Shown: one piece after another, positions 1 through 64,000 of the stretch
How the letters are laid out: every line of letters begins with the position of its first letter
How positions within the stretch are numbered: the first letter of the stretch is position 1
Origin: Candidatus Omnitrophota bacterium
GTDB lineage: Bacteria; Omnitrophota; Gorgyraeia; Duberdicusellales; 4484-171
Direction: 5' to 3'
Assembly: GCA_003154195.1 (NCBI GenBank)
Contig: PMCS01000029.1
Location: 132,547-196,546, forward strand
Length of the DNA: 64,000 nucleotides
Position numbers and translations under genes: made by a program
Notes under the pieces: generated by a model
Told to the model about the DNA's origin: nothing
Databases searched by the model: none
Seen by the model: the letters and a program-made list of their open reading frames with translations, nothing else

Positions 1-475
1 TAAAAAATCTTCTTCGTCTTCGCGCCCGGGCGTACGTAAATGGGTATGCAAATCGATAAACCCGGGAAAAACATGTTTTCCTTTGGCGTCAATTACTTCG
101 TCAACCGGCTCCGGCGGCGTAATATCCTTGGCAACCTTAACAATCCGGGTATTCGCGGTTAAAATATCCGCTTCGAAGATATTATCGGCATTTACGATTG
201 TGGCATTCTTTATTAATATTTTCATAATAAATTATATCGCAGATAATCGCTGATTAGAAGAAGCTGATGATCACAGATAATCTAAAATCCCAAGCGCTAA
301 ATTTTAATGGCCTGAACAAAAACCGTCTTGGTCATTCGGTAATTGAAATTTAGGATTTTCCCGCCCCTTATAATTATGATTTAGCGGGATCCCGCAAAAG
401 GCGGGAATTTGGAATTTGGTATTTAATCATTTATCCGCGATCATCTGCATCTTTTCATCTGTGATCATCTGCATT

Positions 476-1420
476 TTATTCCACTTCCACCAATTCTCTC
501 TTCTGCGTCCCGACTAAATATAAAACGGCCATACGCACAGCAAGCCCGTTTTCCGCCTGTTTCAAAATAAGCGGGTGGACTTGTTCTTTTAAAGAAGAGC
601 TTATCTCGATATCCCAATTGATCGGGCCAGGATGCATAATAATCACGTCTTTTTTTGCCCGGCGCAAACGCTCCGGCGTCAGGGCAAACCGATCCAGATA
701 CTCGCGCATCGTGGGGAAAAAACAGGAAGTCTGGCGTTCTTTTTGGATGCGCAACATGATGACCACGTCGGCGTCTTCGATCGCCTTATCAAAATCGTAG
801 GATATTTTTACGCCTAAATTTTGGAACTCGTAAGGGATAAGGGTCGATGGACCGCAAACTGTAACCTTGCCGCCGAAACGTTGAAACCCGAAAATATTCG
901 AGCGCGCCACGCGGGAATGCATAATATCGCCGACAATCAAAACGTTGAGATTTTCGACGTTTCCCCTTACTTCCTTAACCGTAAACATATCCAACAACGC
1001 CTGGGTGGGATGCTCGTTTCTTCCATCTCCGGCGTTGACGATACTGGCCTGGGTGTATTTGGTAAGCGTATGCAGGGATGTGCTCGATTCGATACGGATA
1101 ATCATAATATCGGGGTGATACGTCTCTAAATTTTTTATCGTGTCGATAATGGATTCTTCTTTGGCCAGGCTCGATGTAGAAACGGAAAAGTTGACCACGT
1201 CGCCGCTTAAACGCTTGGCCGCCAGTTCAAAGGAAGTACGCGTGCGGGTGGAGTTTTCAAAAAATAGATTAAGCACGGTTTTGCCCCGTAACGCCGGGAC
1301 TTTCTTGACTTCGCGCTGGGAAATCTCTTTAAACGACGCAGCCAGATTAAAAACAGTTTCGATCTCGTCGCGCGATAAGTCCTTGATCCCTAAAATGTGT
1401 TTTTTCGTCCACTGTTCCAT
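476..1420 (-). CDS. pyrB: aspartate carbamoyltransferase catalytic subunit
   Basis: 314 aa; STRTR and HPTQ carbamoyl-phosphate/aspartate binding motifs; adjacent to pyrR. Confidence 0.9.
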   Translation of the reverse strand: MEQWTKKHILGIKDLSRDEIETVFNLAASFKEISQREVKKVPALRGKTVLNLFFENSTRTRTSFELAAKRLSGDVVNFSVSTSSLAKEESIIDTIKNLETYHPDIMIIRIESSTSLHTLTKYTQASIVNAGDGRNEHPTQALLDMFTVKEVRGNVENLNVLIVGDIMHSRVARSNIFGFQRFGGKVTVCGPSTLIPYEFQNLGVKISYDFDKAIEDADVVIMLRIQKERQTSCFFPTMREYLDRFALTPERLRRAKKDVIIMHPGPINWDIEISSSLKEQVHPLILKQAENGLAVRMAVLYLVGTQKRELVEVE

Positions 1421-1533
1421 ATAATTTATTAAACGCAGATGATCACAGATTAGAAGAAGCTGATGACCGCAGATAAAACAATTAAACTATATTATTATTT
1501 TAATGATTATCCGCGATCATCTGCATCATTTAA

Positions 1534-2082
1534 TCAGCGATTATCAGTGTTTCTCAAAACAACCACTTCATCCTTCCCATCCACTTCCTGCAAATGAACC
1601 TCCACGCGTTCGCCCGCATTGGTAGGGATGTTTTTCCCGACAAAATCCGCTCTTATCGGCAGCTCACGATGGCCCCGGTCAACTAAAACCAAAAGCTCGA
1701 TTCGTTTCGGCCGGCCGAAATCCAAAATCGCGTCTAAAGAAGCTCTCACGGTGCGACCGGTAAAAAGCACGTCGTCTACCAGAATCGCCACTTTCCCGCT
1801 TAAATCAAAATCTATTTTAGTTTCTTTTACTACCGGCTTAGGCCCGATGGCCGTAAGGTCGTCGCGGTATAAAGTTATATCTAAAATCCCTAAATCAATA
1901 TCGTAATTTTCCAACTCTTTTATGATATTTTTAATACGTTTAGCCAGATGCACGCCGCGGGTCTGGATCCCGATTAAAACGATATTCTTCGGGTCGAGGT
2001 CTTTTTCCAAAATCTCGTGGGTAAGCCGGTAGAGCGTGCGTTTGATATCTTCGCCGGTAAGGATTTCTTTTTGATTATTCAT
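1534..2082 (-). CDS. pyrR: bifunctional pyr operon regulator / uracil phosphoribosyltransferase PyrR
   Basis: 182 aa; PRTase signature VAILVDDVLFTGRT; typical PyrR length; upstream of pyrB. Confidence 0.85.
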   Translation of the reverse strand: MNNQKEILTGEDIKRTLYRLTHEILEKDLDPKNIVLIGIQTRGVHLAKRIKNIIKELENYDIDLGILDITLYRDDLTAIGPKPVVKETKIDFDLSGKVAILVDDVLFTGRTVRASLDAILDFGRPKRIELLVLVDRGHRELPIRADFVGKNIPTNAGERVEVHLQEVDGKDEVVVLRNTDNR

Positions 2083-2484
2083 ATAATGAGACTTAGCCGA
2101 ACTAGCATGTACTCATGCTTAGTGAGGCTGTAGTCGAATTACCCAGCACTAATTTTGCCGTAGCAAAATTAGTGCTGGGTTTGAAACTTCGTAAAAAATA
2201 TCGGCACCCGCTTCGCGGATGAAAAACAACAAAAATAACCGAGTATTAAAAAATTTATTCGAGACGCAAAAAAATAACCCCGTCCTGAAAATTTCCAGAA
2301 CGGGGCTGTTTTATCGGGTTGATAAACCGCATTGTATGCATTTAAATTATCCTTGCCGGCCTCGCAGGACCAGCTTAAAGGTTAGTTAGTTTTCCCGACA
2401 AAATACCGCAAGAAAACTAACTAAATATACACTACCAAAGGCTGTATGTCAAGACAAATGAAAAAAAAAATGTTTTTGGTGTAA

Positions 2485-3135
2485 CTATTTATCTAGAAGT
2501 TTTCCCAAGGTCGCAACGGCGACATCGCGGCCGAGCAAATAATGCCATTGGTGAGTGCAACCATCCCAGAGTACCCGAAACCCGCATTTAATAAAAAAAT
2601 CGCGGCCCTGGTCGGAAAAAGTGCTTAAATGGACGCCGTGGATATCGTTGGCTTTTAAATAATCGAAAAATGCCTGCATCAATTTCTCGCCCACGCCGAT
2701 CCGGCGGAAATCTTCCTCGACGTTAATATGCAGGTGCGCGGGATAAAGGGGGGGGATTTTGTAACTATGTTTTTCGGTCAAAAAACTCCGGACGGCATTA
2801 AAAACAAACTTGAGGTTTTTCTTTTTAAAAATATACCCTTTAAAAATAAATTTCGCCAATACCTTGGGGAAAATGGAAGATAAAAATATTTTATTTTTCC
2901 GGTTGGTATCTTTACTGCCGGTCAAATACCCTATTATTTTCCCGCCGCACGCGCAGGCGACAAAAATGGATTGCGGTTCGTAATCGGTATAATATGAGGT
3001 AAAAACGTCCTGTAGTATTTCTCTTCCCTCGAAAAATACCTCAAGTGGTTCGCCCCGGAACGCGGTTTCGGCAAAAATCCGGCGGATTTCCCCCCTGTCC
3101 CAACGCTGATATTTTCTGATTGTGATCTCTTCCAT
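2485..3135 (-). CDS. GNAT family N-acetyltransferase
   Basis: 216 aa; acetyl-CoA binding motif RRIGVGEKLM; followed by hairpin terminators at ~2300-2450. Confidence 0.65.
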   Translation of the reverse strand: MEEITIRKYQRWDRGEIRRIFAETAFRGEPLEVFFEGREILQDVFTSYYTDYEPQSIFVACACGGKIIGYLTGSKDTNRKNKIFLSSIFPKVLAKFIFKGYIFKKKNLKFVFNAVRSFLTEKHSYKIPPLYPAHLHINVEEDFRRIGVGEKLMQAFFDYLKANDIHGVHLSTFSDQGRDFFIKCGFRVLWDGCTHQWHYLLGRDVAVATLGKLLDK

Positions 3136-3301
3136 GGAGAAATTATTTTACTCTTTAACCGGGATTTTGCAATAGAAACAGGGTTATGGCGGGAAAATAA
3201 TATATTATAAAAGGTAAGCGGCTTATGCCGCTTACCTTTGTATATAATAAGGCGCGCCCTCAGCATCTACGTGCCGAGGGCGAAGCCGGAAAAAAACTTT
3301 T

Positions 3302-3769
3302 CTATTCAGTTATATTACCTCGCTTGTTTTCCTGCCGGTGTGTCTTATTTTCCGAATGTTGCTGCTTATGGTGCGCTACCCGTTCGCTCTTTTGTTGCCG
3401 GTGGAATTGGGCATTTTTTTGATGCTGGGTTTTCCGGTGTTGGACATTTTCCTGGTGCTGGGTTTTACGATGCTGGGCAATCGCGGCTCTTTTTTGTCCG
3501 GCCGTCGTATTCGAATTGGCCAGCCCTTGCCTGAATTCCTGATTTTCGTTTTTCTGGGTTCCGCGGAAGTCTTTGTTTTCTTCATGTTGAGCGGCATAGT
3601 GATTGTTTCTCTCCGTTCCTTGCTCCTGGCGAAAATCCTTGTTCTCCTGGCCCTGCGTCTTCCGGTAGCCAGAATTATCGGCCTGGCTGCTGTCCTGGGC
3701 GTAGGCCGGTATGATTATCCCCCAACCTATAAATAGTGCTATTATTAGAAATTTAGTCCAGATGCGCAT
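3302..3769 (-). CDS. secreted low-complexity Q/H/K/N-rich repeat protein (hypothetical)
   Basis: Signal peptide MRIWTKFLIIALFIGWGIIIPAYA; repeated ENKDFRQ / HRKTQHQEN units; RBS GGAGGT 7 nt upstream of ATG; overlapping plus-strand ORFs judged spurious. Confidence 0.5.
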   Translation of the reverse strand: MRIWTKFLIIALFIGWGIIIPAYAQDSSQADNSGYRKTQGQENKDFRQEQGTERNNHYAAQHEENKDFRGTQKNENQEFRQGLANSNTTAGQKRAAIAQHRKTQHQENVQHRKTQHQKNAQFHRQQKSERVAHHKQQHSENKTHRQENKRGNITE

Positions 3770-3775
3770 AACTTA

Positions 3776-3965
3776 CCTCCTTATTTAAGACTCGGTTAGG
3801 ATAAGGGTAACGATGCCGGTATGAGCTATGGTTAAGGTAATGGTTTTATTTTTTAGCCTTAACCCTTACCTTAACCTAAACCGGCCTTCCGCCTTCGCCA
3901 AAGGCTTCGGCGAGACTTCTCCGAAGCTCAAAGAGCGAAGGAGAGCCTAACCCTAGCCTTAACCA
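3776..3965. repeat. GGTTAAGG/CCTTAACC-type ~190-bp intergenic repeat (family 1), copy 1
   Basis: Near-identical in reverse complement to 28868-29062; related copies at 19062-19182, 61603-61731, 62747-62880. Confidence 0.8.
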
Positions 3966-3971
3966 TATTTT

Positions 3972-4547
3972 TTACAGCCCTTCCTCATCCATCGGCCCAC
4001 GGCCTTCTCCGGAGCCGTTACTTTTTTGACGGTTCACCCCGCCATGCCCTTCTTTTCCTTGAAAACCACCAGAACGGCCCTGTTTATCCTGCTTACGGTT
4101 TTGCAGGTGCTCTTTCATCCTCGCCTGCATTTTAGCAAATTGTTCCGGCGTCAAAATCTCTTTTAAGGTTAAAATATGGTCTACTCTGGCATCAATAAGC
4201 TGTCCCTGAAGCGCCTTTAACTGAGCGACAACGGGTTCGATGGCCGCGCGCGTCGCGGAAGGATTTTGCAGCGCCGCTTTTAATTCCTGCCGTTTTTGCT
4301 TCACCGCTTCGCGAAGTTTTTGCATTTTCTCGCGGCGGCCCTGGCGGCCTTCCTGAAGTTTCTGGCGCTGCGCGTCCGTCAAATTAAGCTCGCTCGCCAG
4401 ACGGCCGGCCGGCCCCTTATCTTCGCCCTTTGCTTCTTCTTTGATTTGTCCTTTACCCGGCGCGGGGTTTCCCGCCCAAGCCAAGGCAGTAACCGTTAAC
4501 GCCATAAACACCAGAGCTGCTTTGATTATCTTGGTTTTATTATTCAT
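3972..4547 (-). CDS. periplasmic Spy/CpxP-family (LTxxQ motif) protein
   Basis: Signal peptide after internal Met (MNNKTKIIKAALVFMALTVTALA) with GGAGG RBS; LTDAQRQKL and LTPEQFAKM motifs; ORF-track N-terminal extension likely not translated. Confidence 0.6.
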   Translation of the reverse strand: MNNKTKIIKAALVFMALTVTALAWAGNPAPGKGQIKEEAKGEDKGPAGRLASELNLTDAQRQKLQEGRQGRREKMQKLREAVKQKRQELKAALQNPSATRAAIEPVVAQLKALQGQLIDARVDHILTLKEILTPEQFAKMQARMKEHLQNRKQDKQGRSGGFQGKEGHGGVNRQKSNGSGEGRGPMDEEGL

Positions 4548-4665
4548 CTTCGCCACCCTCCTCGCCTTCTTAGACAACCCCGAAACCTGTAAAAGTTTCC
4601 TGGATTTTTCTTGGAACCGGAAAAATACTCTGCGCCGGCGCGGCCGGCATGCAGGCATTTTCCGG

Positions 4666-5040
4666 CTAACTTTTAATAAGTTGGTTGATTCCGTTAAATA
4701 AATCCTCCGGTTTAAAAGGTTTGGTCAAATAAATATTCGCTCCGATTACCCTGCCGACGACCCTATCAACATCATCCGTTTTGCCGGTGAGCATGATAAC
4801 GGGGATCTTTGCCGTCGTTTCGTTTTTGCGTATTTGCCGGCAGATCTCTTCGCCGGGCAAGGCGGGCAATTTTAAATCAAGGATCACTAAATCCGGCGGA
4901 TTATGGAAAATCTTATCCAACCCGCTTTTGCCGTCACGCGCGATATCCGTATCAAAGCCCCAGCTCTTTAAACGCGAATCGAGGAGCTTACAAATATTCT
5001 CGTCATCATCAATGATAAGGATTCTTTTTTTATTTTCCAT
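4666..5040 (-). CDS. single-domain response regulator (CheY-like receiver)
   Basis: 124 aa; IIDDD...ILDLKLP...LTGK...KPF receiver signature. Confidence 0.75.
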   Translation of the reverse strand: MENKKRILIIDDDENICKLLDSRLKSWGFDTDIARDGKSGLDKIFHNPPDLVILDLKLPALPGEEICRQIRKNETTAKIPVIMLTGKTDDVDRVVGRVIGANIYLTKPFKPEDLFNGINQLIKS

Positions 5041-5080
5041 GGCCGCACTATGTAAAAAATATTCGCTCTAACCAAAAAAT

Positions 5081-5566
5081 TTATAAAAAATTATCCGCCG
5101 CCTCATTTTCCACAGTATCGGTCTCACCAAGACGGTCACTATCCAACGACGCGAGAAACTGCGCCGCTTCATAAATCGACTCGCCCACCTCATAATTCTG
5201 GCGGGTAATCCTTCTCTGGGAAAATACCGTCAAGCTGATCATCAAAGCAAAGGTAACGCCCGCGGCCACAAGCTTGGGTACCGTAAAAAAGCTTATTAGC
5301 CCTGAACAAAAATAATCAAATCTATCTTTCAGGCTGATTTTGCCCAGAGTTATTTCCTCTTTTATGTTATGCCATACCGCTTCCGGCGGCTCGAGTTCAG
5401 GCGCGTTCCGGAAAGGAAAACGCGCGGCCTGCTCCAGGTTCGCGAGAAAATCGCGGCAGGCATTACACCGGGATATATGTTCATCGATATTCTTGCGCCG
5501 GTCCGGGGAACACCGGCGGTCAAAATAATCACCCAGTAACCATTCTTGTATTTTTCTACACTCCAT
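5081..5566 (-). CDS. putative anti-sigma factor (zf-HC2-like Cys/His motif, C-terminal TM)
   Basis: CRKIQEW...HISRCNACRDF motif; start chosen at MECRK with GGAGG RBS 9 nt upstream; downstream of ECF sigma. Confidence 0.5.
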   Translation of the reverse strand: MECRKIQEWLLGDYFDRRCSPDRRKNIDEHISRCNACRDFLANLEQAARFPFRNAPELEPPEAVWHNIKEEITLGKISLKDRFDYFCSGLISFFTVPKLVAAGVTFALMISLTVFSQRRITRQNYEVGESIYEAAQFLASLDSDRLGETDTVENEAADNFL

Positions 5567-5636
5567 CGGGCACCGCCTCCCTAGCCGGAAAAATGCGTTT
5601 CCGCATTTTTTCCTATTTAGCCCAGAAAATTCTTGC

Positions 5637-6197
5637 TTACCGACAGGCATTTTCTGGGCTAACAGCATATGCCATCAATGCCTGACGCGCCCGTTTAAGG
5701 CGGGAACGTACGGTATTGATCGGTATCGATAACGCTTTGGCGATTTCTTCATAACTCAACCCTTCGATTTCCCGCAACATAATCACCGTCCGCTGGTCGG
5801 GATTAAGCCTATCTAGAAGAGGCTTGAGCTTCTCCTGACGATCATGTAATTCTAACTGGGCGGTTTGTGGTTCAACCGAGACTTCCCGAGGTGATACATC
5901 ATCGATATTTACCTGGCGCTTGCGTTCTTTCGCCGTCCGCCGATAATGGTTGATCGCCGTGTTAACCGCGATGCGGTAAACCCAGGTTTTAAAAGAAGCG
6001 CGAAAAGCGAAACTCTTTAAATTACGGTAAATCTTAACGAATACTTCCTGCGTTACGTCCTGGGCGTCATGGCGGTTGTTAGTGACCCGCATTGCCAGGG
6101 TATACACAAACGAGCTGGCTGTCCGGTAAATTTCTTCAAACGCTTCGATGCCGCCGCCTGCCGCTTTTATCAATACATCCCGGCTAATTGTATCCAT
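5637..6197 (-). CDS. ECF (sigma-70 family, sigma-24 type) RNA polymerase sigma factor
   Basis: 186 aa; region 2 (VFVKIYRNL...WVYRIAVN) and region 4 (LSYEEIAKALSIPINTVRSRL) signatures. Confidence 0.85.
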   Translation of the reverse strand: MDTISRDVLIKAAGGGIEAFEEIYRTASSFVYTLAMRVTNNRHDAQDVTQEVFVKIYRNLKSFAFRASFKTWVYRIAVNTAINHYRRTAKERKRQVNIDDVSPREVSVEPQTAQLELHDRQEKLKPLLDRLNPDQRTVIMLREIEGLSYEEIAKALSIPINTVRSRLKRARQALMAYAVSPENACR

Positions 6198-6354
6198 ATC
6201 CTTTTACCGTTCAATATCTTAGACAATATGGTTATTAAAAAAGTTCCTTCCGGCGGCGCGGGATTCCCCTCTTCCACAGCTAAACAGCTCTTTCCTGAAA
6301 AAATGCGCCATGTCTGCTTATCGGCCCGCTTCGCCCGCGAAGCGAGGCGAGCAG

Positions 6355-6633
6355 TCAGGCCTTTTCCCTGTTAAGATTACCCAATTGCTTTTCTACAACC
6401 CATTTCTCCGGTTTTACTTTCGCCAGAAACCAGGGAGCGCCGTTGGCGAGCCAGCGTTTGCGGAAAACGGCGAACGCCTCGCGGCCGTCAGCCACGTCAA
6501 AGCCGAATTCAAAACCGCAGCAGGGACAAATCTCATAGGAAGGTATATTACTTTCGCCATAAGGCGGCTCTTTTAACCCGTCAAAGCCGCACACCGGACA
6601 GATATATTTTTTTTCCCTCATTGTTTCGACCAA
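6355..6633 (-). CDS. zinc-ribbon protein (hypothetical)
   Basis: CPVCG...CPCCG paired CxxC motifs; overlaps upstream lipoprotein gene by 16 nt (operon). Confidence 0.4.
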   Translation of the reverse strand: MVETMREKKYICPVCGFDGLKEPPYGESNIPSYEICPCCGFEFGFDVADGREAFAVFRKRWLANGAPWFLAKVKPEKWVVEKQLGNLNREKA

Positions 6634-7028
6634 TACCGGTAATCGGTTTTAAAATAGGTTCGAATCCGGCCGCCGGCGGTCATCACCGCGAACTCGCCGC
6701 TGCTGACCCGGTAGCGTAAGATGTCGCCGTTAGATCTGGACTTGCCCAACACATCGTTATCCGGCGGCGTGTTCAACAAGGCGCGGGCGTTATCTAAATA
6801 TTGCTCCTGGGTAATCCCGCCGAATTGATCGCCGTGTTTTAAATAATGCGCCTCCAATTCGCCGGGCGCAAAATCCCCTGCCGGAACACCGGCCACATAA
6901 GTAGTATCGGTTTGTGGGATAGAAGACACCGGGGCATTGGACGGGGAACAAGCCGCCGTAAAAAAAGATATAAAAACAAGAAAAAGATACCCGGCGGCAA
7001 TTTTACGCGCGCGATTTTTTGTCGGCAT
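6618..7028 (-). CDS. lipoprotein, hypothetical (weak barnase-like C-terminal resemblance)
   Basis: Lipobox LVFISFFTAAC after internal Met; C-terminal RIRTYFKTDYRYW segment vaguely like microbial RNase; unassigned. Confidence 0.35.
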   Translation of the reverse strand: MPTKNRARKIAAGYLFLVFISFFTAACSPSNAPVSSIPQTDTTYVAGVPAGDFAPGELEAHYLKHGDQFGGITQEQYLDNARALLNTPPDNDVLGKSRSNGDILRYRVSSGEFAVMTAGGRIRTYFKTDYRYWSKQ

Positions 7029-8841
7029 ATTCAACCTCATTGATATAATCCCCCACCACATTTAAAAAAATACCGCCATACTGATTGAGCTTAACTTCGC
7101 CTACGCCAAATACGCCTTTAAATTGTTCCGCCGTGGTTGGTTTTTTCAAAGCAATATCTTTTAAGGTTTTGTCGCTAAAGATAATATACGCGGGAACATT
7201 TTTTTCCTGGGATAGCTCGGAGCGTTTTTGACGCAACACTTCGAAAAGCTGTTCATCCACGCCTTCCCAGTCTTTAGCGCGTTTAATTTTAACTTTCTTT
7301 TCAACTTCTTTTTTTGCCTGGCCCAAAACCGGCTTAGCCAGAGTAGGCACGGCCTCTCCTCCCAGAGCTTTCAAACCGGAGTCGGAAATACCAAGGGTTA
7401 CGAACTCGCCCTCTCTTATCAAATAACCCTGGCCTACGAGTTGTTCAATAATATTCCTTATAAAAACTTTTGTTTCATTGTTCATTTTCGCGAATGTCGC
7501 CAATGTATCGTGGCCCCAGTTTTTTACTTTATCGGTATTGTTCCCTTTCAAAATATCCGCGATATGATCCGCGCCAAATTTTTCTTCTACCCCGGCGACA
7601 CAGGAAATAATCGTTTGGGCGATAAGCAACGGATTATCGATAACTTCAACCTCGCCGAGGCAAAAATCACACGCCGCGCAATTATTTTCCTTATAGCTCT
7701 GGCCGAAATAACTTACAAGATATTTATGCCGGCACTGCGGATGCGAACAAAAATCATATAAGGTTTTAAGCTTTAGAAGCGCGTTGTTTTTCTGGGAAGA
7801 ATCTTTCAATATATATTCCCAGGTCTTATAATCATTCCAGGAATAAAACATATAGCATTCACTCGGCAAGCCATCGCGCCCGGCGCGGCCTGTTTCCTGC
7901 TGGTAATGTTCGATTGATTTAGGCATCGCGGCATGAATTACATAGCGTATATTTGACCGGTCGATACCCATACCAAAAGCTATCGTAGCAACGATGAGGG
8001 AAATTTTTTCGCGGGAAAATTCATCCTGATTTCTTTTACGGTCTTCATCGGACATGCCGGCGTGATAAGGGACATTTTTATAGCCCAAACTATTTAATTT
8101 TTCGGAAAACGCGTCCACGTCTTTGCGGCGTAAACAATAAATTATTCCCGGTTCATTCTTATATTTTTTGATAACATTTACGATATTTCCCGTAATATTT
8201 CCCGAACGCGCGATGATTCTATATACAAGGTTGGACCGGTCAATCGGGCCAAAATACAGATGCGGAGAATCTAATTTCAGCTGCTCTACAATGTCTTTCC
8301 GGACATCCTCGGTGGCAGTAGCGGTAAAGGCGTGAATATTACATTGATTAAATTCATCCTTAAGGCAGCCGAGCCTTCTATATTCTGACCGGAAATCATG
8401 CCCCCAGTGGCTGATGCAATGCGCTTCATCAATGACAAAAAAAGAAATTTTCACGCCGCGTAATAACTCTAAAATATCCGGCGTCATAAGCCTCTCCGGC
8501 GATATATACAACAATTTTAAACCGCGTGATTGGATTTTTTCAATGATTGCCTTTTGCGCGGAAACGGTAAAGCTTGAGTTTAAACACTCGGCATTAATGC
8601 CTATTTCCTTTAAATAATCAACCTGGTCCTTCATCAGCGAGATCAAAGGCGAAATAACCACCACCATCCCTTCGCACAACAACGCCGGAACCTGAAAACA
8701 AATTGATTTTCCCCCGCCTGTCGGCAAAATAGTAAGGGTATCTTTACAGTCAAGAATAGACAAAATCGCCTCTTCCTGAAACGGCCTAAAACTGTCATAC
8801 CCCCAATATTTGGATAGGGTTTTTAAAATTACGTTTTTCAT
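7003..8841 (-). CDS. recQ: ATP-dependent DNA helicase RecQ
   Basis: RPFQEEAI, LPTGGGKS (Walker A), DEAH box, RecQ-Ct Zn-binding cysteines and C-terminal HRDC-like region; start set at MKNVILK. Confidence 0.9.
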   Translation of the reverse strand: MKNVILKTLSKYWGYDSFRPFQEEAILSILDCKDTLTILPTGGGKSICFQVPALLCEGMVVVISPLISLMKDQVDYLKEIGINAECLNSSFTVSAQKAIIEKIQSRGLKLLYISPERLMTPDILELLRGVKISFFVIDEAHCISHWGHDFRSEYRRLGCLKDEFNQCNIHAFTATATEDVRKDIVEQLKLDSPHLYFGPIDRSNLVYRIIARSGNITGNIVNVIKKYKNEPGIIYCLRRKDVDAFSEKLNSLGYKNVPYHAGMSDEDRKRNQDEFSREKISLIVATIAFGMGIDRSNIRYVIHAAMPKSIEHYQQETGRAGRDGLPSECYMFYSWNDYKTWEYILKDSSQKNNALLKLKTLYDFCSHPQCRHKYLVSYFGQSYKENNCAACDFCLGEVEVIDNPLLIAQTIISCVAGVEEKFGADHIADILKGNNTDKVKNWGHDTLATFAKMNNETKVFIRNIIEQLVGQGYLIREGEFVTLGISDSGLKALGGEAVPTLAKPVLGQAKKEVEKKVKIKRAKDWEGVDEQLFEVLRQKRSELSQEKNVPAYIIFSDKTLKDIALKKPTTAEQFKGVFGVGEVKLNQYGGIFLNVVGDYINEVEYADKKSRA

Positions 8842-8943
8842 GAGTAATCCATTATATCTGAAACTTACAAAAAAACATATTTTGTTTACAGCCACATAAT
8901 CAAACTATTTTCCCTGTAAACATTAAGCATGTTCACATCATCC

Positions 8944-9837
8944 TTAATATAAAGTTCCGCTTTTATTTATTGTTTTCTTTTTTGGTTTTCGTTCTTCTGC
9001 CGGCTGGACCGAAGGCAACACGTTATCTTCTAAAATCGTGATTTCTTCCGGCATGCTTACAATTATCTCCGGCTTATCCTTATAATCCCTGACCCGCCCC
9101 GATACTTCTATCGCTTTACCGGTATAAAAATTTGCCGGGTTGATATTTTTCTTACAAAAAAATTGCCGGGCATCGTCAAAAATTACTACGGTAAAGGATT
9201 TTTTACGCTTTTTCCCGAAATTAAGTAAAATCACCTTCCCTGAATCGTAAGTTTTTTCGACCCTTCCGCGAACAGTACGAATCTGGTTGATGTATTCTTT
9301 GGCGTCGGAAGCATCGATTGCTTCATAATTACCCCACAGATTTTTTCTATTCTCCCGGGCTCTTGTCTGCGCCGCGATAAACACATCGGCATGTTTTACA
9401 TTGGGAGCTTTAATAAATAACGTGGCAAACCCCTCTTCCAGCATTTTAGCGTTGACCATCTCGCCGCCGGGTAAATAGCAATAACCCAATAACCGGTTAT
9501 ACTTATCATTTTTCTGAACATCAAATTCCACCCTGATAATTTTACCTTCGACTAACCGGCGGTTGAATTCCGTGGCTTCTTTGCCGAATGGCTGAAACGC
9601 TTCCCGCCACGTTCCATCGGGATTCTTTAGGTGAGTTTCCGGAGTGTCAATGCCTAAATAGCGCAAATATTTTCCGTTAGCCAGAACTATGGTATCGCCG
9701 TCGACAACACGGACAACGTTGACTTGATAATAGTCGGAAAAGTTTGCGTAATTGCGGCAGGCGCAGAAGAAACCGATCGCGGTTAAAATTACTAACTGCT
9801 TTATCGGATGAGATAAACGAAAAAAATACTTAGGCAT
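8944..9837 (-). CDS. staphylococcal (micrococcal) nuclease-like thermonuclease with C-terminal OB-like domain, secreted/lipoprotein
   Basis: VVDGDTI...GIDTPE SNase motif; N-terminal hydrophobic/Cys lipobox-like segment. Confidence 0.7.
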   Translation of the reverse strand: MPKYFFRLSHPIKQLVILTAIGFFCACRNYANFSDYYQVNVVRVVDGDTIVLANGKYLRYLGIDTPETHLKNPDGTWREAFQPFGKEATEFNRRLVEGKIIRVEFDVQKNDKYNRLLGYCYLPGGEMVNAKMLEEGFATLFIKAPNVKHADVFIAAQTRARENRKNLWGNYEAIDASDAKEYINQIRTVRGRVEKTYDSGKVILLNFGKKRKKSFTVVIFDDARQFFCKKNINPANFYTGKAIEVSGRVRDYKDKPEIIVSMPEEITILEDNVLPSVQPAEERKPKKKTINKSGTLY

Positions 9838-9909
9838 TGTTTATAACCTTAATCATTCCGGAGAATTTTCGAGAGTTTTGCTATCCTAATATCCCAACGC
9901 AGTTGTTGT

Positions 9910-10260
9910 TTAATTTACCGCTATTCCATATGTACGAATTTCATACGAAAAAGTACTGTAGGGGTCTGTTAAGCCTGCGGGTGAAAGCGGGATAGGTTCT
10001 ATATGCGAATCTATTTGCATAGCAAGCCGGCGTAAAAGCATCATTTCTTTTATAGCATCACGGCCAAATTGCCTCGAAATAATCGCTATGTCAATATCGC
10101 TGTCTTTGGCCGCATTACCTTTAGCGTGTGAACCAAACAAAATCATCTTTGACACACGAATACCTTGCTTACGCAACAATACGGCAAATTTACGTATAGT
10201 TGTTTTATCTTTTGTTTTTATAGATGTTTTTGAAGCCATACCAATAATCCTCCGGTACAT
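9910..10260 (-). CDS. nucleotidyltransferase (MNT-type) antitoxin-like protein
   Basis: LFGSHAKGNAAKDSDIDIAI minimal NTase motif; overlaps HEPN partner. Confidence 0.75.
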   Translation of the reverse strand: MYRRIIGMASKTSIKTKDKTTIRKFAVLLRKQGIRVSKMILFGSHAKGNAAKDSDIDIAIISRQFGRDAIKEMMLLRRLAMQIDSHIEPIPLSPAGLTDPYSTFSYEIRTYGIAVN

Positions 10261-10559
10261 TTAATATATTTTGCCGAAAATACTTTTGTGGCTTTCTTAG
10301 CAAATTGAAGTTTATAATCATCGTACCGCGCCGCAATATTAAACGTACTGATTTCGGATAGATCAGTCTTATTTTTATCGTCAAGAACAATACCCGCTTT
10401 TTCCGCCAACCGCACTAAATCGTGCACAAACGGCGGCGCGCTATTGGTCTTTTTAACGATAACCGCCTTAAGCATTTTCTCAATGCATAAGTGACAGAAA
10501 AATAATGCGTGACTATAATTACCGCCGCGGCAAAATCTTCTTGCGATGATGTGCGCCAA
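10218..10559 (-). CDS. HEPN domain protein (HEPN/MNT pair)
   Basis: AEKxLKAVI...PPFVHDL...ARYDDY pattern typical of HEPN (PF05168-like) proteins paired with MNT. Confidence 0.6.
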   Translation of the reverse strand: MAHIIARRFCRGGNYSHALFFCHLCIEKMLKAVIVKKTNSAPPFVHDLVRLAEKAGIVLDDKNKTDLSEISTFNIAARYDDYKLQFAKKATKVFSAKYIKCTGGLLVWLQKHL

Positions 10560-10589
10560 TATTTTACGATATCCTGCTGTTTCATGTTG

Positions 10590-10880
10590 AAATTATAGTA
10601 TCATACCGGTTTCATCGGTCAAGATTTTTATCAAGGATTGACGTAAAAGTCTATAAAGATTATTAAATCTGTAAAGATCATAAAAATTGTAAAAACCACA
10701 TAAAACAAAAAAGCTTAATAAAATCAAAGATGCTTGATTTTATTAAGCTTTTTTGTTAAAAATGGCGGGGACGAAGGGACTCCATCCGTTAAATCAAAAT
10801 AAGCGTTGATTTCATTAGTTTATTTTACGTTTCATCGCTTTGGTGTGTAGTAAATTGGGTAGTAAAATCGATGTAATTTT
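10590..10880. repeat. ~230-bp direct repeat carrying a 17-nt copy of the tRNA-Asp 3' end (10763-10779) plus terminator hairpin; att-like boundary, copy 1
   Basis: Shares AAAAAGCCTAACAAAATCAAAAGATGCTTGATTTT(A/G)TTAGGCTT...AAAAATGGCGGGGACGAAGGGA and ~100 further nt with 13430-13660; left part also shared with the intact tRNA-Asp locus at 15590-15790. Confidence 0.8.
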
Positions 10881-10968
10881 TATTTAGCAGTTAGCAGTAA
10901 TTCTTCGATTTTATAGTATCGCGTACGCGGCGCGTTTTTGCAAGTTTCTTTGCCTACGTATCCTATAA

Positions 10969-11679
10969 TTATTGCTTTTCAAATATAAAATAGTTTTGAT
11001 AAGGCAGTAATGTCGAGTCTTCTTTTATTAATTTAAAGCCGGCCTTGCATACCAGCGATAACATTTCCTTGCCGCATATCTTTATATTTTCCGGCGGACC
11101 TTCCGGAAGCTTACCTTCTTTGAATTCGATGAGTATAAGCTTATCGCCTTTTTCCATTTCCAAATTTAATTTCGCAAGCCATTCGGCGCGTTTATTGACA
11201 TGGTGCAGTACATCACAGATAAATACTATATCCACATTTTTAGGTATTTTCGGATCTTCGTATGTAGCCAATACCGGTTCAATATTTTTAATCCCCGCAG
11301 ACATAGCTTTATGGTGGACATAACGCAGCATCTCCGGTTCCGTATCTATTACTATTACTTTCCCCTTAGGCAAGGCTCTTGAAAAACGGAAAGAAAAATA
11401 ACCCGAACCAGCGCCCAAGTCTACCAAAGTTTCGGAACCTTTTAAATTCAGTGAAGAAACTATCTCATTGGGCTTTTGCCAAACGTCTCTATCCTTTCTC
11501 TCCAAAAATTCAATGTATTTTTCTGTATCTTCGAACGGTTTCATGTTGTGTACATTGATTCCTTGTTTTCTTAGCGGGCATTCTATTGGAACTTTTATAT
11601 TCCCATTCCCGGAATAACCGCAACAAGCAGAGATAGCAAATAAGAAAACTGGCAAATATAGAACTTTTTTAATGTTCAC
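10969..11679 (-). CDS. class I SAM-dependent methyltransferase with N-terminal signal peptide/lipobox
   Basis: VDLGAGSGYFS motif I; MNIKKVLYLPVFLFAISACC leader; AT-rich islet. Confidence 0.65.
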   Translation of the reverse strand: MNIKKVLYLPVFLFAISACCGYSGNGNIKVPIECPLRKQGINVHNMKPFEDTEKYIEFLERKDRDVWQKPNEIVSSLNLKGSETLVDLGAGSGYFSFRFSRALPKGKVIVIDTEPEMLRYVHHKAMSAGIKNIEPVLATYEDPKIPKNVDIVFICDVLHHVNKRAEWLAKLNLEMEKGDKLILIEFKEGKLPEGPPENIKICGKEMLSLVCKAGFKLIKEDSTLLPYQNYFIFEKQ

Positions 11680-11722
11680 CTATACCTTTCTTTTTAGGTC
11701 TACGTTTGTGTATTATTAAGTT

Positions 11723-12121
11723 TTATATTTTAACTTCCGGATCTATATTCATTAAAAATTCGGCAGCCTTCTCAACACATCCTAAGCAAGACAGTTTCTT
11801 TAACCGCCTTATTTCCTCGCAAGTCAGGGCTCCGGCATGCCCGATAAAAAAAGCTTCGCATTCTTTACGTTTATATTTCCCGGTAAGCTCTAAAATATAC
11901 AAAGCAGAATAGAACGCACCGCAATAACCTCCCGGCGCCAAACCACCGCCACAATCAGCATGACTATCCAAATCTTTATGCGTAAAGTTACTTTTTTCAG
12001 AATAAGAACGCGACACTGATTCAGCGCAATTAAATTTTTCCCCGTTCTTTCCTAAAAAATAGTCTTTTGCTTTGTTTTTCATATTCTGCCGATTTAATGG
12101 CCGCACCCGTGTTGGGCACAA
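11723..12121 (-). CDS. Cys-rich putative redox protein (C_GCAxxG_C_C-like)
   Basis: CGGGLAPGGYCGAF...CLGCV cysteine pattern; family assignment tentative. Confidence 0.4.
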   Translation of the reverse strand: MCPTRVRPLNRQNMKNKAKDYFLGKNGEKFNCAESVSRSYSEKSNFTHKDLDSHADCGGGLAPGGYCGAFYSALYILELTGKYKRKECEAFFIGHAGALTCEEIRRLKKLSCLGCVEKAAEFLMNIDPEVKI

Positions 12122-12501
12122 GCATTTTGCATAGTTATCTCTTCAAGCCCGCCTTTGGTAAACTGGCTGACAATATCTGCAACTGTTCCCGGAATAGCCC
12201 GATAAATCTTAATCCCACCTTCGTTAAGCTTTTGAACTGCCCGAGCGCCCATCCCACCGGTAACCACGGCGTCAATTTTCTTACCCATTAACGCATTCAT
12301 TGGCTGGCACATACCGTGCTCATGATGCTGATTGGCATTATCAATGATTTCTACAGAGTCTTTCTCTGTATCGATAATTGTAAAATACGGCGCGCTGCCA
12401 AAATGTCCGTAGGCTAACGCTTTCATGCCTTCATTTGTTTCTGTTGGAATACATAATTTCATTTTATTGCTCCCTTCTTGGCTACGATAAGAGTTTGACA
12501 T
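12094..12501 (-). CDS. NifX/NifB-type dinitrogenase FeMo-cofactor-binding domain protein
   Basis: KIAIPTE-like start (KLCIPTETNEG), FGSAPYFTIID, AVVTGGMGARA motifs of PF02579; adjacent to DUF134 gene as commonly observed. Confidence 0.65.
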   Translation of the reverse strand: MSNSYRSQEGSNKMKLCIPTETNEGMKALAYGHFGSAPYFTIIDTEKDSVEIIDNANQHHEHGMCQPMNALMGKKIDAVVTGGMGARAVQKLNEGGIKIYRAIPGTVADIVSQFTKGGLEEITMQNACAQHGCGH

Positions 12502-13088
12502 ACATCCTTATAAACTTTAACAACCAATCCTGTTTTCTCTAAGTATTCCTTTACACCCAACAATGATAATTTAGACGCCTCATGCTTATGCCCATCTAAC
12601 GCATGCACCTTTTCCATAACTTTTTCGCCTTGTTTATTCAAATCGGCAATAATAAGTTTGTTTTTAGCCACCCTAATCATTTCCTTTAAACATTTAACCG
12701 GATTCTTAGCGTGATGGATAAAATTTACTGAAATCACATAATCAAAAGAGTTATCTTTGTATTTCAACCTCTCGGCATTCATAATCTTAAGCAATACAAA
12801 TTTATCGAGCTTAAGGCTTTTAAGTTTTAGCTTGGCTGCATTTTGAGCTTTTCTATCCAGATCTATAGAGACTAGCTTAAATCCATTTTTTGCCAAAACA
12901 ACCGCCATGTGGCCCCGACCCGTACCAACCTCTAACATCTTCCCCTCTGAAATTTTTGCTTTTTTAAGAATGAATTCTCTGGCTTTAGGGATATCATAAC
13001 CATGTCTCTTAAATAACTTCAGTCTATCTTGATCTTGTTTTATCAAATTATTCACCTTAACCAACCTTTTTAACAGTTCCGCCTTCAA
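12459..13088 (-). CDS. class I SAM-dependent methyltransferase
   Basis: LEVGTGRGHMAVVLA motif I; 209 aa. Confidence 0.65.
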   Translation of the reverse strand: MKAELLKRLVKVNNLIKQDQDRLKLFKRHGYDIPKAREFILKKAKISEGKMLEVGTGRGHMAVVLAKNGFKLVSIDLDRKAQNAAKLKLKSLKLDKFVLLKIMNAERLKYKDNSFDYVISVNFIHHAKNPVKCLKEMIRVAKNKLIIADLNKQGEKVMEKVHALDGHKHEASKLSLLGVKEYLEKTGLVVKVYKDVCQTLIVAKKGAIK

Positions 13089-13353
13089 TCTTTAATGCTT
13101 TAGTGTTTAAAAGAACGTCTGCTACTTTTCTATGGGCTGAATTTATAATATTACCGAACGTCTGTCGGGAAATATCCATTTTCTTAGCTGCATCCACCTG
13201 ATACAAACCTTCTAAGTCCGCAAGCCTCACTGCCTCCAATTCATCCAAGGTAAGATTAATCTCTTCCAGCACATCCAAAGGTATACCGCGAGGCTTGAAA
13301 TAATTTGCATCGGGATTACACCTTATTCTTCTACACCTACAAGGCCTAGACAT
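13057..13353 (-). CDS. DUF134 (UPF0251) predicted DNA-binding protein
   Basis: RPCRCRRI...YFKPRGIPL N-terminal signature and C-terminal HTH-like region. Confidence 0.65.
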   Translation of the reverse strand: MSRPCRCRRIRCNPDANYFKPRGIPLDVLEEINLTLDELEAVRLADLEGLYQVDAAKKMDISRQTFGNIINSAHRKVADVLLNTKALKIEGGTVKKVG

Positions 13354-13429
13354 ATACCTTCCTTTTAGTTATTGGCATATGCTAATAATACCACCTTAGC
13401 ATCATTCGTCAAGCTGAAAAGGTTTATAT

Positions 13430-13660
13430 AAAATTATAAAAATCCTGAAAATTGTAAAGATTATAAATCTAGTGAAAACCCCATAAAAACAAAAAAGCCT
13501 AACAAAATCAAAAGATGCTTGATTTTGTTAGGCTTCTTGCTTAAAAATGGCGGGGACGAAGGGAATCCATCCGTTAAATCGAAATAAGTGTTGATTTTAT
13601 TAGCTTATTTTATCTTTTTTCACTTTGGTGTGTAGTAATTTGGGTAGTAAAATTGATGAA
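13430..13660. repeat. ~230-bp direct repeat with tRNA-Asp 3'-end fragment (13548-13564); att-like boundary, copy 2
   Basis: See 10590-10880. Confidence 0.8.
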
Positions 13661-13721
13661 AATTTTTGGAGTTTTATTGCTATTGCGGTATCCGAAAAAA
13701 ATATTAATTGGAAAGGACGGG

Positions 13722-14330
13722 CTATCTCCAGCGTTCCGGACGGACAAATTGCTGATTGTCTATTTTTACAACATCGGGGAATTGACAACTGGCGAGATGC
13801 TTCTCTTTAAGTTTTATATGAAAGTCGGCAACTTGCTTTAATTCTTCCGCGCGCCTTCCGATAGGAATTACTATTCCAGTTTTTTTGGCCGGAAAAGTTT
13901 CCCTAACCGCTTTGATAGCGGGAATTAAATCACTATCGCCGGAAATAATTACCGCCGTATCCCAAATATCCATAACAGCGGTCTTAAAAAGTGATATGGC
14001 TATATTTACATCGGTTTGCTTTTCTTCAAAAGTTTGATACTTCTTTCGGCAATTTCGGCAAGTTTTATCTACACGCCTGAATGCTCCCAGCACCACGTCA
14101 ACTCCCGCCGATTCCAATATCCTTACATATTCACGATGGCGTTCCATTTTTGCAGCATCCCATGTGGCATATGTAGTAAAATAAGTTGTTTTAACAAGCT
14201 TATCATTGGGTGGGATTAATAATTCGGCGAGCCTTTTAAGATTGAGCCATTTATATTTGTGATATCTCGGCTCATCATTTAGAGAATGATAGAGATTAAA
14301 TCCGTCGACAAAAAAAGCTAGTCTGCCCAT
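13722..14330 (-). CDS. NYN (LabA-like) domain protein
   Basis: FVDGFNLYH...ISGDSDLIPA motifs typical of NYN/LabA nuclease fold. Confidence 0.65.
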   Translation of the reverse strand: MGRLAFFVDGFNLYHSLNDEPRYHKYKWLNLKRLAELLIPPNDKLVKTTYFTTYATWDAAKMERHREYVRILESAGVDVVLGAFRRVDKTCRNCRKKYQTFEEKQTDVNIAISLFKTAVMDIWDTAVIISGDSDLIPAIKAVRETFPAKKTGIVIPIGRRAEELKQVADFHIKLKEKHLASCQFPDVVKIDNQQFVRPERWR

Positions 14331-14559
14331 ATTATACCTATATAAAAAGTAAAAAACCCGAACTCACGAGAAGTTCGGGGCCAACGGGATATTATCCCAT
14401 TGGGATGATGGTTTTATTTTACATCTGGAAAGGCGATTGTCAATACCCTCGATCAATTTATACCATATAGCTTGTAAAATTGCCAACTCGTGGAAAAATT
14501 GCCCCCTTTTATACCAAGGCATAAAATTGTATGCCTTGGAATAAGAAGTATCAAGATCT

Positions 14560-15369
14560 TTATCCTTTTGGCTCTTTATTTTCTTCTTTATTACTTGACG
14601 CTATCGGTATACCTGATGACGGCATACCCACCATAATGGTATTGCCCGATGTTCCTCCAATTGTTTGAAGAATACGAAGCTGCATGAGAGCCGGATTGTC
14701 TTTTACTAAACTGGCGGCATTAGCCAAGTTTCTTAAAGCCGCTGCTTCGCCTCTGGCTTTTTCTAAAATAGCTAGCCCTTCTTTTCGCGCCTTCACTACT
14801 TGCGCGAACACATTTTTAAGTTCTCCGGGAAACATAATATCTTTAATGTCTGCGGCAATCAGCTTTACGCCTAATGCTGCAATTCGTTCTTTGGTTGATT
14901 CAGTCAGCCGCTTACCAAATTCGGAACGTTTTTCCATAAGCTCGTCGATAGCCGCTGAACCAATGATTTCCCGCGCGGCTAACTGCAGTATCAAATAAAC
15001 CGCTTCCTGGTAATTTTCAGTTTTGTTTATGGCTACAACGGGGTCGGTAATCTCATATTGAGCGGCAATGCTTATTTTTAAGGTAACGCCGTCCGAACTC
15101 AATATCTCTTGCCCTGGTACCGTCACAACTTTAGGACGTATGTCGACTTTCTGGATAACGGTATACATACGTAAAAACCAATGACAACCGGCATCAAGAA
15201 TTTTTACCAGTTTACCTTTCTGATACAACAGTCCCTTTTCATATTCAAAAACAATAGTTTTGCCGACAATTTTAAAAAAAACAATTAAAACAGCAATAAT
15301 TCCTAAGAGATAAAAAAACCACATATCGACCTCCTTTGTTTTTAAAAGGTTCTGCCTTAAAAAACCCAT
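14560..15369 (-). CDS. SPFH/band-7 (stomatin/slipin-like) membrane protein
   Basis: N-terminal TM then band-7 core (PGQEILSSDGVTLKISIAAQYEI...) and coiled-coil tail. Confidence 0.8.
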   Translation of the reverse strand: MGFLRQNLLKTKEVDMWFFYLLGIIAVLIVFFKIVGKTIVFEYEKGLLYQKGKLVKILDAGCHWFLRMYTVIQKVDIRPKVVTVPGQEILSSDGVTLKISIAAQYEITDPVVAINKTENYQEAVYLILQLAAREIIGSAAIDELMEKRSEFGKRLTESTKERIAALGVKLIAADIKDIMFPGELKNVFAQVVKARKEGLAILEKARGEAAALRNLANAASLVKDNPALMQLRILQTIGGTSGNTIMVGMPSSGIPIASSNKEENKEPKG

Positions 15370-15707
15370 ACTATAACAGCGGAGGTTTTATCCTACATAG
15401 CTGTTACCGCGTTGCCACTTAAAGCCGGGCCTTTTAAGACAGAACGTAGGGAATTGAACCCCTGGTTATCGCCAGGTGGAAGTGCAACTGCAAAACCGTC
15501 GGGAGATTCCAGACGATTGCCGGCATCTTCCAATTATTATTATCCCACGAACATCTGAAAATACAAGAATGCTGCAAGTTCTTTGTGACGTAAAATTATA
15601 CAAACCTTAAAGATTATAAAAGCTGTAAAAATCCTAAAAACCATAAAAACCAAAAAAGCCTAACAAAATCAAAAGATGCTTGATTTTATTAGGCTTTTTG
15701 TTAAAAA

Positions 15708-15786
15708 TGGCGGGGACGAAGGGATTTGAACCCTCGGTCACATGCGTGACAGGCATGGGTCTTGAACCGGGCTAGACGACGTCCCC
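15708..15786 (-). tRNA. tRNA-Asp (anticodon GTC), CCA encoded
   Basis: Cloverleaf readable by eye; anticodon loop CTGTCAC; its 3' 17 nt are duplicated at 10763-10779 and 13548-13564. Confidence 0.75.
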
Positions 15787-16049
15787 ATTTTTTCCTGCGG
15801 CTTTGCCGCAGGAAAAAATCTGTCAATCCGTCTTACGACGGATTGAAATAAAATTATAGCTTCAAATATTGTTTAGTCAACTTATCTTGTAAATTAATAA
15901 AGAACAACGTAATATTTATTTTTATGTTTTTCTGCTTCTAAAATCTATTTCGAAATGGCGGAAGGCATTTTCTCCGCAACTTGAAAAATGCGTAACCGTA
16001 TTTTTCAAGTTGCTATATTTTTTTTCGCTCTTAATAGAGCGAAAAAAAA

Positions 16050-16123
16050 TGGGCAATACAGGACTCGAACCTGTGATCCCTTCCATGTCAAGGAAGTGCT
16101 CTAGCCAACTGAGCCAATTGCCC
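16050..16123 (-). tRNA. tRNA-Val (anticodon GAC)
   Basis: GGGCAATTGGCTCAGTTGG...anticodon loop TTGACAT...GGTTCGAGTCC T-arm. Confidence 0.75.
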
Positions 16124-16338
16124 AAATGAGGCTTAGCCGAGTCCAAGTCCGAAGGACGCCGGACGAGGCTGTAGCCGAATTTGCCCGGCAAATGTTCAAA
16201 AATTGTCGAAGAGAATTTTTGAACGGTTTATGAGCCGGGACGAAAGATATGAAAACATGCCTAATATTTCAATGAGGACTTTCCCGCGTTTTTGACGCGG
16301 GAAAATTATACCATTCTTTTTGCCAAAGGCAAAAAGAA

Positions 16339-16423
16339 TGGGCGAGGAGGGAGTCGAACCCACACGTCCCTTACGGGACAGCAGATTTTAAGTCTGCGCT
16401 GTCTGCCATTCCAACACTCGCCC
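16339..16423 (-). tRNA. tRNA-Leu (anticodon TAA), class II with long variable arm
   Basis: Anticodon loop CTTAAAA; variable arm GTCCCGTAAGGGAC; GGTTCGACTCC T-arm. Confidence 0.75.
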
Positions 16424-16806
16424 AATTTTAATTTTTACTTCGTAAAAATTAAAATTGCCGCCCCCTTTTTACTGAACAAGTTCAGTAAAAAGGGGGAAAT
16501 GCATATAAAAGTGAGTAATTTTTCAATTTGTTAAACGATCGACAAGACTTTAAATATTTGCCGATTGTTATCTATTTTGGTTTTTGTTTCTTCTCTTTTC
16601 CCATCCACGAAGTGGATACCACTTTTTATTTCTGCCTATAGGCAGAAATAAAAAGGCGACGAGCGGATTTTTGAGCACCTTAATACATTATATAGCGAAA
16701 TCCCGCCGAGTATTTCAAAAATATCGAAGAGATTTTTGAAATGTTTACGAGACGGGAGAACCGCTCTCCCCCACCTTCCCGGATTCCCTATCCAAATTAC
16801 CAAACG

Positions 16807-16878
16807 AGGCGACGAGCGGATTTGAACCGCTGGATAGCGGTTTTGCAGACCGCTGCCTTACCACTTGGCTACGTCGCC
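16807..16878 (-). tRNA. tRNA-Cys (anticodon GCA)
   Basis: Anticodon loop CTGCAAA; 3' 17 nt duplicated at 16654-16670. Confidence 0.7.
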
Positions 16879-16891
16879 GATAAAAACCCGG

Positions 16892-17107
16892 TCAATCTTT
16901 ATCCTTGCCTTTATCCTTGACTCTTATTCTTCCTTCAGTAATCTCTCTTAGCGCGTTTTCTAAAGGTTTTTCTGAAGGCTTATCAATCAACGGTTTTTCA
17001 TTATCCGCCAACTGCAACGCGCGTTTTGCCGCCAGTATCGCCAGTTTATAAACCGATCCCTGGCTTGATCCCAGAAGATTTTCTACAAAAATATTGTAAC
17101 TGCTCAT
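16892..17107 (-). CDS. rpoZ: DNA-directed RNA polymerase subunit omega
   Basis: 71 aa; conserved KLAILAAKRALQL motif region; canonical yicC-gmk-rpoZ order. Confidence 0.8.
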   Translation of the reverse strand: MSSYNIFVENLLGSSQGSVYKLAILAAKRALQLADNEKPLIDKPSEKPLENALREITEGRIRVKDKGKDKD

Positions 17108-17108
17108 T

Positions 17109-17696
17109 CTATCTCCTTTTTTGTACGTCCAAAAAAATTGTTTCTAAAGTTTTCAAGGTCTCCTCTATTTTAGAGTTAATCACTAAATAGTCATAATGTT
17201 TAGCGTAGCATAACTCTTTTTTTGCCAGATGGATTCTTTCGGTTATTATTTCCGGGGAATCGGCCCGTTTTCTTAAACGCGAAAGTAATTCATGTTCGGT
17301 CGGGGCGGAGATAAAAATGGTAACTATTCTACCAAGTTTAAAATGTTTTTTCAAATACATCCCGCCCTTAACATCAATACATAAAACTAAGTCTTTTTTT
17401 TCGTCTTTAGCCTGCCGCCAGAATTTTTTAGGCGTACCGTAATAATTGTTGACGATTTTTTGGCTCTCCAATAAAAATCCCCGGCGTTTTAAATCAAGAA
17501 ATTTTGCCTGGGAAACAAAAAAATAATCTCTCCCCTCTTTTTCCCGGGGCCGCTTATGCCGGGTGGTAACGGTAATGCCTTTGATCAAGGAATTTTTAAG
17601 AGATTTTTTACGCAGGAGTTTATTCACCAGCGTGGTTTTGCCCGCTCCTCCCGGCCCGGATACTACAAAAATTTTTGAATTGTATTTGATGCTCAT
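17109..17696 (-). CDS. gmk: guanylate kinase
   Basis: P-loop SGPGGAGKTT; 195 aa. Confidence 0.85.
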   Translation of the reverse strand: MSIKYNSKIFVVSGPGGAGKTTLVNKLLRKKSLKNSLIKGITVTTRHKRPREKEGRDYFFVSQAKFLDLKRRGFLLESQKIVNNYYGTPKKFWRQAKDEKKDLVLCIDVKGGMYLKKHFKLGRIVTIFISAPTEHELLSRLRKRADSPEIITERIHLAKKELCYAKHYDYLVINSKIEETLKTLETIFLDVQKRR

Positions 17697-17762
17697 TTCT
17701 GCGGTACTTTCTTTTTCCGCGTAAGCGGTAGAGATTTATTTTTCGCTATGCTAAAAATAAAT

Positions 17763-18551
17763 CTATTCGATGTTCTGCGCTTGTTCCCTGATCCGCTCCA
17801 GATAATTTTTCGATTCGACAATCAATGAGCCTAAAGTAGCGTTGTTGGTTTTGCTGGAAGCGGTATTAAGTTCGCGCAAAATTTCCTGCATCAAAAAATC
17901 CATCGATTTACCCTGGGGGGCGCTGCCGACCGCGTTAACTTCTTTCTCCAGTTTATTGATATAGAAAGTCATCAAAGATATTTCTTCGTCAATATCGGTT
18001 TTCTCGGCGTCGTTACTTAAAATATGCGGTTTATTCTTTTGAATGTTTTGCGCGTTCTGTTTCAGGCGTTTTAAATTAGCCAGCATCTCTTTTTTAATAA
18101 TCGCCCCTTCTTTTTGTTTAAATACCAGCAGTTTATTAACCGCCTCGCGCACTGCCGGCACGATGATATTTTCTTCCCGCGACCCTTTCTCTTCCCAACC
18201 GATCACATGAGGAAGAGTGAATAATTTGTTTAATTGCAAATCGGTTTTGAGATTATATTTTTTGGAAAGGTTTTTAAGCTGCCGGATGTACATTGCCAAA
18301 ACCCGCTCATTTACATAAATATCGCCTTCTGCCGGGCCTTTTAAAAAGATGTATATTTCGATTTTCCCCCGCGATATCCTCCCTTTTACTTCCTTTTTTA
18401 TTCTCTCTTCCAAAAGTATCCTGTCCTGCGGAAGGTTGCGCACGGAAACCTCCAGATATTTAAAATTAAAAGAACGGACAATCACTTCCGCGCTGTGATC
18501 CTTGCTCTTCTTAAAAACATAAGCGTAACCGGTCATCGATCTCATGCCCAC
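17763..18551 (-). CDS. YicC/YloC family stress-induced protein
   Basis: N-terminal MRSMTGY...VRSFNFKYLEV signature; upstream of gmk as in many bacteria. Confidence 0.75.
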   Translation of the reverse strand: MGMRSMTGYAYVFKKSKDHSAEVIVRSFNFKYLEVSVRNLPQDRILLEERIKKEVKGRISRGKIEIYIFLKGPAEGDIYVNERVLAMYIRQLKNLSKKYNLKTDLQLNKLFTLPHVIGWEEKGSREENIIVPAVREAVNKLLVFKQKEGAIIKKEMLANLKRLKQNAQNIQKNKPHILSNDAEKTDIDEEISLMTFYINKLEKEVNAVGSAPQGKSMDFLMQEILRELNTASSKTNNATLGSLIVESKNYLERIREQAQNIE

Positions 18552-19048
18552 ACCTTCCTTTCTGATTTTTCTGCCACGATTATTTTCGTGGGGTAAAGTT
18601 CATATACTATTTCGTCAGGCTCAAACCAAAGCTTAATTTCCCTTTGGGCCTCATCGGGCGAACTGGAAGCATGTATTACGTTTTCATAAAGGCCGTTCGT
18701 CAAAATCCTTCCGTAGGCGCCGCGAATGCTTATCGGTTCCGCCTCTTCCGGGTTGGTCGCCCCGGCGATATCCCTTACTTTTTGTATCGCGTCCTTCCCC
18801 CAGTAAACCAACGCCATCACGCGGTTTTCACCGTGCAGAGAACCGGTAATATATTTAATGAGTTCCTGGAAAAACGGCTTATCCTTGAGATGGCTGTAAT
18901 GTTTCACCGCGAGCTCTTCTTCTACCACCATAACTCGCGCGCCGATAATTTTAAGTTTTGTTTCGGAAAGGCGGCTTAAGATATTTCCCGTGAGAGATTT
19001 CTTCAAACCGTCTGGTTTGATAATAACCAGCGTCGCTTCGTTGGGCAT
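18542..19048 (-). CDS. ndk: nucleoside diphosphate kinase
   Basis: NVIHASSSPDEA matches the NxxHxSD active-site region; 168 aa with C-terminal extension. Confidence 0.8.
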   Translation of the reverse strand: MPNEATLVIIKPDGLKKSLTGNILSRLSETKLKIIGARVMVVEEELAVKHYSHLKDKPFFQELIKYITGSLHGENRVMALVYWGKDAIQKVRDIAGATNPEEAEPISIRGAYGRILTNGLYENVIHASSSPDEAQREIKLWFEPDEIVYELYPTKIIVAEKSERKVWA

Positions 19049-19061
19049 CTGATTCTCCTTA

Positions 19062-19182
19062 ACTTGGTAAAGGTTATGGTAATGAAGCCGGTATAAAAAC
19101 TTGGTTAAGGTAAAGGTTTTAAGATTAGTATCAACCTTCGCCTTGCCTTAACCCAAACCGGCATCGTAACCTTAACCTATAT
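19062..19182. repeat. family 1 (GGTTAAGG-type) intergenic repeat, shorter copy between parB and ndk
   Basis: Shares GGTTAAGG...CCGGCATCGTAACCTTAACC ends with other copies. Confidence 0.6.
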
Positions 19183-20010
19183 TTTTATCCTGCTCAAAAC
19201 CCTCTCCAAATCCGAAAGATTAAAATACTCGATGACAATCTTTCCCCGGTTATTCTTTTTGTGGGAAATTTTTACCTTGGTGCCGAGAATTTTTTGCAGT
19301 CTTTCTTCTACTTCTAAAACATGCGGGTCATTGATTTTTTTCTTCCGGGAAACGCTTCTGACTTTTTTTTCTATTTCCCGCACCGGAAGCGGCCCGGCTA
19401 AAATCTGTTGGAATAATTTCTTCTGCTCTTCCTCGTTCGCCAGACCAAGAATTGCCCTTGCCTGGCTTCGACTGATCAGTCCCCGGCTTAACGCCTTCTT
19501 TATTTCTTCCGGAAGCTTCAGCAGCCGGAGCGTATTGGAAATGGTAGTTTTGTCTTTACTGACAAATTTGGCGACCGTATCCAGGGTAAATTCGAATTCC
19601 TCCATTAATCTTTTAAAAGCCTGCGCTTCCTCGATGGCGTTCAAATCCTTGCGCTGCAAATTTTCTATAATGGCAACCGTTAACGCCTCTTTATCGTCAA
19701 TGTCCTTAATAATAACCGGCACCTGCGTTAATTTTAATAATACCGCCGCTTGATAGCGGCGTTCTCCCGCGATAACTTCATATTTATCCTCGGATGCCTT
19801 GCGCACCACTAAGGGTTGGATAACGCCTTTTTCTTTGATGGACTGAGACAATTCCTCCAAGTCTTTTTCATTGAAATCCTGGCGCGGCTGGTATTTACCG
19901 GGTTGCAGTTTTTCTAAAGACAGGTAAGCAAATTCTCTCGGCGTAGCCGGCAGGGTAGCTTTTTTAGGAATGAGCGCGTCTAGTCCTTTACCCAATACTC
20001 TTTTTTCCAT
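19177..20010 (-). CDS. parB: chromosome partitioning protein ParB/Spo0J
   Basis: GERRYQAAVLL ParB box, KGLDALIP N-terminus, HTH region; start set at MEKRV (ORF-track upstream extension begins at TTG inside a repeat element). Confidence 0.85.
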   Translation of the reverse strand: MEKRVLGKGLDALIPKKATLPATPREFAYLSLEKLQPGKYQPRQDFNEKDLEELSQSIKEKGVIQPLVVRKASEDKYEVIAGERRYQAAVLLKLTQVPVIIKDIDDKEALTVAIIENLQRKDLNAIEEAQAFKRLMEEFEFTLDTVAKFVSKDKTTISNTLRLLKLPEEIKKALSRGLISRSQARAILGLANEEEQKKLFQQILAGPLPVREIEKKVRSVSRKKKINDPHVLEVEERLQKILGTKVKISHKKNNRGKIVIEYFNLSDLERVLSRIKI

Positions 20011-20255
20011 AATTTGGATTGCCTTAGTGAATTCCCACCGACTTTGTCGGTGGTTTAGTATAATAAAACTAAGCCCCGCCGTTTCACGGCGGGCCAAGTT
20101 TTATTACCCGGCGCTAATTTTGGTGTACCGAAATTAGCGCCGGGCTAATTCGACTACCACCTCCCACTTCGCCCCCGCCATCCCATAGATGGCGAGGTCT
20201 CGTCAATTCGTTGAACGAATTGAGGGACTTCGGGCTTGTGTTCGGTGAAGTCTCA

Positions 20256-21023
20256 TTAATTAAGCTTAATCGGTTCTTTTAAAATCTCCTGCGCAAGGTT
20301 TAGATATGCTTTAGCGCCCACGCAATATTGGTCATAAAAATGTATAGGCTGGCCAAAGCTCGGCGCTTCCGCGAGCCGGATATTACGCGGGACAATACTG
20401 TTAAAAGCTTTCTCTTTAAAAAATCCGCGCACTTCCTCTATTACCTGAAGACTCAGGCGGGTTCGGAAATCAGCCATCGTCAGCAAGATTCCTTCAATCT
20501 CCAGATCCGGATTAAAACGCTGACGCACCAACTCTATGGTGTTGACTAATTTGGCAACGCCTTCCAGGGCATAATATTCGCACTGAACCGGAATTACCAG
20601 ACTATCGCAAGCGCACAGGACATTCACAGTCAATAAACCCAGGGACGGCGGCGCGTCAATAATCAGGTAAGAAAAGTTATCTTTTATTTTATCAAGTTCT
20701 CTTTTTAATTGCAACTCTCTATTTTCCACATTAACCAATTCGATTTCCGAACCAGTCAACGCAACCGTGGAAGGCATAAGGGAAAAATGCGGCCACTGGG
20801 TAGGATAAATACTTTCCTGTAGCGTCTTGGTGCCGGCAATCACATCGTAAATAGAATTCTTATCCGTATTGTCAAACCCCACCCCGCTAGTCGCATTGCC
20901 TTGCGGGTCCATATCGATAAGAAGTACTTCTTTACCGCTTAAGGCAAGGTAAGAAGCAATATTAATCGCGGTAGTAGTTTTACCAGTACCCCCTTTTTGG
21001 TTACAAACACCGATAATTTTACC
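20256..21023 (-). CDS. parA: chromosome partitioning ATPase ParA/Soj
   Basis: Deviant Walker A KGGTGKTT; start set at MGKIIGV. Confidence 0.85.
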   Translation of the reverse strand, partial: GKIIGVCNQKGGTGKTTTAINIASYLALSGKEVLLIDMDPQGNATSGVGFDNTDKNSIYDVIAGTKTLQESIYPTQWPHFSLMPSTVALTGSEIELVNVENRELQLKRELDKIKDNFSYLIIDAPPSLGLLTVNVLCACDSLVIPVQCEYYALEGVAKLVNTIELVRQRFNPDLEIEGILLTMADFRTRLSLQVIEEVRGFFKEKAFNSIVPRNIRLAEAPSFGQPIHFYDQYCVGAKAYLNLAQEILKEPIKLN

Positions 21024-21115
21024 CATAACGCAAATCACCAGAAATACTGTCATTAATTCATAACTCATTGTGCCGCAATGAGTTATGAATATTTTAATCC
21101 TCTTCTCTATCCCCT

Positions 21116-21131
21116 GTTTTCACGTGAAAAC
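21116..21131. promoter_or_regulatory. parS-like 16-bp perfect palindrome GTTTTCACGTGAAAAC (copy 1)
   Basis: Resembles canonical parS TGTTNCACGTGAAACA around a CACGTG core; 4 copies between parA and yidC. Confidence 0.55.
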
Positions 21132-21283
21132 GGCTGGCTGGTTAGATTACCTTTCGCACAATCCCACGCACCAATAACCAAACTTTGGGGAAAATAGTTC
21201 ATCCCTTGCATAGTTGGAACAGATTACCGGTTCATTTAATTCTAAACGTAACAAGGCAATGGTTAACCAAATAACTCTGCCCC

Positions 21284-21299
21284 GTTTTCACGTGAAAAC
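21284..21299. promoter_or_regulatory. parS-like palindrome (copy 2)
   Basis: Identical 16-mer. Confidence 0.55.
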
Positions 21300-21356
21300 G
21301 TAATTATAGTTTAATACTTAATTTAGTTTTTGCAAGAAATTTCTGCGCCCTGACCA

Positions 21357-21372
21357 GTTTTCACGTGAAAAC
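21357..21372. promoter_or_regulatory. parS-like palindrome (copy 3)
   Basis: Identical 16-mer. Confidence 0.55.
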
Positions 21373-21526
21373 GGAAGCGGTTCCGCGTACGTCAGGTAAA
21401 TATTTTTCGCACGTTTCAAATAGTGGAAAACCTGTGAAAATTGTGATTTCATGCAAATCGGCAACCTGCAGGTGTGGTTTTCTGGTGCATGAATAAACGG
21501 GAAAAATACATTTCCCGGGTTACCGC

Positions 21527-21542
21527 GTTTTCACGTGAAAAC
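21527..21542. promoter_or_regulatory. parS-like palindrome (copy 4), abutting yidC stop
   Basis: Identical 16-mer. Confidence 0.55.
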
Positions 21543-21543
21543 G

Positions 21544-22980
21544 CTATTTTGACCTGGCAAGATGAATTTGATAGAGGAGAGTCAAAAAATTCTGAATAAA
21601 CCAGTAAAGGGCTAAACTGGAAGGAAAATTATAGAAAATAACCCCGATAAAAACCGAAAAAAACAGCCCCATTCGTCTTTGGTCAACAGAAACCGCAGGG
21701 GAAACGGTAAATCTTTGTTGCACTAAACCCACACCCATTATTAAAAGCGGTATGATATTGATATAATCCACAGGGGGTGGAAACCCGAGCTTGATTGCGT
21801 GATCGGGAAGAGTTAAATCTTTAATCCACAAAAACTTAGCGCCTTTTAACTCGGTAAGACTTAAAAAAACCTGATAAAGCGCAAAAAACAAAGGAAACTG
21901 CAAAAAAACCGGCAAACATCCGCCGATTGGATTTACTCGGTATGTTTTATAAAGTTCCAATATTTCACTATTTAATTTTTGGGGATTATCTTTATACTTC
22001 ACTTTCAATTCTTCAATATGCGGCTGAATTGCTTGCATTTTTTTCATCGCCCGAGTGCTTATATTCGTAAGCGGAAACAGGATGATAAAAATTAAAATTG
22101 CTAAAATTATTATGCCTAACCCCCAACTTTTGGTAAGGTCATGACAAAAAGAGAATAGTTTGACAATAATAACACCAATACCATGAAAAAAACCATAATG
22201 TATAACACTTTGTAAACCAAAGGGTTGCAACGATTTTTGTAGTTGAGGGCCCACATACAAAGTCACTTCGGGCAGAGGAGAAACAAGGAGCAATGAAACA
22301 TTATTTTTGTTATCTTTGGCCCACTGAATATCATATTCGCCTTTAATTAAAGAGGCGCAAAAATATTGGGTCCGGCTGCCGGCAAAATCAACTTTTTCTA
22401 CCAACTTATCTTTTACTTTAGGCAGCGGCATCCGTTCCATCAGCAGGTTTTGAGAATAATAAATTCCTTGATACCTGTGCTGTAACTGGTTGGCGCTCAA
22501 AATGTTATGAAATAAAACCATCGAAGAAAATGGTGAAACCTTGATGGTAATTAAGTTTCCCTCAAAAATAAACTCTTTGCGGATATTATCGGCAGTAAAA
22601 ATAAGACGGTTTTGGTTAATGTTTACGGAAAATTTCTTATCCCGGTCAGCCGGAGTAAAACCGATATCTTTGATCAATAAGTCATCTGTGGGATAAGAAT
22701 TTAATTTTACAAAACTTACGTAACCACCGATGGCAGAATAAGTTATGGTGAAATTGTCCAATTTAAGTTCAGGTAAAGATGCAGTAACTTCTTGAGGAAC
22801 ATTAACGCCGGAAGCAGGAGCGGTAGAGGATTGAACAGCTTGTTGTGGCGTAACAGGTTGCTTTGATTGCTCACCTAACGGGACAGTATTTTTAGGAAAA
22901 TATTTAGCCCCGATATAGGAATAAACAGTTAAAAAAAGAAAACTCACTACAATTGCGGCAATAAATCGTTTGGTATCCAT
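21544..22980 (-). CDS. yidC: membrane protein insertase YidC
   Basis: N-terminal TM, periplasmic domain, C-terminal 5-TM Oxa1 core (MKKMQAIQPHIEELKVKYKDNPQKLN...). Confidence 0.85.
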   Translation of the reverse strand: MDTKRFIAAIVVSFLFLTVYSYIGAKYFPKNTVPLGEQSKQPVTPQQAVQSSTAPASGVNVPQEVTASLPELKLDNFTITYSAIGGYVSFVKLNSYPTDDLLIKDIGFTPADRDKKFSVNINQNRLIFTADNIRKEFIFEGNLITIKVSPFSSMVLFHNILSANQLQHRYQGIYYSQNLLMERMPLPKVKDKLVEKVDFAGSRTQYFCASLIKGEYDIQWAKDNKNNVSLLLVSPLPEVTLYVGPQLQKSLQPFGLQSVIHYGFFHGIGVIIVKLFSFCHDLTKSWGLGIIILAILIFIILFPLTNISTRAMKKMQAIQPHIEELKVKYKDNPQKLNSEILELYKTYRVNPIGGCLPVFLQFPLFFALYQVFLSLTELKGAKFLWIKDLTLPDHAIKLGFPPPVDYINIIPLLIMGVGLVQQRFTVSPAVSVDQRRMGLFFSVFIGVIFYNFPSSLALYWFIQNFLTLLYQIHLARSK

Positions 22981-23106
22981 TTTGAATTAGAAAAATCTGT
23001 TGATCGGTTGTCAGTTTTTATGATTACCGATTGTGGTCGATCGTCGACCTACCTTTAATATGCGGCCATTTGCCCTTAAGCGGTACCCGATGAGCTTAAC
23101 ATACTT

Positions 23107-23313
23107 TCAATGTACCGGGTCGTGCCCGCCATAATTTCGCGGGTTACAGCGTCCAATGCGGCAGATGGTCAATCTAGCCGCTTTTAAAAAAGAGTGCCGC
23201 TTAAAAGATTCTTCGGCGTACTCGGAGCAGCTGGGATAATATATACAACGCGACGGAAACAAGACGGAAATCCGGCGGTAAAGGGAAATTAAAAAAATGA
23301 TAATCCCGTTCAT
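23107..23313 (-). CDS. yidD: membrane protein insertion efficiency factor YidD
   Basis: 68 aa; YYPSCSEYA...RC.P...GGHDPV motif; start ATG overlaps rpmH stop (ATGA). Confidence 0.8.
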
Positions 23314-23447
23314 ACCGTTAGTTTCTTTCTGCCCTTTTTCCGGCGCCTTGCCAAAACTTTTCTGCCGGAAGCATTATCCATCCGCGCGCGAAAGCCATGC
23401 CGCCTCTTACCTTTTAATTTAGTGGGGGTATGAAGATTTTTTTTCAT
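23310..23447 (-). CDS. rpmH: 50S ribosomal protein L34
   Basis: Not in ORF track; hand translation [45 protein letters not shown]. Confidence 0.85.
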
Positions 23448-23653
23448 AGGCAAAAGATTTTAACATAAATTAGTTTTGTGTCAACATACAAAAAATACAA
23501 AAAATAATTGCAAAGAAGAATTATTGAAGTATAATAAGGGTTACATATTTTTTAGAAAAGCCGGTAATAACTTGAAAGTATCGGAATTCCTGTTGTTCCA
23601 ACCATCCTTTAATCTGGTTGTGAATAAACTGTCTAAATTGTGAATAGACTTTT
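23448..23653. promoter_or_regulatory. AT-rich rpmH-dnaA intergenic region, candidate oriC/dnaA promoter with DnaA-box-like sites
   Basis: TGTGAATAA at 23619-23627 (1 mismatch to TGTGGATAA) and TGTGAATAG at 23639-23647; low GC. Confidence 0.35.
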
Positions 23654-24985
23654 ATGGAAAACTTGTGGGAAAATTGCAAACAAGCATTGCGTAAAAACAT
23701 CGGCGATATATCCGTGGATACCTGGATTGCGCCGTTGCATCCTAAAAAAATCGACGGCGCCGGCATTATTTTAGAAGCCCCCGACGGCTTTTTTAAAAAT
23801 TGGGTGGAATCGAACTACCTTGATCAGATAAAACAATCGTTTAAAGATTTATTCCAAAAAGATGTTGAGGTAACTTTTGAAGTCAATACCACCCTTCTCA
23901 AAAGCAGGACAAATAAAGTTTTAAAAGATATCAATAAAACATTTCAGCCTGCTTCGCCGGACTCGTTTCGCTTGAATCCGCGTTTCACGCTGGATAATTT
24001 TGTGGTCGGCGCCTCCAACCGGATGGCTCACGCCGCTTCTGTAGCAATTACCGACGCTCCGGGGAAAGCCTATAATCCGTTATTTATTTATGGCCGGGTG
24101 GGGCTGGGTAAAACGCATTTAATGCAAGCTATCGCTCACGCCATGTTTTTAAAAAATTCTCAAAGCCGGGTTAAATATACCTCTTCGGAAAAATTTACCA
24201 ATGAGTTGATTATGGCGATTCAAAACCGGACTACGGATAAATTCCGCCAGAAATATCGGGAAATCGACCTTCTTTTAATTGATGATATTCACTTTCTCGC
24301 CGGAAAGGAAACGGCGCAGGAAGAATTCTTTAATACTTTTAACGTCCTTTATGATTACCATAAACAGATTGTTATGTCCAGCGACCGGCCGCCTAAAGAA
24401 ATCCCGAAGTTGGAGGAGAGGCTGGTTTCGCGTTTTGGCTGGGGGCTAGTGGTAGACATCCAACCACCGGATTTTGAAACCAGAGTGGCGATTCTTTATA
24501 AAAAATTAGAGAAAGACCCGGTGAAAATAGATGAAGAGGTGATTTATTTTATCGCCAAGAATATCAGCACTAATATTAGAGAACTCGAGGGGGCGCTGAT
24601 AAGGATTATCGCCTATTCTTTGATTGAGGATAAACCAGTTACTTTGGAGTTGGCAAAAGACATTTTAAAAGATATGGTGAAAGAAATATACCGGCGGATT
24701 ACTCCGGAAATTATCCTGGAAAGGGTGGGGGGATATTTCAATACGCAGATCAACGACTTAAAAAGGGGTAAACGTAATAAAAATCTAGTTATTCCGCGTC
24801 AGGTCGCGATGTATTTAATAAGAGAGCTTACGGAATTATCCCTTCCTGAAATCGGCATGTTTTTTGGCGCAAAACATCATACAACAATTCTCTATGCTCA
24901 CAAAAAGATTAAAGAAGAGCTGAATAAAAACGAAAAACTAAAATTAATTATCCACACCATTACACAGGAGATTAAGGGTTTATAA
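23654..24985 (+). CDS. dnaA: chromosomal replication initiator DnaA
   Basis: AAA+ Walker A GRVGLGKTHL, box VII, C-terminal DNA-binding HTH. Confidence 0.95.
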   Translation: MENLWENCKQALRKNIGDISVDTWIAPLHPKKIDGAGIILEAPDGFFKNWVESNYLDQIKQSFKDLFQKDVEVTFEVNTTLLKSRTNKVLKDINKTFQPASPDSFRLNPRFTLDNFVVGASNRMAHAASVAITDAPGKAYNPLFIYGRVGLGKTHLMQAIAHAMFLKNSQSRVKYTSSEKFTNELIMAIQNRTTDKFRQKYREIDLLLIDDIHFLAGKETAQEEFFNTFNVLYDYHKQIVMSSDRPPKEIPKLEERLVSRFGWGLVVDIQPPDFETRVAILYKKLEKDPVKIDEEVIYFIAKNISTNIRELEGALIRIIAYSLIEDKPVTLELAKDILKDMVKEIYRRITPEIILERVGGYFNTQINDLKRGKRNKNLVIPRQVAMYLIRELTELSLPEIGMFFGAKHHTTILYAHKKIKEELNKNEKLKLIIHTITQEIKGL

Positions 24986-25084
24986 AGAATAAGCTGTGTA
25001 AAAAAATATGGTTATTGTTTTATTTTTATTGGGATCAATAATTAATAACAGTTTTCACAGGCCCTACTACAACAACTACTTTTT

Positions 25085-26184
25085 ATGAAGTTTATTATTA
25101 ACAAAGAAGAGTTAGCGCAAAAACTACAAATCATTTTTGGCCCAACCACAACCAAACAAAACTTCCCCATTTTAAACAGCGTCTTAATCTCCGCATTAAG
25201 TAATAATAAACTTAGATTTATTACTACTGATTTAGATATAACTATAATATCCTCTCAGGAAGCTACAGTTAGTGAAACCGGTGAGATAGCTATACCGATG
25301 AAACGGTTTATTTCTATCGTAAAAGAATTACCCCCGCACAATATCACCATCGAAACAACAAAAAATAACCTTTTAATAAAATGTGAAAAAATCGAATTCA
25401 AATTAAATACTTTAGATCCTAAAGAGTTTCCTATTATTGAAGAGGTGAAAAAAATATCATTAATAAAAATAAATTCTTGCGATTTAGAAGAAATGATCCG
25501 CCTAACCTCTTTTTGTGTAGGGTATGAAGACACGAATTATGTGTTAAATGGAATATTTTTTGAAATATCCAATGACAATATAAATACTATCGCTACCGAC
25601 GGTAAACGTCTTTCTTTTATAAGTAAAAAATTACCCGCCAGCCAACCAGAGGTAAAAACAAAAATTTCTTTTATTCTCCCCATAAAAGCAGTTAATGAAC
25701 TTTACAAACTAATTAAAGAAGAAAATAGTGAGATTTTCCTCTCGATAGAAGAAAATAAAATAACCTTCGATTTAAAAGGAACACAATTTATTGCCCGGCC
25801 CATCGAAGGGGAGTTCCCTAATTATTCACAATATATACCTAAAGAAAATAAAGATAAGCTTAAAATTAACCGGTTGCAGCTTATCCTGGCTTTAAGAAGA
25901 GCTGATTTATTGTCCACCCCCGATTATCAAGGGGTAAAACTGGAGTTAAAAAAAGACGGGCTGGTTGTTTCCAAAAATACGCCCCAGTTGGGCGAAGTAA
26001 AAGAACTTCTCGATGCCCAATACGCCGGCGCGGCTTTACAAATAGGGTTTAATCCTAATTATCTCATTGACGCACTGAAAAATTTAGAAGACCAGGATGT
26101 AAGTTTTGAATTTTTCGGCCCGGATAAACCCGCAGTTTTAAGAAAAGAAAATTATATCTATTTAACCCTACCCATAAAAATGTA

Positions 26185-26185
<1 letters not shown>
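25085..26185 (+). CDS. dnaN: DNA polymerase III beta sliding clamp
   Basis: 366 aa three-domain clamp; follows dnaA; conspicuously AT-rich relative to neighbours. Confidence 0.9.
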
Positions 26186-28852
<2,667 letters not shown>

Positions 28853-28867
28853 TTCGGCCGGATAATT

Positions 28868-29062
28868 AAAAGGCCGATAATAATCGGTTAAGGCTAGGGT
28901 TAGGCTCTCCTTCGCTTTTTGAGCTTCGGAGAAGTCTCGCCGAAGCCTTTGGCGAAGGCGGAAAGCCGGTTTAGGTTAAGGTAAGGGTTAAGGCTAAAAA
29001 ATAAAACCATTACCTTTACCATAGCTCATACCGGCATCGTTACCCTAACCCAATCAAAATAA
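28868..29062. repeat. family 1 (GGTTAAGG-type) intergenic repeat between gyrB and gyrA, inverted relative to 3776-3965
   Basis: Near-identical reverse complement of 3776-3965; ends ...GGCATCGTTACCCTAACCCA 5 nt before the gyrA ATG. Confidence 0.8.
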
Positions 29063-29066
29063 ACAT

Positions 29067-31514
29067 ATGCCCGACAACGTCCCTATACAAGAAAAAGTTT
29101 TGTCGCGCGATCTCGAAGAAGAGATGAAGGATTCCTACCTTTCCTATTCGATGAGCGTTATTATCGGCCGCGCCCTGCCCGACATCCGCGATGGGCTTAA
29201 GCCCGTGCACCGGCGGATCATGTACGCGATGCACGAGCTGCATCTGCATCATTCCAATCCCCATAAAAAATGCGCCCGCGTGGTCGGTGAAGTTTTGGGT
29301 AAATATCATCCGCACGGAGATATCGCCGTTTATGACGCGTTAGTGCGCATGGCTCAGGATTTTTCTTTGCGCTATCCGCTGGTCGACGGCCAGGGAAACT
29401 TTGGTTCGATTGACGGCGACCCGCCGGCAGCGATGCGATATTCTGAAGCGCGCCTGACGCGTATCGCCGATTATGCCCTGCAGGATATCGATAAGGATAC
29501 GGTTAACTTTTTCCCCAATTTTGACAATTCTTTGATGGAACCGGAGGTTTTGCCTTCGGTGATCCCGCAGCTTTTAGTCAATGGCGCCAGTGGTATCGCC
29601 GTAGGCATGGCGACTAATATTCCCAGCCACAACATCGCCGAAGTCTGCGATGCCATCGCTTATATTATCGATAATCCCGGCGCGAGCATCAAAGAGCTTT
29701 GCCGTTATATCAAGGGGCCGGATTTTCCCACCGGCGGCATCATCTGCGGCAAGAGCGAAATCATGAGGATGTATCAAGAAGGTAAGGGTAAGCTTACCGT
29801 CCGCGCTAAAGCCACAATCGAACATGAAAAAAACCGCGCGCAGATTGTGATTACCGAGATTCCCTATCAGCTTAACAAAAGCAATCTGATGGAATCTATC
29901 GCTAATCTTATTAACGAAAAGAAAATAGAAGGCATTTCTGATTTGCGCGACGAATCGGATAAGGATGGTATAAGGATTGTGCTGGAAGTCAAACGTGACG
30001 CCCAGCCGGAAATAATTCTTAACCAGCTTTATAAGCATACTAATTTAGAGACAACCTTCGGCGCGATTTGTTTGGCGATTGTCAATCGCAAACCGCAGAT
30101 TTTAAATTTAAAAGAATTTTTAAGCCATCACGTGACTTTCCGCAAGGAAGTTATTGTGCGCCGGACTAAATTCGAACTCGACAAAGCGCAGCAGCGCGCC
30201 CATATCCTGGAAGGGTTAAAAATCGCGCTGAAGTTCCTCGATGAAGTGGTTAAACTTATACGGAAATCCAAAAGCCCCGAGGAAGCCAAGGCCGGGCTGA
30301 TGGATAAATTCGACCTGTCCGATGCTCAAGCTCAGGCAATCCTGGAAATGCAATTACAGCGGCTCTGTGCTTTAGAGCGGGAGAAGATCGAACAGGAATA
30401 TCTGGAATTGATTAAGAGGATAGAATATTATAATTTGATTTTAGCGTCGGAGAAAAAACAGGAAGCTTTGATTAAAGAAGAGCTGAAAGAAGTGAAAGAA
30501 AAATTTTCCGATCCGCGCCGCACCGAGATCGTCGCGCAAAAAGAAGAGATCGAGATAGAAGATTTGATCGTGGAAGAAGATATGGTAGTAACAATCACCG
30601 GCTCCGGCTATATCAAGCGCCAGCCGCTGACCGCTTACCGGCAGCAGCGCCGCGGCGGACGCGGGGTAACAGCGATGACCACGGCGGAGGAAGATTTTGT
30701 CGAACATCTGTTTGTCGCTTCCAGCAAGGACACGCTGCTTTATTTTTCCAATGAAGGAAGGGTTTTTCCCACCAAAACCTATGAGATTCCCGTGGGCACG
30801 CGCCAGGCCAAAGGCCGCTCGCTGGTTAATTTACTGAATTTAGGAAACCAGGAGAAAATCACCGCTGTCCTTTCGGTGAAAGAATTCGACGACAAGCGGT
30901 GTATTTTTATGGCTACGCAAAAGGGTGTCGTCAAGCGTTCTTCCCTGGATTTATTCGCCAATGTGCGCAAGAACGGTATTTGCGCCATTACTTTAGAAAA
31001 AGGCGACCAGTTGATCGGCGCGGGGCCATGTTCCGAAAACGACCAGGCGATTTTGGCTACCAAAAAAGGCCTGGCCATACGTTTTAACACCAAGGATATC
31101 CGTCCTACCGGCCGCCAGTCACAGGGCGTGCGCGGAGTGAAATTAATCAAAGATAATATCGTGATCGGCATGGTGCTTTTAGAGGGGACGCTGAAAAAAG
31201 AAGATTTTTACCTTATTACCGCTACTTCCAAGGGGTTCGCCAAGAGGACCGATATCGACGAATACCGGATACAATCACGCGGCGGCAAGGGCATAATCAA
31301 TATCAAGCTTTCCGAAAAAATCGGCCAAGTAGAAGGATTAGTCCTGGCGCAGGAAAACGACGAGTTGATGTGTATCACCCAAAAAGGTATTCTTATCCGC
31401 TCCAAAGTAAAAGACATCCGTTCTTCCGGCCGTTCTACCCAGGGCGTTAAGATTATCAATCTTGACGAAGGCGATAAGCTTGCCATGATTGCCCGTATTA
31501 TACCGGAAGACTAA
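29067..31514 (+). CDS. gyrA: DNA gyrase subunit A
   Basis: Active-site Tyr region ([10 protein letters not shown]), GyrA box and C-terminal beta-pinwheel repeats. Confidence 0.95.
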
Positions 31515-31638
31515 TTTTTATTTTTTACGAAGTAAAAAATAAAAATCTGTCCGCTTGCGCGGATTATAGAGAATATAGAAAATAAAAAGCGGGAAGCCTG
31601 GTCTATCCGGGCAAGCCGCGGTCTTTTATAATTACTAC

Positions 31639-31712
31639 GTCCCCATCGTCTAGCCTGGTTTAGGACATCGCCCTTTCACGGCGACGGCGCCAGTTCAAAT
31701 CTGGCTGGGGAC
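31639..31712 (+). tRNA. tRNA-Glu (anticodon TTC)
   Basis: GTCCCCATCGTCTAGCC...anticodon loop CTTTCAC...GGGGACG; 3' 17 nt duplicated at 31815-31831; flanked by twin AT-rich hairpins. Confidence 0.75.
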
Positions 31713-31888
31713 GCTTTTTTTGGAAAAGTAGTTCTTCAGCCCAAGCGAGGCCAGTTCTCTCGCCTGCACTTCGTTCGGCGGGATTTCGCTGGATAGCGGC
31801 ATTACGGTGCTCAAAAATCTGGCTGGGGACGTTTTATTTTTTACTGCGTAAAAAATAAAACCTTTCCGCTTCGCGGGTGCAAAAACTA

Positions 31889-32602
31889 ATGAAAATTAAC
31901 CTCAGTTTCGATAAATACCTCCAATTATTCAGTAATCTTAACGTTCATGAACGATACGGGCTTATTCTGGCCGCGATACTGGTTTTAGCGGTTTTTCTGC
32001 GGATTTATCAAAGGAGAAGAAACCGAAAGGGCAAAGAAGCTGTTTCGGCCGGGCCGGACACTGAGTCACCATGCAAAACAAAGAAATTTTTCTGGCTGAA
32101 ACTGGGGCGAAAAGAAAAAACGGGAAAATTATTACCAGAAGGAGAAAACGCTCCGGCATCAAGGCCAAAACGGTTGTTGGGCGCGACGATTCTCGGCTGT
32201 GTTAATCTTTTTGTTTTTGGCCTCATCCCCTGCGGCGGCCTTATTTTTGTTTATTTTAAAACGGATTCAGAATTAGCCTCGATGCTGCAGACGATGCTGC
32301 TTGATACTTTAAATCTGGAGCTTACGGAAGTTCAATTTAAACAGGCGGTATTAACGCAGGCGATGCTGTCCCTTCCTTTTGTGCTTTCCGGGATCGGCCT
32401 CCTTTCAGGGAAAGAATGGGCAAGAAAATTTACCGTCATCTGTGCTTTTATAATCGCGCTTTTGATCGCCGCTTCCATTTTTTTCAATCCCGCACTGATT
32501 AAAGAAGGTATTTTACAGATAATTTATCCGGGAATCCTTATCTTCTATCTTACCAATAAAAATGTGACGGAATATTTTAAACAAATTATTTCGCGAAAAT
32601 AA
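31889..32602 (+). CDS. hypothetical membrane protein
   Basis: Several predicted TM helices; no recognisable domain. Confidence 0.35.
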   Translation: MKINLSFDKYLQLFSNLNVHERYGLILAAILVLAVFLRIYQRRRNRKGKEAVSAGPDTESPCKTKKFFWLKLGRKEKTGKLLPEGENAPASRPKRLLGATILGCVNLFVFGLIPCGGLIFVYFKTDSELASMLQTMLLDTLNLELTEVQFKQAVLTQAMLSLPFVLSGIGLLSGKEWARKFTVICAFIIALLIAASIFFNPALIKEGILQIIYPGILIFYLTNKNVTEYFKQIISRK

Positions 32603-32700
32603 CGCGAAATAATTAGGTTTTATTTCGTTAAAGCCGGAGATGGTGGGTAATTTAAATTCGGCCTTATGCGAAATGAAAATTTAGGACGAATCTAAATTAT

Positions 32701-34530
32701 ATGTGTGGAATATTCGGATATATCGGAAAAGGAAGACCAATGTCAGCGTTGGTTGACGGCCTGGCACGGTTGGAATACCGCGGTTATGATTCCTGCGGTA
32801 TCGCCGGCCTGGAAAACGGGAAAATTTTTTTAAAAAAAAGGCCGGGCAAGATCAACCAGTTGAGAGAGGAAATAAAAAATCACCTCAGCGATAAATTATT
32901 ATTAGGAATTTTACATACCCGCTGGGCGACCCATGGAAAACCCAACCAGGCAAACGCTCACCCCCATCTGGATTGCCACCACGATTTCGCCATAGCGCAT
33001 AACGGCATCATCGAAAATTACCTGAAATTAAAAGACGAATTAATCGGCGCCGGCCATAAATTTGCCAGTGAAACCGATACGGAAGTCATTGTCCATCTTA
33101 TCGAAAAATTCTATAAGGGGTCATTCGAGGAAGCGCTGATTAAAACCGTAGCGAAACTCGAAGGTTCTTTTGCTGTAGCGGTTATTTCCCGGTATCATCC
33201 GGAAAAGCTTATCGGCGCGAGAAAGGGAAGCCCTTTGATTGTCGGTATTGGGAAAAACGAAAATTTCTTTGCCTCAGATATCCCGGCCCTGCTGCCTTTT
33301 ACCAAAAAAGTTATATATCTTAATGACGGAGAAATCGCCGTTTTAACCAGGAACAATGTTAATATTTTTTCTTTTAGCGCAAAACCATTAAAATCCAGGA
33401 TTGAAAAGGTAAAATTAAAGGCCGAAGATGCCCAGAAAAAAGGGTACGAGCATTTTATGCTCAAAGAAATCAATGAGCAGCCGGAAGTCCTTAAGAAAAC
33501 ATTTTCGCTGTATTGCAAAAACAATAAGTTGAATTTTCCCGACCTTAGTTTCAGACCCAGTTACCTGAAAAATATCAAAAAAATTTTTATTACTGCATGT
33601 GGTACAGCTTACCATGCCGGATATGTGGCGAAGTACTTTTTGGAACAATACTGCGGCGTGGACGCCGAAATTGATACCTCCAGCGAGTTTCGCTACCGCA
33701 AACTGAATATCAAACAAGGGGATTTACTGATAACAATTTCTCAATCGGGAGAAACTGCCGATACCCTGGCGGCAGTAAGAGAATTCCGGAGGAAAGGCGG
33801 CAAGGCGTTAAGTATCTGCAATGTTTTAGGTTCCAGCCTCGTTAAGGAAAGCGACGGTCTTATTTATACTCTGGCGGGGCCGGAGATCGGTGTGGCTTCC
33901 ACCAAGGCCTATACCGCGCAGATTTTCTCGCTTTATTTATTCGCGCTATATTTAGCCGGGATAAAGAAGAGTCTTACGAAAAATCAGATACAGGCAACCC
34001 TGAACGAGCTTTCGAAAATTGCCGATTATCAAAAAGAAATTTTGGATAAATGCGTGCAAGTGCAAAGAATAGCCAATAAGTTTTCTAAGCTGGGGTCATT
34101 TTTATTTTTGGGAAGAGGAATCAATTATCCTTCGGCCTTGGAGGGAGCGCTAAAGCTTAAAGAAATTTCTTATATACCCGCCGAAGGGTACCCCGCCGGC
34201 GAGATGAAGCACGGGCCCATCGCTCTGATTGACGAATACCGTGCCGTAGTTTGTATCGCGCCCCGGGATAATTTGTATGAAAAAATGGTTTCCAATATGC
34301 AGGAAGTGAAGGCCCGGCGGGGCAATGTTTTCGGCATTTTAAATTACGGCGATAAGGAAGCGAGTTTACTCGCCGACGAAGTGATACATATTCCACATTT
34401 AAAAAACCAGTTTTTGAGCCCGCTTTTAGTAGCGGTGGCCTTGCAGTTATTCGCTTATTATGCGGCGAAACACATCGGCTGCGATATCGACCAGCCGAGA
34501 AACCTGGCGAAGTCGGTGACGGTTGAGTAG
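32701..34530 (+). CDS. glmS: glutamine--fructose-6-phosphate aminotransferase (isomerizing)
   Basis: N-terminal MCGIFGY Ntn amidotransferase domain and two SIS domains. Confidence 0.95.
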   Translation: MCGIFGYIGKGRPMSALVDGLARLEYRGYDSCGIAGLENGKIFLKKRPGKINQLREEIKNHLSDKLLLGILHTRWATHGKPNQANAHPHLDCHHDFAIAHNGIIENYLKLKDELIGAGHKFASETDTEVIVHLIEKFYKGSFEEALIKTVAKLEGSFAVAVISRYHPEKLIGARKGSPLIVGIGKNENFFASDIPALLPFTKKVIYLNDGEIAVLTRNNVNIFSFSAKPLKSRIEKVKLKAEDAQKKGYEHFMLKEINEQPEVLKKTFSLYCKNNKLNFPDLSFRPSYLKNIKKIFITACGTAYHAGYVAKYFLEQYCGVDAEIDTSSEFRYRKLNIKQGDLLITISQSGETADTLAAVREFRRKGGKALSICNVLGSSLVKESDGLIYTLAGPEIGVASTKAYTAQIFSLYLFALYLAGIKKSLTKNQIQATLNELSKIADYQKEILDKCVQVQRIANKFSKLGSFLFLGRGINYPSALEGALKLKEISYIPAEGYPAGEMKHGPIALIDEYRAVVCIAPRDNLYEKMVSNMQEVKARRGNVFGILNYGDKEASLLADEVIHIPHLKNQFLSPLLVAVALQLFAYYAAKHIGCDIDQPRNLAKSVTVE

Positions 34531-34646
34531 ATTTTTTAAAAAGATAACCGAAAGACCAAAAAACGGAAAAACGAAAAGACCATATGCCAGTGTTAAGTTT
34601 TTTGGTTTTTCAGTTTTTCGGTTCTTAGGTGCGAGCGGAGCGAGCC

Positions 34647-35054
34647 ATGAAAGTTATTGTTGCTACAGTCTGTGAACATGCCTGGGTGGAAAACGGCTGC
34701 CTTTCTCTCTGTCGCACTTTTGACAGCATCTCGGCGGATAAATTTCCCTATACTTTGCCCCGAATGGGTATCGCTATAAGGCTGTTGGCCCGGCGTAGCG
34801 AAGCCGGCGAGCATAAAATAGCGATTCATATTGCCGATGCCGACGGGAAAGAGTTGATGCGGGCCGATTGGAATTTAAACGTTGCCGTGCCTTTGGAATT
34901 AATACCCGAATCTTCTTTTTCCTTCGCTCTCAACGGGCAAAACGTTGTATTTTCGGCGGCCGGCGATTATGCCGTTGATGTGATAATCGATTCAAGAGTG
35001 GAAGTAAGTATCCCGATATATGTTAGGGAGAAAAGCGGAAGTAAGACCGGCTAA
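34647..35054 (+). CDS. hypothetical protein
   Basis: 136 aa from MKVIV; no recognisable motif. Confidence 0.3.
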   Translation: MKVIVATVCEHAWVENGCLSLCRTFDSISADKFPYTLPRMGIAIRLLARRSEAGEHKIAIHIADADGKELMRADWNLNVAVPLELIPESSFSFALNGQNVVFSAAGDYAVDVIIDSRVEVSIPIYVREKSGSKTG

Positions 35055-35055
35055 A

Positions 35056-35165
35056 ATAAATTTTAAATTTAGCATTGAACAATGGCCATTTTAAATTGTG
35101 CTGACCAGTTGGTCCCAATGATAATTGTTCAATGATCAATGTTCAATTTAAAATGAATTATTCGC
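35056..35165. repeat. family 3 intergenic repeat (TTTAAATTGAACATTGAT/CCATTGAACAAT core), copy 1
   Basis: Related copies at 36318-36420 and 43393-43492, each in a stop-to-start intergenic gap. Confidence 0.7.
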
Positions 35166-35172
35166 TGATTTC

Positions 35173-35838
35173 ATGCTATATTTAATCGCCACCCCCATCG
35201 GTAATTTAGAAGATATAACCTTGCGGGCCTTACGTGTGTTAAAAGAAGTCGATTTAATTTTAGCCGAGGATACGCGCAAAACCGGTATTCTCTTAAAATA
35301 CTTTAATATTGAAAAACCCCTGGCAAGTTTTCACGACCACAATGAAGCGCAAAAAATACCCTGGGTAATCGAAGAGTTAAAAAAAGGCAAAAATATCGGC
35401 TTGGTGTCCAGCGCCGGCATGCCGACAGTTGCCGATCCCGGGTATAAATTGATAAAAGAATGCCGTAAGCAAAATTTACCGCTTACCGCTTTACCCGGCG
35501 CCTCAAGCGTGGTCAACGCTTTAAGCTTAAGTTCGATGCCCCATGACAAATTTATTTTTCTCGGGTTCCTCCCCCGCAAGAGCGGCGAGCGGAAAAGGGT
35601 ATTGGAAACGGCGAAAAATTTCCCACACGCGATTATTTTTTTAGAATCACCGTTTAGGATCAACAAGACTTTGTCCGACTTGGCGGAAATATTTGGCGAC
35701 AAATATATCAGCGTTGCCCGGGAAATGACCAAAAAATTTGAAGAAATCAGAGAATCGGCCGTTACCGAAGCGATAGAACATTTCAAAAAAACTCAACCTA
35801 AAGGAGAATTCGTTTTGATTATCGATAACCATCAGTGA
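35173..35838 (+). CDS. rsmI: 16S rRNA (cytidine1402-2'-O)-methyltransferase RsmI (short form)
   Basis: MLYLIATPIGNLEDITLRA...LAEDTR tetrapyrrole-methylase-like N-terminus. Confidence 0.75.
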   Translation: MLYLIATPIGNLEDITLRALRVLKEVDLILAEDTRKTGILLKYFNIEKPLASFHDHNEAQKIPWVIEELKKGKNIGLVSSAGMPTVADPGYKLIKECRKQNLPLTALPGASSVVNALSLSSMPHDKFIFLGFLPRKSGERKRVLETAKNFPHAIIFLESPFRINKTLSDLAEIFGDKYISVAREMTKKFEEIRESAVTEAIEHFKKTQPKGEFVLIIDNHQ

Positions 35839-35974
35839 TGTTATTCCGCTTCGTTGCTTGGAATAAAAATATGCTTTGCGCATTTTTATTCCACTACGCG
35901 GGATTAATCCGACTACAGTTTTTTCCTCCGCGTGTGGCGCTTGGAAAAAACTAAGTCTCATTAAGGAGGGAAAG

Positions 35975-36301
35975 ATGATTACTTATGACGATTTCGCGAA
36001 ATTGGAATTCAAGGTAGGTAAAATTTTAGAAGCAACCGACCATCCCAACGCGGATAAACTGCTGGTTTTAAAAGTCGATGTCGGTGATAAAAGCTTGCAG
36101 ATGATTGCCGGCGTAAAAGGTTTTTACGCGCCGCAGGATTTAATCGGCAAATATGTCGCGGTGCTGGCTAATTTAGAGCCGCGGCCGCTGCGGGGAGTGG
36201 AGTCGCAGGGGATGGTATTGGCGGCTTCCACGGCCGATAAAACGCAACTGTGTTTTGTAGTTCCGGATAAAGAAATCGCCGTAGGGAGTGTTATAAAATA
36301 A
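35975..36301 (+). CDS. tRNA-binding (CsaA / EMAP / MetRS-C-like) domain protein
   Basis: FAKLEFKVGKILEATDHPNADKLLVLKVDVG OB-fold tRNA-binding signature; family 2 repeat abuts its RBS. Confidence 0.7.
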   Translation: MITYDDFAKLEFKVGKILEATDHPNADKLLVLKVDVGDKSLQMIAGVKGFYAPQDLIGKYVAVLANLEPRPLRGVESQGMVLAASTADKTQLCFVVPDKEIAVGSVIK

Positions 36302-36453
36302 AGGATTAGTTTAAAATAATATTAATTTTAAATTTAGCATTGGGCAATGATCATTTTAAATTGGCTTAATACTTTTTTTGATGATAATTGTTCAATGGTC
36401 AATGTTCAATTTAAAATGACAATCAATATAAAACATATTATCAAGGAGAAAAA

Positions 36454-37830
36454 TTGAACAGGTCGGTGAGCTTAAAAGTATTCGGTTGGGGGTTTATTAT
36501 TTTTTCTCTCCTCTGCGCGGCTATTGTTTTCCAGCTTGCTCGGGCCCAGAATAAATTAATGGCGGCTTTTAACTGGGAAGTTACCTATAATTTCTGGGCC
36601 GGTTTATTTTTCGGCGGTATGGCGATGGCGATATTTCTTTTTGCCACCGGCGTAGGGCTGCTTAAACGAAAATTATGGGCTTATTACGCCGCCTTGTTAA
36701 TTCCGATCATGGGAATTCTCGGTATGATCTGGAATATCTGGTTTTTTGGAGGGCAGTTTTACTCGGCCGGAGAATTGGCTGCCTTCTTTTTTGCTTACGC
36801 GCTTATCTTTTTATTTTTTACCGCTTCAAAAACAAGAAATATTTTCGGCATAACCGAAGTAGCGATAAAAAATCTGAGGTCGTTACCGAAAATATTAACT
36901 GTTACTTTAATTATATTAGTTTTCGCACACATTTTGAGTATACCCGCTTGGTTTTTATACGTTAACGCGAGGTACGGCCATTTTCCTTCCCTGGTTAGGC
37001 TTAAGCCTCTTCCGGCGGCATATTATGTGGAAGACCGAAAATTTATTTACCGAGATTGCGAACCGGTAATAATTTTTAATTATACCATCTGGCTGCCGAA
37101 AGATTTAAAGATGAAGATGCTCTATAAAAGTAAGGAATTCGGCTGGGAAGCGGTTTTAGCCAACGGCGAAGAACCTGCCGCGACAATGACTTTATTCCTC
37201 AACGATAAAGGCGCCGGATATCTTATTCCCTTCAGCAAGGCATTACGGTTTGATTCCGTATACGGCCTGGAAAAAAAGATAAATTACCCGGCCAGCAGCC
37301 CGCTTTATTTCGCCCTCAAAAGCGCGGCAAATTTAACACCCAAGTATATTGAAGAAGCAGCCGGCGCCAACTGGAAGGGATTTATCAAAAGCGATTATTC
37401 CCAAAAAAATGCAAGGAAGATTATCGACTGTTCCCTTTATGATAAAAAGGAAAAACAGATGTGCGGCATTACGTTTATTCTTAAGGATAAAACCGCGAGC
37501 CTTGAACGCGCCCGGAGCATTATCGCGTCTCTGAAGTTTAATGAAGCTAAGATATCTTCCCGCGTATTTTTCCAACAAGGGCAAAAAGCCCTGACGGAAA
37601 AAAACTATACCTTAGCCGCGTTAAGTTTTTTAAACGCGCTTTACGGGGAAGATAAAAATCCCGAATACGCTTATTGGCTGGCGCTGTCATTATCGCGGGA
37701 TGACGCCGGGCCGGGCCGAAAAACGCGCCGGGAATCGGCGAAGAACTTTTTAATTTACGCTCTCAATTTAAAACCGGATTACGCGCCGGCCGCCGCGCTG
37801 TTGAAGGAGATAGAAAGAACGCAGGGGTAA
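36454..37830 (+). CDS. hypothetical polytopic membrane protein with C-terminal TPR-like region
   Basis: Multiple TM helices in first 200 aa; C-terminal TPR-like helical repeats. Confidence 0.35.
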   Translation: MNRSVSLKVFGWGFIIFSLLCAAIVFQLARAQNKLMAAFNWEVTYNFWAGLFFGGMAMAIFLFATGVGLLKRKLWAYYAALLIPIMGILGMIWNIWFFGGQFYSAGELAAFFFAYALIFLFFTASKTRNIFGITEVAIKNLRSLPKILTVTLIILVFAHILSIPAWFLYVNARYGHFPSLVRLKPLPAAYYVEDRKFIYRDCEPVIIFNYTIWLPKDLKMKMLYKSKEFGWEAVLANGEEPAATMTLFLNDKGAGYLIPFSKALRFDSVYGLEKKINYPASSPLYFALKSAANLTPKYIEEAAGANWKGFIKSDYSQKNARKIIDCSLYDKKEKQMCGITFILKDKTASLERARSIIASLKFNEAKISSRVFFQQGQKALTEKNYTLAALSFLNALYGEDKNPEYAYWLALSLSRDDAGPGRKTRRESAKNFLIYALNLKPDYAPAAALLKEIERTQG

Positions 37831-37996
37831 TAAAACTTGGCCCACCGTTTCGCGGCGGGGCTTAGTTTTATTGTACTAAACCACTGACGAAGGCGGAGGC
37901 AATTCACTTGCGCGAAACATTTCGTGGTTTCCGAATTATATATTAACAAAACGGGGGGATAGTGTCAAAACCCATCGAGAACAGAAAGGAGGTAGT

Positions 37997-38809
37997 ATGA
38001 ACAAGTTCATAAAAAATTATATGGGATATTTTTTGGTAAGTGTAGCAGTAATGGCAGCCGGCATGATTATCGGCGTTTCCCTGATTTCCGGGGCAAAAAT
38101 CGTTGCCACGGCAATTTATGAGAAGAATTTTCCCGGCCTGGAAAAAGCCATCAGCGACTCATCGTTTAAAATGAGGCCGCCTTCGCTGCCGCCGGTCAAA
38201 ACGCTTCAACCGGGAGAAAAAAAGGTAGAAGGGGTAGGGCCGGGGACAAACGCGGTCAAGGGCGATAAAAAAGCCAAAGTTTTATTGGTTGAATTCAGCG
38301 ATTTTCAATGCCCTTTTTCCAAAAGGTTTTATAAAGATATTTTTCCCCAAATTGAAAAAAACTATATCGAGACAGGTAAGGTTCAATTTGCTTATCGGGA
38401 TTATCCTTTGTCTTTCCATCCTTTCGCGATACCCGCGGCGATTGCCGCCCGCTGCGCCGGAAAACAAAACAAGTATTGGGGGATGTTTAATAAATTAACC
38501 GAAGCGGCGTCTCTGGACGATAAATCATTGAACCAATGCGCCAGAGATATTAAATTGGATCTGGTTCAACTTGACGCTTGTCTATCCGATAAAACAATCA
38601 AAGAAGACATAGGGAAAGATTTTAAAGAAGCGAATCGGTTCGGTGTTTCCGGCACCCCGGCATTTTTTATCAACGGAAGGTTTATCGAAGGCATGTCTTC
38701 TTACGAGGTATTTCAAAAAATAATCGATGAGGAGCTTGCTAAAACAAATGCCGGCGTTGTCGCTGTGGCGAAACCAAAAGGCCAGGAAACGAAAAACCAA
38801 AATAAATAA
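37997..38809 (+). CDS. DsbA-family thiol:disulfide oxidoreductase, membrane-anchored
   Basis: Thioredoxin CPFS active site (FSDFQCPFSKRF). Confidence 0.7.
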   Translation: MNKFIKNYMGYFLVSVAVMAAGMIIGVSLISGAKIVATAIYEKNFPGLEKAISDSSFKMRPPSLPPVKTLQPGEKKVEGVGPGTNAVKGDKKAKVLLVEFSDFQCPFSKRFYKDIFPQIEKNYIETGKVQFAYRDYPLSFHPFAIPAAIAARCAGKQNKYWGMFNKLTEAASLDDKSLNQCARDIKLDLVQLDACLSDKTIKEDIGKDFKEANRFGVSGTPAFFINGRFIEGMSSYEVFQKIIDEELAKTNAGVVAVAKPKGQETKNQNK

Positions 38810-38901
38810 TACAACATTTACATGTAGAACATTTAGAACATGTAGGAAAACAGCAATGGATACTACATTCCCTAATATGTTCTACATGTGAAAAATTTAT
38901 T

Positions 38902-39312
38902 ATGAAAACCGAATACATCATTGTTAATACCAACGGCAATAACGATATCGTCGATATAACCAAGAATTTAGAAAGTATTATAAATGAGGCAAAACTAAAA
39001 GACGCCATCTTATTCTTAAACGTTATCGGTTCAACCGCGGCCCTGACTACGATGGAATATGAATCGGGCCTGGAGAAGGACTTAAAGCAGGCCATTGATA
39101 AGCTTATCCCGTTTAAAAAAGACTACGCCCATAATGCTACCTGGTCAGACGATAACGGCCACGCTCATTTGAGAAGCTCTTTTATAAAAACAAACTTTTT
39201 TGTTTCGGTAAGCGGCGGAAAACTCGATTTGGGCACCTGGCAGCAGGTGGTGCTCATTGATTTCGATACTCGGCCGCGCGAACGTAAAATTGTGGTGAAG
39301 ATTGTGATATAA
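38902..39312 (+). CDS. YjbQ/UPF0047 family protein (secondary thiamine-phosphate synthase-like)
   Basis: NATWSDDNGHAHLRS...GKLDLGTWQQVVLIDFD matches the UPF0047 signature. Confidence 0.7.
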   Translation: MKTEYIIVNTNGNNDIVDITKNLESIINEAKLKDAILFLNVIGSTAALTTMEYESGLEKDLKQAIDKLIPFKKDYAHNATWSDDNGHAHLRSSFIKTNFFVSVSGGKLDLGTWQQVVLIDFDTRPRERKIVVKIVI

Positions 39313-39504
39313 ATTTAGAGTAACGGTACCGATGGCTACGGATAAAGATACGTTAATCGTAAACCGGTTGCCCGCCTAGCCGAGCTAGGCGAGGCTGGCG
39401 TAACTCGAAACGTCAATCGTCATTCGGCTGTCGTCAAAAAGCCGATAAACGATAAACGGTAACCGTAACGAGCCGCGCAACCGATTAACGAAAGACGAGA
39501 AATA

Positions 39505-40326
39505 ATGGACTTAAAGCAGCCCATTGAAACTTATGATTTAGTTTTTCTTGACCTGGAGACTACCGGCCTTGAGGTTGTTACCGGCGATGCCATCTGCGAG
39601 ATCGGGGCAATCAAGATAAAAAGCCGCGAACCAAGAGATAAGTTTCATACCCTGGTTAATCCCGGCCGCCGCATCCCCGTCGAAGCTTACCAGATTCACA
39701 AGATTTCCGAAGCCGAGGTAAAAAGCGCCCCCCTTTTTCCGGATATTGCCGAAAAATTAATTGCTTTTCTGGCCGACAGCGTCCTTCTGGTTTACAACGC
39801 CGATTTTGACATCGGATTTCTTAACCACCACCTGAAGAAAATAAATTATCCTCCGATTGATTTGCCGGTAATCGATATTTTAATCATGGCCAGGAAAACC
39901 TTAAAGCTCGCCAAATACAATTTATCGGAAACCGCCGCCTTCTTTAATTTAAAATCCGAAGATACGCTACATCGGGCGATGGCCGATACGGCGTTAACGG
40001 CGCGGGTTTTTTTTAAATTAATCGACATCCTTAAAGCCAACAAACTGGATTGCCTGTCCGATTACCTCACTCTTTACGGGCATAACGACGATGTTTTTAA
40101 AACCAGGCAAATGTCGAAAAAATTGTTGATTAAAGAAGCGATTGCCAAAAAAATGGAATTAAAATTGCGTTATTTTTCCCCGGGAAATACAATCGAAGAA
40201 TCGCGCATCAAGCCCTTGCATATCATCGAAGAAAAAAACACCGCGAGCTTCTGGTTCAAACTGCCCGCCGGCAACAGCGTCCAGATACCGTTCAATAATA
40301 TTTTTAATATCGAGATAATTATTTGA
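39505..40326 (+). CDS. DEDDh 3'-5' exonuclease (DnaQ/PolIII epsilon-like) with extra C-terminal domain
   Basis: Exo I (VFLDLETTGL), Exo II (YNADFDIGFL), Exo III (HRAMADTALTARVF); followed by hairpin terminator. Confidence 0.75.
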   Translation: MDLKQPIETYDLVFLDLETTGLEVVTGDAICEIGAIKIKSREPRDKFHTLVNPGRRIPVEAYQIHKISEAEVKSAPLFPDIAEKLIAFLADSVLLVYNADFDIGFLNHHLKKINYPPIDLPVIDILIMARKTLKLAKYNLSETAAFFNLKSEDTLHRAMADTALTARVFFKLIDILKANKLDCLSDYLTLYGHNDDVFKTRQMSKKLLIKEAIAKKMELKLRYFSPGNTIEESRIKPLHIIEEKNTASFWFKLPAGNSVQIPFNNIFNIEIII

Positions 40327-40365
40327 GGGCCGGGTATTTCCGACCCTCAAATAATTATGTAAAAA

Positions 40366-40482
40366 ATGTCCTACGCCGACTGCTTCGCCGCCGCCCTGGC
40401 AAAAATCAATAAAGCCGAGCTGATTACGGGGGATAGGGAATTTAAGGAAGTGGAAGGGGAAGTGAAGGTGGTTTGGCTGTGA
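40366..40482 (+). pseudogene. possible 38-aa C-terminal remnant of a PIN-domain (VapC-like) toxin
   Basis: MSYADCFAAALAKINKAELITGDREFKEVEGEVKVVWL resembles PIN C-terminal strand-helix. Confidence 0.3.
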
Positions 40483-40513
40483 GCCACTTTTATTAAAATA
40501 TAACCAAGCTGCG

Positions 40514-40966
40514 TTGAATTTTAACAAGGAAGAAGAACGGCCGATTTTGTTCCGTGAAGGCAAAGAGCGGCAAGCTATTTTACGGATTCGTGTAAATCAG
40601 CAGTTTTTTAGAACAACTATTCTCGCGAGCTATAATTTTAGCTGCGCCATTACCGGACTTACGAATAATGACCTTCTAGTTGCTTCTCATATTATGCCTT
40701 GGTCAAAAGATGAAAAAAACCGATTGAATCCCAGAAACGGTATTTGTCTAAATGCTTTACATGATAGGGCGTTTGACAGAGGTTTGATTACGATTGCCCC
40801 GGACTACACAATAAAAATATCGCCCAAATTGCGAAATTATTATAATGAGCATTTTGTCTCAATGGCGCTTAAGCAATATGAGGGACTTCATATAAATCTT
40901 CTCTCAAGATTCCTTCCCGATCCAGCTTTGCTGGGATTTCATAACGCTGAAATTTTTCAAGAATAA
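40514..40966 (+). CDS. HNH endonuclease (HNH_2-like), probably N-terminally truncated
   Basis: SCAITGL...LVASHIMPWSKD...NGICLNALHDRAFDRGLITI; 150 aa vs ~280 aa typical; non-ATG start in ORF track. Confidence 0.55.
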   Translation: MNFNKEEERPILFREGKERQAILRIRVNQQFFRTTILASYNFSCAITGLTNNDLLVASHIMPWSKDEKNRLNPRNGICLNALHDRAFDRGLITIAPDYTIKISPKLRNYYNEHFVSMALKQYEGLHINLLSRFLPDPALLGFHNAEIFQE

Positions 40967-41094
40967 AGATATTTTTCCATATCTTCATGCCCAAAGACAA
41001 AACGTTAAATTTTAAAACCCGCCCTTTTATAATTTGCTATGAATTCACTCTATATTTTGGTAAAATACCTCTAGAAAAATAGATTATAGACTGA

Positions 41095-41212
41095 CCCCGC
41101 CCTTTTGGCTGGGTGGTTAGATAAAAAAGCGGTTCTATTGTAATTCCAAAGCGGTTATTATAAAGAAAAGCTTAATTTACCAATAGCGCCAAAAGGGCGG
41201 GGTTCAATTCGA
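41095..41212. repeat. long hairpin repeat (CCCCGCCCTTTTGGC...~90 nt...GCCAAAAGGGCGGGG), copy 1
   Basis: Second copy at 41815-41937; the pair flanks the Lrp/AsnC gene. Confidence 0.75.
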
Positions 41213-41273
41213 CTACACTCGTTTTCTGCGCCTTTGGCTTGAAAACGAGTAAGTTTCATTGAGGGAGGTTACT

Positions 41274-41756
41274 ATGGACGATATTTTAGAGATATTGGAG
41301 CAAAACGCGCGGACATCAATGGAAGATTTGGCTAAACTTACCGGAAAAACCAAAAAAGACGTGGCGGCGGCGATAAAAAATTATGAGAAGAAAGGGGTAA
41401 TTGTAAAATACAAGACCGTCATCGATCGAAGCAAAACAAAAAATAACGGCGGAGTAACCGCGCTCATCGAAGTCAAGGTGACGCCGCAAAAAGATGTCGG
41501 TTTTGACGGCATCGCCGAACGCATCTACAAATTTCCCGAAGTAAAAAGTTGCTACCTTCTTTCGGGGACGTACGATTTACTCCTTTTGATCGAAGGTAAA
41601 GATATCCATACGGTAGCCAATTTTGTTTCGGAAAAATTGGCGCCACTCGATTCGGTAAAGGGCACTTTCACCCATTTTATGCTTAAGAAATATAAAGAAG
41701 ACGGCGTAATGATTGCGGGCGAGGAGAAGAATAAACGATTGGCGATAACGTATTAA
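41274..41756 (+). CDS. Lrp/AsnC family transcriptional regulator
   Basis: N-terminal HTH (ILEILEQNARTSMEDLAKLTG) and RAM/ACT C-terminal domain; GAGGGAGG RBS. Confidence 0.8.
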   Translation: MDDILEILEQNARTSMEDLAKLTGKTKKDVAAAIKNYEKKGVIVKYKTVIDRSKTKNNGGVTALIEVKVTPQKDVGFDGIAERIYKFPEVKSCYLLSGTYDLLLLIEGKDIHTVANFVSEKLAPLDSVKGTFTHFMLKKYKEDGVMIAGEEKNKRLAITY

Positions 41757-42079
41757 ATGAGACTTCGATTTTTCCAAGCCCGAAGGGCGCAGGGAAAATC
41801 GGTAGTCGAATTAAACCCCGCCCTTTTGGCTGGGGTAATTGGATAAAGAAACGGTTTATTACAATTTTAAGGGAGTCATTTTTAAAAAAAGTCTAATTTA
41901 ACGATAACGCCAAAAGGGCGGGGTTTTCACCGCCTTCCTTAAATAATTATTTTAGGGAAGCGGGATCCCGCCAAAGGCGGGAAATTCGCAGACGGCCTTG
42001 GCATCTAAAATGTCAAGGCCTATGATTTAAGAAATTTGGTAAAATTTCCTAAATCATCTGCTCATTAAAGGAGGTACAC

Positions 42080-42238
42080 ATGGCGGAAGAGAATATAAAA
42101 GTACCATCGGAACAGGAAAAAAGTTGTGGTTGTGGTTGCGGAAAAGATCTCAAAACAATGCAGATACCTCTGGGGGTTAGCTTTATAGTATTGCTTATCG
42201 CCTGCGCGATAATCGGGGTTATCATCTTCAGTATATGA
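42080..42238 (+). CDS. 52-aa Cys-rich single-TM small protein (hypothetical)
   Basis: Not in ORF track; MAEENIKVPSEQEKSCGCGCGKDLKTMQIPLGVSFIVLLIACAIIGVIIFSI; AAAGGAGG RBS 6 nt upstream; 3' end overlaps aminotransferase start. Confidence 0.4.
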   Translation: MAEENIKVPSEQEKSCGCGCGKDLKTMQIPLGVSFIVLLIACAIIGVIIFSI

Positions 42239-43386
42239 TTGCGGAAAAGATTAGAAAATTAGCGCCTTCGGGAATAAGGCAATTCTTTGACCTTGTCCTG
42301 GGGATGCCGGAAGTTATTTCTCTGGGCGTGGGCGAGCCGGATTTTATTACCCCCTGGCGTATCCGGGAAAAAGCGATTACCGCTTTGGAGGAAGGCTACA
42401 CCTCGTATACTTCCAACAAAGGTTTAACGGTATTGCGCCGGGGAATCTGCGCTCATTTGCAAAAAAAGTTTTTCCTTAAGTACAATCCGGAAGAGGAAAT
42501 TCTTATTACTGTAGGTGTAAGCGAAGGCCTGGATTTAGCCATGCGGGCAATCCTGGATCCGGGCGATAAAGTCATCGTACCGGCCCCTTATTATGTAGCC
42601 TATCCGGCCCTGGTCGAGATTGCCGGAGGAAAACCCCTGCTGTTAGAAACATCCGATCGGGAGGACTTCAAGATAAATATTGGTCATTTAGAAGAATTAG
42701 TAAAACAAAACCCCAAAGCGATTATTCTTAATTATCCTTCTAATCCTACCGGCACTACCTATACTAAAGCGGAGCTTAAAAAACTGTGCCGTGTCCTGGC
42801 AAAAAAAGAAATTATTATCATAACCGATGAAGCTTACGATGAGTTGACTTACCAGAACAACCATTTTCCCGTGGCGGCATTCGATAAAAAGATACGAAAC
42901 CGGACCATCATGCTTAACGGTTTTTCTAAGGGCTACGCGATGACCGGTTTCCGCGTGGCTTACGCCTGCGCCAATAAAAAAATTATTGAGGCGATGACTA
43001 AAATCCATTCTTTTTCCATGCTCTGCGGCCCGATTCTTTCCCAGGTCGCCGCGACCGAAGCATTGCGTTGCGCGCAAGAGGTGACGGAGATGAGGCAGGA
43101 ATATAAGCGGCGGCGTGATTTTATGTTTAAGGAGCTGAACCGTATCGGTCTTGCCTGCCATTTGCCTACGGGCGCGTTTTATTGTTTCCCTTCGATAAAA
43201 AAAAGCGGCCTTTCCAGCCTTGATTTTGCCCGGCGCCTTCTTTTCGAGGAAAAAGTTGCCGTGGTCCCCGGCACGGCCTTTGGCGAAAAATACGGCGATT
43301 TCGTGCGCATGTCCTACGCCACCAGTTTTGATAATTTGAAAGAAGCGATTATCCGGATGGAAAGGTTTATGAGTAAATTAGACTAG
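42235..43386 (+). CDS. PLP-dependent aminotransferase, class I (AspC family)
   Basis: NPTGT and SKGYAMTGFRVAY (PLP lysine) motifs. Confidence 0.85.
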   Translation: MIAEKIRKLAPSGIRQFFDLVLGMPEVISLGVGEPDFITPWRIREKAITALEEGYTSYTSNKGLTVLRRGICAHLQKKFFLKYNPEEEILITVGVSEGLDLAMRAILDPGDKVIVPAPYYVAYPALVEIAGGKPLLLETSDREDFKINIGHLEELVKQNPKAIILNYPSNPTGTTYTKAELKKLCRVLAKKEIIIITDEAYDELTYQNNHFPVAAFDKKIRNRTIMLNGFSKGYAMTGFRVAYACANKKIIEAMTKIHSFSMLCGPILSQVAATEALRCAQEVTEMRQEYKRRRDFMFKELNRIGLACHLPTGAFYCFPSIKKSGLSSLDFARRLLFEEKVAVVPGTAFGEKYGDFVRMSYATSFDNLKEAIIRMERFMSKLD

Positions 43387-43515
43387 AGACCTTAAATTTC
43401 ATTTTAAATTGTTCATTGGGCATTGACCATTTTAAATTTTAGAAAATGATAAATGTCCAATGATCAATGATAATTTTAAAATGAATTAATCATCGGTTTT
43501 CGGTCAAAGAAAATA

Positions 43516-43803
43516 ATGACGATAAAACATATAAAAATTGGTAAAAAAATGATCGAAGCTTTACTTATGCCGCTGGGGGCAAAAAACCTCATCGTTTTAC
43601 GCGGCCGCCGCGGATATGTGATGTGCGGTTATCTTAATCTTTCTGCGGCCAATAAATTCCACGACACAGCGGTAAAAATTACCGGAGTCGCCACTATTAA
43701 TGAAGCCCTGGCTGCGAAAGCCCATTCCTTAAGTTCCGCCGCCAGGAAATCAGGTATCTATAAAGGCCAGCCGGTGCGGGAAGTGTTGAAAATCATCGCC
43801 TGA
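43516..43803 (+). CDS. DUF1805 (YunC-like) family protein
   Basis: GYVMCGYLN...AVKITGVATINEAL pattern. Confidence 0.45.
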   Translation: MTIKHIKIGKKMIEALLMPLGAKNLIVLRGRRGYVMCGYLNLSAANKFHDTAVKITGVATINEALAAKAHSLSSAARKSGIYKGQPVREVLKIIA

Positions 43804-43870
43804 AAGAGAATGTAGGGGCGAAACTATCATTCGACTTCACTCAGGACAAGTTGTTTTCGCCCGTAACCAT

Positions 43871-46276
43871 ATGATTTTTATTATGGGAATATTATTTTTG
43901 TTATTTTTTTACGGAACGAAACATAGATTTTTCGGGCAGCTGCATAGAGCCGCCCCTACAATATTTGTTTTATTCGGTTACTTATTTCTATCCGGCTGCG
44001 CCACTCCCCCGGCCCAGCTTTCTTTAGGGCAGATCGAATCGGCTTACAACAATGCCGTTTCTTCCGGCGAGGCAAAACTCGCTAAAAACCCCGGCGATAC
44101 CGGCTTGCGCCTTAAACTGGGCGAATTCCACTACCAATTTAATAATTATGACAAGGTAAAAGTTTTATTGAGTGGCATAGACGATAAGCGCGCGAAAATA
44201 ATTTTAGCAAAAGCTTTAACCCATCTTAAGGAATATACCGCGGCCCTGGAAATTTTTGAGCAGTTCGGGGAATTAAAAGACGATGAATATCTGTATCTTT
44301 ACGCCGCCGCTCTCGAAGGCCAGAATCTATTTCCCAAAGCGACGCTTATTTATAACAAAACCGGCGGGATTTTTAAAGAAAAAGCCCGGGAGCGCATAAA
44401 ACAGATCGGGCTTACGGTTGAAGAAGGGATTCCCCCGGATATAAAAAACACCTTGCGCAAATACGCCGATTTTATCTCCGCCATCGATAAAGAAGAAGCG
44501 GTGATTTTGCGTTCCGATGAAACGATGGAGATATTCGACAACAATACCTCGGTTTCCGAAATCCATCTGGCGCAGCAAGTGCTTAAAGAAAAAGGCAAGG
44601 ACCTGGCGGAGGTAGAGATCGGCTATGATTCTACCGATGAGCGCGTGGAGCTGGAATTTGCCCGCACTATTACGGCTGACGGTAAAATCGTTTACGCCGG
44701 CAGGGAAAATACGCGCGATGTCAGCAAATACATGAATTTTCCGCTTTACAGCAACGCCCGGGCGTTTATTATTTCCATGCCCTCGGTAGATATCGGCGCG
44801 GTTATCGAATATAAAGTAAAAGTTTATTCCTCAAAGCTTATCACCGGCGATAAATTTTCTTTTATCTACCGCTTGCGTGAACAATATCCGGTAGTTTCGG
44901 CCGATTTTCAATTAATTACTCCCGCGGCGCGCAAAATCAATTTTAAATTTTTAAACCGGGAATACGCGGGCAATTTTAACCTGAACCCTTTAATCCAGGA
45001 AAAAAACCATAAGAAAATATACCGCTGGTCTTTCGAAAAAATTGACCCGATTATTCCCGAGGAGAATATGCCGCCGGTCTGCGACGTCAACGCGGCGTTC
45101 GCCGTTTCTTCCTTCAAAACATGGGACCAGCTTTATCAATGGTGGTACCCTTTGTTCAAAGATAAAATAAATCTCAACAAGGAAATAAAAGCGTTTGTCA
45201 AAACGCTTACCCGGGATGCCGCCGGGCCCCTGGAGAAGGCGCGTAAAATTTATGAATTTTGCAGCCGCCAGGTCCGTTACGTGGGTATCGAGTACGGCCA
45301 GAGCGGTTATGAACCGCATCGTGCCGACGATATTTTTCTCAACCGTTACGGCGACTGTAAGGATAAGGCGACTCTTTTAGTGGCGATGTTAAGAGAAGCG
45401 GGATTAACCGCTTACCCGGTTTTAATCCCCACGCGTGGCCTTTACCCGATTGCGGAAGATTTTCCCCAGGTTAATTTTAATCACGCGATTGCCGTTCTTT
45501 TTTACGAAGGAAAATATATCTTTATGGACGGGACGGCGATGACCACTTCTTTTGGGGACCTACCCTTAGGTGACCAGGATAGGAAAGTCGTGGTTATCCA
45601 GGACGATACTTATAAAATCGTTACCACCCCCTTACTGGCTGATAACGAGCTTAATTTCAAGATGCGGGTAACGATTGATGAAAATGAGGATGCCCGCGTT
45701 GAAAGAGAAGTGCGTTCCCGGGGGTTTTTTTCCAGCAGCCGGCGGTATTATTTAAAATACACTCACCCTCAGGTGATCGAGGACGATATACGCGCGAAAA
45801 TGACGCAAATCAGCCCCTTTTCCAAATTGCTGTATTATAAAATAGAGAACGTCGACGATTTTACCAAAGAACCTCTTTTGCGGTATACCTTCGACGCGAA
45901 AAAGCTGCTTAACCCAGCGGATAACTTGCGCGTATTATCGATTCTGGGCGATATCGATATCGACGTCACTTACGCGGCTAAAGACCAGCGCCAATTTGCC
46001 GTAGAATTTGATGGTATTTTTAAGGAAATCGCGCAAGTAAGGGTGAATTTACCGGTTAATTTGAAAGTTAAATTTTTGCCGCACGACAAAAATATTACCA
46101 ACAACTGGTTTGTTTTTAAATCTCGCTACCGCAAAAACGAAGAACATCTGGAATTAACCAGAGAATTTTCGATAAGAAAAAGGATTGTGGAAAAGAAAGA
46201 TTACCATGAATTTAAAAAACAGATGGAAGAGGCGTTTTATTTCCTGAAAGAAGAGATTATCTTAGAGAAAATATGA
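43871..46276 (+). CDS. transglutaminase-like cysteine protease domain protein (DUF3857-type N-terminus), secreted/lipoprotein
   Basis: RYGDCKDKATLLVAMLREAGL catalytic Cys segment; N-terminal hydrophobic leader with Cys. Confidence 0.7.
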   Translation: MIFIMGILFLLFFYGTKHRFFGQLHRAAPTIFVLFGYLFLSGCATPPAQLSLGQIESAYNNAVSSGEAKLAKNPGDTGLRLKLGEFHYQFNNYDKVKVLLSGIDDKRAKIILAKALTHLKEYTAALEIFEQFGELKDDEYLYLYAAALEGQNLFPKATLIYNKTGGIFKEKARERIKQIGLTVEEGIPPDIKNTLRKYADFISAIDKEEAVILRSDETMEIFDNNTSVSEIHLAQQVLKEKGKDLAEVEIGYDSTDERVELEFARTITADGKIVYAGRENTRDVSKYMNFPLYSNARAFIISMPSVDIGAVIEYKVKVYSSKLITGDKFSFIYRLREQYPVVSADFQLITPAARKINFKFLNREYAGNFNLNPLIQEKNHKKIYRWSFEKIDPIIPEENMPPVCDVNAAFAVSSFKTWDQLYQWWYPLFKDKINLNKEIKAFVKTLTRDAAGPLEKARKIYEFCSRQVRYVGIEYGQSGYEPHRADDIFLNRYGDCKDKATLLVAMLREAGLTAYPVLIPTRGLYPIAEDFPQVNFNHAIAVLFYEGKYIFMDGTAMTTSFGDLPLGDQDRKVVVIQDDTYKIVTTPLLADNELNFKMRVTIDENEDARVEREVRSRGFFSSSRRYYLKYTHPQVIEDDIRAKMTQISPFSKLLYYKIENVDDFTKEPLLRYTFDAKKLLNPADNLRVLSILGDIDIDVTYAAKDQRQFAVEFDGIFKEIAQVRVNLPVNLKVKFLPHDKNITNNWFVFKSRYRKNEEHLELTREFSIRKRIVEKKDYHEFKKQMEEAFYFLKEEIILEKI

Positions 46277-46635
46277 AAAAAAAGAAAAAGGACCTGGAAA
46301 TATCGTTTTATGAAGGTTTGATCAAAGAACGCCCCGAATTCGTTCCGGCGCTGCATTCGCTGGGCGATGCCTACACGCGCCGGGGTTTTTATCAGGAGGG
46401 CTTGGAGGTCGATAAAAAATTAGTCCGCCTGCGGCCGGACGATCCGGTGGTGCATTATAATCTCGCCTGTAGTTTTTCTCTCACCGGAGAAATAGACCAG
46501 TCACTCGCTGAGTTAAAGAAAGCGGCGCTTTTGGGTTACGATGATTTCAGGTATATCTTAAAAGATTCCGATTTAGCCAACGTGCGCAAGCACCCGCAAT
46601 TCAGCGAGTTTTTCGCAAAACTTAAAAAAACATAA
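46273..46635 (+). CDS. TPR repeat protein
   Basis: ALHSLGDAYTRRGFYQEGLEV / HYNLACSFSLTGE TPR-like helices; start overlaps upstream stop. Confidence 0.5.
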   Translation: MKKKKKDLEISFYEGLIKERPEFVPALHSLGDAYTRRGFYQEGLEVDKKLVRLRPDDPVVHYNLACSFSLTGEIDQSLAELKKAALLGYDDFRYILKDSDLANVRKHPQFSEFFAKLKKT

Positions 46636-46640
46636 AGCCG

Positions 46641-48710
46641 ATGACACAGGATAATCGCCGAAAATATATACGAATATCCACGGTACTGCCGGTGGAGTTT
46701 TATATTTTAGATTCTAACGGCAAACAGGTTACGCCCTGGCTGCAGGGTTTCAGCCGCGACCTGAGTCGGAGCGGCATGGGCTTGATTGCCAATGACCTCT
46801 GGAGCGGTTTTGTCCCGAGGGTGAACTTTAAAGGCGCGCCGCTTAATTTAAAAATCAACCTTCCTTTTAAAAACAACTCCATTCCGATGTGCGCCCAGGT
46901 TGTCTGGTTCAGCCAAAAAAATGTCGATGATTTTACCCAATATTTCTTAGGTTTAGAATTTACCGGCCCGGACCGAATCGCGGCGGGTACAATTTTTCAA
47001 TACGCGCTTTTTAAGCAGCGCCTTCCCTGGGCGATTGGCGCGCTGATGGTGATTTTATCCGCTGCTTCCTTATCTTTTTTCTGGAAATCGGAAATCGCCG
47101 CCCGGGAAAATAAAAGGCTGGTCAGTGAGTATGTCGATATCGCCGATAAATCCGCGTCCCTGGCGAAAGTTTTAGGCAAGGAAAAAAATACGGCGCTTCT
47201 TTTCCAGAAAAGGCAGAAAGAGCTCGCCGAAGAAATATCTTTCCTTCAGAATGATTTAGCCGATTGGCAGAAAAAATACGATTCGCTTTTTCAGGAACAC
47301 CTCAAGGTTCAAAATGATCTTCAGCAAAATACTCAGGCATCGCGGCGCGAAGAAGACGGCCGGCAGAAAAACTTAGCGGAACAGAAGCTTTTGTTCCAGG
47401 CCCAGGGATTGATGAAAGAAAAAATCACTCGGCTCGGCGATGAGCTGGCGGCGGCGAAACGGGAAAATACATTTCTTAAAATTAAAGAACAGGAAATCAT
47501 TGCCCAGGCCGACGGCACGCGTAAGGCGGCCGCGGAACTCGCGGCCGACAAAACCCGATTTTCCCGGAAGGTCATCGAAGGGATGTACGCCTGGATTAAA
47601 AACCGGCAAGACCTTAAAACCGGCCTGGTTTTAAGTTATGAAGGCGACGCCGACCTCGACCAGATGTGTTTCACTTATGACCAGGCCCTGGCGGCGATTT
47701 TATTTATTGAACAGGGCGATACGGCCGCCGCCGATAAAATTTTAAGTTTTTATCTAAAAACAATAAAATCCGGAGAAGATATTTTTAACGCCTATTACAC
47801 TCAAGGGTCGGCCGCGGAATACGTCGTCCATTGCGGCCCTAACGCGTGGCTCGGCTTAGCGGTTTTAACTTATATCAAGAAAACAGGAGACGATAAATAT
47901 TTACCCATTGCCGCAAAGGTGAGCGAATTTCTTTTGAGGATGATGGATTCCGACGGAGGGCTAAAAGGTGGGCCTAAAGAATCGTGGTATTCCACGGAGC
48001 ATAATCTCGACGCCTGCGCTTTTTTTAATTTATTTTATGAGTTAAAAAAAGAGCCGCGCTATAAAACCGCCGCGCAAAAAATAAAAGGATGGATTAATAA
48101 ATATTCTTATACCCAGCACGGCCCTCCCATAAAAAGAGGCAAGGGGGATGCCACCATTGCTACCGATACTTATGCCTGGTCCGTGGCGGCATTTTATCCT
48201 CAGGAGCTTTTGGAGATGAAAATGAATCCCGACGCGATTCTTGATTTTGCCGTGGACAATTGCGAAGTCGAGGTAAAATTTCTTCGTCCCGATCAGGAAG
48301 AAATCGCGGTTAAGGGTTTTGATTTCGCTAAAGTCAGAAATACCGCCCGGGGCGGCGTTGTTTCCGGCGAATGGACGGCGCAAATGATTTTATCGTTCGA
48401 GATTATGGCTGATTTTTATAAAGATAAAGACCGGGTAAAATATAATGATTATCTGCAAAAAGCTTTGCTGTCTTTCAATGAACTCGCAAAGATGGTTATT
48501 ACTTCACCTTCCCGGCCCGGCAAGGTCGACCCCTGCCTTCCTTACGCTTCAAGGCCGTCTGCCGATACCGGCCACGGCTGGCGGACGCCCAAAGGCAACA
48601 GTACCGGTTCTTTATCGTCGACGGCATATTTTATTTTTGCTTATCGCGGCTATAACCCTTTAAAAGCGCAAAAATTAAGCCTATCGCTTGAAGATACAAA
48701 AACGGAATAA
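46641..48710 (+). CDS. PilZ-domain membrane protein with coiled coil and C-terminal alpha/alpha-toroid-like domain
   Basis: N-terminal RRKYIR (RxxxR) and DLSRSGMG (DxSxxG) c-di-GMP-binding motifs; TM segment; heptad-rich region; C-terminal helical-repeat domain of uncertain family. Confidence 0.55.
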   Translation: MTQDNRRKYIRISTVLPVEFYILDSNGKQVTPWLQGFSRDLSRSGMGLIANDLWSGFVPRVNFKGAPLNLKINLPFKNNSIPMCAQVVWFSQKNVDDFTQYFLGLEFTGPDRIAAGTIFQYALFKQRLPWAIGALMVILSAASLSFFWKSEIAARENKRLVSEYVDIADKSASLAKVLGKEKNTALLFQKRQKELAEEISFLQNDLADWQKKYDSLFQEHLKVQNDLQQNTQASRREEDGRQKNLAEQKLLFQAQGLMKEKITRLGDELAAAKRENTFLKIKEQEIIAQADGTRKAAAELAADKTRFSRKVIEGMYAWIKNRQDLKTGLVLSYEGDADLDQMCFTYDQALAAILFIEQGDTAAADKILSFYLKTIKSGEDIFNAYYTQGSAAEYVVHCGPNAWLGLAVLTYIKKTGDDKYLPIAAKVSEFLLRMMDSDGGLKGGPKESWYSTEHNLDACAFFNLFYELKKEPRYKTAAQKIKGWINKYSYTQHGPPIKRGKGDATIATDTYAWSVAAFYPQELLEMKMNPDAILDFAVDNCEVEVKFLRPDQEEIAVKGFDFAKVRNTARGGVVSGEWTAQMILSFEIMADFYKDKDRVKYNDYLQKALLSFNELAKMVITSPSRPGKVDPCLPYASRPSADTGHGWRTPKGNSTGSLSSTAYFIFAYRGYNPLKAQKLSLSLEDTKTE

Positions 48711-48952
48711 GAAATAATTTGTTAAAAACAAAACTCTTGTCCACAGATTACGCTAATTTAATCTGTGCTTTTGATTTTTTGTCCTATCGTAATTTATATT
48801 TTCAGTGTGATTGGTGTAATCTAGTGGTTAAAATTTATTTATATTGATTTTGAACAGAATCTCAAGGCTAAAAATAAAAACTGTAACCACATGATTACAC
48901 GAGATTTCACTGATTAATTGATACAATCTGAGCAATCTGTGGACTATATTGT

Positions 48953-50137
48953 TTGGAAAAAATGGACGGTCAACTAACCAAACTATTACAGGATTTGATA
49001 AGGATTGATTCCCAGAATCCGCCCGGCAACGAAACCGCTATCATCGCTTTTATCAAAAATTACCTTAAAACCCTGGGCCTCGATTGCCGAATTTATGAAT
49101 TCCAAAAAGGCCGGCCCAACCTGGTATGCTGTTTAAAGTCAAAAAACTCCCGCCGGAAACTTTTATTTACGCCCCACATCGACACGGTTCCCGCGACGGG
49201 TCAGTGGCGTTATCCGCCGCTGGCAGGAACGGTTTCCCGGGGCAGGATTTATGGCCGGGGCGCGACCGATTGCAAAAGCAATGCCGCCGTAGCCCTTTAT
49301 TTGATAAAACAATTGAAAGAAAAGAATACGCGGCTGGATAACCTTGATTTAGTTTTCGCTTTTTGCGCTGACGAAGAGACCGGCAGCCATTACGGCACGA
49401 TACCGCTGATGAAAAAATTGCGGGATATCGATTACGGGGTTGTTCTCGATGCCGACGAATTCGATATTGTCATCGCGCAAAAAGGGTTGTTGCACCTGCG
49501 CGTTGAGCTCCGGGGGAAGGAAGCTCACGGCGCTTACCCGGAGCGCGGGGTCAATGCCGTGGAAAAAGGCGTACGTATTTTAAACGAAATTCTGGCGAAA
49601 AAATTTACCCCGTTAGAGAAAAATACTGCTAAAGAACATAATTCTCTAACGGGGTTTATCTATAAACCGCATCCCATTTTGATTAAGCCTACTTTAAACG
49701 TGGGAAGGTTTTGCGGCGGGGACAAGGTAAATATCGTGGCCGGTTACGCTTTTTTCGAATTAGATATCCGCTGGCTCCCTTCGATGGACCGAGACAAGAT
49801 AATCCGGGGCATCGAGTCGATCATAAAAAAACAGAAAATACCTTATAAAATAAAAATTTTATCGGCTCAGCCGCCGGCGGAAGTAAATAGAGATAATATT
49901 GCCCTGAAAGTTTTGGCCGCTACGCTTGCCGCGCACGGGATCAAGCCTCAACTCAAAGCCAGTTTCGGAGCGACGGTGATTAATTTTGTTCAAGCCGCCG
50001 GCGCCGCCGCCTTTGCCTTCGGTTTCGGCACCAAAAACTGCGCCCATACTAAAAATGAGTATGTGGAAATAAAGAATCTGCAGAAAGGTGTAGATATTCT
50101 GGAAGATTACGTAAGGCGGTTAGATGAAAAAGTTTAA
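48953..50137 (+). CDS. M20 family metallopeptidase (ArgE/DapE-like)
   Basis: HIDTVP...GRGATDCK...EETG metal-ligand motifs. Confidence 0.8.
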   Translation: MEKMDGQLTKLLQDLIRIDSQNPPGNETAIIAFIKNYLKTLGLDCRIYEFQKGRPNLVCCLKSKNSRRKLLFTPHIDTVPATGQWRYPPLAGTVSRGRIYGRGATDCKSNAAVALYLIKQLKEKNTRLDNLDLVFAFCADEETGSHYGTIPLMKKLRDIDYGVVLDADEFDIVIAQKGLLHLRVELRGKEAHGAYPERGVNAVEKGVRILNEILAKKFTPLEKNTAKEHNSLTGFIYKPHPILIKPTLNVGRFCGGDKVNIVAGYAFFELDIRWLPSMDRDKIIRGIESIIKKQKIPYKIKILSAQPPAEVNRDNIALKVLAATLAAHGIKPQLKASFGATVINFVQAAGAAAFAFGFGTKNCAHTKNEYVEIKNLQKGVDILEDYVRRLDEKV

Positions 50138-50294
50138 AGTTTGGGCAATAGGCAATGATGGTATAATATAAGATATTTTTACCACAGAGGGCACAGAGAA
50201 TACAGAGGAAAATATTTAAAAGTAATATTTTGCTTTTACTCTGTGCGCTCCGTGTTCTCTGTGGTGAGATTTTTTTCTAGCTGTGGAGCGTCTG

Positions 50295-51110
50295 ATGAAA
50301 TTGCTAAACGCCAGAGTCAAGAAAATAGAAAAAATAAAACATGACGTCTTTCTCCTATCGTTTCATTGCCCTGCGATAGCAAAAATCGCCCAGCCGGGGC
50401 AATTCCTGCATATTAAAGTCCGGGGGCCGACGATTCTGCGCCGGCCTTTAAGTATCCACTCGGTGAAGGGAAACGATATTTACCTCCTGTTTCGTGTCCG
50501 TGGCAGAGGCACCCTCGCTCTTTCGCGCTATAAAAGCGGTGATGAATTAGATATTCTTGGCCCTCTCGGCCAAGGGTTCACTATTCGTCCCACGGCCCAC
50601 GGCCCACGGCCCACGGCAAGTATTTTAGTCGCCGGAGGGATGGGGGCGGCTCCGCTTGTTTTTTTAGCTGTTCAGCTAAAAAAACAGTCCATGGTCCACG
50701 GTCCACGGTCCACAGGAAAAAAACCGAAAAACATAGTTTTGCTGGGGGCGAAGACAAAAAGCGAGTTGTTGTGCGAGAAAGAGTTTAAAAAGCTGGGGTT
50801 TGAGGTAAAAATCGCCACCGAAGACGGTTCTCTCGGCACCCAAGGTACAGTTGTTGATGTTCTTAACAATTATCTTTCTACTTTCTACTCGCTACTCTCT
50901 ACTTTCGTATACGCTTGTGGCCCCAACGCGATGTTGTTCGAAATCAGCAAAATTCTGGAAAAACACCCCCAAACCACCGGTCAAGTTTCGTTTGAGCAAT
51001 TTATGGGCTGCGGCATCGGCATCTGCTGCGGCTGTACGATTAACACCAAAAACGGTTTCAAAAAAGCCTGCAAAGACGGTCCGGTGTTTGATATTAGAGA
51101 TGTTTGGTAA
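50295..51110 (+). CDS. pyrK: dihydroorotate dehydrogenase electron-transfer subunit-like FAD/NAD(P)-binding protein with C-terminal 2Fe-2S cysteines
   Basis: RPLSI FAD-binding, GGMGAAPL NAD-binding, CGIGICCGC cluster motif; contains two in-frame CCACGG heptamer tandem tracts. Confidence 0.7.
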   Translation: MKLLNARVKKIEKIKHDVFLLSFHCPAIAKIAQPGQFLHIKVRGPTILRRPLSIHSVKGNDIYLLFRVRGRGTLALSRYKSGDELDILGPLGQGFTIRPTAHGPRPTASILVAGGMGAAPLVFLAVQLKKQSMVHGPRSTGKKPKNIVLLGAKTKSELLCEKEFKKLGFEVKIATEDGSLGTQGTVVDVLNNYLSTFYSLLSTFVYACGPNAMLFEISKILEKHPQTTGQVSFEQFMGCGIGICCGCTINTKNGFKKACKDGPVFDIRDVW

Positions 51111-51190
51111 GTTACCAAATGATTTTACTTTTTATTTGACAAATAAATTGACTTATGGTATATATTAAATAGGAGGCAAAAGCAGAGATT

Positions 51191-51472
51191 ATGATTACTG
51201 TCCAACAAAATACCACATTGATTGGCGTGTCGGAATTACGCACCAAGATGGAGCAATTATTAAAAAAACTGCCGGGGACAAAGGTAGTCATCGAAAAACG
51301 GCATAAACCCATAGCTATTCTTATGTCTAATGAAGAATACGAAAAGACTGAACAGCTTTTAGAAATGGCCGAAGATATTGTCCTGGGCTATTTGGCCAAA
51401 TCCCGCTACGAGAATACCAAGGAAAAAGAATACATAGATATCGAAGAAGTCCTGAAGAAATTGGGACATTAA
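51191..51472 (+). CDS. Phd/YefM family antitoxin
   Basis: 93 aa; Phd/YefM fold pattern; immediately upstream of RelE-like gene. Confidence 0.7.
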   Translation: MITVQQNTTLIGVSELRTKMEQLLKKLPGTKVVIEKRHKPIAILMSNEEYEKTEQLLEMAEDIVLGYLAKSRYENTKEKEYIDIEEVLKKLGH

Positions 51473-51477
51473 CCCCG

Positions 51478-51780
51478 ATGTGGCAGGTAAAAATACACTC
51501 CCTTGTTTTAGAAGAAGATTTTAGAAAAATCAACCACCACGATCAAGCCCTCATTTTAAAGACTATTTACAAAAAATTAAGCTTATCGCCCCAGGAATAC
51601 GGCGAAAAATTAAAATATGGCTTAAAAGGCTACTGGAAATTGAAAATATCCCATTATCGGGTGATTTATCGAATAGAAAACGATAAAATTTTGGTTTTAG
51701 TCCTTAAAATAGACCTGCGCCGCGACCAAGAAGTTTACCGGGAAATGCTGAGCCACCTGAATAGACCGCAGTCAATATAG
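51478..51780 (+). CDS. RelE/ParE family toxin
   Basis: LKGYWKLKISHYRVIYRIENDKILVLVLKI matches the RelE/StbE core. Confidence 0.75.
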   Translation: MWQVKIHSLVLEEDFRKINHHDQALILKTIYKKLSLSPQEYGEKLKYGLKGYWKLKISHYRVIYRIENDKILVLVLKIDLRRDQEVYREMLSHLNRPQSI

Positions 51781-52194
51781 CTTGGACATTAATATTCCTA
51801 AAACAATATATTATAATAAGTTACAGAAGTTATGGTAAATATTGTAGGGGCGGTATTTCTTCGCCCAGATCAAGTTATCGGGTGCAAAAACCACGCTCCT
51901 TCCCCGCAATTTTATCCATTTTTTATCTTTTTAAATTTCATCGGGATTAGCCGCAAAAATGTTTTGTCCCCCAGATTATACCTTTTTTGTTCAATTCCCC
52001 TAATTTTTTACAATATTATCGGAAAAACGCCAGGAAAACGTTCCCCGATTTGTAAACGCTTGCGGTAGAGGAGTCAAACAGCCTTGTAACTACCTCTTAT
52101 ATAATGTTATGCTTAATTGTAAGGTATTCTTAGGTAAGTGAATTGCACAAAGTATGTAGGTAAGAAACAGACCAATAGTTGAGGGGATACAGCG

Positions 52195-55100
52195 ATGCTG
52201 ACAAAATTTTCTCCTCCACACCGCGACTTGTTTTTTAAGAGCCTGATATTTTTTCTCGCCTTGGTTTTTTTCACGACCAGCCTGGGCGTCCAATACATCA
52301 TGCCCGGCGCTTACGCGTCCAATCTGATTTTACCCCGGCCCAATCAATTAATCAACACGACGCCTTCGTTCGATCTGCCGTTTTTGCGCGGCTTAAAGAT
52401 TTATCCCGACGAGCCGTTTAAATTCGATTTCATCCTCGATGAGGGCAACGCCGCTTATAACAACAAAGATTTAAAAACCCAATCGAATAGCCTGATTAAA
52501 TATTTTTTAGCCAGCCTTACTATTCCCGAATCCGATTTCTGGGTGAACCTTTCGCCTTACGAAGGCGACCGCATCGCGCCGGAAGAATTGAGCCGGACTG
52601 ATCTCGGCCAGGATTTGCTGGCGCAGGATTATCTCCTCAAACAATTGGTCGCTTCGCTTACCTATCCTGATTCGCCGCTGGGAAAACAATTCTGGTCCAA
52701 GGTATACCAGCGCGCCTACGAGCTGTTCGGAACGACTAAAATCCCGCTCAACACGTTTAATAAAATCTGGATTGTGCCGGATAAAGTCACGATTTACGAG
52801 GATGAGGGCAAAGCAATCATCGGCGACGCGAAATTAAAAGTGATGCTGGAAGAGGATTATCTTTCCTTGAAAGAAAATATTTCCAACCCCCAATTCAAGA
52901 CCGATACCATCGCTAACGATAAAGCCGAAGATATCAACTCGTTTTCTTCCCGGATTATGAAAGAAGTGGTGGTGCCGGTGATTGAAAACGAAGTCAATAC
53001 CGGCAAGAACTTCGCTCCGTTAAGGCAGGTCTATTACTCGCTGATTCTGGCTACCTGGTTTAAACTAAAATTGAAGCAGACGGTTGTGGCGCAGATTTAC
53101 GCCGATAAGAAAAAAACCAACAGCGTTAACAGCGACGACCCGGCAATGAAAGAAAAAATCTACCGCCGGTATTTAGAAGCATTCCAGAAAGGGATTTATA
53201 ACTACGTCAAGCGGGATTTGGATTTAGGCACCAAGCGCTATGTCCGGCGCCGCTATTTCAGCGGCGGAGCGGATATGAGAACGGCGACCGCGACGGTTTC
53301 TTCCGGTTTGGTACCATTCGCCAAGATTATTTCTTCGCCGGCGGCTACGGCGGCGTCTAATGGCCACCTGAGAAGTGTGGAGACGGAATTAAAGGCCGGC
53401 ACTATTGGCAATCCGATTGAGAATACGGCGCCTAAACCTCTTTCTCGAAAACCCAATAATATTTTGGAACGAAGCTTTGTGGTGTTGAAAAATCTGAGAT
53501 TCAGCCAGCTCGCCGGGGATAATCATAAAGTAAAACGTCTTTTTTCCCAGGTTCGGCTGGCCGGAAACATCTTAATCGATACGGAGCATAAATTATTTCC
53601 CCATCAGAATACGGCAGAGTTTAAAAATGCGGTGTTCAAAAATTTGCTCGACCAGAATTGGGCCGCGCTGCACAACCAAAGCCCGGGGCGGGCGCTTTTG
53701 GCTAACCCCCTCTTTGTCGCCGCAATGGCCTACTGTGCTTACACCCTCGACGATGCCGCCGGTAATAGAGAATACCAGAATAAACTTGACCGATACCTAT
53801 CGGTCTTAAACTTAGGTCCCCGCCAAATCGAAGCGATAAAAACAACCGCGCGTAATCAAGTAGTCAAAGCAGAGCAAGAACGAGTTAAAAAAACGATAGG
53901 GCAAGGGCGGCTTTCGCTGCCTGCTAAACCAGCAAATAGTAAGGGAGAAATGCGTGTCGCTGTTGGTTCGTCCGCCTTATCTAAAGCTCCCGTCTCCGCC
54001 TCGCCGCTGCCGTCCATAGTTGACTCCAAGCCGTCGCTATTTAAGCGGGTCGCCGATGCAATTGTCGCGGCTGCCCCTCCCAAGGTGACGGGCCGGGCGT
54101 GGGAAAGTTCCGGTACGGCTAATCTCGCTGTAGCGGTTGACGGCTATACAATCCAGGCCAGGGTTGACGTAGATAATAAAACCGGTGAACCTTTAGTCTC
54201 GGCCGGCCGGATACATGATATCGCCAAGGAAGTGCTTTATATGACCAGTACGGATTCCCAAGCCATTTCCGCCGGAGCCCTTCCCGCGACAATTACCATA
54301 AGAGTAGCACCAGTAAAAGACAGTATTTTCCCGGTTCAGCATACACCCGGGGTGATTACGATTAACCGGGCAATCGTAGAGCGGATTCGCAACCCCCGTT
54401 TGCGCGAAATATTTATCGAGGCCAGCATATTCCACGGTTTGTCCCGGGAATTAGGGGTAGATGCCCAAACCCTGGCGCGAACAGATGCCGCTTGTTTAAT
54501 AGGATTGGCCAAGTCCCAACACGAATCGAGCGAGGTTAATATTTCCCGGGCCGAGCTGGAAACGAATTTACGCCGCATCAGCCGGATTAATAAAAGCGCG
54601 GCGGCTGATGCGCTTTTATTCAGCGCGCTAAAAGGTTATCCCGTAAATACAATTGATATGGACCCAAAAATGGGGCCGGGAAGCATGGCCGATTATCAAA
54701 AGGCGCTAAGGGGACACGCCGCTAATTTTAGAAGCTTGCTGCGCACTGGACAGAGCGCAGATAAAAGCGCAAAAATTAATGAGGCTTTAAAAAGATTTGG
54801 GGAATTTTGCCGGCTGAAAGAATTATGGTCTCGTAACTCTTTTAGCCCTGAAGAGGCCACATTGGTAGAGGCGGTTGAACAAGAGCGTCAAAAAGCATGG
54901 AAAGCAATCGAGAAAGAGTTTAACGACCAGGGCTATCATGTTTATGGTAAATTTATGGATTCGGGGAGAAAAGAAGATAGGCTTTTTGTTCTTCAGCATA
55001 TCGAAGAAAGAAGGGCTTTGCCGGAAGACTTTGGCCGTCAGGAAGTCTGGTTTGTCCGGCAGGAAACTGAGTTGCCCGGAGGCCGGGTCCCCGGCGGCGC

Positions 55101-58100
55101 GGGGTTTACCGAATTATTTTCCGGCGACGGAAGTGCCATCAGGGTTGACCGCAGCAGCATTGAACGAACCGATGATCAGCTAATTGCGCCGTATCGTGAA
55201 ACGCGAGGAGCACATGTTTCCGAGGTTGATGACAGGTTAGGCGCTTTTGCCGTTTCCTATGGGCAATTAGCGCACGTTTACGCCCAGACCGGCCAGGTTC
55301 AGCGTTTACAAGACCAGGAAGAGGAAGTATTTTTTCGTGAAGCGCTGCAGTCTATTTTGGAACGCGGTATCGGTAAAGATAATCTAGACAAACTGCGAGG
55401 AAAAAACCTGAGGGATGGCGAGGATGATTTTAAACGGCTGCAGCGCCTGGGAGAAAAATTGGTACATTTAGCGACAATGGAAAAATCCGGCAATCCCCTT
55501 GCGGTTTTTTTGGCGGAGATACGCCGAGGTTTTGACCAGAGGATAATCATAGATGACAATGGGGAGATAGACCGCGTCCCCAGCGAAGCAATCCTGACCG
55601 CTTTGGCGCAACAAGCATCTGGGCAAGATAGCGTGGCCGGCACCGAAGCCGGCAAAACAATGTGTCGTGATTGGTTTTCTTTTTTGGCGGAATCGCAATC
55701 TTCGCAAGAAGAATATAATCATCGGCTGACTAGCCTTATCACACAAGAGCTTGGACAGGTACGCCAAGCCTTTATCGCGGAATGTAGTAAGCATGATTTT
55801 TCCTCGAGATGGGAAATCGTTTTTGACCAGTTTATGGCAACCCCCACGGCAAATTTGCTTAACGTTGCCTCATCCGCCTTAACTAAAGCTCCTGCCGTTG
55901 CCTCACCAGTGCGCGCGTGGTTAACTAAGCGGTCTGCTTCGGTCAGAGCGAAGCTTACTTCCTTTGGAGTCCGGCTCGGCGATACGCGGGATTCATTAAG
56001 CCGGCGGCTCGCTCCGTTCAGGCTCAGGCTCGGCGCCGCGCGGGATTCGGCGAGCCGGCGGATTACTTCGTTTCGAGCCCGGCTTGCTTCCCTGAGGACT
56101 TCCCTGAAAAGCGGGTTCGTCAGCGCGCGGGATTATGCAAGCAACCGGGTTACTTCCGCAAGCAACAAATTGACCGGTCTAACACTTAGAGCTTACATCG
56201 CGCAGGATTCAACGCGCCGGCAGATTAATGCGTTTGGAGAAAGGGTTGCTTCCCGGTCCCGGGCAAAGTTCGTTTCCCTTGGAAAAAGGCTTGCTTCCCG
56301 ATCTCGGGAAAAATTCACTTCTCTTAGGTTAAAGATTCAAGGTGAGCCTGCCGCGCAAGGTAATCCAAGACGACTTAAACAACTCCAAGCTTTAAGCATG
56401 TGGAGCCTGAATACAGCTGTACATGCTGCCGCCAAAAAAGCAGAATTTGACCCGGACGAACAATTACCCATTGCCATGGGGGTTTTTTTCATTGGGTGGG
56501 TTTTAACACATCCCGAGCAGGCTTTAAAAACGTTGTTCTCTAAAAGAATAGAGCCGGGCACCGCGCGGGATTCCGTGAGCGGACGGGTTGCTTCCATCAG
56601 GGAAACATTGGCTTCTCTAAAAGCTGGAATCGGATCATTGTTTAGTCTAATCCTTGTGGATATGGGGTCGGCCATTGTTGGCAATCCAACCAGAGCAGGG
56701 GTAAATAATGACGTAGGTGCACCAGTAGGCGAACTGAGCATGCTTGCCGCAGAGACTTCCAGCGAGGTTTCTTCCGCGGTGGTGGAGGCCAAAGGGTTAG
56801 AATCTACCCCGATATTTGGAACTAATAATGTCGCTGTCATCGCCTCGCCGGTTTTGGCTTCTTCCGCGGCCGGGGAAGTCAGGGAAATAGAAATTAAAAC
56901 TTTATTTTCTCCTAATACCAGTGATGGCACAGCCGCTTTATCATTAGAAAATATAGCTGATATGTGGAAGAGAGAGTCTCAGAGAGGTTTACCACTGAGA
57001 TTCCGTTTAAACGGGGCAAGCCTGATGGGAAATACCACGGAATTATTATTAACCCGCGCCAAGCAGGCGTCCCAGAGGAAAGAGTTACGGCCCTTGGTCA
57101 GGATTATTTTAAGAGTGGCAGCGCGGAAAGACCCACAATTATTATTATTCCGCGCTATTCAAGCGCATAATGAGAAGTCCGATCCTTTCGCAAGGCTGAT
57201 TCTGGAAGCGGTGGCGCAGGAAGACAAAGGATTATTGTTATCACGCGCTATTCAGGCTCATGACGAAAAAACCGATCCTTTAGCCAGGCTGATCTTGGAA
57301 GTGGCAGCGCAGAAGGACCCGCAATTATTGCTTACCCGCGCCAAAGACGCATCCCGGGATGGTTTTTTCCCTTTGGCGATACTTATTCTTGAGGTGTTAA
57401 AGGACAAAAACCAGGATGAACCAGATTATCCTTATCACGCGGCTTACGCGTATTGGCATCGAGACGCCCCAAGTGGTCGCATAGAAAAAATAGATTTTCT
57501 CCAAAACGCGCAGAAAAATTTCAGAATCGCCGGGAGACTTTACAGGAAACTTTATGAGAGTGAGAGGTCAGGTAAGAATGAGCACAAGGTTCAATTGGGT
57601 CATTGCGCGGGAGAATTTAAAAATATACAAAAAGATATAGACAGAATTAAAAGCCAGTTGATGGAAAGTGAGTCTGAAGAATCTGAACAATGGGTGATGA
57701 TGAAAGATGCTTACGAAGATTTAATTTGGACGGAGAATATCAGTAAGGAACATACGCCGGGTAGAGTTGTTAGTGAAGCAATGGTGGGCCAGCTTCAAGA
57801 TCTTTTGGCAGCGTTGGATCGTTCGACATTACAACCAGTTATTATCGCGTTCGCGGCAACCTTTAATTTATTACCCGAAAATGCTAGTGATGGTACCCAA
57901 ATGTTTGACGAAAAACATATAAAAGCCATAGAAGATTCAATCGCAGACCCTAAGTCGAGTTGGGAAACGCTTAGTAGAAAATACCAAGTGGGTGGTTTAT
58001 CTACGAGGCATAATGGCGTCGCCGAAGAAGCTTTTGAAAGAATAAAAGAAACGATTGTTAAGGCTAGAAAATCCGCTTTGAGTATAGAATCCGGGGCATT

Positions 58101-59619
58101 GCAAGATGATGGCGAAGCCCTTTTAAGCGGCAGCTTCGGCAGAGATAATGGGGCTGGCAGCCTGGATTCCGCGATTGACGATTTGTTTGGTTCCGGCGGA
58201 ATTTTTGGCGGCGATGAAGCAATAACTCCCGCGCAGGAACCCGATTCCCTTGTTGTCCTTCCTCTTGCCGACGGCCAAACATCTTCGAACGCGGCGAATC
58301 ACCGGGAAATAATGCTGACGTGGGAGAAACAACGCAGGCAAGCCTCCGCTTCGCCGGCTTTGGCCTCGTCCACCGCCTTGCCGGTAGAAAGTATTGTCGA
58401 TTCTTTAAAGCGTATATTCGTGAATGGACACGCCGCGATACACGGGGAAAATATAGGCCAATCGTTGGCCTCTGCTTTCAGGGCTTCTCTCGACGCCGCC
58501 ACATTTAATAGCTTTGTACCAATGGCGGTGGCGTGGGGTACGTCTTTTATTGCCTCCTTGGTATCAGTAAGACAACAACGCAGATTTGATTCTTGGGTAT
58601 CTGAAATAGAACGAAGCAGAGAAGCGGTAAGCAATGTCCCCGATGTTGGGCATGAGTTAAGCCTGGATGATATCACAATTATCGGCGGTCATTCTACTTC
58701 TGAAAGCACCAGTGTGGAACAAGGCGTCGCCGCCTCGCCGGCGCCGGTAATGCATTTATTTGAAAATTCTTCAATAAAAGTCGAATTGGAAATATCCGCC
58801 GGGAATGTTGATGTATTGCAAGGACTTGCCGAGGCTGTTTCTATCGGATATAAGGAGGCATTATTTAGAGAAAACGGCGGCTTGATTGTCGGCCGCCTTG
58901 AAGGCAATGTGTATACTGTTACCGGGTTAATTCCTCTTGTCCGTTCGATAAGGACCGACGCTTCTATCACGTTCGATAAAGAAGAGATTAGAGAAAGGAT
59001 CGAAGGCTTGCTCCCGAATGTAATGGTATTGGGGTTGTACCATAACCATGGTTATCATCGTTCTTTTTCTGCTAACTATAAGCCTGGCCCCAGCCAAGAC
59101 GATGCCATTATCGATGATTTGAACATTGAAGAATTAAAACATCGGATTGTTGCTAATCGATTAGGTTTAATCGTGGAAGCAGCCCCGCAGTTATCATTCG
59201 AGGCTTTAGTGGCAAGCGAAGGTGAGCCAGTGAAGCCGTCGATGAGCGATGTAGGAGTATACGGTTATATTACTCCTAATCGTGGTGAAGATGGCAAGAT
59301 AAGACAACCAATTAATGAAAATGGCGTACCCATCGATGCAATAAACCGATTTTTCGCGGATAATAGAAAAAAGCCGGGAACCGTTTCTTCTCCCTCGGGT
59401 ATTAAAACCCCCGGCGGTATCGATTTGGGCGGGGATAAGATGAAAATGCAGATAATCGACCAAAGACCAAAGACCGTAGACCAAAGACAAGAAATACAGG
59501 GGGCGGCGAGCGCCATGGCGATAAAAGGATTGCCGTTTGATATCAACAAATTCGAGGGGTTTACTTTTAATATCATCAAGATCGAGAAGGTGAAAAGTCT
59601 GGCGGCGATGCTTAAGTGA
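52195..59619 (+). CDS. giant (2474 aa) secreted/surface repeat-containing protein, function unknown
   Basis: Uninterrupted 7.4-kb ORF; N-terminal signal peptide/TM; Arg/Ser amphipathic ~19-aa repeats (aa ~1250-1390); three ~38-aa LLLxRAIQAHxEKxDPxARLILE repeats (aa ~1620-1730); higher GC than surroundings; only short antisense ORFs inside. Confidence 0.7.
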   Translation: MLTKFSPPHRDLFFKSLIFFLALVFFTTSLGVQYIMPGAYASNLILPRPNQLINTTPSFDLPFLRGLKIYPDEPFKFDFILDEGNAAYNNKDLKTQSNSLIKYFLASLTIPESDFWVNLSPYEGDRIAPEELSRTDLGQDLLAQDYLLKQLVASLTYPDSPLGKQFWSKVYQRAYELFGTTKIPLNTFNKIWIVPDKVTIYEDEGKAIIGDAKLKVMLEEDYLSLKENISNPQFKTDTIANDKAEDINSFSSRIMKEVVVPVIENEVNTGKNFAPLRQVYYSLILATWFKLKLKQTVVAQIYADKKKTNSVNSDDPAMKEKIYRRYLEAFQKGIYNYVKRDLDLGTKRYVRRRYFSGGADMRTATATVSSGLVPFAKIISSPAATAASNGHLRSVETELKAGTIGNPIENTAPKPLSRKPNNILERSFVVLKNLRFSQLAGDNHKVKRLFSQVRLAGNILIDTEHKLFPHQNTAEFKNAVFKNLLDQNWAALHNQSPGRALLANPLFVAAMAYCAYTLDDAAGNREYQNKLDRYLSVLNLGPRQIEAIKTTARNQVVKAEQERVKKTIGQGRLSLPAKPANSKGEMRVAVGSSALSKAPVSASPLPSIVDSKPSLFKRVADAIVAAAPPKVTGRAWESSGTANLAVAVDGYTIQARVDVDNKTGEPLVSAGRIHDIAKEVLYMTSTDSQAISAGALPATITIRVAPVKDSIFPVQHTPGVITINRAIVERIRNPRLREIFIEASIFHGLSRELGVDAQTLARTDAACLIGLAKSQHESSEVNISRAELETNLRRISRINKSAAADALLFSALKGYPVNTIDMDPKMGPGSMADYQKALRGHAANFRSLLRTGQSADKSAKINEALKRFGEFCRLKELWSRNSFSPEEATLVEAVEQERQKAWKAIEKEFNDQGYHVYGKFMDSGRKEDRLFVLQHIEERRALPEDFGRQEVWFVRQETELPGGRVPGGAGFTELFSGDGSAIRVDRSSIERTDDQLIAPYRETRGAHVSEVDDRLGAFAVSYGQLAHVYAQTGQVQRLQDQEEEVFFREALQSILERGIGKDNLDKLRGKNLRDGEDDFKRLQRLGEKLVHLATMEKSGNPLAVFLAEIRRGFDQRIIIDDNGEIDRVPSEAILTALAQQASGQDSVAGTEAGKTMCRDWFSFLAESQSSQEEYNHRLTSLITQELGQVRQAFIAECSKHDFSSRWEIVFDQFMATPTANLLNVASSALTKAPAVASPVRAWLTKRSASVRAKLTSFGVRLGDTRDSLSRRLAPFRLRLGAARDSASRRITSFRARLASLRTSLKSGFVSARDYASNRVTSASNKLTGLTLRAYIAQDSTRRQINAFGERVASRSRAKFVSLGKRLASRSREKFTSLRLKIQGEPAAQGNPRRLKQLQALSMWSLNTAVHAAAKKAEFDPDEQLPIAMGVFFIGWVLTHPEQALKTLFSKRIEPGTARDSVSGRVASIRETLASLKAGIGSLFSLILVDMGSAIVGNPTRAGVNNDVGAPVGELSMLAAETSSEVSSAVVEAKGLESTPIFGTNNVAVIASPVLASSAAGEVREIEIKTLFSPNTSDGTAALSLENIADMWKRESQRGLPLRFRLNGASLMGNTTELLLTRAKQASQRKELRPLVRIILRVAARKDPQLLLFRAIQAHNEKSDPFARLILEAVAQEDKGLLLSRAIQAHDEKTDPLARLILEVAAQKDPQLLLTRAKDASRDGFFPLAILILEVLKDKNQDEPDYPYHAAYAYWHRDAPSGRIEKIDFLQNAQKNFRIAGRLYRKLYESERSGKNEHKVQLGHCAGEFKNIQKDIDRIKSQLMESESEESEQWVMMKDAYEDLIWTENISKEHTPGRVVSEAMVGQLQDLLAALDRSTLQPVIIAFAATFNLLPENASDGTQMFDEKHIKAIEDSIADPKSSWETLSRKYQVGGLSTRHNGVAEEAFERIKETIVKARKSALSIESGALQDDGEALLSGSFGRDNGAGSLDSAIDDLFGSGGIFGGDEAITPAQEPDSLVVLPLADGQTSSNAANHREIMLTWEKQRRQASASPALASSTALPVESIVDSLKRIFVNGHAAIHGENIGQSLASAFRASLDAATFNSFVPMAVAWGTSFIASLVSVRQQRRFDSWVSEIERSREAVSNVPDVGHELSLDDITIIGGHSTSESTSVEQGVAASPAPVMHLFENSSIKVELEISAGNVDVLQGLAEAVSIGYKEALFRENGGLIVGRLEGNVYTVTGLIPLVRSIRTDASITFDKEEIRERIEGLLPNVMVLGLYHNHGYHRSFSANYKPGPSQDDAIIDDLNIEELKHRIVANRLGLIVEAAPQLSFEALVASEGEPVKPSMSDVGVYGYITPNRGEDGKIRQPINENGVPIDAINRFFADNRKKPGTVSSPSGIKTPGGIDLGGDKMKMQIIDQRPKTVDQRQEIQGAASAMAIKGLPFDINKFEGFTFNIIKIEKVKSLAAMLK

Positions 59620-59793
59620 GAGTAGAAAGAAGACCGTAGGACGTGGGACGTTCGCGGCAGTAGCCGCTGGGACGTAGGACGAAAAAGACCAATCGTTTTT
59701 CTTGTTTTTTCCAGACTTCTAAACTTTCTGGAACATTCCTTCCCCCATAATTTCCTTGTTTTTCGCCTAACTTATGGTAAATTAATTATTCCT

Positions 59794-60789
59794 ATGATTA
59801 AAGAAATTGCTACGCCAAAATTAAAAAATCCCGTATGCATCGCCGCCTGGCCGGGGATGGGTGAAGTCGCCTACCGTGCCGCGATTTTTTTAAAAGAAGT
59901 CATGGGGTTTAAAATGTTCGCCAAGCTGGAAGCGGCGGAGTTTTTTAAACCCGCGGCGGTGTTTGTGGAAAAGGGCATTGTCAGCCTGCCTTCGATGCCG
60001 GCGGGATTCTTCTATTACCTCAAGGGAAAACATTTTCCCGATATCATCCTGTTTATCGGCGAAGCCCAGCCGCCCCTGGAATACGCCGAAGACCTCTCTT
60101 ATTCTCTGGTAAATTTCCTGAAAAAATATAAGACCAAATTTATCTTTACCTTTGCTGCCAAGCCGGAGTCGATCGACCATAAGGGTGATTCTTTGGTCTG
60201 GATGGCGGGGACGCATCCGGAAGTCCTCAAAGACTTCGAAAAATTTCATTTAAAGATTTTAAGCGAAGGCCAGATCAGCGGCCTTAACGGGATTATTCTG
60301 GGCGCCGCTAAAAGTAAAGGCATCAAGGGGACCTGCCTTTTGGGCGAGATACCTTTTTACACGGTACAGATAGAAAACCCCAAGGCTACCCACAGTATTC
60401 TTAAGATTATGAACGAGTATCTCCAGCTTAATCTGAATCTCGCGCCCTTGCAGGAAAGAGTAAAATTTATCGAACAGGAAATCGATAAACTGATCGATTA
60501 TTTAAAAGGAGAGGGCGATGGCGCCCAGCATCCTTCTGTCCCCAGCAGCGGCCCGTTGCCGTTAAGCGAAGACGATATCGAAAAAATCAAAAAAGACTTG
60601 GCCGGTTACAGCAAATTACCCCAGTCGGCGCGGGAAACCATTGAGGTGCTGTTTAAGGACGCGCAGAAAGATATCGCCAAAGCCAACCAATTAAAAGGAG
60701 AGCTTGACCGCTGGAACGCCTACAAGGAATACGAAGACCGCTTCCTCGATTTATTCAAGAAGAAAGACAAGCGCGACGAGACCCATTAA
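59794..60789 (+). CDS. PAC2-family (proteasome-assembly-chaperone-like) protein
   Basis: NPVCIAAWPGMGEVA N-terminal signature; family 2 repeat begins right after its stop. Confidence 0.55.
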   Translation: MIKEIATPKLKNPVCIAAWPGMGEVAYRAAIFLKEVMGFKMFAKLEAAEFFKPAAVFVEKGIVSLPSMPAGFFYYLKGKHFPDIILFIGEAQPPLEYAEDLSYSLVNFLKKYKTKFIFTFAAKPESIDHKGDSLVWMAGTHPEVLKDFEKFHLKILSEGQISGLNGIILGAAKSKGIKGTCLLGEIPFYTVQIENPKATHSILKIMNEYLQLNLNLAPLQERVKFIEQEIDKLIDYLKGEGDGAQHPSVPSSGPLPLSEDDIEKIKKDLAGYSKLPQSARETIEVLFKDAQKDIAKANQLKGELDRWNAYKEYEDRFLDLFKKKDKRDETH

Positions 60790-60931
60790 TGAGACTTAGA
60801 TTTTCTCAAGCGCGAAGAGCGCAGAGAAAATCTGTAGTCGAATTAACCCCGTGGAGTGCGATGAAAATATGCGAAGCAGATTTTCGTCGCGGGTAACGAA
60901 GCGGGGCAGTAAATTTGATTATTGGGTGCCC

Positions 60932-61603
60932 ATGCCTTCCCGGAAATATTTAACCGTCACCCAGATACGCAAACTTGAAGAAAAAGCGAAATGCCTCGGT
61001 TTAAGCGAACGTCTGCTTATCGAAAACGCTTCCAGTAACCTTGCCCAGATCATCGATTCCCTGAATTTAGGAAAAAATTTTTTAGCCGTTGCCGGGAAGG
61101 GGAATAACGGCGCCGATACCCTCGCTTGCGCCCGAAAATTGGCCGCTAAGGGATATGCCGCGTGCGCGGTAATCCTCGCCCATGATTCTGTAGCCTTGAG
61201 TGAAGAAGTTATTTTCCAGAAGAATATTTTAGAAAGAATCGCGCCGGTCGATTTAGTGAACGAAAGCAATTTGGCGCGATTATCCCAGGCGTTAAAGACG
61301 AGCGATTTTTTAATTGACGGCATCTTCGGCATCGGATTAAGCGGGCCAATCTCTTCCTTTTTCCTCAGCGCGATCGATTTAATCAACCGGAGCAAAAAAC
61401 CCGTTGTCGCCTGCGATATCCCCTCCGGGTTGCATCCGGATACGGGGGAAATCCTCGGCGGGGCAATAAAAGCCAAATATACCATAACATTTATCGCCCC
61501 TAAGCGGGCATTTTTTTTACCCCCGGCAAAAAAATTCTGTGGTAAAATATTGATGGCGGATATAGGGATACCTTTGTTGAAAATACGCCAAAGAAACCGG
61601 TAA
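60932..61603 (+). CDS. NAD(P)H-hydrate epimerase (YjeF N-terminal domain)
   Basis: AVAGKGNNGADTLACAR...DGIFGIGL motifs; overlapping minus-strand 259-aa ORF judged spurious. Confidence 0.7.
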   Translation: MPSRKYLTVTQIRKLEEKAKCLGLSERLLIENASSNLAQIIDSLNLGKNFLAVAGKGNNGADTLACARKLAAKGYAACAVILAHDSVALSEEVIFQKNILERIAPVDLVNESNLARLSQALKTSDFLIDGIFGIGLSGPISSFFLSAIDLINRSKKPVVACDIPSGLHPDTGEILGGAIKAKYTITFIAPKRAFFLPPAKKFCGKILMADIGIPLLKIRQRNR

Positions 61604-61731
61604 TAATCGGTTAGGGCTAAGGCCAGGAAGCCGGTTTGGGCTAAGGCAACGGTTAAGGCTGGTACGAATTTACAGCCATAACCTTTACCATAACCCATAC
61701 AGGCATCGTTACCCTAACCCAGTTTTAAATT
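61603..61731. repeat. family 1 (GGTTAAGG-type) repeat ending at an ATG
   Basis: ...GGCATCGTTACCCTAACCCAGTTTTAAATTATG; the same terminal 30 nt precede the ATG at 62881. Confidence 0.75.
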
Positions 61732-61902
61732 ATGACCAAACTCGAATTGATCATCGCTTGGGTTGCCGGCACGATTATGGCGGTAGGGTGGTTTTTATTT
61801 TACTATCCGATGTCTAGTGCCGGATATATTTTTAAATACGTGACGCCCTCCGCCATATTTTTTGCTTTAGGGTTTGTTACGTTAACCAGAAAATTTAAGT
61901 AA
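61732..61902 (+). CDS. 56-aa two-TM small membrane protein (hypothetical)
   Basis: Not in ORF track; ATG supplied at the end of the family 1 repeat. Confidence 0.35.
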   Translation: MTKLELIIAWVAGTIMAVGWFLFYYPMSSAGYIFKYVTPSAIFFALGFVTLTRKFK

Positions 61903-62100
61903 TAAGTATCAGGCCCCTTCGCGTTGCTCAGGGCAATGAAACTCGGCTCGCCGAATACGGCGGGGCTTAGTTTCATTGATTCGACCATCGCTTCGTCCGG
62001 CGCCCGCTTCGACTCGCGTCGAGCGAGGCGAGCGCTTTGCGCTTGATAATTCAACTAAGCCCGGGGCACCGGGCAAGTTTCATTACAGTGAAGTTTCATT

Positions 62101-62745
62101 ATGCGGATAAGTTTTTTCGGCCACTCATCATTTTTTATCGAGCAGGAAGGGGGCATAAGAATTATCACCGACCCCTATGAGCCGGGATGCTACAACGGAA
62201 CTCTGCAGTATGCCCCCATTGACGAATCTGCCGATATCGTCACCATTTCCCACGGCCATGCCGACCATAATTTCGCTTCCGGTTTTCCCGGCGCGAAAAT
62301 CCTGGATAAAGAAGGAAGTTATAATATTCTCAATATCGATATCGAAGGGATTCTTTCCTACCACGACCGCGCCGAAGGGAAATTCCGGGGGAGAAATGTC
62401 ATCTTTGTGATAAAAAGTGAGGGGTTAAAAGTCGCTCACTTCGGCGATTTGGGGACTACCAATATTAACTATGAAAAATTAAAAGATATTGACGTGGCGA
62501 TGATGCCGGTGGGAGGCCATAGTACCGTCAGTACGGCGGAAGTTAATTCTCTTTACGAAAAATTAAACCCGCGGATTTTTCTCCCCATGCACTACAAGAC
62601 CGGTAAGCTCGATTTTGACATCGCCACCGAAGAAGAGTTTTTAAGCGGCAAGACCGATATCGAGGTTCTCAACGACATTGAAATAACTTGCGCGACTATC
62701 AAAAGTTTCCACAAAAAAATAATTATGTTGAATTACCAGCGTTAG
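62101..62745 (+). CDS. MBL-fold metallo-hydrolase
   Basis: ISHGHADH zinc-binding motif. Confidence 0.75.
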   Translation: MRISFFGHSSFFIEQEGGIRIITDPYEPGCYNGTLQYAPIDESADIVTISHGHADHNFASGFPGAKILDKEGSYNILNIDIEGILSYHDRAEGKFRGRNVIFVIKSEGLKVAHFGDLGTTNINYEKLKDIDVAMMPVGGHSTVSTAEVNSLYEKLNPRIFLPMHYKTGKLDFDIATEEEFLSGKTDIEVLNDIEITCATIKSFHKKIIMLNYQR

Positions 62746-62746
62746 A

Positions 62747-62880
62747 TACTGGGTAAAGGCTAGGGTTACGAAGCCGGTTTGGGCTAAGGCAACGGTTAAG
62801 GCTGGTATAAATTTACAGCCCTAACCTTAACCCTGGCCAATATCGGCTTCCTAACCCTTGCCCTAACCTAGTTTTAAATT
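62747..62880. repeat. family 1 (GGTTAAGG-type) repeat ending at an ATG
   Basis: Near-identical to 61603-61731. Confidence 0.75.
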
Positions 62881-63600
62881 ATGTACCAACACCGTTTCTA
62901 CCGCGAATCCATTCCCTCGGCTTTTCGTTTGGAGATTGCCTACCAAGAAAGCGATTTGCTGATTTGTTCCGATAAGCCAATCGATAAAGAATCGGCTTTT
63001 GCCGCCGCGAAGAAGTACCATCGTCAAATAGAAACATACACAAAAATAAACCCGGCCTTTTTAAATTCTCTTTCCCCCCTGCGGCAGGATAAGACCGGCG
63101 CGCCGATTGTTCAAGATATGCTTGCCGCCTGCGCTTTAACCGGCATCGGGCCGTTTGCCTCGGTTGCCGGAGCAATCGCGATGTATGTCGGCGCAGAAGT
63201 CTTTAACGCGGCTGGCGAGTTAATCGTCGAAAACGGCGGCGATATATTTTTAAAAATAAACGAGGATAAAAAACTCGCGGTTTATTTAGGCGAACATTTT
63301 CGCGAGCAAACAATTTATCTTAAAATAAAAAAACGCGCTCAACCCTTCGGTATCGCTTCTTCTTCAGCTTATATCGGCCACAGCCTTAATTTCGGCAAGG
63401 CTGATTTAGTAACCGTGGTCGCCGATGACGCCATTTTAGCCGATGGTTTTGCCACCGCCCTTTCCAATACCGTCAAGACTCCGGAGGATATCCCCGCAGT
63501 AATCGAACGCGCTAAGGCAAGCGGTTGTATCAGCGGGCTGCTTATTGCCGTAGCGGGAAGAATTGCCTTATGGGGGGAGATGGAGATAGATGGCCGATGA
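62881..63600 (+). CDS. conserved hypothetical (UPF0280/ApbE-like resemblance, tentative)
   Basis: GIGPFASVAGAIAMYVG glycine-rich segment; family not certain. Confidence 0.35.
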   Translation: MYQHRFYRESIPSAFRLEIAYQESDLLICSDKPIDKESAFAAAKKYHRQIETYTKINPAFLNSLSPLRQDKTGAPIVQDMLAACALTGIGPFASVAGAIAMYVGAEVFNAAGELIVENGGDIFLKINEDKKLAVYLGEHFREQTIYLKIKKRAQPFGIASSSAYIGHSLNFGKADLVTVVADDAILADGFATALSNTVKTPEDIPAVIERAKASGCISGLLIAVAGRIALWGEMEIDGR

Positions 63601-63722
63601 TCAGGCGGCAGATAAACAGATTGAAATTTTTTTAAAGTTCAATAATTTTAAAAACAAAAAGGGAGTCGAAAACTCGACTCCCTTTTTGTTTGGTAGATGG
63701 TTTTCGCTGAAAGTGAAAACCA

Positions 63723-63804
63723 TGCGCGGGGTGGGAATCGAACCCACACGGGTTACCCCATGCGCCCCTCAAACGCATGCGTCTGCCAGTTCCGCCACTC
63801 GCGC
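63723..63804 (-). tRNA. tRNA-Leu (anticodon GAG), class II
   Basis: D-arm GCGG/CGC, anticodon stem TGCGT/GCGCA with loop TTGAGGG, long variable arm GGGGTAACCC, T-arm GGGTTCGATTCCC; one A-C mismatch in acceptor; 5' 18 nt duplicated at 63923-63940. Confidence 0.65.
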
Positions 63805-64000
63805 GTAATGTTTTCCTTTACTTTCAAAAGTTTTAAGCCTGGCTAATGTCTTATGCTGTCGCGTAAGCATTGCGGGAACCGCGAATTAAAAGCTTATGTC
63901 TTGCTTCGCAAGACCGCGGTTGCCGCCACTCGCGCGTTATTTTTTTGCTTCACAAAAAATAAATGAGTCATGCGTTGCATGACAATTTTCGTATCTTAGA

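Follow-up and report, generated by a model that had tools for sequence, protein, structure and literature searches.

The window, by which we mean the whole stretch of DNA analysed (64 kb), opens with a pyr operon on the minus strand, in which pyrR, pyrB and the 5′ part of pyrC are separated by two spacers filled with repeats (Table 1). The 113-nt pyrR–pyrB spacer (1421–1533) is occupied by an element designated e1, and the 250-nt pyrB–pyrC spacer (226–475) by a second one, e2; the start codon of pyrC lies 12 nt past the end of e2. The outermost 16-mer of e1 overlaps pyrR, of which it encodes the last four codons (T-D-N-R) and the TGA stop (1534–1548). Among relatives, the C-terminal tails of PyrR vary (..SKKNVK, ..VIKK, ..IGESN, ..QTKEN).

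Table 1. Features of the pyr locus and of the repeat elements, in window coordinates.
Feature	Position	Strand	Remarks
pyrC (dihydroorotase), 5′ part	1–225	−	428-aa product on L001
Element e2	238–473		pyrB–pyrC spacer; 154-nt loop 279–432
16-mers of e2, direct pair	239–254, 263–278	+	pyrB–pyrC spacer
Hairpin module GCGGGATCCCGCAAAAGGCGGGAA	384–407		within e2 loop; one of two window matches
16-mers of e2, inverted pair	433–448, 457–472	−	pyrB–pyrC spacer
pyrB, 314 aa, intact	476–1420	−	between e2 and e1
Element e1	1434–1549		pyrR–pyrB spacer; loop 1475–1508; flanking C (1434) and G (1549)
16-mers of e1, direct pair	1435–1450, 1459–1474	+	pyrR–pyrB spacer
16-mers of e1, inverted pair	1509–1524, 1533–1548	−	pyrR–pyrB spacer
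pyrR, 182 aa	1534–2082	−	PF00156
Second structured repeat (UAAUUCGACUAC ... AAGUCUCAUU)	2086–2190	−	between attenuator and pyrR start; unrelated to e1/e2
PyrR binding site (attenuator)	2270–2385	−	operon leader, upstream of pyrR
Terminator hairpin and T-run	2307–2276	−	in leader
Sigma-70-like promoter candidate, TTGACA-17-TATATT	2452–2424	−	upstream of attenuator; 11/12 consensus matches only
Hairpin module, second copy	41960–41983		sole part common to e2 and region 41940–42060

The initial annotation had described arrays of a 16-nt motif, in nine or more copies, on both sides of pyrB. The arrays are real and occur in both orientations, but a motif search of the window finds eight copies of GCWGATRAYCRCDGAT, confined to the two spacers. 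With up to three mismatches allowed, the window holds 13 matches against 1.6 expected, a number reached by none of 100 shuffles; five of these are isolated, carry two or three mismatches, lie elsewhere in the window and are at chance level. Outside e1 and e2 the element 16-mer does not occur in the 64 kb, and GATC is depleted about two-fold in the window (123 observed vs 242 expected), which disposes of the idea that the motif is a frequent methylation or restriction word.

Both units share one layout, a direct pair followed by a loop and an inverted pair (++ loop −−), and the start-to-start distance is 24 nt in all 16-mer pairs. They are small and non-coding and, as had been noted, bounded by inverted repeats, although they measure 114 nt with a 34-nt loop (e1) and 234 nt (e2) rather than the ~130 and ~250 bp first given. 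Their arms are 40 nt long in both cases. In each arm the 16-mer RCAGATGATCRCAGAT, itself composed of two CRCAGAT heptamers 10 nt apart, stands twice in tandem; with its outer C, the arm can be written as C-RCAGATRAYCRCAGAT. This C occupies position −1 in 64 of 67 arms and is preceded by a weaker A at −2, giving arm ends of the consensus (A)C-RCAGAT; farther out the flanks are merely A/T-rich. One reading frame across the arm is open (QMITD...).

Folding of the spacers yields long hairpins on either strand, with energies on the mRNA strand of −42.3 kcal/mol for e1 (z −5.1) and −85 kcal/mol for e2 (z −5.75), the arms forming long imperfect stems with bulges. A search for known RNA families returned just sub-threshold plant microRNA look-alikes for these hairpins. 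The loops are unrelated between element copies and the arms alone are conserved; the loop of e2 has matches solely in contigs of the same organism. This loop contains a 24-nt module, the GCGGGATCCCGC-N-AAAGGCGGGAA hairpin, with two matches in the window against none expected; a comparable module, GGCGGATCCGCC..GGCGGAAA, sits in the loop of another element (L053:1125-1224). The second match accounts for the earlier reading of region 41940–42060 as a third unit. The hairpin shared with e2 is confirmed there; however, positions 41900–42075 hold no 16-mer beyond a 9-nt fragment, ATCATCTGC, at 42052–42060, and the region is therefore not a member of the e1/e2 family.

The elements are not PyrR attenuators, and the operon keeps an ordinary PyrR leader upstream of pyrR. 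The leader site matches RF00515 over its full length (1–115) with 52.2 bits at a gathering score of 54 (E 1e-5), and relatives carry an equivalent site at 47–52 bits. The initial annotation was right that the pyrR–pyrB spacer lacks a PyrR binding loop: a cmscan of positions 1–2600 with E up to 10 finds no RF00515 match in 1421–1533 or in 226–475, and neither spacer contains an intrinsic terminator on the minus strand. Its suggestion that the element has replaced, or now constitutes, the regulatory leader does not survive, since a near-canonical PyrR site, a promoter-like site and a terminator are all found at 2270–2452. The elements are unlike this attenuator and stand where relatives have no intergenic region. 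Relatives have the leader site upstream and no pyrR–pyrB spacer at all; no attenuator ever stood at the site of e1. The leader has received an insertion of its own, a copy of the second structured repeat, in an interval that spans only 5–41 nt in relatives.

In five relatives whose PyrB is 78–89% identical, pyrR, pyrB and pyrC abut or overlap without any repeat, both junctions showing a 1-nt gap, an overlap of 4 nt or a gap no longer than 11 nt, and e1 and e2 are missing from L054–L059; both blocks are therefore insertions. Identical elements are present in all eight contigs of the organism's own population. Two further copies lie on the same contig, 3–5 kb outside the window, and arms are also found at unrelated loci, among fab, heme, trp and cell-envelope genes. 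When 185,579 species genomes were scanned for the double motif, 45 loci emerged, many of them a ++ loop −− quadruplet of 83–100 nt. Candidatus Omnitrophota MAGs contribute 22 of the 45, with several per MAG; a few MAGs are labelled as other phyla, which may reflect binning errors. None of 23 full elements has identical flanks of at least 4 nt, under three boundary definitions, and at most one has identical 3-nt flanks. Both e1 and e2 belong to a family of small, non-coding elements with inverted repeats that is common in Omnitrophota. A role of pyrB as the passenger of a cassette is ruled out by the layout on the mRNA strand (−− pyrB ++) and by the ancestral position of the gene.

In full-length cassettes, the same arms bracket a gene for a 125-aa GxxExxY PD-(D/E)XK nuclease (TIGR04256, PF13366). 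The ORF of the cassette at L009 begins at an ATG within a 16-mer and ends at a TGA within an inverted 16-mer (TIGR04256, E 6e-32; PF13366, E 4e-32), and the ++ ORF −− layout recurs at L060, L063, L065 and L066. Because the identical arm type brackets this gene, the pyr copies can be regarded as ORF-less relatives of the cassettes. A match of the M[IVNST][TA][DN] type (MITD, MIAD and similar) lies within the first 45 residues of 96 of 120 homologues; 21 homologues have at least two such copies, with 19 of 23 successive spacings equal to eight codons (24 nt), and the catalytic motif PDF..E[IV]K is kept in 119 of the 120. The cassettes reside inside host operons, and wherever neighbouring genes were called or annotated, both run in the same orientation as the cassette.

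The association extends to distant GxxExxY genes (33–55% identical), seven of nine such loci being flanked by related heptamer or 9-mer arrays, for example CRCRGAGGA, CACAGAGA, CACACGGAT, CGCGGAT and CGCGARGG. These loci are from Bacteroides, Bernardetia, Treponema, Gemmatirosa (two copies), Sphingomonas and a Fusobacteria isolate, and the phyla with CRCRGA-type arrays include Bacteroidota, Spirochaetota, Gemmatimonadota and Pseudomonadota. The two sides are mutually inverted at all of these loci but that of the Fusobacteria isolate, which has a direct flanking repeat. The period is 10 nt for CRCAGATGAT (Omnitrophota and Nitrospira-labelled MAGs) and 9 nt for CRCRGAGGA (Bacteroides and Gemmatirosa). 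The GxxExxY family is large and common, spans phyla and occurs in many paralogous copies; heptamer arrays accompany it across phyla, their sequence shifting along with it. The arms of e1 and e2 have the character of such cassette ends, phased CRCRGA-type heptamers inverted between the two sides.

No GxxExxY homologue is present in the 64-kb window or L001–L008 (~84 kb of the organism examined), and no remnant is detectable in the loops of the ORF-less elements, which all score about 0 bits. What these elements demonstrably share with the cassettes is the arms only, and their derivation by deletion is conjecture. No tblastn match to the protein appears in 50,697 phage records, and the seven double-motif matches among 2.9 million viral contigs do not carry a GxxExxY gene. 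A search for defence-system membership gave just a weak Cas4-like match (E 0.002), and a sequence search retrieved no solved structure. Literature searches on the motif strings, GxxExxY/PF13366 and Omnitrophota repeats returned nothing relevant, and no description was found of a connection between such arms and GxxExxY genes.

We propose, with a probability of roughly 80%, that each of the two pyr blocks is a copy, devoid of a gene, of a dispersed inverted-repeat element that forms hairpins, and that these copies were inserted into the operon, are separate from its leader and have as arms the ends of GxxExxY cassettes. Insertion would have occurred at the pyrR/pyrB and pyrB/pyrC junctions, where relatives have abutting or overlapping genes, and e1 would have provided pyrR with a new four-residue tail and stop. 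The heptamer arrays are putative recognition sites for a protein, and the GxxExxY nuclease acting in trans would be the most parsimonious candidate for the agent that spread both forms, via a mechanism without target duplication. We know of no precedent for a 125-aa PD-(D/E)XK protein as a stand-alone transposase. At the pyr locus, the elements may act as selfish spacers that uncouple the translation of three formerly coupled cistrons. Their long stems could also be processing or stability sites in the polycistronic mRNA; any influence on pyr expression is conjecture.

An alternative is that the stems operate at the RNA level, being excised or processed in the manner of 23S rRNA intervening sequences or bulge-helix-bulge introns, with GxxExxY as the stem-cutting RNA endonuclease. 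In its favour, cassettes always lie co-oriented inside operons and so would be transcribed, and the arms build long, imperfect and bulged stems. However, folding is equal on both strands, with no G-U pair bias that would distinguish RNA-level from DNA-level structure, and the best structural matches of the GxxExxY protein are DNA nucleases. Moreover, identity between an arm and its own partner (12.5/16) does not exceed that with random partners (12.75; p 0.96), so that partner arms do not covary, and selection on the hairpin itself would be hypothetical. We consider this alternative unlikely.

It is also quite unlikely that these are REP/REPIN-type elements spread by a RAYT, in or near which GxxExxY genes merely happen to land. 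REPs and REPINs with RAYTs are known from Pseudomonas and enterobacteria, and their mobilisation in trans is attributed to a gene present once and flanked by the same repeats. Passages of PMC3337134 and PMC3116915 describe REPINs as extragenic, hairpin-forming inverted doublets with many copies and no target duplication, and a passage of PMC3733652 defines two REP superfamilies by a GTAG or CGTC tag, a tetranucleotide at one end of a 20–40 nt palindrome. With their extragenic sites, their inverted repeats around a spacer, their non-coding character and hairpin-forming capacity, their many copies per genome and the missing target duplication, e1 and e2 resemble REPINs closely. In contrast, the arms of the pyr type are tandem 16-mer pairs made of phased heptamers, with neither GTAG nor CGTC at the element ends, and the partner gene encodes a PD-(D/E)XK protein instead of a Y1 transposase and is present in many copies, not one. 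No transposase was noticed beside 11 solo arms in an ORF listing made without a domain scan. Chance landing is not easily invoked either, because the motifs supply GxxExxY genes with their start and stop codons and the arrays track the gene family across phyla.

The initial annotation had called the repeats MITE-like, and part of this description stands. They are small, non-coding inverted-repeat elements with multiple dispersed copies and insertion polymorphism, seen in the empty sites of relatives and in the tandem copy number at one locus, which varies by sample (L065 vs L066). Classical MITEs would be deletion derivatives of an IS with a DDE transposase, here with two binding sites per terminal inverted repeat in an IR/DR-like manner, and the two direct sub-repeats at each end agree with such an origin. 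Yet no target-site duplication was found by any of the three boundary definitions, no IS with such ends was seen in about 330 kb of loci, and GxxExxY is the sole gene found between arms, which makes a classical MITE improbable.

Known repeat families offer partial parallels. Correia/NEMIS of Neisseria, ERIC and RUP are bacterial MITEs found within operons; they share with e1 and e2 a size of 100–250 nt, terminal inverted repeats, sites between co-transcribed genes, transcribed stems and polymorphism among relatives, whereas e1 and e2 lack a TA or other target duplication and a parent IS and have unrelated loops. In Sleeping Beauty and other Tc1/mariner transposons with IR/DR ends, each inverted terminal repeat likewise contains two direct repeats, which there are protein binding sites, but these are DDE elements of eukaryotes that duplicate a TA target and have arms about 230 bp long, unrelated to the pyr elements in sequence and enzyme. 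Rickettsia palindromic elements lie in-frame inside genes and show, as e1 does in supplying the end of pyrR, that palindromic repeats can tolerate insertion into a reading frame; the pyr-type elements differ in residing at gene ends and junctions. Integron attC sites carry R″/R′ boxes (RYYYAAC ... GTTRRRY) and close each cassette on its 3′ side, the cassettes being arrayed next to intI. They are ruled out on architecture: just the −1 C and the weaker −2 A are conserved here, the ORF lies inside the hairpin, not between hairpins, and copies are scattered among housekeeping genes.

Lastly, cis-regulation of the pyr genes, through an attenuator RNA, either a divergent one that responds to PyrR or one of another kind, or through operators for a DNA-binding regulator, could draw on the position between pyr cistrons, the strong RNA folds and the helically phased motifs that resemble protein binding sites, but it is largely refuted and very improbable given spacers without RF00515 signal that are wholly missing in relatives, stems not followed by a U-tract terminator, a motif shared with the fab, heme, trp and cell-envelope loci, and an intact canonical leader.

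Returning to the cassette-end reading, a wider interpretation is possible, which we put forward tentatively and hold to be less probable than not. GxxExxY proteins may be the sequence-specific nucleases of an unrecognised class of minimal mobile cassettes, with coevolving arrays and ORF-less hitch-hikers. Such a cassette would consist of a promoterless gene of ~125 codons between inverted arrays of a heptamer recognised by the protein; it would ride in host operons and spawn ORF-less hairpin hitch-hikers such as e1 and e2, and protein–DNA co-evolution would explain why the heptamer differs in sequence and period from one protein subfamily to the next. For the pyr locus, our analysis amounts to a correction, in which the repeats would be selfish elements whose insertion separated three genes that used to be coupled. 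The conserved border motif leads to a testable hypothesis about what GxxExxY recognises and why its genes multiply, and annotators could recognise such hairpins in uncultured phyla instead of mistaking them for regulatory RNAs.

Around pyrB, a search for GCWGATGATCRCRGAT allowing up to three mismatches returned 13 matches in the window (1.6 expected), eight of which are real copies of the 16-mer, confined to the pyrR-pyrB and pyrB-pyrC spacers. The copies within every pair are 24 nt apart, and from their positions and orientations each spacer is a single unit, composed of a direct pair, a loop and an inverted pair. The pyrB-pyrC unit is 234 nt long, of which the loop takes up 154 nt, and its spacer measures 250 nt. 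The pyrR-pyrB unit spans 114 nt, with a 34-nt loop, for a spacer of 113 nt; its outer 16-mer (1533-1548) overlaps pyrR and encodes the final four residues and TGA stop of the protein. Both units form long imperfect hairpins with a stability far above that of shuffled sequences, and either strand folds equally well. The initial annotation, which counted nine or more copies, was right about the array and one copy too high. Its third unit, at 41940-42060, shares with the pyrB-pyrC unit only a 24-nt hairpin and a 9-nt fragment. This hairpin, GCGGGATCCCGC-N-AAAGGCGGGAA, lies in the pyrB-pyrC loop (384-407) and recurs at 41960-41983, upstream of a small Cys-rich ORF; its central CCCGC has two possible pairing partners, one on each side. 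An analogous module, GGCGGATCCGCC..GGCGGAAA, is present in the loop of a different member of the family (locus L053:1165-1205).

Positions of repeats, genes and leader signals in the window
Feature	Position	Strand	Location
16-mer pair	starts 239, 263	+	pyrB-pyrC spacer
16-mer pair	starts 433, 457	-	pyrB-pyrC spacer
16-mer pair	starts 1435, 1459	+	pyrR-pyrB spacer
16-mer pair	starts 1509, 1533	-	pyrR-pyrB spacer
pyrC (start only)	225 downward	-	window left end
pyrB	1420-476	-	window left end
pyrR	2082-1534	-	window left end
Terminator hairpin + T-run	2307-2276		within PyrR site match
Promoter-like TTGACA-17-TATATT	2452-2424		preceding PyrR site match
Second repeat	2086-2190	-	
Second repeat	20098-20205	+	
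Second repeat	35850-35962	+	
Second repeat	41160-41262	+	
Second repeat	41756-41850	-	
Second repeat	60788-60900	-	

The two pyr units are also complementary to each other. Each arm finds its best complement in the other element rather than in its own: 1505-1545 for arm 242-282 (85%), and 1428-1477 for arm 430-479 (84%). These pairings include a perfect 16/16 match flanking pyrB, which in the mRNA would leave the entire pyrB ORF in a loop. Gene conversion, a past rearrangement, or the mere proximity of both arms to the consensus are possible origins.

The pyr loci of relatives with PyrB 89%, 86%, 79% and 78% identical show that both blocks were inserted here; the inserted sequence is an inverted-repeat element of dispersed occurrence. 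In every one of these relatives pyrR, pyrB and pyrC abut or overlap (gaps of 1 nt or no more than 11 nt, or 4 nt shared as ATGA), and the repeat is absent from all their pyr junctions. The C-terminal tail of PyrR, supplied by the element in the window, is variable among these relatives. The closest named PyrB relatives are Candidatus Omnitrophota, and the sequence of the pyr locus is identical in several groundwater- or sediment-type metagenomes carrying the window's contig.

The canonical PyrR leader is intact and located away from the repeat blocks. A full-length match to the Rfam PyrR model lies on the minus strand (2270-2385; 52.2 bits, gathering score 54, E 1e-5), and relatives also have this site directly upstream of pyrR (47-52 bits). 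The model is silent in both pyr spacers even at E up to 10, in line with the earlier remark that no canonical PyrR binding loop is visible between pyrR and pyrB. The proposal that the element replaced, or now constitutes, the leader is wrong: the site lies elsewhere and, because the pyrR-pyrB spacer of relatives is essentially absent, no attenuator was available for replacement.

A second repeat, unrelated to the 16-mer element, occurs six times in the window (0.26 expected); one copy, missing from relatives, separates pyrR from the PyrR attenuator. Its single-stranded parts, UAAUUCGACUAC ... AAGUCUCAUU, are conserved, and its stems are variable, always complementary, with 11-26 double compensatory changes at each of seven stem pairs among 44 aligned sequences, and with GACU-AGUC pairing. 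It is found in at least 117 metagenome stretches, often several per contig, and matches nothing in Rfam. An ORF on the same strand begins 0-22 nt downstream of the repeat in about one quarter of cases, and frequently has a Shine-Dalgarno sequence. The repeat resembles a structured RNA, or a structured recombination site, of an undescribed kind. The short hairpin sequence AAACCCCGCCCTTTTGGC and its complement, seen four times around the ORF 41259-41756 (41094-41216, 41813-41925), belong to second-repeat copies.

Screening 185,579 species, each represented by a single genome, for motif pairs at 24-nt spacing yielded 45 loci, 22 of them in Omnitrophota MAGs, often several per MAG; the remainder include MAGs labelled Elusimicrobia, Planctomycetia, Nitrospirales, Calditrichota and similar. 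In cultured genera the matches contain one motif only and appear to be fortuitous. The Omnitrophota loci are quadruplets of a direct and an inverted pair, usually 83-100 nt with a loop of 4-22 nt, that occupy tiny gaps between housekeeping genes and sometimes overlap the last codons of a gene, as in pyrR. Past the left end of the window, its own contig carries two extra copies (L001:14437-14626, L001:15527-15697) with arms alignable to the pyr copies and different loops; one is placed between the genes for an MJ0043_C-domain protein and a PilZ protein, and the other follows a flavodoxin-like gene. Four copies thus cluster in ~6 kb, with none across the other ~62 kb of the window. The base adjoining the arm is C in 64 of 67 arms, and the sequence farther out is merely A/T-rich; C-RCAGATRATCRCAGAT is thus the conserved end, and it comprises two CRCAGAT heptamers offset by one helical turn. 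GATC is depleted about two-fold across the window (123 observed, 242 expected from base composition), a hint that this organism is under restriction or methylation pressure aimed at GATC.

The initial label of MITE-like is broadly right for dispersed inverted-repeat insertions, but a classical MITE is rejected. Among 23 full elements, target duplications of at least 4 nt are absent and no more than one element has matching 3-nt flanks, whichever of three boundary definitions is used; no IS sharing these ends was seen in the loci examined. The architecture is similar to that of REPINs, but the ends lack the GTAG or CGTC tag that characterizes REPs (PMC3733652), so that the element is not a REP either. 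Arms do not covary (12.5 of 16 positions identical to their own partner versus 12.75 to random partners, p 0.96). Every 16-mer is therefore conserved as sequence, and the hairpin results from this conservation rather than being upheld by compensatory change. The 16-mer looks like a protein binding site.

The arms of the pyr elements equal the ends of cassettes encoding GxxExxY proteins, a PD-(D/E)XK nuclease family. At one locus, L009, a 128-codon ORF (TIGR04256, E 6e-32; PF13366, E 4e-32) is exactly framed by a direct-pair arm and an arm with a single inverted copy, with its ATG start within GCAG-ATG-ATC-GCA-GAT and its TGA stop within inverted ATCTGTGATC. Its 383 homologues (72-92% identity) come from Omnitrophota, Nitrospira-labelled and other metagenome bins. 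Among the best 120 of these, 96 have an M[IVNST][TA][DN]-type match (MITD, MIAD or similar) in the first 45 residues, 21 have at least two, and successive copies lie 8 codons apart, the 24-nt period, in 19 of 23 instances; the catalytic signature PDF..E[IV]K is kept in 119. The translated inverted arm corresponds to the homologues' C-terminal tails (e.g. ..NDICDHL, ..YLRSSVINQRSS). Three such genes are bracketed by a direct and an inverted pair, sometimes adjoined by ORF-less hairpin runs whose number varies between samples. Upstream of one gene, two metagenomes have about five (L065:1442-2521) versus three (L066:1762-2521) tandem hairpins, which suggests ongoing expansion or contraction.

More distant GxxExxY genes (33-55% identity), carried by cultured bacteria on plasmids or chromids, have heptamer-type flanking arrays in seven of nine loci; Persicobacter and Prevotella have none. 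Bacteroides finegoldii has three CRCRGAGGA upstream and three inverted downstream, Bernardetia two CACAGAGA on either side, and Treponema saccharophilum CACACGGATTCG paired with CGAATCCGTGT. Two separate Gemmatirosa genes have ORF-less hairpins beside them, built from three copies of CGCGGAT or of CGCAGAGGA. Sphingomonas carries CACGCGAAGG-CGCGAGGA-CGCGAAG upstream and CTTCGCGTG at the 3' end, and a Fusobacteria isolate CAGATTTAATCCGTG on either side, direct rather than inverted. Wherever the genes on either side were called or annotated, the cassette runs in the same direction as both, often within conserved operons (fabD|X|fabG, acpP|X|fabZ, radA|X).

We infer that the GxxExxY nuclease would recognise heptamer arrays and spread both cassettes and ORF-less copies. 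Counting against this, ~84 kb of the window's organism contain no GxxExxY gene, no element loop holds a remnant of one, and we know of no other PD-(D/E)XK transposase of such small size. At the pyr locus, the inserted elements would alter expression by breaking translational coupling and adding stems that might serve as cleavage sites or make the mRNA more stable. PF13366 is listed as of unknown function, and no description of its association with arrays was found in the literature searched, where GxxExxY is named in three papers, in at least one of them just in passing. The most interesting outcome is this cross-phylum tie between the element arms and GxxExxY genes.

Follow-up and report, generated by a model that had tools for sequence, protein, structure and literature searches.

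The window, a 64-kb stretch of DNA from a Candidatus Omnitrophota MAG, carries copies of a repeat, family 2, in the spacers beside pyrR, a tRNA cluster, parA and parB, lrp and several other genes. The initial annotation had called family 2 a modular intergenic repeat, a description supported by the enrichment and order of its ends, by covariance-model matches and by copies elsewhere. With at most one mismatch, AATGAGACTT occurs 11 times in the window (3.8 expected) and GTAGTCGAATT 10 times (1.2 expected), counts that no shuffle reached, and the two motifs stand as ordered pairs at the sites given in that annotation. Scanning with a covariance model built from the copies, as had been suggested, was informative: the model, R1, made from 37 copies, matched seven copies in the window with E-values of 1e-7 to 1e-18, plus one copy with a branched insert. 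Two to three variants lacking the G·A mismatches are also present. The opposite strand of the scored sites reached only 11-17 bits.

The core module, H1, is a single long hairpin of about 45-65 nt. Its ends are fixed (AATGA…GAATT, two G·A mismatches among them), and its stem varies yet is always paired. The conserved ends pair with each other, as [TY]AAT–GA–GACT(T)…(G)T–AGTC–GA–ATT[RA]. A 5-bp basal helix ([TY]AAT / ATT[RA]) is surmounted by a 2x2 tandem G·A mismatch in a Y-GA-R context, a helix of 4-5 bp (GACT/AGTC) that is able to covary, and a conserved T·G pair with one bulged T. The upper stem of ~10 bp is variable, paired throughout and frequently topped by a GAA loop. The ends annotated earlier are therefore real, although the unit extends 2 nt further at each side and the 30-80 nt described as variable between them form a perfect stem. 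H1 is the left terminus of larger mosaics: most copies then carry a second hairpin with a shared helix–GA…GA–helix plan, and we refer to the module after H1, which frequently follows this plan, as H2. The perfect hairpins said to follow many copies also exist, with 14-18 bp, at 2142-2179 and 20106-20146, but they are separate modules.

At pyrR, H1 (2083..2142, + strand; R1 53.2 bits, E 9e-13; fold) lies antisense in the 5′ UTR, 2 nt from the pyrR ATG (2082) and between pyrR and the PyrR-binding leader (2270-2385, minus strand). Directly 3′ of it is a perfect 17-bp hairpin, CCCAGCACTAATTTTGC…GCAAAATTAGTGCTGGG (2142..2179, +; sequence and fold). Inside the tRNA cluster, the left end of H1 at 16123..16183 (+; 58.4 bits; fold) adjoins the 5′ end of tRNA-Val (16049-16124, minus strand), and this copy has a compensated A-T to G-C change within the 4-bp helix (GAGGCT/AGCCGA). 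Its H2 (16184..16239, +) folds with a basal helix, GCCCGGC/GCCGGG, around a long AT-rich hairpin, with GA on the 3′ side.

Between parA and parB, the copy at 20041-20255 is composite, as annotated. By sequence, it comprises an H1 in which exact ends enclose a branched insert of 89 nt (20145..20259, −), a perfect hairpin module, GCCCGGCGCTAATTT…AAATTAGCGCCGGGT (20106..20146, −), an H1′ variant without G·A, AATAAAACTT–hairpin–TTAGTTTTATT (20062-20105, −; 15.2 bits), and the small tail hairpin of H1′, CCACCGAC…GTCGGTGG (20035-20053, −). The H1 begins within the parA stop codon (TAA 20258-20256), and ParA is ~8 codons shorter than the ParA of relatives. H1′ and its tail (20035..20105, −) lie upstream of the parB ATG (20010). 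This ATG is the real start; the apparent N-terminal extension of parB, a TTG-started ORF (19177-20097), begins in the composite, as the initial annotation had recognized. What had been taken for a partial copy at 37840-37910 is indeed a copy of the repeat, but an H1′ variant without G·A at 37830-37875, AATAAAACTT…TTAGTTTTATT, spanning 37830..37900 (+) with its tail. It belongs to the subfamily shared with 20035-20105 and begins in the stop codon of the ORF at 36454-37830.

H1 at 35904..35964 (−; 66.5 bits; fold) is antisense to transcription and lies directly against AAGGAGG, the RBS of the tRNA_bind gene (35975-36301); together with H2 at 35846..35901 (−; fold) it makes up the entire spacer from the TP_methylase stop codon (35838) to that RBS. 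On either side of lrp (41274-41756), an antisense H1 (41204..41262, −; 69.5 bits; fold) lies flush with the RBS and a sense H1 (41754..41814, +; 65.5 bits; fold) overlaps the stop TAA (41754-41756). A long hairpin module, AACCCCGCCCTTTTGGC…GCCAAAAGGGCGGGGT (41094..41203, −), makes up the outer portion of the block to the left of lrp, and an inverted copy of it lies at 41815..41925 (+). Another sense H1 (60786..60846, +; 71 bits, E 4e-18; fold) overlaps the stop codon of a PAC2-family gene (59794-60789). The adjoining H2 (60847..60906, +; fold) has CCCCG…GA…CGGGG around an AT-rich hairpin with a GCGAAGC apex and ends 27 nt ahead of the YjeF_N start (60933). The variant copy annotated at 61905-62100 does include a short H1, AATGAAACTT-GCCCGGTGCCCCGGGC-TTAGTTGAATT (62046..62086, −; 34.5 bits, E 3e-7), with a compensated G-C to A-T change, but 62091..62100 (−) is a lone 5′ arm, AATGAAACTT, that directly meets the ATG (62101) of the MBL-fold gene. 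The segment 61913..61979 (−) consists of a perfect-arm variant hairpin, CAATGAAACT…AGTTTCATTG (61935-61979, −; weak R1 match), and an H2-like GCCCTGAGCAACGCGAAGGGGC. As annotated, the AAGTCTCATT end adjoins the ATGs of pyrR (2 nt) and the MBL-fold gene (0 nt) and the RBSs of the tRNA-binding-domain gene and lrp.

The structure is supported by compensatory changes, a test that had been proposed earlier: both sides had changed at 14 of the 20 pairs, in 127 cells. Paired cells made up 95.4% of the total, compared with 78.5% in shuffles and 35-49% in slid controls, and the variable part had a mean of 7.9 consecutive paired bp (0.67 in shuffles). The clamp helix covaries among its variants (GAGGCT/AGCCGA, GAAACT/AGTTGA, GAGCAC/GTGCGA and GAGCGC/GCGCGA), and AATGA…GAATT is unchanged across all of them. 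The T·G is kept in 35 of 37 copies, and the 21-nt clamp is conserved exactly across phyla, as far as phylum calls resting on MAG binning allow.

Strong covariation, a conserved G·U pair, the tandem G·A and a clamp invariant across phyla all favor a functional cis-acting RNA. The H1 and H2 hairpins would then act in polycistronic transcripts as processing, stability or "punctuation" signals, or as protein sites reading the tandem G·A clamp, with a conserved ligand behind its conservation across phyla. The forward strand carries the GAA/GNRA-like loops (H1 apices are CGAAG 25 times and CTTCG once; downstream of H1, GCGAAGC occurs 17 times and its complement twice), and as RNA it folds 4.4 kcal/mol better than its complement, in 125 of 130 copies. 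Every window copy is within a transcription unit (pyrR leader, tRNA cluster, parA–parB). Copies occupy very short intergenic spacers, flush with stop codons, RBSs, start codons or a tRNA 5′ end, and the hairpins that abut stop codons and start codons without a Shine-Dalgarno sequence also fit this reading. However, H1 orientation is random relative to transcription, which weakens the idea of a functional RNA structure. Between codirectional genes, 36 of 63 copies are antisense and 27 sense, and five of the eight window copies are antisense, so the structured strand is not transcribed in more than half of cases. Moreover, no Rfam family matched, even at E<=5, the loci examined revealed no link to any gene class, and orthologous junctions in relatives lack the element. 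We consider a cis-acting RNA unlikely.

In loci selected by pattern, 0.64 Mb in all, R1 found 131 copies, and more than 106 loci have exact ends. Further copies with a conserved structure therefore exist beyond the window. Most exact-end loci are from Omnitrophota; the others were assigned, by MAG binning, to Oscillospiraceae, Selenomonadaceae, Stahlbacteria, Bacteroidota, Syntrophaceae and other MAGs. R1 found only one weak copy in a further 1.05 Mb of loci, syntenic relatives included. In these relatives, the junctions orthologous to those at lrp and parA–parB hold no copy and measure 0-74 nt, and the site orthologous to the 41754..41814 H1 is empty in three relatives (L111, L113 and L114). 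Because the lrp and parA–parB sites are empty, sequence comparison points firmly to lineage-specific insertion into short spacers between housekeeping genes of the Omnitrophota genome. To genes that read into it, the AATGA…CTTAG end supplies stop codons, at offsets 0-2 (TAA), 5 (TGA) and 12 (TAG). Strain-level presence/absence polymorphism was not seen among nine contigs, which were identical or 1 nt apart over 888-911 nt.

Extragenic mosaics of hairpin modules, an AT-rich stem centre and the high density of H1 in the window (~1 per 7 kb) recall BIMEs, and might reflect a DNA-level site selected by the host (such as the binding or cruciform site that BIMEs have been suggested to offer gyrase or a nucleoid protein) or a non-canonical terminator. 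We regard this as very improbable. No U-tract lies 3′ of the hairpin at the window copies, and copies sit between co-transcribed genes and directly ahead of RBSs, places at which a terminator would do harm. Close relatives also differ enormously in copy density, which argues against a housekeeping role.

Another explanation is a classical double-strand MITE: a DDE transposase with its gene elsewhere would bind AATGAGACT… and …AGTCGAATT as imperfect terminal inverted repeats, and the hairpin would be a by-product. The two ends do form an imperfect inverted repeat, and the element is short, multi-copy, intergenic and confined to particular lineages; copies inside one genome form near-identical families with defined unit ends, such as AATCAA…TTGATT in MAG RS_9_43. 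However, no direct target-site duplication was seen at the copies. Instead, the flanking nucleotides covary as inverted complements: positions −1/+1 are C-G in 57 copies and T-A in 28, and the two nucleotides on each side (TC…GA, TT…AA, CA…TG) therefore extend the H1 helix. Position −2 is T, beyond which no fixed target tetranucleotide is evident. Nor does the interior drift freely, since compensatory changes keep its pairing perfect, one strand always has G·A at the two "mismatched" repeat positions, and the loops are strand-specific. With no DDE transposase found in the window or the loci examined, a MITE of this kind seems quite doubtful.

We favor, at about an even chance, the explanation that family 2 is a mobile hairpin repeat, non-coding and non-autonomous, which is REPIN/MITE-like and acts as single-stranded DNA. 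Because the structural signature is restricted to one strand, and that strand is placed randomly relative to transcription, we infer that the hairpin plays its part in single-stranded DNA, while the element is copied or mobilised. The mobiliser would be a trans-acting structure-specific enzyme, working in the manner of an HUH/Y1 transposase, and multiplication would continue only in lineages that keep the clamp and the paired stem. Operon co-transcription would be a passive consequence, probably with side effects on mRNA stability and translation. As no catalogued RNA family matched, the clamped hairpin most likely represents a small mobile hairpin repeat of a new kind; literature, phage and plasmid searches likewise gave no match to it.

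Some observations weigh against this explanation. The cognate transposase or TnpB envisaged in the initial annotation did not turn up: no transposase, RAYT or TnpB was found in the window or beside copies and copy clusters in 0.69 Mb of loci. Target-site duplications and strain polymorphism were likewise not seen, and there is no replication-orientation bias around the origin in the window (5 vs 5), unlike IS200/IS605. REP-type elements are normally confined to one lineage and do not usually show an exact 21-nt clamp across phyla; such conservation could instead come from a conserved cellular ligand.

Phage T7-type intercistronic RNase III sites are irregular hairpins of ~22 bp with a conserved internal loop, located between cistrons of one transcript. 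H1 may be likened to them in being an irregular hairpin with a conserved internal loop, but half of its copies are antisense to the transcript, and the elements are probably mobile and occur in multiple copies across genomes. Integron attC sites resemble H1 in that short conserved end boxes pair around a variable structured centre, one strand is functional, and the site comes right after or overlaps the stop codon of the preceding ORF. The H1 boxes, however, are not RYYYAAC / GTTRRRY, its flanks are syntenic housekeeping genes rather than cassettes, orientations are mixed, and no integrase is nearby.

The irregular, strand-specific subterminal hairpins of IS200/IS605 ends and of their miniature derivatives (PATEs), recognised as single-stranded DNA, also resemble H1. 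Target duplication is absent there too, and a minimal element has two hairpins, comparable to H1 plus H2. In contrast to IS200/IS605, H1 and H2 are unlike in sequence, the lagging-strand-template bias is absent around the origin in the window (5 vs 5), tnpA/tnpB are absent from the window and loci, and a fixed target tetranucleotide is not evident. Bacterial MITEs and mosaic repeats (Correia/NEMIS, RUP, BOX, ERIC and BIME) are, like the H1 mosaics, short, intergenic, multi-copy and modular; they are co-transcribed, can provide stop codons or alter UTRs, and show lineage-specific bursts, as here. H1 differs from them in having no target-site duplication seen and no related IS found, an interior constrained to pair, a strand-specific non-Watson-Crick signature and a distribution that spans phyla.

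REPs are mobilised by RAYT, which we did not find in the window or examined loci. They are lineage-specific and co-evolve with RAYT, whereas the H1 clamp is nucleotide-identical across phyla. The conserved arms of H1, for their part, are not palindromic REPs. Some REP families have G·T pairs, unpaired GA and a GTAG motif (PMC3733652), which can be likened to features of H1, although GTAG in REPs is an unpaired tag at the stem-loop end and in H1 lies 3′ of the variable hairpin, largely base-paired. REPINs and REPs (RAYT, Y1 HUH) are high-copy, extragenic and non-autonomous, occur between codirectional genes and form clusters and mosaics, as does family 2. In REPINs, two conserved inverted regions and a spacer are kept paired through compensatory changes (PMC3116915), and this published anatomy is the anatomy of H1.

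The two end motifs of the H1 element, a clamped hairpin with fixed ends AATGA…GAATT, were both enriched in the window. AATGAGACTT had 11 matches with at most one mismatch, versus 3.8 expected, and GTAGTCGAATT had 10 matches versus 1.2 expected; no shuffled sequence reached either count. At the copy sites proposed in the initial annotation, both motifs were found as ordered pairs. R1, a covariance model of H1 built from 37 non-identical copies, recovered seven matches in the window with scores of 34-71 bits (E 3e-7 to 4e-18). These matches are at 2083-2142, 16123-16183, 41754-41814, and 60786-60846 on the plus strand and at 35904-35964, 41204-41262, and 62046-62086 on the minus strand. On the opposite strand at the same seven sites, R1 scored only 11-17 bits. 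A copy between parA and parB (20145-20259, minus strand) has both ends exact, with an 89-nt branched insert between them, and after it come a perfect hairpin, a variant copy, and then a small hairpin. A partial copy had been proposed near 37840. A related element is indeed present there, but it is a variant whose G·A positions have turned Watson-Crick (AATAAAACTT…TTAGTTTTATT, 37830-37875); the subfamily with Watson-Crick pairs in place of G·A also occurs at 20062-20105. The window contains ~8 copies in 64 kb, or ~1 copy per 7 kb, and 131 copies were found in 0.64 Mb of loci.

The repeat had been described as conserved ends around a variable middle. Folding showed that the two conserved ends are base-paired to one another and that the middle forms a stem. 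At the base of H1 is a helix, [TY]AAT/ATT[RA], surmounted by a symmetric 2x2 tandem G·A loop in the context T-GA-G/C-GA-A, a 4-bp GACT/AGTC helix, and a T·G pair with a single bulged T. The upper stem, which is ~10 bp and variable, is T-rich on its 5' side and A-rich on its 3' side and is often capped by an AA/GCA internal loop followed by a small GC hairpin with a GAA loop. The inner stem measures ~9-10 bp and its loop is variable.

Compensatory changes were abundant. In the 37-copy alignment, 14 of 20 pairs were altered on both sides (127 cells), and standard pairs occupied 95.4% of cells, compared to 78.5% in column shuffles and 35-49% in slid controls. Across 101 unique copies with exact ends, the variable part of H1 paired inward from its outer end over 7.9 consecutive bp on average, versus 0.67 when shuffled. 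The clamp helix also covaries among the 131 model matches (variants GAGGCT/AGCCGA, GAAACT/AGTTGA, GAGCAC/GTGCGA, and GAGCGC/GCGCGA), while AATGA…GAATT is constant. AAT/ATT pairing was present in 37 of 37 copies, and the two nucleotides flanking H1 covary, being C-G in 57 copies and T-A in 28.

A second hairpin module, H2, usually begins within 2 nt of the end of H1. Its basal helix, YCCNG…CNGGR, is broken by GA…GA and encloses a second stem-loop, which is a GCGAAGC mini-hairpin in some copies and long and AT-rich in others. Of 122 unique flanks, 43 had this organization, compared with 5 of 122 after shuffling. Larger repeated mosaics in individual genomes have H1 as their left terminus; these units are ~190 nt with ends AATCAA…TTGATT in Omnitrophota MAG RS_9_43 and >400 nt in a termite-gut Oscillospiraceae MAG. 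H1 units additionally form tandem arrays (L003, 1480-1808; L098, 50-206; L046, 941-1130), and the loss of the 5' arm from some of their units suggests that copies recombined unequally.

The features of the hairpin are tied to one strand. The G·A pairs are always on the same strand, and the T·G pair is kept in 35 of 37 copies. H1 apices read CGAAG 25 times and CTTCG once; downstream of H1, GCGAAGC occurs 17 times and its complement twice. When folded as RNA, the signature strand was more stable, by 4.4 kcal/mol, in 125 of 130 copies. Of the copies lying between codirectional genes, 36 are antisense and 27 sense to transcription; in the window, five copies are antisense and three sense. A structure confined to one strand but indifferent to transcription is expected where an element is processed in single-stranded DNA form, as are REP/REPIN with RAYT, IS200/IS605 ends, and attC. 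In DNA, the Y-GA-R context favors tandem G·A pairs of the sheared type, and the sequence GCGAAGC forms a very stable mini-hairpin. The main rival explanation, that H1 acts as a functional RNA or binds a conserved cellular ligand, keeps some weight, as nucleotide-level conservation of the clamp across phyla is unusual among selfish repeats. The replication origin of the window is marked by a GC-skew minimum near 21 kb and by dnaA at 23654. Around it, 5 of the 10 copies and variants have their element strand on the lagging-strand template; this lack of replication bias (5 versus 5) counts against an IS608-like mechanism.

The AATGAG end of the element is located at gene boundaries. Immediately to the left of this end, a gene on the opposite strand begins in 43 of 129 copies. 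The distance from the AATGAG end to the RBS complement CTCC is 2 nt in 16 copies, and an ATG is 0-4 nt from this end in several. In ~30 copies a same-strand gene terminates at this end, where the element supplies stop codons at offsets 0-2 (TAA), 5 (TGA in AATGA), and 12 (TAG of CTTAG). In the window, one copy adjoins the 5' end of tRNA-Val, and the 35846-35964 composite almost fills the gap between the TP_methylase stop codon and the next RBS. The hairpin is 2 nt from the start of pyrR and 0 nt from that of the MBL-fold gene, and both genes lack a Shine-Dalgarno sequence (2080-2085 and 62098-62103). The simplest account is that composites inserted into, and completely filled, very short stop-to-RBS spacers. 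The only insertions tolerated would be those with the stop-rich end facing the incoming reading frame. We also considered whether the RBS is part of the element; since CTCC is in the flank of only 26 of 127 copies, spacer filling, as at 35841-35964, is simpler.

Several nearby features accompany these junctions. A PyrR-binding leader at 2270-2385 (minus strand) scored 52.2 bits, against an Rfam gathering score of 54, and the inserted element is now between this leader and pyrR. Inverted ~170-bp blocks, each consisting of H1 and a long hairpin (41094-41262 and 41754-41925), bracket lrp. An HNH_2 endonuclease gene (40514-40966) and a small ORF encoding a 52-aa Cys-rich hydrophobic protein (42080-42238), both near lrp, are missing from the syntenic loci L111 and L114.

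Comparison with relatives revealed that the H1 copies are lineage-specific insertions into intergenic spacers and not ancient conserved sites. In syntenic relatives, the element is missing at the matching junctions. The lrp–aminotransferase spacer is 478 nt in the window versus 18-73 nt in L111, L113, and L114 (Lrp identity 73-74%), with only 18 nt in L114. The Lrp C terminus (…ITY*) is intact in the window and in all three relatives, and the element begins within the stop codon. Similarly, the parA–parB junction is 245 nt in the window versus 0-74 nt in L192-L194, and the window ParA is ~8 codons shorter than in relatives. Searching 1.05 Mb of other loci that included these relatives, R1 detected one weak copy. 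The empty sites are too diverged for base-level reconstruction of the insertion. Copies are fixed in this species: over 888-911 nt, the nine contigs compared, which came from different samples, were identical or 1 base apart, and there was no strain polymorphism at lrp.

The window contains other repeats and features. A ~200-nt block occurs three times (10636-10881, 13437-13666, and 15590-15732, at spacings of 2785 and 2160 bp), and in each block, TAAAGATTATAAA-like units with a 9-nt period are accompanied by a hairpin and a duplicate of the tRNA-Asp 3' end; the tRNA-Asp gene is at 15708-15786 (minus strand). Between the blocks are low-GC cassettes containing methyltransferase, C_GCAxxG_C_C, Nitro_FeMo-Co, DUF134, NYN, and Band_7 genes; SNase-OB and NTase/HEPN genes are immediately upstream of the first block. 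The region, which contains no integrase, resembles a cassette array or the product of tandem integration at tRNA-Asp. A separate family of long hairpins rich in GGTTAAGG/CCTTAACC (28874-29052, 61597-61720, and 62740-62864; also 19129-19179 and 3813-3845) sits directly after the ends of genes (gyrB-like, YjeF_N, and MBL) and is possibly the other repeat family of the initial annotation. A further intergenic family (…AATGATAATTGTTCAATGATCAATGTTCAATTTAAAATGA…) has inverted sub-units (35052-35163, 36317-36426, and 43393-43491). AT-only hairpins (TTTTATTTTTTACGAAGTAAAAAATAAAA) at 16426, 17734, 31516, and 31832, beside tRNA genes and gene ends, may be the terminators of this organism. A 2474-aa ORF (52195-59619) has no Pfam match and contains internal repeats of ~93 nt (57091-57341) and ~54-87 nt (55973-56594). 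The origin region carries parAB, yidC, dnaA, dnaN, and gyrBA, and a parS-like palindrome, GTTTTCACGTGAAAAC, occurs four times (21107-21546) between parA and the yidC-like gene, near dnaA and the GC-skew minimum. In the relative GCA_028713415.1 (L191, 5973-9635), gyrB encodes a 1220-aa protein with an intein (Intein_splicing domain), while gyrB of the window (794 aa) and of other relatives is without one.

Further copies exist well outside this genome. The exact bipartite pattern was found in at least 106 loci (one genome per GTDB species), with ~8 matches expected by chance in the 596 Gb searched. Among the matches listed, the majority were from Omnitrophota or MAGs labelled "Planctomycetia"; the others included an Oscillospiraceae MAG with matches on >20 contigs, two "Clostridia" cold-seep MAGs, Anaerovibrio and Selenomonas rumen MAGs, Stahlbacteria, Bacteroidota, Syntrophaceae, Babeliaceae, and a Methanosarcinales MAG. 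Matches without a hairpin in Salipaludibacillus (L049), Chryseobacterium (L066), and Helcococcus (L102) were attributed to chance, which fits the ~8 expected. The Methanosarcinales contigs (JAIWAR01; L026 and L085) carry typical Omnitrophota-type H1 and H2 beside bacterial-style RBSs and are probably mis-binned Omnitrophota DNA. Such mis-binning would be plausible given reports that certain Omnitrophota live in association with methanogens or feed on them. The phylum Omnitrophota is widespread and uncultured; its cells are small, and some members are predatory. The window DnaA is 100% identical to metagenome proteins and 67-78% identical to the other proteins listed; among these other DnaA relatives, all that have an organism name are Candidatus Omnitrophota/Omnitrophica. 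Plasmids and phages in PLSDB and INPHARED contained zero copies, and the exact pattern was absent from IMG/VR. A looser pattern gave 37 loci, just one of them a marginal covariance-model match; we attributed these loci to chance.

A cognate transposase or TnpB had been envisaged as the mobilising partner. REP/REPIN genomes encode a cognate RAYT (Y1 transposase), whose gene the repeats typically flank. Neither the 64-kb window nor the DNA beside copies or copy clusters yielded a transposase, RAYT, or TnpB, and an approximate IS200 TnpA probe had no match over ~2 Mb of DNA. All-against-all clustering of 1143 ORFs from 106 loci yielded only housekeeping families. Pfam assignments of genes beside copy clusters were BioY, patatin, SurA, ClpB, rhomboid, ExbBD, YjeF_N, and Fpg. 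We examined a 2.2-kb segment between convergent copies in L043 as a potential transposon; it is instead a Mla-type operon that, judging by eye from the ORF translations, encodes a MlaD/MlaE/MlaF-like ABC transporter and a STAS-like protein.

H1 is a covarying, strand-specific clamped hairpin that is multi-copy and mosaic, spans phyla, and matches no catalogued family. Most likely, it is a new variant of the bacterial hairpin-repeat or miniature mobile elements. We infer that it is a non-autonomous mobile element, propagation of which would require both the clamp and the paired stem. Such a requirement would explain why every copy is perfectly paired despite differing stems; the same argument has been made for REPINs, whose published anatomy is identical (PMC3116915). 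The relevant form may be single-stranded DNA that a trans-acting enzyme recognizes. A minority possibility is a new class of structure-specific system. We consider it rather unlikely that H1 and H2 make up a previously unrecognised superfamily of structured nucleic-acid modules (basal helix plus a tandem sheared G·A clamp, Y-GA-R) read by a dedicated cross-phylum protein. Were this true, the protein could be a novel transposase or recombinase acting on single-stranded DNA in a structure-specific way or, if both orientations are processed, part of a "punctuation" system for RNA processing in compact Omnitrophota operons.

Whatever its mobilising enzyme, the element reshapes the intergenic space of this genome: it truncates gene ends, supplies stops, replaces 5' UTRs up to the start codon, and parts the riboswitch-like PyrR leader from pyrR. 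In MAG annotation it creates false ORF extensions, such as that of parB. A 21-nt clamp whose bases are conserved across phyla, together with the covariation and the one-strand signature, offers a handle for finding the enzyme, and the element should be useful for studying how hairpin repeats spread between phyla.

We compared the element with known RNA families and regulatory signals. Rfam 15 gave no match at the copies, whether gathering thresholds were applied or the whole window was searched at E<=5; the only overlapping hits were weak and due to chance (RUF1, 23.5 bits versus a gathering score of 70; Hrs1, 24.8 bits versus 56.4). By eye, hammerhead, twister, pistol, and hairpin ribozymes, sarcin-ricin/loop E, the tRNA T-arm, and C/D-box K-turns did not fit, since the copies have no CUGAUGA…GAAA, no 3-nt bulge, and no tRNA-like call by ARAGORN. 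Kink-turns have a 3-nt bulge beside tandem sheared G·A pairs, whereas the G·A pairs of the element are in a symmetric 2x2 loop between regular helices. An intrinsic terminator was rejected, as the hairpin is followed by GTAGTCGAATT[RA]YCC rather than a U-tract and the stem is AT-rich, not GC-rich; the spacing between the arms (16-110 nt) is too variable for a promoter. In the literature, we found no account of interspersed repeats in Omnitrophota or of the motifs in a relevant context.

Among mobile elements, DDE-type MITEs share terminal inverted repeats with the element, in which AATGAGACT and AGTCGAATT pair at 7 of 9 positions. It differs in having no direct target-site duplication, its flanking dinucleotides being inverted complements. 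No duplication was seen at the unit ends in MAG RS_9_43, and TA or TTAA duplications were rejected because the TCAA…TTGA and CA…TG flanks are inverted, not direct. The lagging-strand-template bias of miniature elements derived from IS200/IS605 is not seen. Integron attC sites have RYYYAAC…GTTRRRY boxes and are associated with a cassette array or intI, while the element ends in AATGAGACTT…GTAGTCGAATT and is flanked by syntenic core genes.

REPs, which are GTAG-tagged palindromes, resemble the element in being extragenic stem-loops of 20-40 bp with high copy number. An unpaired GTAG tetranucleotide is at one end of the REP stem-loop (PMC3733652). The GTAG of the element is instead largely paired: the G pairs with T12, the T is bulged, and the AG forms the start of AGTC, the partner of GACT in the 4-bp helix. 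REPs of E. coli and P. putida carry the tag ahead of the stem-loop, whereas the GTAG of the element comes after the hairpin. REPINs consist of two conserved inverted regions and a spacer that form a long hairpin with compensatory changes (PMC3116915), an anatomy of two inverted regions plus a paired spacer that the element matches. Each REPIN arm is itself a REP palindrome, while the arms of the element, TCAATGAGACTT and GTAGTCGAATTGA, as read from the sequence, are without internal dyad symmetry. As the element lacks the unpaired terminal GTAG and palindromic arms of REPs, the duplication of DDE MITEs, the replication bias of IS200/IS605 derivatives, and the boxes of attC, we classified it as acting in the manner of REPINs without belonging to that family.

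Follow-up and report, generated by a model that had tools for sequence, protein, structure and literature searches.

A dispersed palindromic repeat with hexamer-periodic arms in the operon spacers of a Candidatus Omnitrophota genome

The intergenic repeat described here, Family 1, has spread to many short same-strand spacers; as a family it is new, but it represents a well-known type of bacterial "junk" repeat. We consider it to be probably a lineage-specific, non-autonomous, dispersed palindromic element of the REPIN, ERIC/IRU, BOX or MITE-like kind, which is co-transcribed with the genes around it and tolerated there.

Identification and census of the repeat

The window, i.e. the whole 64 kb stretch of DNA analysed, belongs to a Candidatus Omnitrophota genome from Stordalen Mire and includes the replication origin region. 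An nhmmer profile made from five stretches of the window recovered exactly five places in it, with E-values from 1e-29 to 1e-42 and no sixth match at E < 0.1, so that the five copies named in the original prediction are real and homologous. Shuffled sequence would be expected to contain GGTTAAGG 2.6 times; the window has 16 occurrences, counting both strands, 13 of them inside copies. The end motif GGCATCGTTACCCTAACC, with up to three mismatches, occurs six times against 0.06 expected, always within a copy. Contigs from the fen metagenome contributed 11 additional full copies, giving 16 non-redundant full copies, truncated ones extra, whose core shows a mean pairwise identity of 78% (range 67-95%; 97% with the insert). 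The distribution of homologous copies across several spacers bears out a REP- or MITE-like dispersed family rather than chance debris. The copy in front of gyrA was found, unchanged, in the gyrB-gyrA spacer of 10 out of 10 contigs read, of 12 with this GyrA; since these come from independent assemblies (ENA, JGI and NCBI), an assembly artefact is excluded. When the window was searched with Rfam 15 only six tRNAs reached the gathering score, and at E <= 1 Family 1 gave only sub-threshold matches to eukaryotic miRNA precursors (19-24 bits, with cut-offs of 73-80), which is a generic-hairpin likeness.

Architecture of the element

Without its nested module, a copy measures approximately 111-118 nt and forms a long imperfect hairpin. 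Both arms are built of in-phase hexamers, about nine per arm, with (GGNTAR)n making up the 5′ arm and (YTANCC)n the 3′ arm. The palindromic organisation that had been predicted is present, and can be refined to a strict 6-nt periodicity, with an autocorrelation of 0.53 at lag 6 and 0.47 at lag 12 against 0.1-0.2 at out-of-phase lags. Throughout both arms the GG, TA and CC of the hexamers never vary, whereas positions 3 and 6 drift freely, a pattern that hints at sequence-specific recognition rather than at the simple decay of a selfish hairpin. The mid-section is fixed and asymmetric (GAAGCCGGTTT on the left, CATACNGGCATC on the right) and the 11-nt loop has a sequence, GATACNAATTTACAG, that is common to all copies; together they give the element a polarity, and this non-periodic core and loop are conserved as strongly as the hexamers. 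An A-rich leader, TAATAATC, stands 5′ of the hairpin and a T-rich tail usually stands 3′ of it, the consensus NNGTTTTTAA or a T-run of 4-6 following the stem directly in about 11 of the 16 copies and being missing from those at 3776, 19062 and 28868.

The predicted copy lengths of ~130-190 bp hold with a qualification, namely that the two long copies each contain a nested insert of 60 nt (3886-3945 and 28905-28964), which accounts for their extra length. Across the family, a 41-nt module occurs as zero to at least three tandem units at one fixed internal site, with one unit in L028, two in L027 and at least three in L040. Truncated or composite copies were seen in L027, L040 and L046:2440. At one orthologous locus L047 has a full but diverged copy and L030 a decayed half of one.

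Placement and orientation of the copies

The proposed census of copies and of their orientation was made over the window and the fen contigs. All 16 full copies are intergenic, and 15 of them have the G-rich arm first along the flanking genes, co-oriented with both (binomial two-sided p ~5e-4). As genes on either side of oriC are read in the direction of fork movement, this bias is not assignable to transcription over replication. In the window, the left end of the copies ranges from a 1-nt overlap with the upstream same-strand stop codon to 33 nt beyond it (up to ~50 nt past the stop when all copies are taken, by a rougher HMM-based measure). At the other end, the hairpins stop 12-37 nt short of the next start codon. 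No copy lies in the only divergent spacer that the window contains.

The hairpin coordinates given for the window take the first GG hexamer and the last CC hexamer as limits. Copy 1, the long form at 3776 (3794-3964, minus strand; nhmmer E = 1.4e-31; -73 kcal/mol, z = -3.7), is 97% complementary to copy 3, the one at 28868, across 166 nt, and lies between the stop codon of an LTXXQ/Metal_resist gene (3972-3974) and the ATG of a 155-aa gene (3767-3769), its tail (3770-3793) containing AAGGAGG. Its nested insert (3886-3945, minus strand, 60 nt) is made up of one CTCCTTCGC...GCCGAAG module unit plus CCTTTGGCGAAGGCGGAAG, and folds into a separate side hairpin. Copy 2, a short form in the parB/ndk spacer (19066-19177), had not been counted among the copies next to a gene start. 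It lies on the minus strand like its flanking genes, with an nhmmer score of 111.8 bits on that strand against 53.8 on the plus strand and its orientation marker GCCGGTTTGGGTTAAGGCAA on the minus strand; the parB stop TAG (19177-19179) shares one base with the element, namely its first G, and the ndk ATG (19046-19048) follows 17 nt past the hairpin, so this copy too abuts a start codon.

The other three copies are on the plus strand. Copy 3, a long form (28886-29050) with its own 60-nt nested insert (28905-28964, plus strand), separates the gyrB stop (28850-28852) from the gyrA ATG at 29067, and has the leader TAATAATC at 28878-28885 and a 16-nt tail without T-run. Copy 4 (61609-61719; short form; nhmmer E = 1.7e-39) is found 3′ of the YjeF_N gene, the stop of which (61601-61603) falls within the leader GGTAATAATC, and its tail CAGTTTTAAATT (61720-61731) is continuous with the ATG of an orphan 56-codon ORF. 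Copy 5 (62751-62868; short form; E = 1.6e-42; -68 kcal/mol, z = -7.2) occupies the Lactamase_B_3/UPF0280 spacer downstream of the Lactamase_B_3 stop (62743-62745), with a tail TAGTTTTAAATT (62869-62880) continuous with the ATG at 62881. From the last CC to the ATG the gaps are 24, 17, 16, 12 and 12 nt in the five copies; the adjacency to gene starts that had been predicted for four copies, at 0-15 nt, thus stands for five out of five, at 12-24 nt when measured from the hairpin.

Insertion into existing operons

Here the gyrB-gyrA spacer is 214 nt long; in relatives with a GyrA 77-79% identical it measures 8, 63 or 97 nt. The copy is absent from this spacer in relatives L048-L052, and no Family 1 match was found in 85 kb of DNA from relatives at that level of GyrA identity. 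In the closest relatives the YjeF_N-Lactamase_B_3 spacer without element is 8 or 43 nt long and the Lactamase_B_3-UPF0280 spacer is 33 nt long, and the YjeF_N-Lactamase_B_3-UPF0280 loci of L053 and L054 have no Family 1 copy. The comparison across related genomes suggested at the outset therefore gives sites that are filled here and empty at the orthologous spacers, and since the same gene pairs lie 8-97 nt apart in relatives without the element, the copies are insertions into already co-transcribed operons. These insertions are recent relative to speciation: the nearest relatives lack them at the orthologous spacers, and one pair of copies is 95-97% identical. Spacers of the same kind in the relatives hold different, unrelated periodic hairpins built of 6-7-nt units.

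Promoter and start codon

The original prediction saw the repeat as a mobile promoter or 5′-UTR cassette that drives the downstream gene and is able to donate a start codon. The proximity of the 3′ end to a start codon in all five window copies and the A/T-rich tail, a possible unstructured ribosome landing site, speak for such a role, as does the junction AGTTTTAAATTATG, which is indeed identical at 61732 and 62881; the claim that the repeat provides the immediate upstream context also holds, its T/A-rich tail directly preceding several genes. However, a consensus scan of 61000-63200 and 28500-29400 gave no -35/-10 match at 16-18 nt spacing, and in neither region did it call a sigma-70-like site within a copy or near one. 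Moreover, every copy lies just downstream of a same-strand gene (at most 33 nt past its stop in the window) and none in the divergent spacer of the window, and the ancestral, element-free spacers of 8-43 nt show that the gene pairs already formed operons. The M of MYQHRFYR is encoded by the ATG at 62881, and a MYQ/EER[F/L/V]YR start was read at the N-termini of 36 of 38 homologues, the remaining two having a called start further upstream of this motif; given this conserved N-terminus, and two homologue loci without a Family 1 copy, the start at 62881 is ancestral, which refutes the donation of a start codon by the repeat. The ORF at 61732 is an orphan with zero relatives among 1.84 billion representative proteins, is uncalled in the public annotation of the same scaffold and is located inside a 497-nt lineage-specific insertion. 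In 13 of the 16 copies other sequence, often a Shine-Dalgarno site, separates the tail from the ATG, which is outside the family consensus. The element thus carries no start codon and, in the regions scanned, no promoter, and we regard a role as expression cassette as very unlikely.

Folding, covariation and other functions

The copies fold into strongly stable hairpins (z from -3.4 to -7.7). The strong orientation bias and the conservation of the T-run might alternatively be signs of selection for a function. Family 1 would then be a cis-acting RNA module inside operons that spreads because it is useful, whether by terminating or attenuating part of the transcripts, by offering a double-strand RNase a processing site that uncouples the stability of neighbouring cistrons, or by keeping stop and start near each other for translational coupling. 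The co-orientation of 15 of the 16 copies, the stable folds and the constant placement, with the left end near the upstream stop and the hairpin end at a short distance from the start, are consistent with such a module, and so is the tail, which is present in most copies and missing between the essential genes gyrB and gyrA, where termination would be harmful. However, the proposed folding of both strands confirmed the hairpin and gave no advantage to the sense strand, which folds more weakly than the antisense in 9 of 16 copies (mean difference 1.95 kcal/mol), and there is consequently no sign of RNA-specific G-U pairing. Compensatory changes give no support to a selected structure: pairing was 87.1% in the alignment and 87.1% after column shuffling (291 of 500 shuffles at least as high), pairs changed on both sides numbered 7 against 5.2 in shuffles, and the RNAalifold covariation term was -0.21. 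A terminator consensus scan of 61000-63200 and 28500-29400 called none of the copies there, because the loop exceeds 8 nt and the stems are imperfect. Considering also that the nearest relatives run the same operons without the element, and that decayed and truncated copies exist, an RNA module is in our view conceivable, although rather unlikely.

The invariant GG, TA and CC positions, with positions 3 and 6 varying without compensation, could also be read at the DNA level, the GGNTAR motif repeated every 6 bp on both arms being an array of protein recognition sites to which the palindrome and hairpin are secondary. BIMEs, for instance, bind IHF and gyrase. The single phase kept by all hexamers of an arm and the other families of 6-7-nt units in comparable spacers of the relatives would fit this as well, but with a 6-bp spacing neighbouring sites would face different sides of the helix, there is no reason for a double-stranded site to follow gene direction, and the core and loop, which are not periodic, are conserved equally with the hexamers. 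We know of no candidate protein for hexamer binding, and consider such an array quite unlikely. A non-mobile origin, in which local slippage of a hexamer microsatellite and snap-back template switching would have produced convergent sequences, agrees with arms that are degenerate tandem hexamers and with the analogous unrelated hairpins of the relatives; it is nevertheless highly improbable, since GAAGCCGGTTT, the loop GATACNAATTTACAG, CATACNGGCATC, the leader and the tail occur in the same order in all copies, and two copies 25 kb apart are 97% identical, nested insert included.

Comparison with known repeats and mode of spread

REPIN and REP-BIME elements are mobilised by RAYT (Bertels and Rainey 2011, PMC3116915). 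REPINs share with Family 1 an extragenic location, a length of ~100 nt, symmetry, multiple copies and a predicted long hairpin in single-stranded DNA or mRNA, as well as clusters, nested or composite arrangements and sequence variation from lineage to lineage (PMC3116915). In REPIN hairpins compensatory changes are frequent (PMC3116915), whereas in Family 1 there are none above chance. A REPIN consists of two short self-palindromic REP units in inverted order, unlike the arms of Family 1, which are G-rich and C-rich hexamer arrays without internal palindromes, and the 16-copy alignment has no GTAG or CGTC head, the REP hallmark, at a conserved position. REPIN genomes have a single-copy RAYT gene (Y1 transposase) flanked by the repeats; no RAYT gene was found in the 84 kb examined here. 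The orientation of Family 1 is tied to gene direction, unlike that of REPINs.

The ERIC/IRU elements of enterobacteria are imperfect palindromes of ~127 bp in transcribed intergenic regions, co-transcribed with the flanking genes, and their longer variants have internal insertions at fixed sites; in yersiniae, ERIC orientation alters the stability of the flanking mRNA (reviewed in PMC3184786). The imperfect palindrome, the intergenic location and the fixed-site insertion variants are all found in Family 1, for which co-transcription is also likely, but ERIC occurs in both orientations, without hexamer periodicity, with an apparently unrelated sequence and in another phylum. In the BOX elements of Streptococcus pneumoniae the stem arises by pairing of the outer modules, with an internal module in variable tandem number. 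BOX is likewise modular and intergenic, and is co-transcribed as Family 1 would be; its internal module has a counterpart in the 41-nt unit of Family 1 (0 to at least 3 copies). However, the Family 1 core alone makes a complete hairpin, the module being inserted in one arm, and the sequences are unrelated. The MIRUs of Mycobacterium are tandem direct repeats with small ORFs, and they resemble Family 1 in being intercistronic and operon-oriented with ends that overlap flanking stop and start codons, although Family 1 forms hairpins. Correia/NEMIS and other MITEs are small, non-autonomous, gene-adjacent repeats that are transcribed into hairpins, cleaved by RNase III in Neisseria, and like Family 1 they show presence and absence at orthologous sites of related genomes (PMC3184786). 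MITEs end in discrete terminal inverted repeats, are flanked by a target-site duplication (TA in Correia) and have a cognate IS (PMC3184786); none of these could be shown for Family 1, and the promoter elements that Correia elements carry were not found in it either.

Family 1 is an inverted repeat over its whole length, its ends fade into the A-rich leader and the T-rich tail, and no flanking direct repeat is common to the copies. No cognate full-length element was found, nor any transposase (Y1/RAYT, DDE or other) in 84 kb, that is the window with 20 kb flanks. With no defined target-site duplication or sharp ends, we infer mobility from the distribution of the copies and not from a mechanism. 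For a non-autonomous dispersed repeat, the copies would arise by strand-specific copying or transposition, or selection would leave one orientation only. The element would then be transcribed within the polycistronic mRNA, where a hairpin of ~50 bp would loop the insert out and keep the upstream stop and the downstream ribosome-binding site 20-60 nt apart, which would explain why it is tolerated between such genes as gyrB and gyrA. Effects on expression, if any, would be incidental, arising from processing of the long duplex by a double-strand RNase, from protection of the upstream cistron's 3′ end or from a T-run that terminates part of the transcripts. A 480-aa ORF with sub-threshold Tc3-type HTH matches, without flanking Family 1 ends, was observed in L046.

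Periodic hairpins in related genomes

A broader and doubtful proposition is that Family 1 belongs to an Omnitrophota-wide class of intercistronic hairpins with arms of 6-7-nt units, the unit differing per lineage, inserted strand-specifically into operon spacers. Such a class might be copied by an undescribed single-strand mechanism that reads periodic units, or might be a phylum-wide processing or coupling device in polycistronic mRNAs. Besides GGNTAR here, examples of such units are CAGANNA/AGCTNNC in L048, GGTTTTN in L049 and GATTACAC in L053.

Copies of the repeat and their distribution

In the window, yidC, parA, parB and ndk are minus-strand genes, and dnaA, dnaN, dciA, gyrB and gyrA are plus-strand genes; the sign of the GC skew switches at about 23 kb, which identifies this as the replication origin region. 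The same DNA is found in Stordalen Mire assemblies (WOOD18 scaffolds, GCA_003154645.1), and the best GyrA homologues, no more than 79% identical, carry the name Candidatus Omnitrophota or Omnitrophica. The five stretches assigned to Family 1 (starting at 3776, 19062, 28868, 61603 and 62747) are homologous, as claimed in the original prediction, since a search of the 64 kb with a profile built from them returned precisely these five (E = 1e-29 to 1e-42) and no sixth place below E = 0.1. The motif GGTTAAGG occurred 16 times where 2.6 occurrences were expected, 13 of them within Family 1 copies, and the end motif GGCATCGTTACCCTAACC (up to three mismatches) was counted 6 times, the expected number being 0.06. 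Over 166 nt, copy 3776 is 97% complementary to copy 28868.

The gyrB-gyrA copy was unchanged across independent ENA, JGI and NCBI assemblies and was present in 10 out of 10 contigs read, from 12 with this GyrA. Because it is identical in independent assemblies, an assembly artefact, the objection that had been raised from the outset, is excluded. Those 10 contigs showed 99.5-100% identity to the window and no presence/absence or sequence variation of the Family 1 copies among them. Searching metagenomes with a 20-nt motif gave 27 loci, five of which (L024, L039, L033, L035 and L034) were discarded as chance matches within coding sequence; window and metagenome loci together yielded 16 full copies without redundancy, in addition to truncated ones. 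Scanning GTDB (one genome per species) for GCCGGTTTRGGYTAAGGYAA returned only 10 singletons in unrelated bacteria, approximately the chance number, and the representatives with this motif include neither the source species nor any Family 1 carrier. Neither arm motif was matched in viral contigs, no Rfam family matched the repeat, and the 10 kb to either side of the window, minus-strand genes at the right included, contained no more copies.

Structure of a copy

In the copy alignment, the leader TAATAATC is followed by a left arm (GGTTAA GGCTAG GGTTAG GAAGCC GGTTTG GGTTAA GGCAAG GGTTAA GGCTGA), a loop of about 11 nt, a right arm (AAGCC TTTACC TTAACC ATAACC CATACN GGCATC NTTACC NTTACC CTAACC) and the tail NNGTTTTTAA, so that each arm consists of nine hexamers that keep the same phase. 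The autocorrelation was 0.53 for lag 6 and 0.47 for lag 12, versus 0.1-0.2 at lags out of hexamer phase, and the GG/CC dinucleotides share one phase modulo 6. Every copy is predicted to fold into a long imperfect hairpin (-40 to -78 kcal/mol, z from -3.4 to -7.7). The long copies 3776 and 28868 carry a 60-nt insert (3886-3945 and 28905-28964) between the outer stem and GCCGG, which is one unit of a module of about 41 nt, CTCCTTCGCTCTTCGAGCTTCGGAGAAGTCTCGCCGAAG; at the identical site, copies on other contigs have one unit (L028), two (L027) or at least three (L040). This module forms tandem arrays; outside the window it was located at L022 3011-3108, L027 1227-1326 and L040 7768-7903.

Position, orientation and comparison with relatives

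All Family 1 copies are intergenic. In the window, the left end of the hairpin lies between a 1-nt overlap with the upstream stop codon and 33 nt past it, the parB TAG sharing the first G of copy 19062, and the distances from the other end to the downstream ATG are 24, 17, 16, 12 and 12 nt (13-37 nt in loci outside the window). The conserved end thus abuts gene starts as predicted, in five copies rather than four, given that copy 19062 abuts the start of ndk. The G-rich arm leads in the direction of both flanking genes in 15 of the 16 full copies, and copy 19062 is therefore to be read on the minus strand, contrary to the orientation first given to it. GC skew does not explain the sole reversed copy (L022:543-667). 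Since genes are co-directional with the replication fork on either side of the origin, and GC skew tracks the coding strand everywhere, the orientation bias is not assignable to transcription over replication. On contig L046 (500-3300), three copies lie between small paralogous genes in a row, whose N-termini are like those of Flp-type pilins (…RKAQSTAEY / KAQGVLEY…).

Relatives whose GyrA is 77-79% identical keep the order dnaA-dnaN-dciA-gyrB-gyrA, and their gyrB-gyrA spacer measures 8, 63 or 97 nt, compared with 214 nt in the window; no Family 1 match was found in 85 kb of these relatives. Similarly, 497 nt lie between YjeF_N and Lactamase_B_3 in the window, a stretch containing copy 61603, a 56-codon ORF and another repeat, versus 8 and 43 nt in relatives, and the distance from Lactamase_B_3 to the UPF0280 gene is 33 nt in the homologous locus L054. 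This comparison across related genomes, which had been suggested as a check, indicates from the shorter, Family 1-free spacers that the copies are lineage-specific insertions into operon spacers. Two other metagenomes share an orthologous locus at which one has a complete though diverged copy (L047) and the other a decayed half-copy (L030). The additional repeat beside copy 61603 is G+C-rich (61903-62100) and occupies, with the orphan ORF, the lineage-specific YjeF_N-Lactamase_B_3 insertion (61732-62100).

Promoter and start codon

The original prediction regarded Family 1 as a mobile promoter that also supplies the ATG at 61732 and 62881, and neither role stood up. A consensus scan detected no sigma-70-like site within the copies or in their surroundings. 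The protein from 62881 belongs to the UPF0280 family, its residue 2 aligning to profile position 7, and its N-terminus is conserved: of 38 homologous N-termini that were read, 36 start with MYQ/EER[F/L/V]YR, the called start lying further upstream of the motif in the other two. No Family 1 copy was found at two fetched homologue loci of this gene, which in the relative L054 likewise lacks a Shine-Dalgarno site. The ATG at 62881 is ancestral. The ORF at 61732 is a 56-aa orphan with two hydrophobic stretches, uncalled in the public scaffold annotation, and its only match among 1.84 billion representative proteins is itself. The ATG is outside the consensus of the 16-copy alignment. The tail TTTAAATT common to 61603 and 62747 recurs elsewhere, as in the metagenome copy L025, usually with a Shine-Dalgarno site coming next, so the ATG alone lies beyond the family consensus. 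That the two copies are local duplicates carrying the ATG was rejected, given that they are 78% identical to each other and each is closest to another copy, L037a (82%).

Nature of the element

Small palindromic repeats are familiar from proteobacteria, firmicutes and cyanobacteria. In the papers retrieved, we found no description of them for the uncultured, mostly ultra-small Omnitrophota, and repeats are not discussed in the main genome survey of this phylum. Our best reading of Family 1 is a palindromic repeat of the REPIN/ERIC/BOX/MITE kind, dispersed and non-autonomous, newly observed in Omnitrophota and recently spread within one lineage; the MITE- or REP-like part of the original prediction is thereby retained, without the promoter or the ATG donor. 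General reviews cover REP, REPIN and MITE elements (PMC3184786, PMC3116915, PMC3733652). Only the strictly hexameric build and the one-sided orientation of Family 1 extend beyond this textbook picture. No transposase domain was detected in the 84 kb examined (window plus flanks); a 480-aa ORF in L046 was dismissed as a transposase, since it gave just weak, sub-threshold Tc3-type HTH matches and has no flanking Family 1 ends.

A selected RNA function, as an attenuator, processing site or coupling device, gains support from the orientation bias and by a conserved T-run, the latter absent from the gyrB-gyrA copy, but we consider such a function rather improbable. The RNAalifold covariation term was only -0.21. 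In an explicit structure of 42 pairs, 87.1% of cells were paired, equal to the column-shuffle mean (291 of 500 shuffles were at least equal), and 7 pairs were changed on both sides versus 5.2 in shuffles. Pairing is carried by invariant GG/CC and TA columns, and hexamer positions 3 and 6 drift with no compensation. Folding of both strands, proposed earlier as a check, showed the sense strand to be no better than the antisense, with no consistent energy difference. None of the readings accounts for the invariant hexamer positions.

The copies would be co-transcribed within operons, and we propose that the element is tolerated because its hairpin would loop the insert out; how it spreads, that it is transcribed and any influence it has on the mRNA are what we infer here. 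The compact genome tolerates hairpin insertions of 110-170 nt even in essential operons, gyrB-gyrA included. In these MAGs, the repeat accounts for enlarged spacers and for small ORFs that are spurious; it probably causes contig breaks and could be used as a strain or lineage marker.

Other repeats and features of the region

In related Omnitrophota, spacers of the same kinds, gyrB-gyrA among them, contain unrelated hairpins with arms built as arrays of 6-7-nt units and with the purine- or G-rich arm leading (L048 805-870, 9640-9695, 12551-12634 and 13153-13248; L049 9905-9990 and 21416-21477; L053 3870-3990), which provides a lead for a phylum-wide reading. A family of A/T-rich hairpins, its unit about 7 nt long (CATTGNN), is present in the window at 35052-35163, 36317-36426 and 43393-43491, and adjoins a truncated Family 1 copy in L027/L032. 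A separate intergenic family, AATGAGACTT...GTAGTCGAATT, occurs in both orientations (16125-16187, 35846-35964, 41756-41818 and 60786-60904).

Beside the origin, the palindrome GTTTTCACGTGAAAAC is found four times between parA and yidC (21109-21546), and we take these to resemble parS centromere sites. The genes pyrR and pyrB are on the minus strand left of the origin in the window (476-2082) and 3' of gyrA in three relatives (L048-L050), a difference that is a rearrangement across the origin. Inteins occur in GyrB of L048 (5973-9635) and in GyrA of several related Omnitrophota (P0011, P0071, P0095 and others); gyrA and gyrB of the window have none. The tRNA-Asp gene at 15708-15786 (minus strand) has direct repeats of its 3' end at 10756-10787 and 13541-13572, located within repeat blocks of 194 nt (block regions 10646-10881, 13429-13666 and 15600-15732), an arrangement that looks like att-site duplications. 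Methyltransferases, DUF134, NYN and Band_7 genes lie between these repeats, and no integrase was found. Compared with otherwise identical assemblies, L011 is missing 19 nt between dnaA and dnaN (25077-25095), shifting the called dnaN start, and the NCBI MAG contig L016 is missing 35 nt (25062-25096) and 152 nt (31684-31835), the latter gap reaching into tRNA-Glu. Finally, the A/T-only palindrome TTTTATTTTTTACGAAGTAAAAAATAAAA occurs just past gene or tRNA ends at 16426, 17734, 31516, 31832 and 36809, in one case 2 nt past the gyrA stop, and appears terminator-like.

Follow-up and report, generated by a model that had tools for sequence, protein, structure and literature searches.

Two small cargo-only islets in tandem at a tRNA-Asp gene, probably inserted by site-specific recombination

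Site-specific recombination probably placed two related cargo-only islets (CIME-like remnants or satellites) in succession into the 3' end of tRNA-Asp; we put the probability of this reading at about 0.6. The repeats and the islets are the usual scar of DNA insertion at a tRNA gene, an ordinary one with its recombinase missing. In the 64-kb stretch of DNA that was analysed (the window), the array has the order tRNA-core-D3-(slipin, NYN)-U2-core-D2-(DUF134 operon)-U1-core-D1-HEPN/MNT, and the two islets measure 2.1 and 2.8 kb. All features given with coordinates below lie on the minus strand.

Results

The 3' end of tRNA-Asp recurs at both distal junctions

An intact tRNA-Asp(GTC) was called at 15708..15786 by both ARAGORN and the Rfam tRNA model (60 bits). 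Its last 17 nt, from T-loop nt 60 to the CCA (15708-15724), form an att-like core. Exact counting of this 17-mer, TCCCTTCGTCCCCGCCA (minus strand), gave three occurrences in 64 kb (10763-10779, 13548-13564 and 15708-15724), where none is expected by chance. The first-pass annotation had reported the recurrences at 10763 and 13548; these matches are exact and, together with the adjoining 7 nt (TTTTTAA), extend to 24 of 24 identical positions across the three copies, with copy 1 at 10756..10779 and copy 2 at 13541..13564. The left edge of identity is sharp and falls at the last T-loop base of tRNA-Asp.

At the two copies that lack a tRNA, the place of the tRNA body is taken by an element-side arm, U1 (10780..10885) or U2 (13565..13670), which does not align to the tRNA body. 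BLAST aligned the two arms, ~105 nt lying 5' of the core, at 88% identity over 93 nt, and identity is 83% over the full 106-nt alignment. Within U2 lie two direct repeats of TTACTAC and a degenerate version of the terminator hairpin, and this arm showed no significant secondary structure. No further U was found in the rest of the window or in 151 loci from other organisms, and neither U nor the junction sequence matched viral contigs, phages or plasmids. The ~230-bp repeat described earlier for all three sites therefore holds for copies 1 and 2, but copy 3, at the tRNA, has just the core and the downstream part in common with them.

A terminator and phased T-tracts follow every core copy

A homologous terminator-like hairpin with a 20-bp stem follows each core copy (10707-10754, 13492-13538 and 15653-15699; 82-92% identical), which bears out the proposal that a terminator recurs with the tRNA end. 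Next come about seven 9-nt-phased T-tract units, ~66% identical between copies, and similarity among the D segments ends at the downstream promoter. D3 (15588..15707), behind the tRNA, comprises TTTTTAA, its hairpin and seven T-tract units (15588-15650). D2 (13385..13540) has T-tracts at 13430-13490 and a promoter, TTGACG-16-TATTAT (13385-13412), that serves the DUF134 operon; D1 (10595..10755) has T-tracts at 10634-10700 and a promoter, TTGACC-16-TACTAT (10595-10622), that serves HEPN/MNT. In their present state the D segments each act as terminator to the upstream block and then provide an A/T-rich region and the promoter -35 for the next block. Hairpin pairing has survived two compensatory changes, in which one copy has T-A where another has C-G, and a single G-U wobble pairs on the transcribed strand only; such maintenance is consistent with elements obliged to bring the tRNA a terminator.

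The 24-nt core is exact while its neighbours have diverged, by 8-18% in the hairpin block and by ~34% in the T-tracts. Together with the sharp T-loop edge, we count this for site-specific insertion. D2 and D3 are 92-95% identical (92% in the D3 hairpin block) and either is 82-90% identical to D1; this closer kinship counts for D2 and D3 as element-borne copies. Similarity is also mosaic, with D3 closer to D2 next to the core but closer to D1 at the distal end. The repeat runs ~60-130 nt past the tRNA, over terminator and T-tracts, and with the hairpin block (~60 nt, 82-92%) it exceeds the usual length of an att identity block; the mosaic and this extension suggest homologous exchange between copies.

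Such features also bear on an unlikely alternative, RecA-dependent (Campbell-type) homologous recombination, in which circular DNA or unequal sister exchange would have used a ~85-170-bp segment homologous to the tRNA-Asp 3' end and its terminator, without an integrase, the repeats being recombination substrates and not att sites. This would suit the length of the shared segment (24 nt exact, ~60 nt at 82-92%, ~65 nt at ~66%), its mosaic pattern, the missing integrase among the window ORFs scanned, and the NYN cassettes elsewhere, whose 23-93-nt repeats have varying targets that are hard to reconcile with one sequence-specific integrase. It fits poorly with the sharp left identity edge in the T-loop, as inferred for Dehalococcoides ssrA islands (PMC3146451), with a perfect 24-nt core next to diverged neighbours, and with the D1 hairpin, in which the elements would differ most from the chromosome and which, 8-18% diverged, is a poor RecA substrate; moreover, a 105-nt U arm common to two islets of unrelated cargo suggests a dedicated attP-like module.

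Under site-specific insertion, each element would have carried an attP of the form U-core-D, with a core of 17-24 nt matching the tRNA 3' end and arms bearing short repeats, two of TTACTAC in the U arm and, in the D arm, seven 9-nt-phased T-tracts. From the junctions we infer a crossover within the core, in which the arm repeats may have played a part; it would have rebuilt the tRNA from its chromosomal 5' part and an element-borne 3' part, handed it a new terminator from the element, and left U-core behind at the element's far end. D1 would be the original chromosomal sequence 3' of the tRNA, and the second element would have entered one of the existing core copies (accretion). The recombinase would have been deleted from the islets or have acted in trans all along.

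Islet cargo is a mosaic of separate modules

Pfam agreed with all seven gene identities assigned previously. Islet 1 holds an overlapping five-gene operon (10969..13353) encoding a DUF134 HTH protein (13057-13353), a SAM methyltransferase (12459-13088), a NifX-like Nitro_FeMo-Co protein (12094-12501), a C_GCAxxG_C_C protein (11723-12121) and a lipoprotein-type SAM methyltransferase (10969-11679). Islet 2 opens with a gene for an SPFH/Band-7 protein of the slipin family (14560..15369; Pfam Band_7, E = 1.8e-31). Ahead of this gene lies a region (15372..15561) with a promoter-like site at 15533-15561 and a structured leader RNA of ~190 nt, in which 35 of 58 predicted pairs showed compensatory changes among six homologous leaders. 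The second gene of the islet encodes a 202-aa NYN-domain protein (13722..14330; Pfam NYN, E = 1.5e-14). Its control region (14351..14443) consists of a promoter, TTGACA-16-TAAAAT (14416-14443), and a 60-nt leader (14351-14410) with two hairpins and an intrinsic terminator at its end; 14 of its 16 predicted pairs were compensatory among 35 sequences. These two covarying leader RNAs, found ahead of NYN/HEC-09 genes and of slipin genes, respectively, had no match in Rfam.

The first-pass annotation had treated NYN and SPFH as a pair. This was rejected: ~80 NYN and 5 slipin homologues (the latter 51-62% identical) occur singly in unrelated surroundings, and each has a promoter and a structured leader of its own. 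Judged by these contexts, the two genes are separate single-gene modules. The NYN protein also has a database assignment, its whole length being covered by a match to the PADLOC candidate HEC-09 (E = 6e-59, residues 1-202 of 203). Its family is 55-68% identical across phyla and occurs on 371 plasmids at ~36% identity, a distribution by which it is clearly independently mobile. In one genome (L071) an NYN gene lies behind tRNA-Gln, and this gene and the next toxin-antitoxin module have a shared arm with a tRNA-Gln-like core at their ends, which is the same architecture at another tRNA. Elsewhere, NYN cassettes are flanked by 23-93-nt repeats of the adjoining gene end, and the target differs per genome. 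Taken together, the cargo is a mosaic of separately transferable modules (slipin with its leader, NYN/HEC-09 with an attenuator-like leader, and the DUF134-regulated operon), and it looks accessory or defence-like.

A HEPN/MNT (nucleotidyltransferase) toxin-antitoxin pair (9910..10559; Pfam, PADLOC PDC-S09) flanks the array, and its GC3 (0.33-0.40) is as low as that of the islet genes. The islets had been called AT-rich. GC is indeed lower in the region (0.381) than in the window as a whole (0.436), which ranks it among the lowest 4% of 5.2-kb windows, and the seven islet genes have a GC3 of 0.35-0.42 where the other genes have 0.48 ± 0.07, but the contrast is modest and is matched by the core genes dnaN, yidC and rpoZ, whose GC3 is equally low. 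The reported absence of an integrase held: no recombinase family had a Pfam match in either islet or in the other ORFs scanned (27 of the window ORFs, with part of those of at least 150 aa among them, plus the precomputed annotation of 6.9-27 kb). Reading the islets as decayed or mobilised in trans is therefore fair.

The array looks fixed, and gene order breaks behind tRNA-Asp

Across many samples, every contig of the species covering the locus had an identical layout, in a near-clonal population (~99.9-100% identity), and none showed any sign of excision or absence of the islets; the array looks fixed. No close relative was found for an empty-site comparison, Gmk matches dropping from 100% to at most 64%. 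Two relatives (L012 and L013; Gmk 54-59% identical) retain the order NDK-YicC-Gmk-RpoZ-tRNA Cys-Leu-Val-Asp, and neither has islet or flank genes after tRNA-Asp except a distant SPFH paralogue in L013 (2.2 kb behind the tRNA, 27% identical). Family-level relatives keep the tRNA cluster and have other genes behind tRNA-Asp. The original proposal of tandem att-type integration is partly supported: the layout fits it, as do the sharp T-loop boundary, the shared U arm, the gene-order break and the accessory-looking cargo. Neither an empty site nor a variant junction was seen, with one layout throughout, and past movement of the islets is suggested by sequence comparison.

Within the same tRNA cluster, the last 17 nt of tRNA-Cys (16806-16878) recur exactly at 16654..16670, 153 nt downstream of that gene (2 matches where 0.02 would be expected), a third scar of this kind. 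A similar scar occurs at tRNA-Val in L012.

The fixed array, the same in every contig spanning the locus, would also suit a native region of long-resident genes, in which, without any foreign element, slippage or unequal crossing-over made local copies of a tRNA-end/terminator/promoter module that were reused intergenically as terminator and promoter. That every D copy is a terminator and then a promoter for the next operon, that the composition difference is small and shared by some core genes, and that L013 has its SPFH gene behind tRNA-Asp speak for this. We nevertheless consider it improbable: it leaves unexplained U, common to the two distal copies and replacing the tRNA body exactly at the T-loop; relatives are without islet genes behind tRNA-Asp, the L013 SPFH protein being just 27% identical; NYN and slipin homologues are scattered over phyla at 51-68% identity in unrelated contexts; and L071 has the same architecture with a different tRNA.

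The attC R''/R' consensus is RYYYAAC/GTTRRRY, and chromosomal integrons are typically arrays that include toxin-antitoxin modules. An integron-like cassette array (CALIN), its hairpins being attC sites for an integron integrase encoded elsewhere, is nonetheless very improbable here, for although the copy 2 hairpin (GCCTAAC...GTTAGGC) fits the consensus, all cassettes share one orientation and the NYN and BrnT cassettes of another locus (L068) are surrounded by GTTAGAT-containing repeats, copies 1 (GCTTAAT/ATTAAGC) and 3 (ATTAGGC) depart from that consensus, the stems are perfect 20-24-bp palindromes of ~47 nt without extrahelical bases and with a T-run behind them that gives an intrinsic-terminator look, IntI is missing from the window ORFs scanned, and the units have their own promoters, one of them comprising five genes.

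Discussion

Site-specific insertion places the islets among documented cases of tandem accretion and integrase-less remnants at tRNA and tmRNA genes (PMC5704250; PMC3146451; bioRxiv 10.1101/2020.12.28.424599). Like the accreted CIMEs of streptococci (PMC5704250), they have attL/attR sites that include a tRNA 3' end, no integration or transfer genes, and tandem stacking. They differ from CIMEs in having no ICE/IME partner or integrase within 64 kb (ORFs scanned), in their host, an uncultured Omnitrophota bacterium, in their very small size (2.1 and 2.8 kb), and in a repeat that also spans the terminator and T-tracts past the tRNA.

The ssrA islands of Dehalococcoides (PMC3146451) are similar in that multiple tandem islands lie behind one small-RNA gene, each ending in a ~20-bp repeat of that gene's 3' end, with a conserved non-tRNA motif directly upstream of each repeat that is analogous to U, and with insertion inferred in the T-loop; some are without an integration module and perhaps fixed. 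However, most ssrA islands retain a serine-recombinase module, and their mobility is proven by strain-to-strain variation (PMC3146451); at the present locus neither such a module (window ORFs scanned) nor such variation was seen. Prochlorococcus tycheposons (bioRxiv 10.1101/2020.12.28.424599) likewise show successive tRNA integrations parted just by partial tRNA copies, and degenerate remnants, extra partial tRNAs and adaptive or defence cargo; they are defined by integrase and replication modules, which the present islets lack, and the latter belong to another phylum and showed no population-level presence/absence.

With integron cassettes and CALINs the islets share small, integrase-less units arrayed in the same orientation with a recurring structured repeat between them, and toxin-antitoxin and defence-type cargo is common. 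In contrast to those arrays, what recurs here is a tRNA 3' end with a terminator and not attC, the units have their own promoters, and IntI was absent from the window ORFs scanned. Finally, the islet 2 NYN protein matches the PADLOC candidate HEC-09 (NYN/MARF1-like RNase) model end to end. HEC-09 takes its definition from a gene lying within Hma systems, and it did not protect against the phages that were tested (bioRxiv 10.1101/2024.01.29.577857), whereas the NYN gene described here is solitary, behind its own structured leader.

The tRNA-Asp 3' end recurs exactly at two distal junctions

The tRNA-Asp(GTC) gene (15708-15786, minus strand) is the final gene of a Cys-Leu-Val-Asp tRNA cluster that lies behind ndk-yicC-gmk-rpoZ. 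Its last 17 nt, TCCCTTCGTCCCCGCCA, span the final T-loop base to the CCA and were found exactly at 15708, 13548 and 10763 (three occurrences in the window versus 0 expected by chance), which confirmed the recurrence proposed in the first-pass annotation. Alignment of the repeats defined an att-like core of 24 nt, the 17-mer plus the next 7 nt, with 24/24 identity in every copy pair; the distal copies occupy 10756-10779 and 13541-13564. On the minus strand the locus reads tRNA-core-D3-(slipin, NYN)-U2-core-D2-(DUF134 operon)-U1-core-D1-HEPN/MNT, where D1, D2 and D3 denote the segments 3' of core copies 1, 2 and 3, and U1 and U2 the element-side arms 5' of copies 1 and 2. Islet 1 (10969-13353) is the DUF134 operon, and islet 2 (13722-15369) holds the slipin (SPFH) and NYN genes; all earlier gene identifications were upheld by Pfam.

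Each core was followed on the minus strand by the same order of parts: a terminator-like hairpin (20-bp stem, then a T-run), T-tracts of about seven units in a 9-nt phase, and a sigma-70-like promoter in front of the next gene block. Identity decayed across D from 100% in the core to 82-92% in the hairpin, ~66% in the T-tracts and background level at the promoter. At two stem positions hairpin copy 1 has T-A and copy 2 has C-G, with pairing kept, and copy 3 contains one G-U wobble, a pair that forms only when the transcribed strand is read as RNA. The D copies resembled one another in a mosaic fashion: near the core D3 resembles D2, and its far end shares TTTTACGTCA with D1. The left limit of identity was sharp, at the last T-loop base, and U replaces the tRNA body at the distal junctions. 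U1 (10780-10885) and U2 (13565-13670), each ~105 nt, were 88% identical in a 93-nt stretch and 83% identical when all 106 nt were counted, and no further U copy was present within the window. Neither arm aligned with the tRNA-Asp body and the folding z-scores were -1.2 and -0.9, so neither a decayed tRNA nor a structured RNA was accepted as the identity of U.

The array is uniform in all locus-spanning contigs of the species

The source organism is an uncultured Candidatus Omnitrophota bacterium from Stordalen Mire. Exact-protein look-ups with RpoZ, HEPN and DUF134, for which 14-23 contigs from many samples were read per query, showed the three-core layout and both islets in every locus-spanning contig of the species, with DNA ~99.9-100% identical. 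Deletion would leave the tRNA body joined through the core to D2 (TTTTTAAGCAAGAAGCC) or D1 (TTTTTAACAAAAAAGCTT), or U2 (…GGATGGAT) joined through the core to D1; circular or tandem products would join U1 (…GGATGGAG) to D2, U2 to D3 (TTTTTAACAAAAAGCCT) or U1 to D3, again through the core. None of the assembled contigs of the species showed an alternative junction. An apparent loss of D3 in one MAG contig (L010, ~4424-4426) was an 'NN' scaffold gap exactly at the D3 repeat and not a deletion, and Ns across NYN explain the missing NYN call in another contig (L002, ~13500); both N-gaps are assembly artefacts caused by repeats. Several short contigs also stop at the repeats, where repeat-induced assembly breaks are expected.

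Gmk identity dropped from 100% to at most 64% in a 5.8-billion-protein collection and in genome scans, and Gmk-based scans of genomes and the protein database returned no sister species. With the next Gmk no more than 64% identical, the lineage is isolated and has no true empty-site comparison. The nearest genomes (Gmk 54-59% identical) retain the ndk-yicC-gmk-rpoZ-tRNA cluster. The two relatives whose sequence runs on beyond tRNA-Asp (L012 and L013) carry entirely different genes there and 0 core repeats, and this gene-order break would fit a variable spot, weakly so at the family-level distance of the comparison.

Similar tRNA-end duplications were found at other genes. An exact second copy of the last 17 nt of tRNA-Cys (16806-16878) lies 153 nt downstream of that gene, at 16654-16670, and a perfect 17-bp palindromic terminator comes after it (16622-16655); this scar, of the type seen at tRNA-Asp, holds no cargo. 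L012 has an exact 31-nt duplication with a 126-nt period (11380-11419 and 11506-11545), made up of the final 18 nt of tRNA-Val and the 13 nt that follow. Together, these two duplications indicate that tRNA-end scars are recurrent in the lineage.

The anatomy of the islets fits integration, with no recombinase among the proteins scanned

Pfam searches revealed no tyrosine or serine recombinase in the seven islet proteins, three flanking proteins and 17 further ORFs of the window; no recombinase was present in the precomputed annotation of 6.9-27 kb, and no ICE or IME within the 64 kb. The U arm and the U-core junction had 0 matches in viral contigs, U-core-D had 0 matches in phage and plasmid records searched in distant mode, and U was absent from 151 loci of other organisms. 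A scan of metagenome contigs for the junction also gave 0 matches and was uninformative, because three known junction-bearing JGI contigs (L005, L007 and L008) were not returned either. The 17-nt core hit a single 4-kb terminase fragment among viral contigs, likewise uninformative since the fragment carries neither a tRNA nor an integrase.

We consider the array to consist of decayed or trans-mobilised integrative islets that accreted in tandem at the tRNA 3' end, with a probability of about 0.6. The integration proposed in the first-pass annotation was largely right in kind, as the anatomy fits insertion at a tRNA 3' end; mobility is inferred from this anatomy. In the proposed mechanism, the attP of each element would be U-core-D, with D2 and D3 borne by the elements and D1 representing the original chromosomal flank, which agrees with D2 and D3 being 92-95% identical to each other versus 82-90% to D1. 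An inserting element must bring a new tRNA terminator, so a working hairpin would be kept in each D.

The strongest alternative, itself unlikely, is that the islets were inserted or duplicated by RecA-driven homologous recombination. The shared D repeat exceeds the usual length of an att identity block, and this length together with the D mosaic points to homologous exchange between copies; homologous recombination or gene conversion between D copies has probably occurred. As the origin of the islets, however, homologous recombination is opposed by the 24-nt core, which is exact beside hairpins diverged by 8-18% and should be either the exchange site or otherwise constrained.

NYN/HEC-09 is a solitary module behind a covarying leader RNA

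The NYN protein of islet 2 carries the Pfam NYN domain and aligned end to end with the PADLOC candidate HEC-09 (E = 6e-59, residues 1-202 of 203); the acidic residues D9, D107, D124, D132 and D134 were invariant in 24 homologues. In its defining paper HEC-09, a MARF1-like NYN RNase, did not protect against the tested phages (bioRxiv 10.1101/2024.01.29.577857). Neither Hma nor any other defence system surrounded NYN here or in ~80 other loci, in which it stands alone, often beside toxin-antitoxin modules. Members of this ~203-aa family share 55-68% identity across Omnitrophota, Planctomycetota, Nitrospinota and Elusimicrobiota, and distant relatives (~36% identical) were found on 371 plasmids. 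No SPFH neighbour was present wherever gene tables of NYN loci were read, and no NYN neighbour in five slipin loci, so a conserved NYN+SPFH pair was rejected. The pairing singled out earlier is accidental, since homologues of both genes are solitary elsewhere in unrelated contexts.

A promoter and a ~60-nt two-hairpin leader lie directly upstream of the NYN gene (14351-14443, minus strand). Leaders of this type were found in L065 (5938-5990), L068 (5919-5980), L071 (5912-5975) and about 70 other loci, and nearly all of 73 distinct NYN upstream regions combined a promoter with a ~60-nt RNA behind it. In this RNA an invariant CAUCCC precedes a variable hairpin and GGCCCC; the terminator hairpin comes last, and its U-run stops 15-25 nt short of the start codon. 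Compensatory changes affected 14/16 predicted pairs in a 35-sequence alignment, and Rfam 15 gave no match at E <= 1. The leader was absent from E. coli 3.5-kb plasmids, where only a plain terminator stands upstream. It may serve as an attenuator or as an autoregulatory target of the RNase. The candidate defence gene NYN/HEC-09 travels as a compact cassette behind this strongly covarying leader, which offers a handle on the control of a candidate RNase.

Repeats of gene ends bracket NYN cassettes

Among the 43 NYN loci with enough flank, five had direct repeats of the adjacent gene end closely flanking the ~0.8-kb NYN cassette on both sides. These were a 35-nt exact repeat from the ATG of the downstream gene (L081 5819-6648; L092 1225-2051), a 23-nt exact repeat within an mnmA-like 5' end whose preceding codons are diverged (L076 2342-3246), a 93-nt repeat of a gene 3' end (L151 5678-6743), and a tRNA-Gln-like 33-mer that also closes the next toxin-antitoxin cassette (L071 5714-7617). 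The repeated target differs by genome, and no integrase was found inside the NYN unit. In the 1.5 kb preceding NYN, same-strand tRNAs were ~4x as dense as elsewhere in the loci (7 versus 1.8 expected). As a separate observation, the stretch right after tRNA-Ala in L081 (5140-5245), ~0.8 kb upstream of the NYN cassette, repeats part of the D and anticodon region of this tRNA (GGGAGAGCGCCTCGTTCG). Bracketing by the target-gene end points to some unexplained mover of NYN cassettes.

A further and unlikely reading holds that the islets are not decayed, and are integrase-less, self-expressing mini-cassettes of 0.8-3 kb stacked at gene ends by a trans-acting recombinase. Each cassette would bring a promoter along and, in many cases, a structured leader RNA as well, with tRNA and other gene ends as targets. 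It is favoured by the NYN/HEC-09 cassettes with 23-93-nt repeats of a different target-gene end per genome, by the tandem array of NYN and toxin-antitoxin units behind tRNA-Gln in L071, and by the cargo-free scars of ~130-150 nt at tRNA-Cys in the window and tRNA-Val in L012. If true, it would describe an integron-like cassette economy based on gene-end att sites.

Composition and genomic setting

GC3 of the seven islet genes was 0.35-0.42, and likewise low in HEPN/MNT, versus 0.48 ± 0.07 elsewhere; by GC, the islet region ranked among the lowest 4% of 5.2-kb windows. The distinct composition ascribed to the islets held in direction, but the contrast was modest and some core genes were equally low. 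The GC3 contrast mildly supports integrative islets. A native region with local duplication, another alternative, appears improbable.

Further defence-type genes flank the array: the HEPN/MNT pair and an SNase-OB fold protein at 8944-10559 matched PADLOC PDC-S09 and C3a212, respectively. Their GC3 is as low as in the islets, so the accessory region may reach ~8.9 kb; no additional core copy lies between core copy 1 and this point. The cumulative GC skew minimum was at ~21000-23700, between yidC and dnaA, with parAB, dnaN and gyrB close by. This minimum places the islets ~6-11 kb from the probable replication origin, and dnaA-dnaN-gyrB lie within a few kb of the locus. Elsewhere in the window, at 31639-32602, tRNA-Glu precedes a 241-aa ORF that matched no Pfam family, and a 2474-aa ORF occupies 52195-59619.

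The remaining cargo consists of independent modules

As a slipin-family member, the SPFH gene has homologues (51-62% identical) that are solitary in unrelated contexts. It is preceded by a ~190-nt leader RNA (about 15372-15560, minus strand), kept upstream of five homologues in different contexts (a ~200-300-nt region in L153, L155, L177, L178 and L179). RNAalifold on six sequences predicted 58 pairs, 35 of them with compensatory changes, and GCAGG…CCUCCGC and GGUUyUGCGUGUrGCC were invariant. Rfam 15 gave no match at E <= 1. Slipin-family SPFH genes of several lineages share this riboswitch-sized leader. No repeats or tRNAs were found around slipin modules elsewhere.

Islet 1 is a single overlapping operon encoding a DUF134 HTH protein, a methyltransferase, a NifX-like protein, a C_GCAxxG protein and a lipoprotein-type methyltransferase. 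From these domains we infer a small cofactor, redox or methylation module under the DUF134 regulator. The cargo is a mosaic of independent modules. The two leader RNAs, both unannotated, and the repeats around NYN cassettes are the most useful leads; the value of the array itself is mainly documentary, as a record of this mechanism having shaped the tRNA cluster near the origin in an uncultured Omnitrophota lineage.

Comparison with known systems

Integron attC sites have the arrangement R''/L''-L'/R' with RYYYAAC...GTTRRRY, extrahelical bases and a length of roughly 55-140 nt, and a complete integron has an IntI integrase and attI nearby. An integron-like array is highly improbable, as only hairpin copy 2 fits both attC heptamers, which copies 1 and 3 break, each stem is a perfect palindrome of ~47 nt with a T-run after it, and the window ORFs scanned include no IntI.

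The integrative islets at tRNA-Asp compare more closely with tRNA-integrated islands, sharing the intact tRNA at one end and a 3'-end direct repeat at the other; such an island is expected to have its own integrase, whereas none was present here among the proteins scanned. Both att junction types also occur here without recombinase or transfer genes, as in a CIME, which is mobilisable by an adjacent or incoming ICE/IME of the same att specificity. Comparable anatomy has been described for CIME-IME accretion at tRNA genes (PMC5704250). Tycheposon remnants show a comparable tandem tRNA-end anatomy as well (bioRxiv 10.1101/2020.12.28.424599), but only the tandem arrangement with partial tRNAs is common to both, the integrase and replication module being absent here. 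In Dehalococcoides, tandem ssrA islands have a conserved 15-bp motif upstream of each 20-bp repeat, and some of them lack integration genes (PMC3146451). They show the same combination as the locus studied here, namely distal cores with an element-side arm and integrase-less units. The tandem integrase-less islets at tRNA-Asp are a textbook-type scar.
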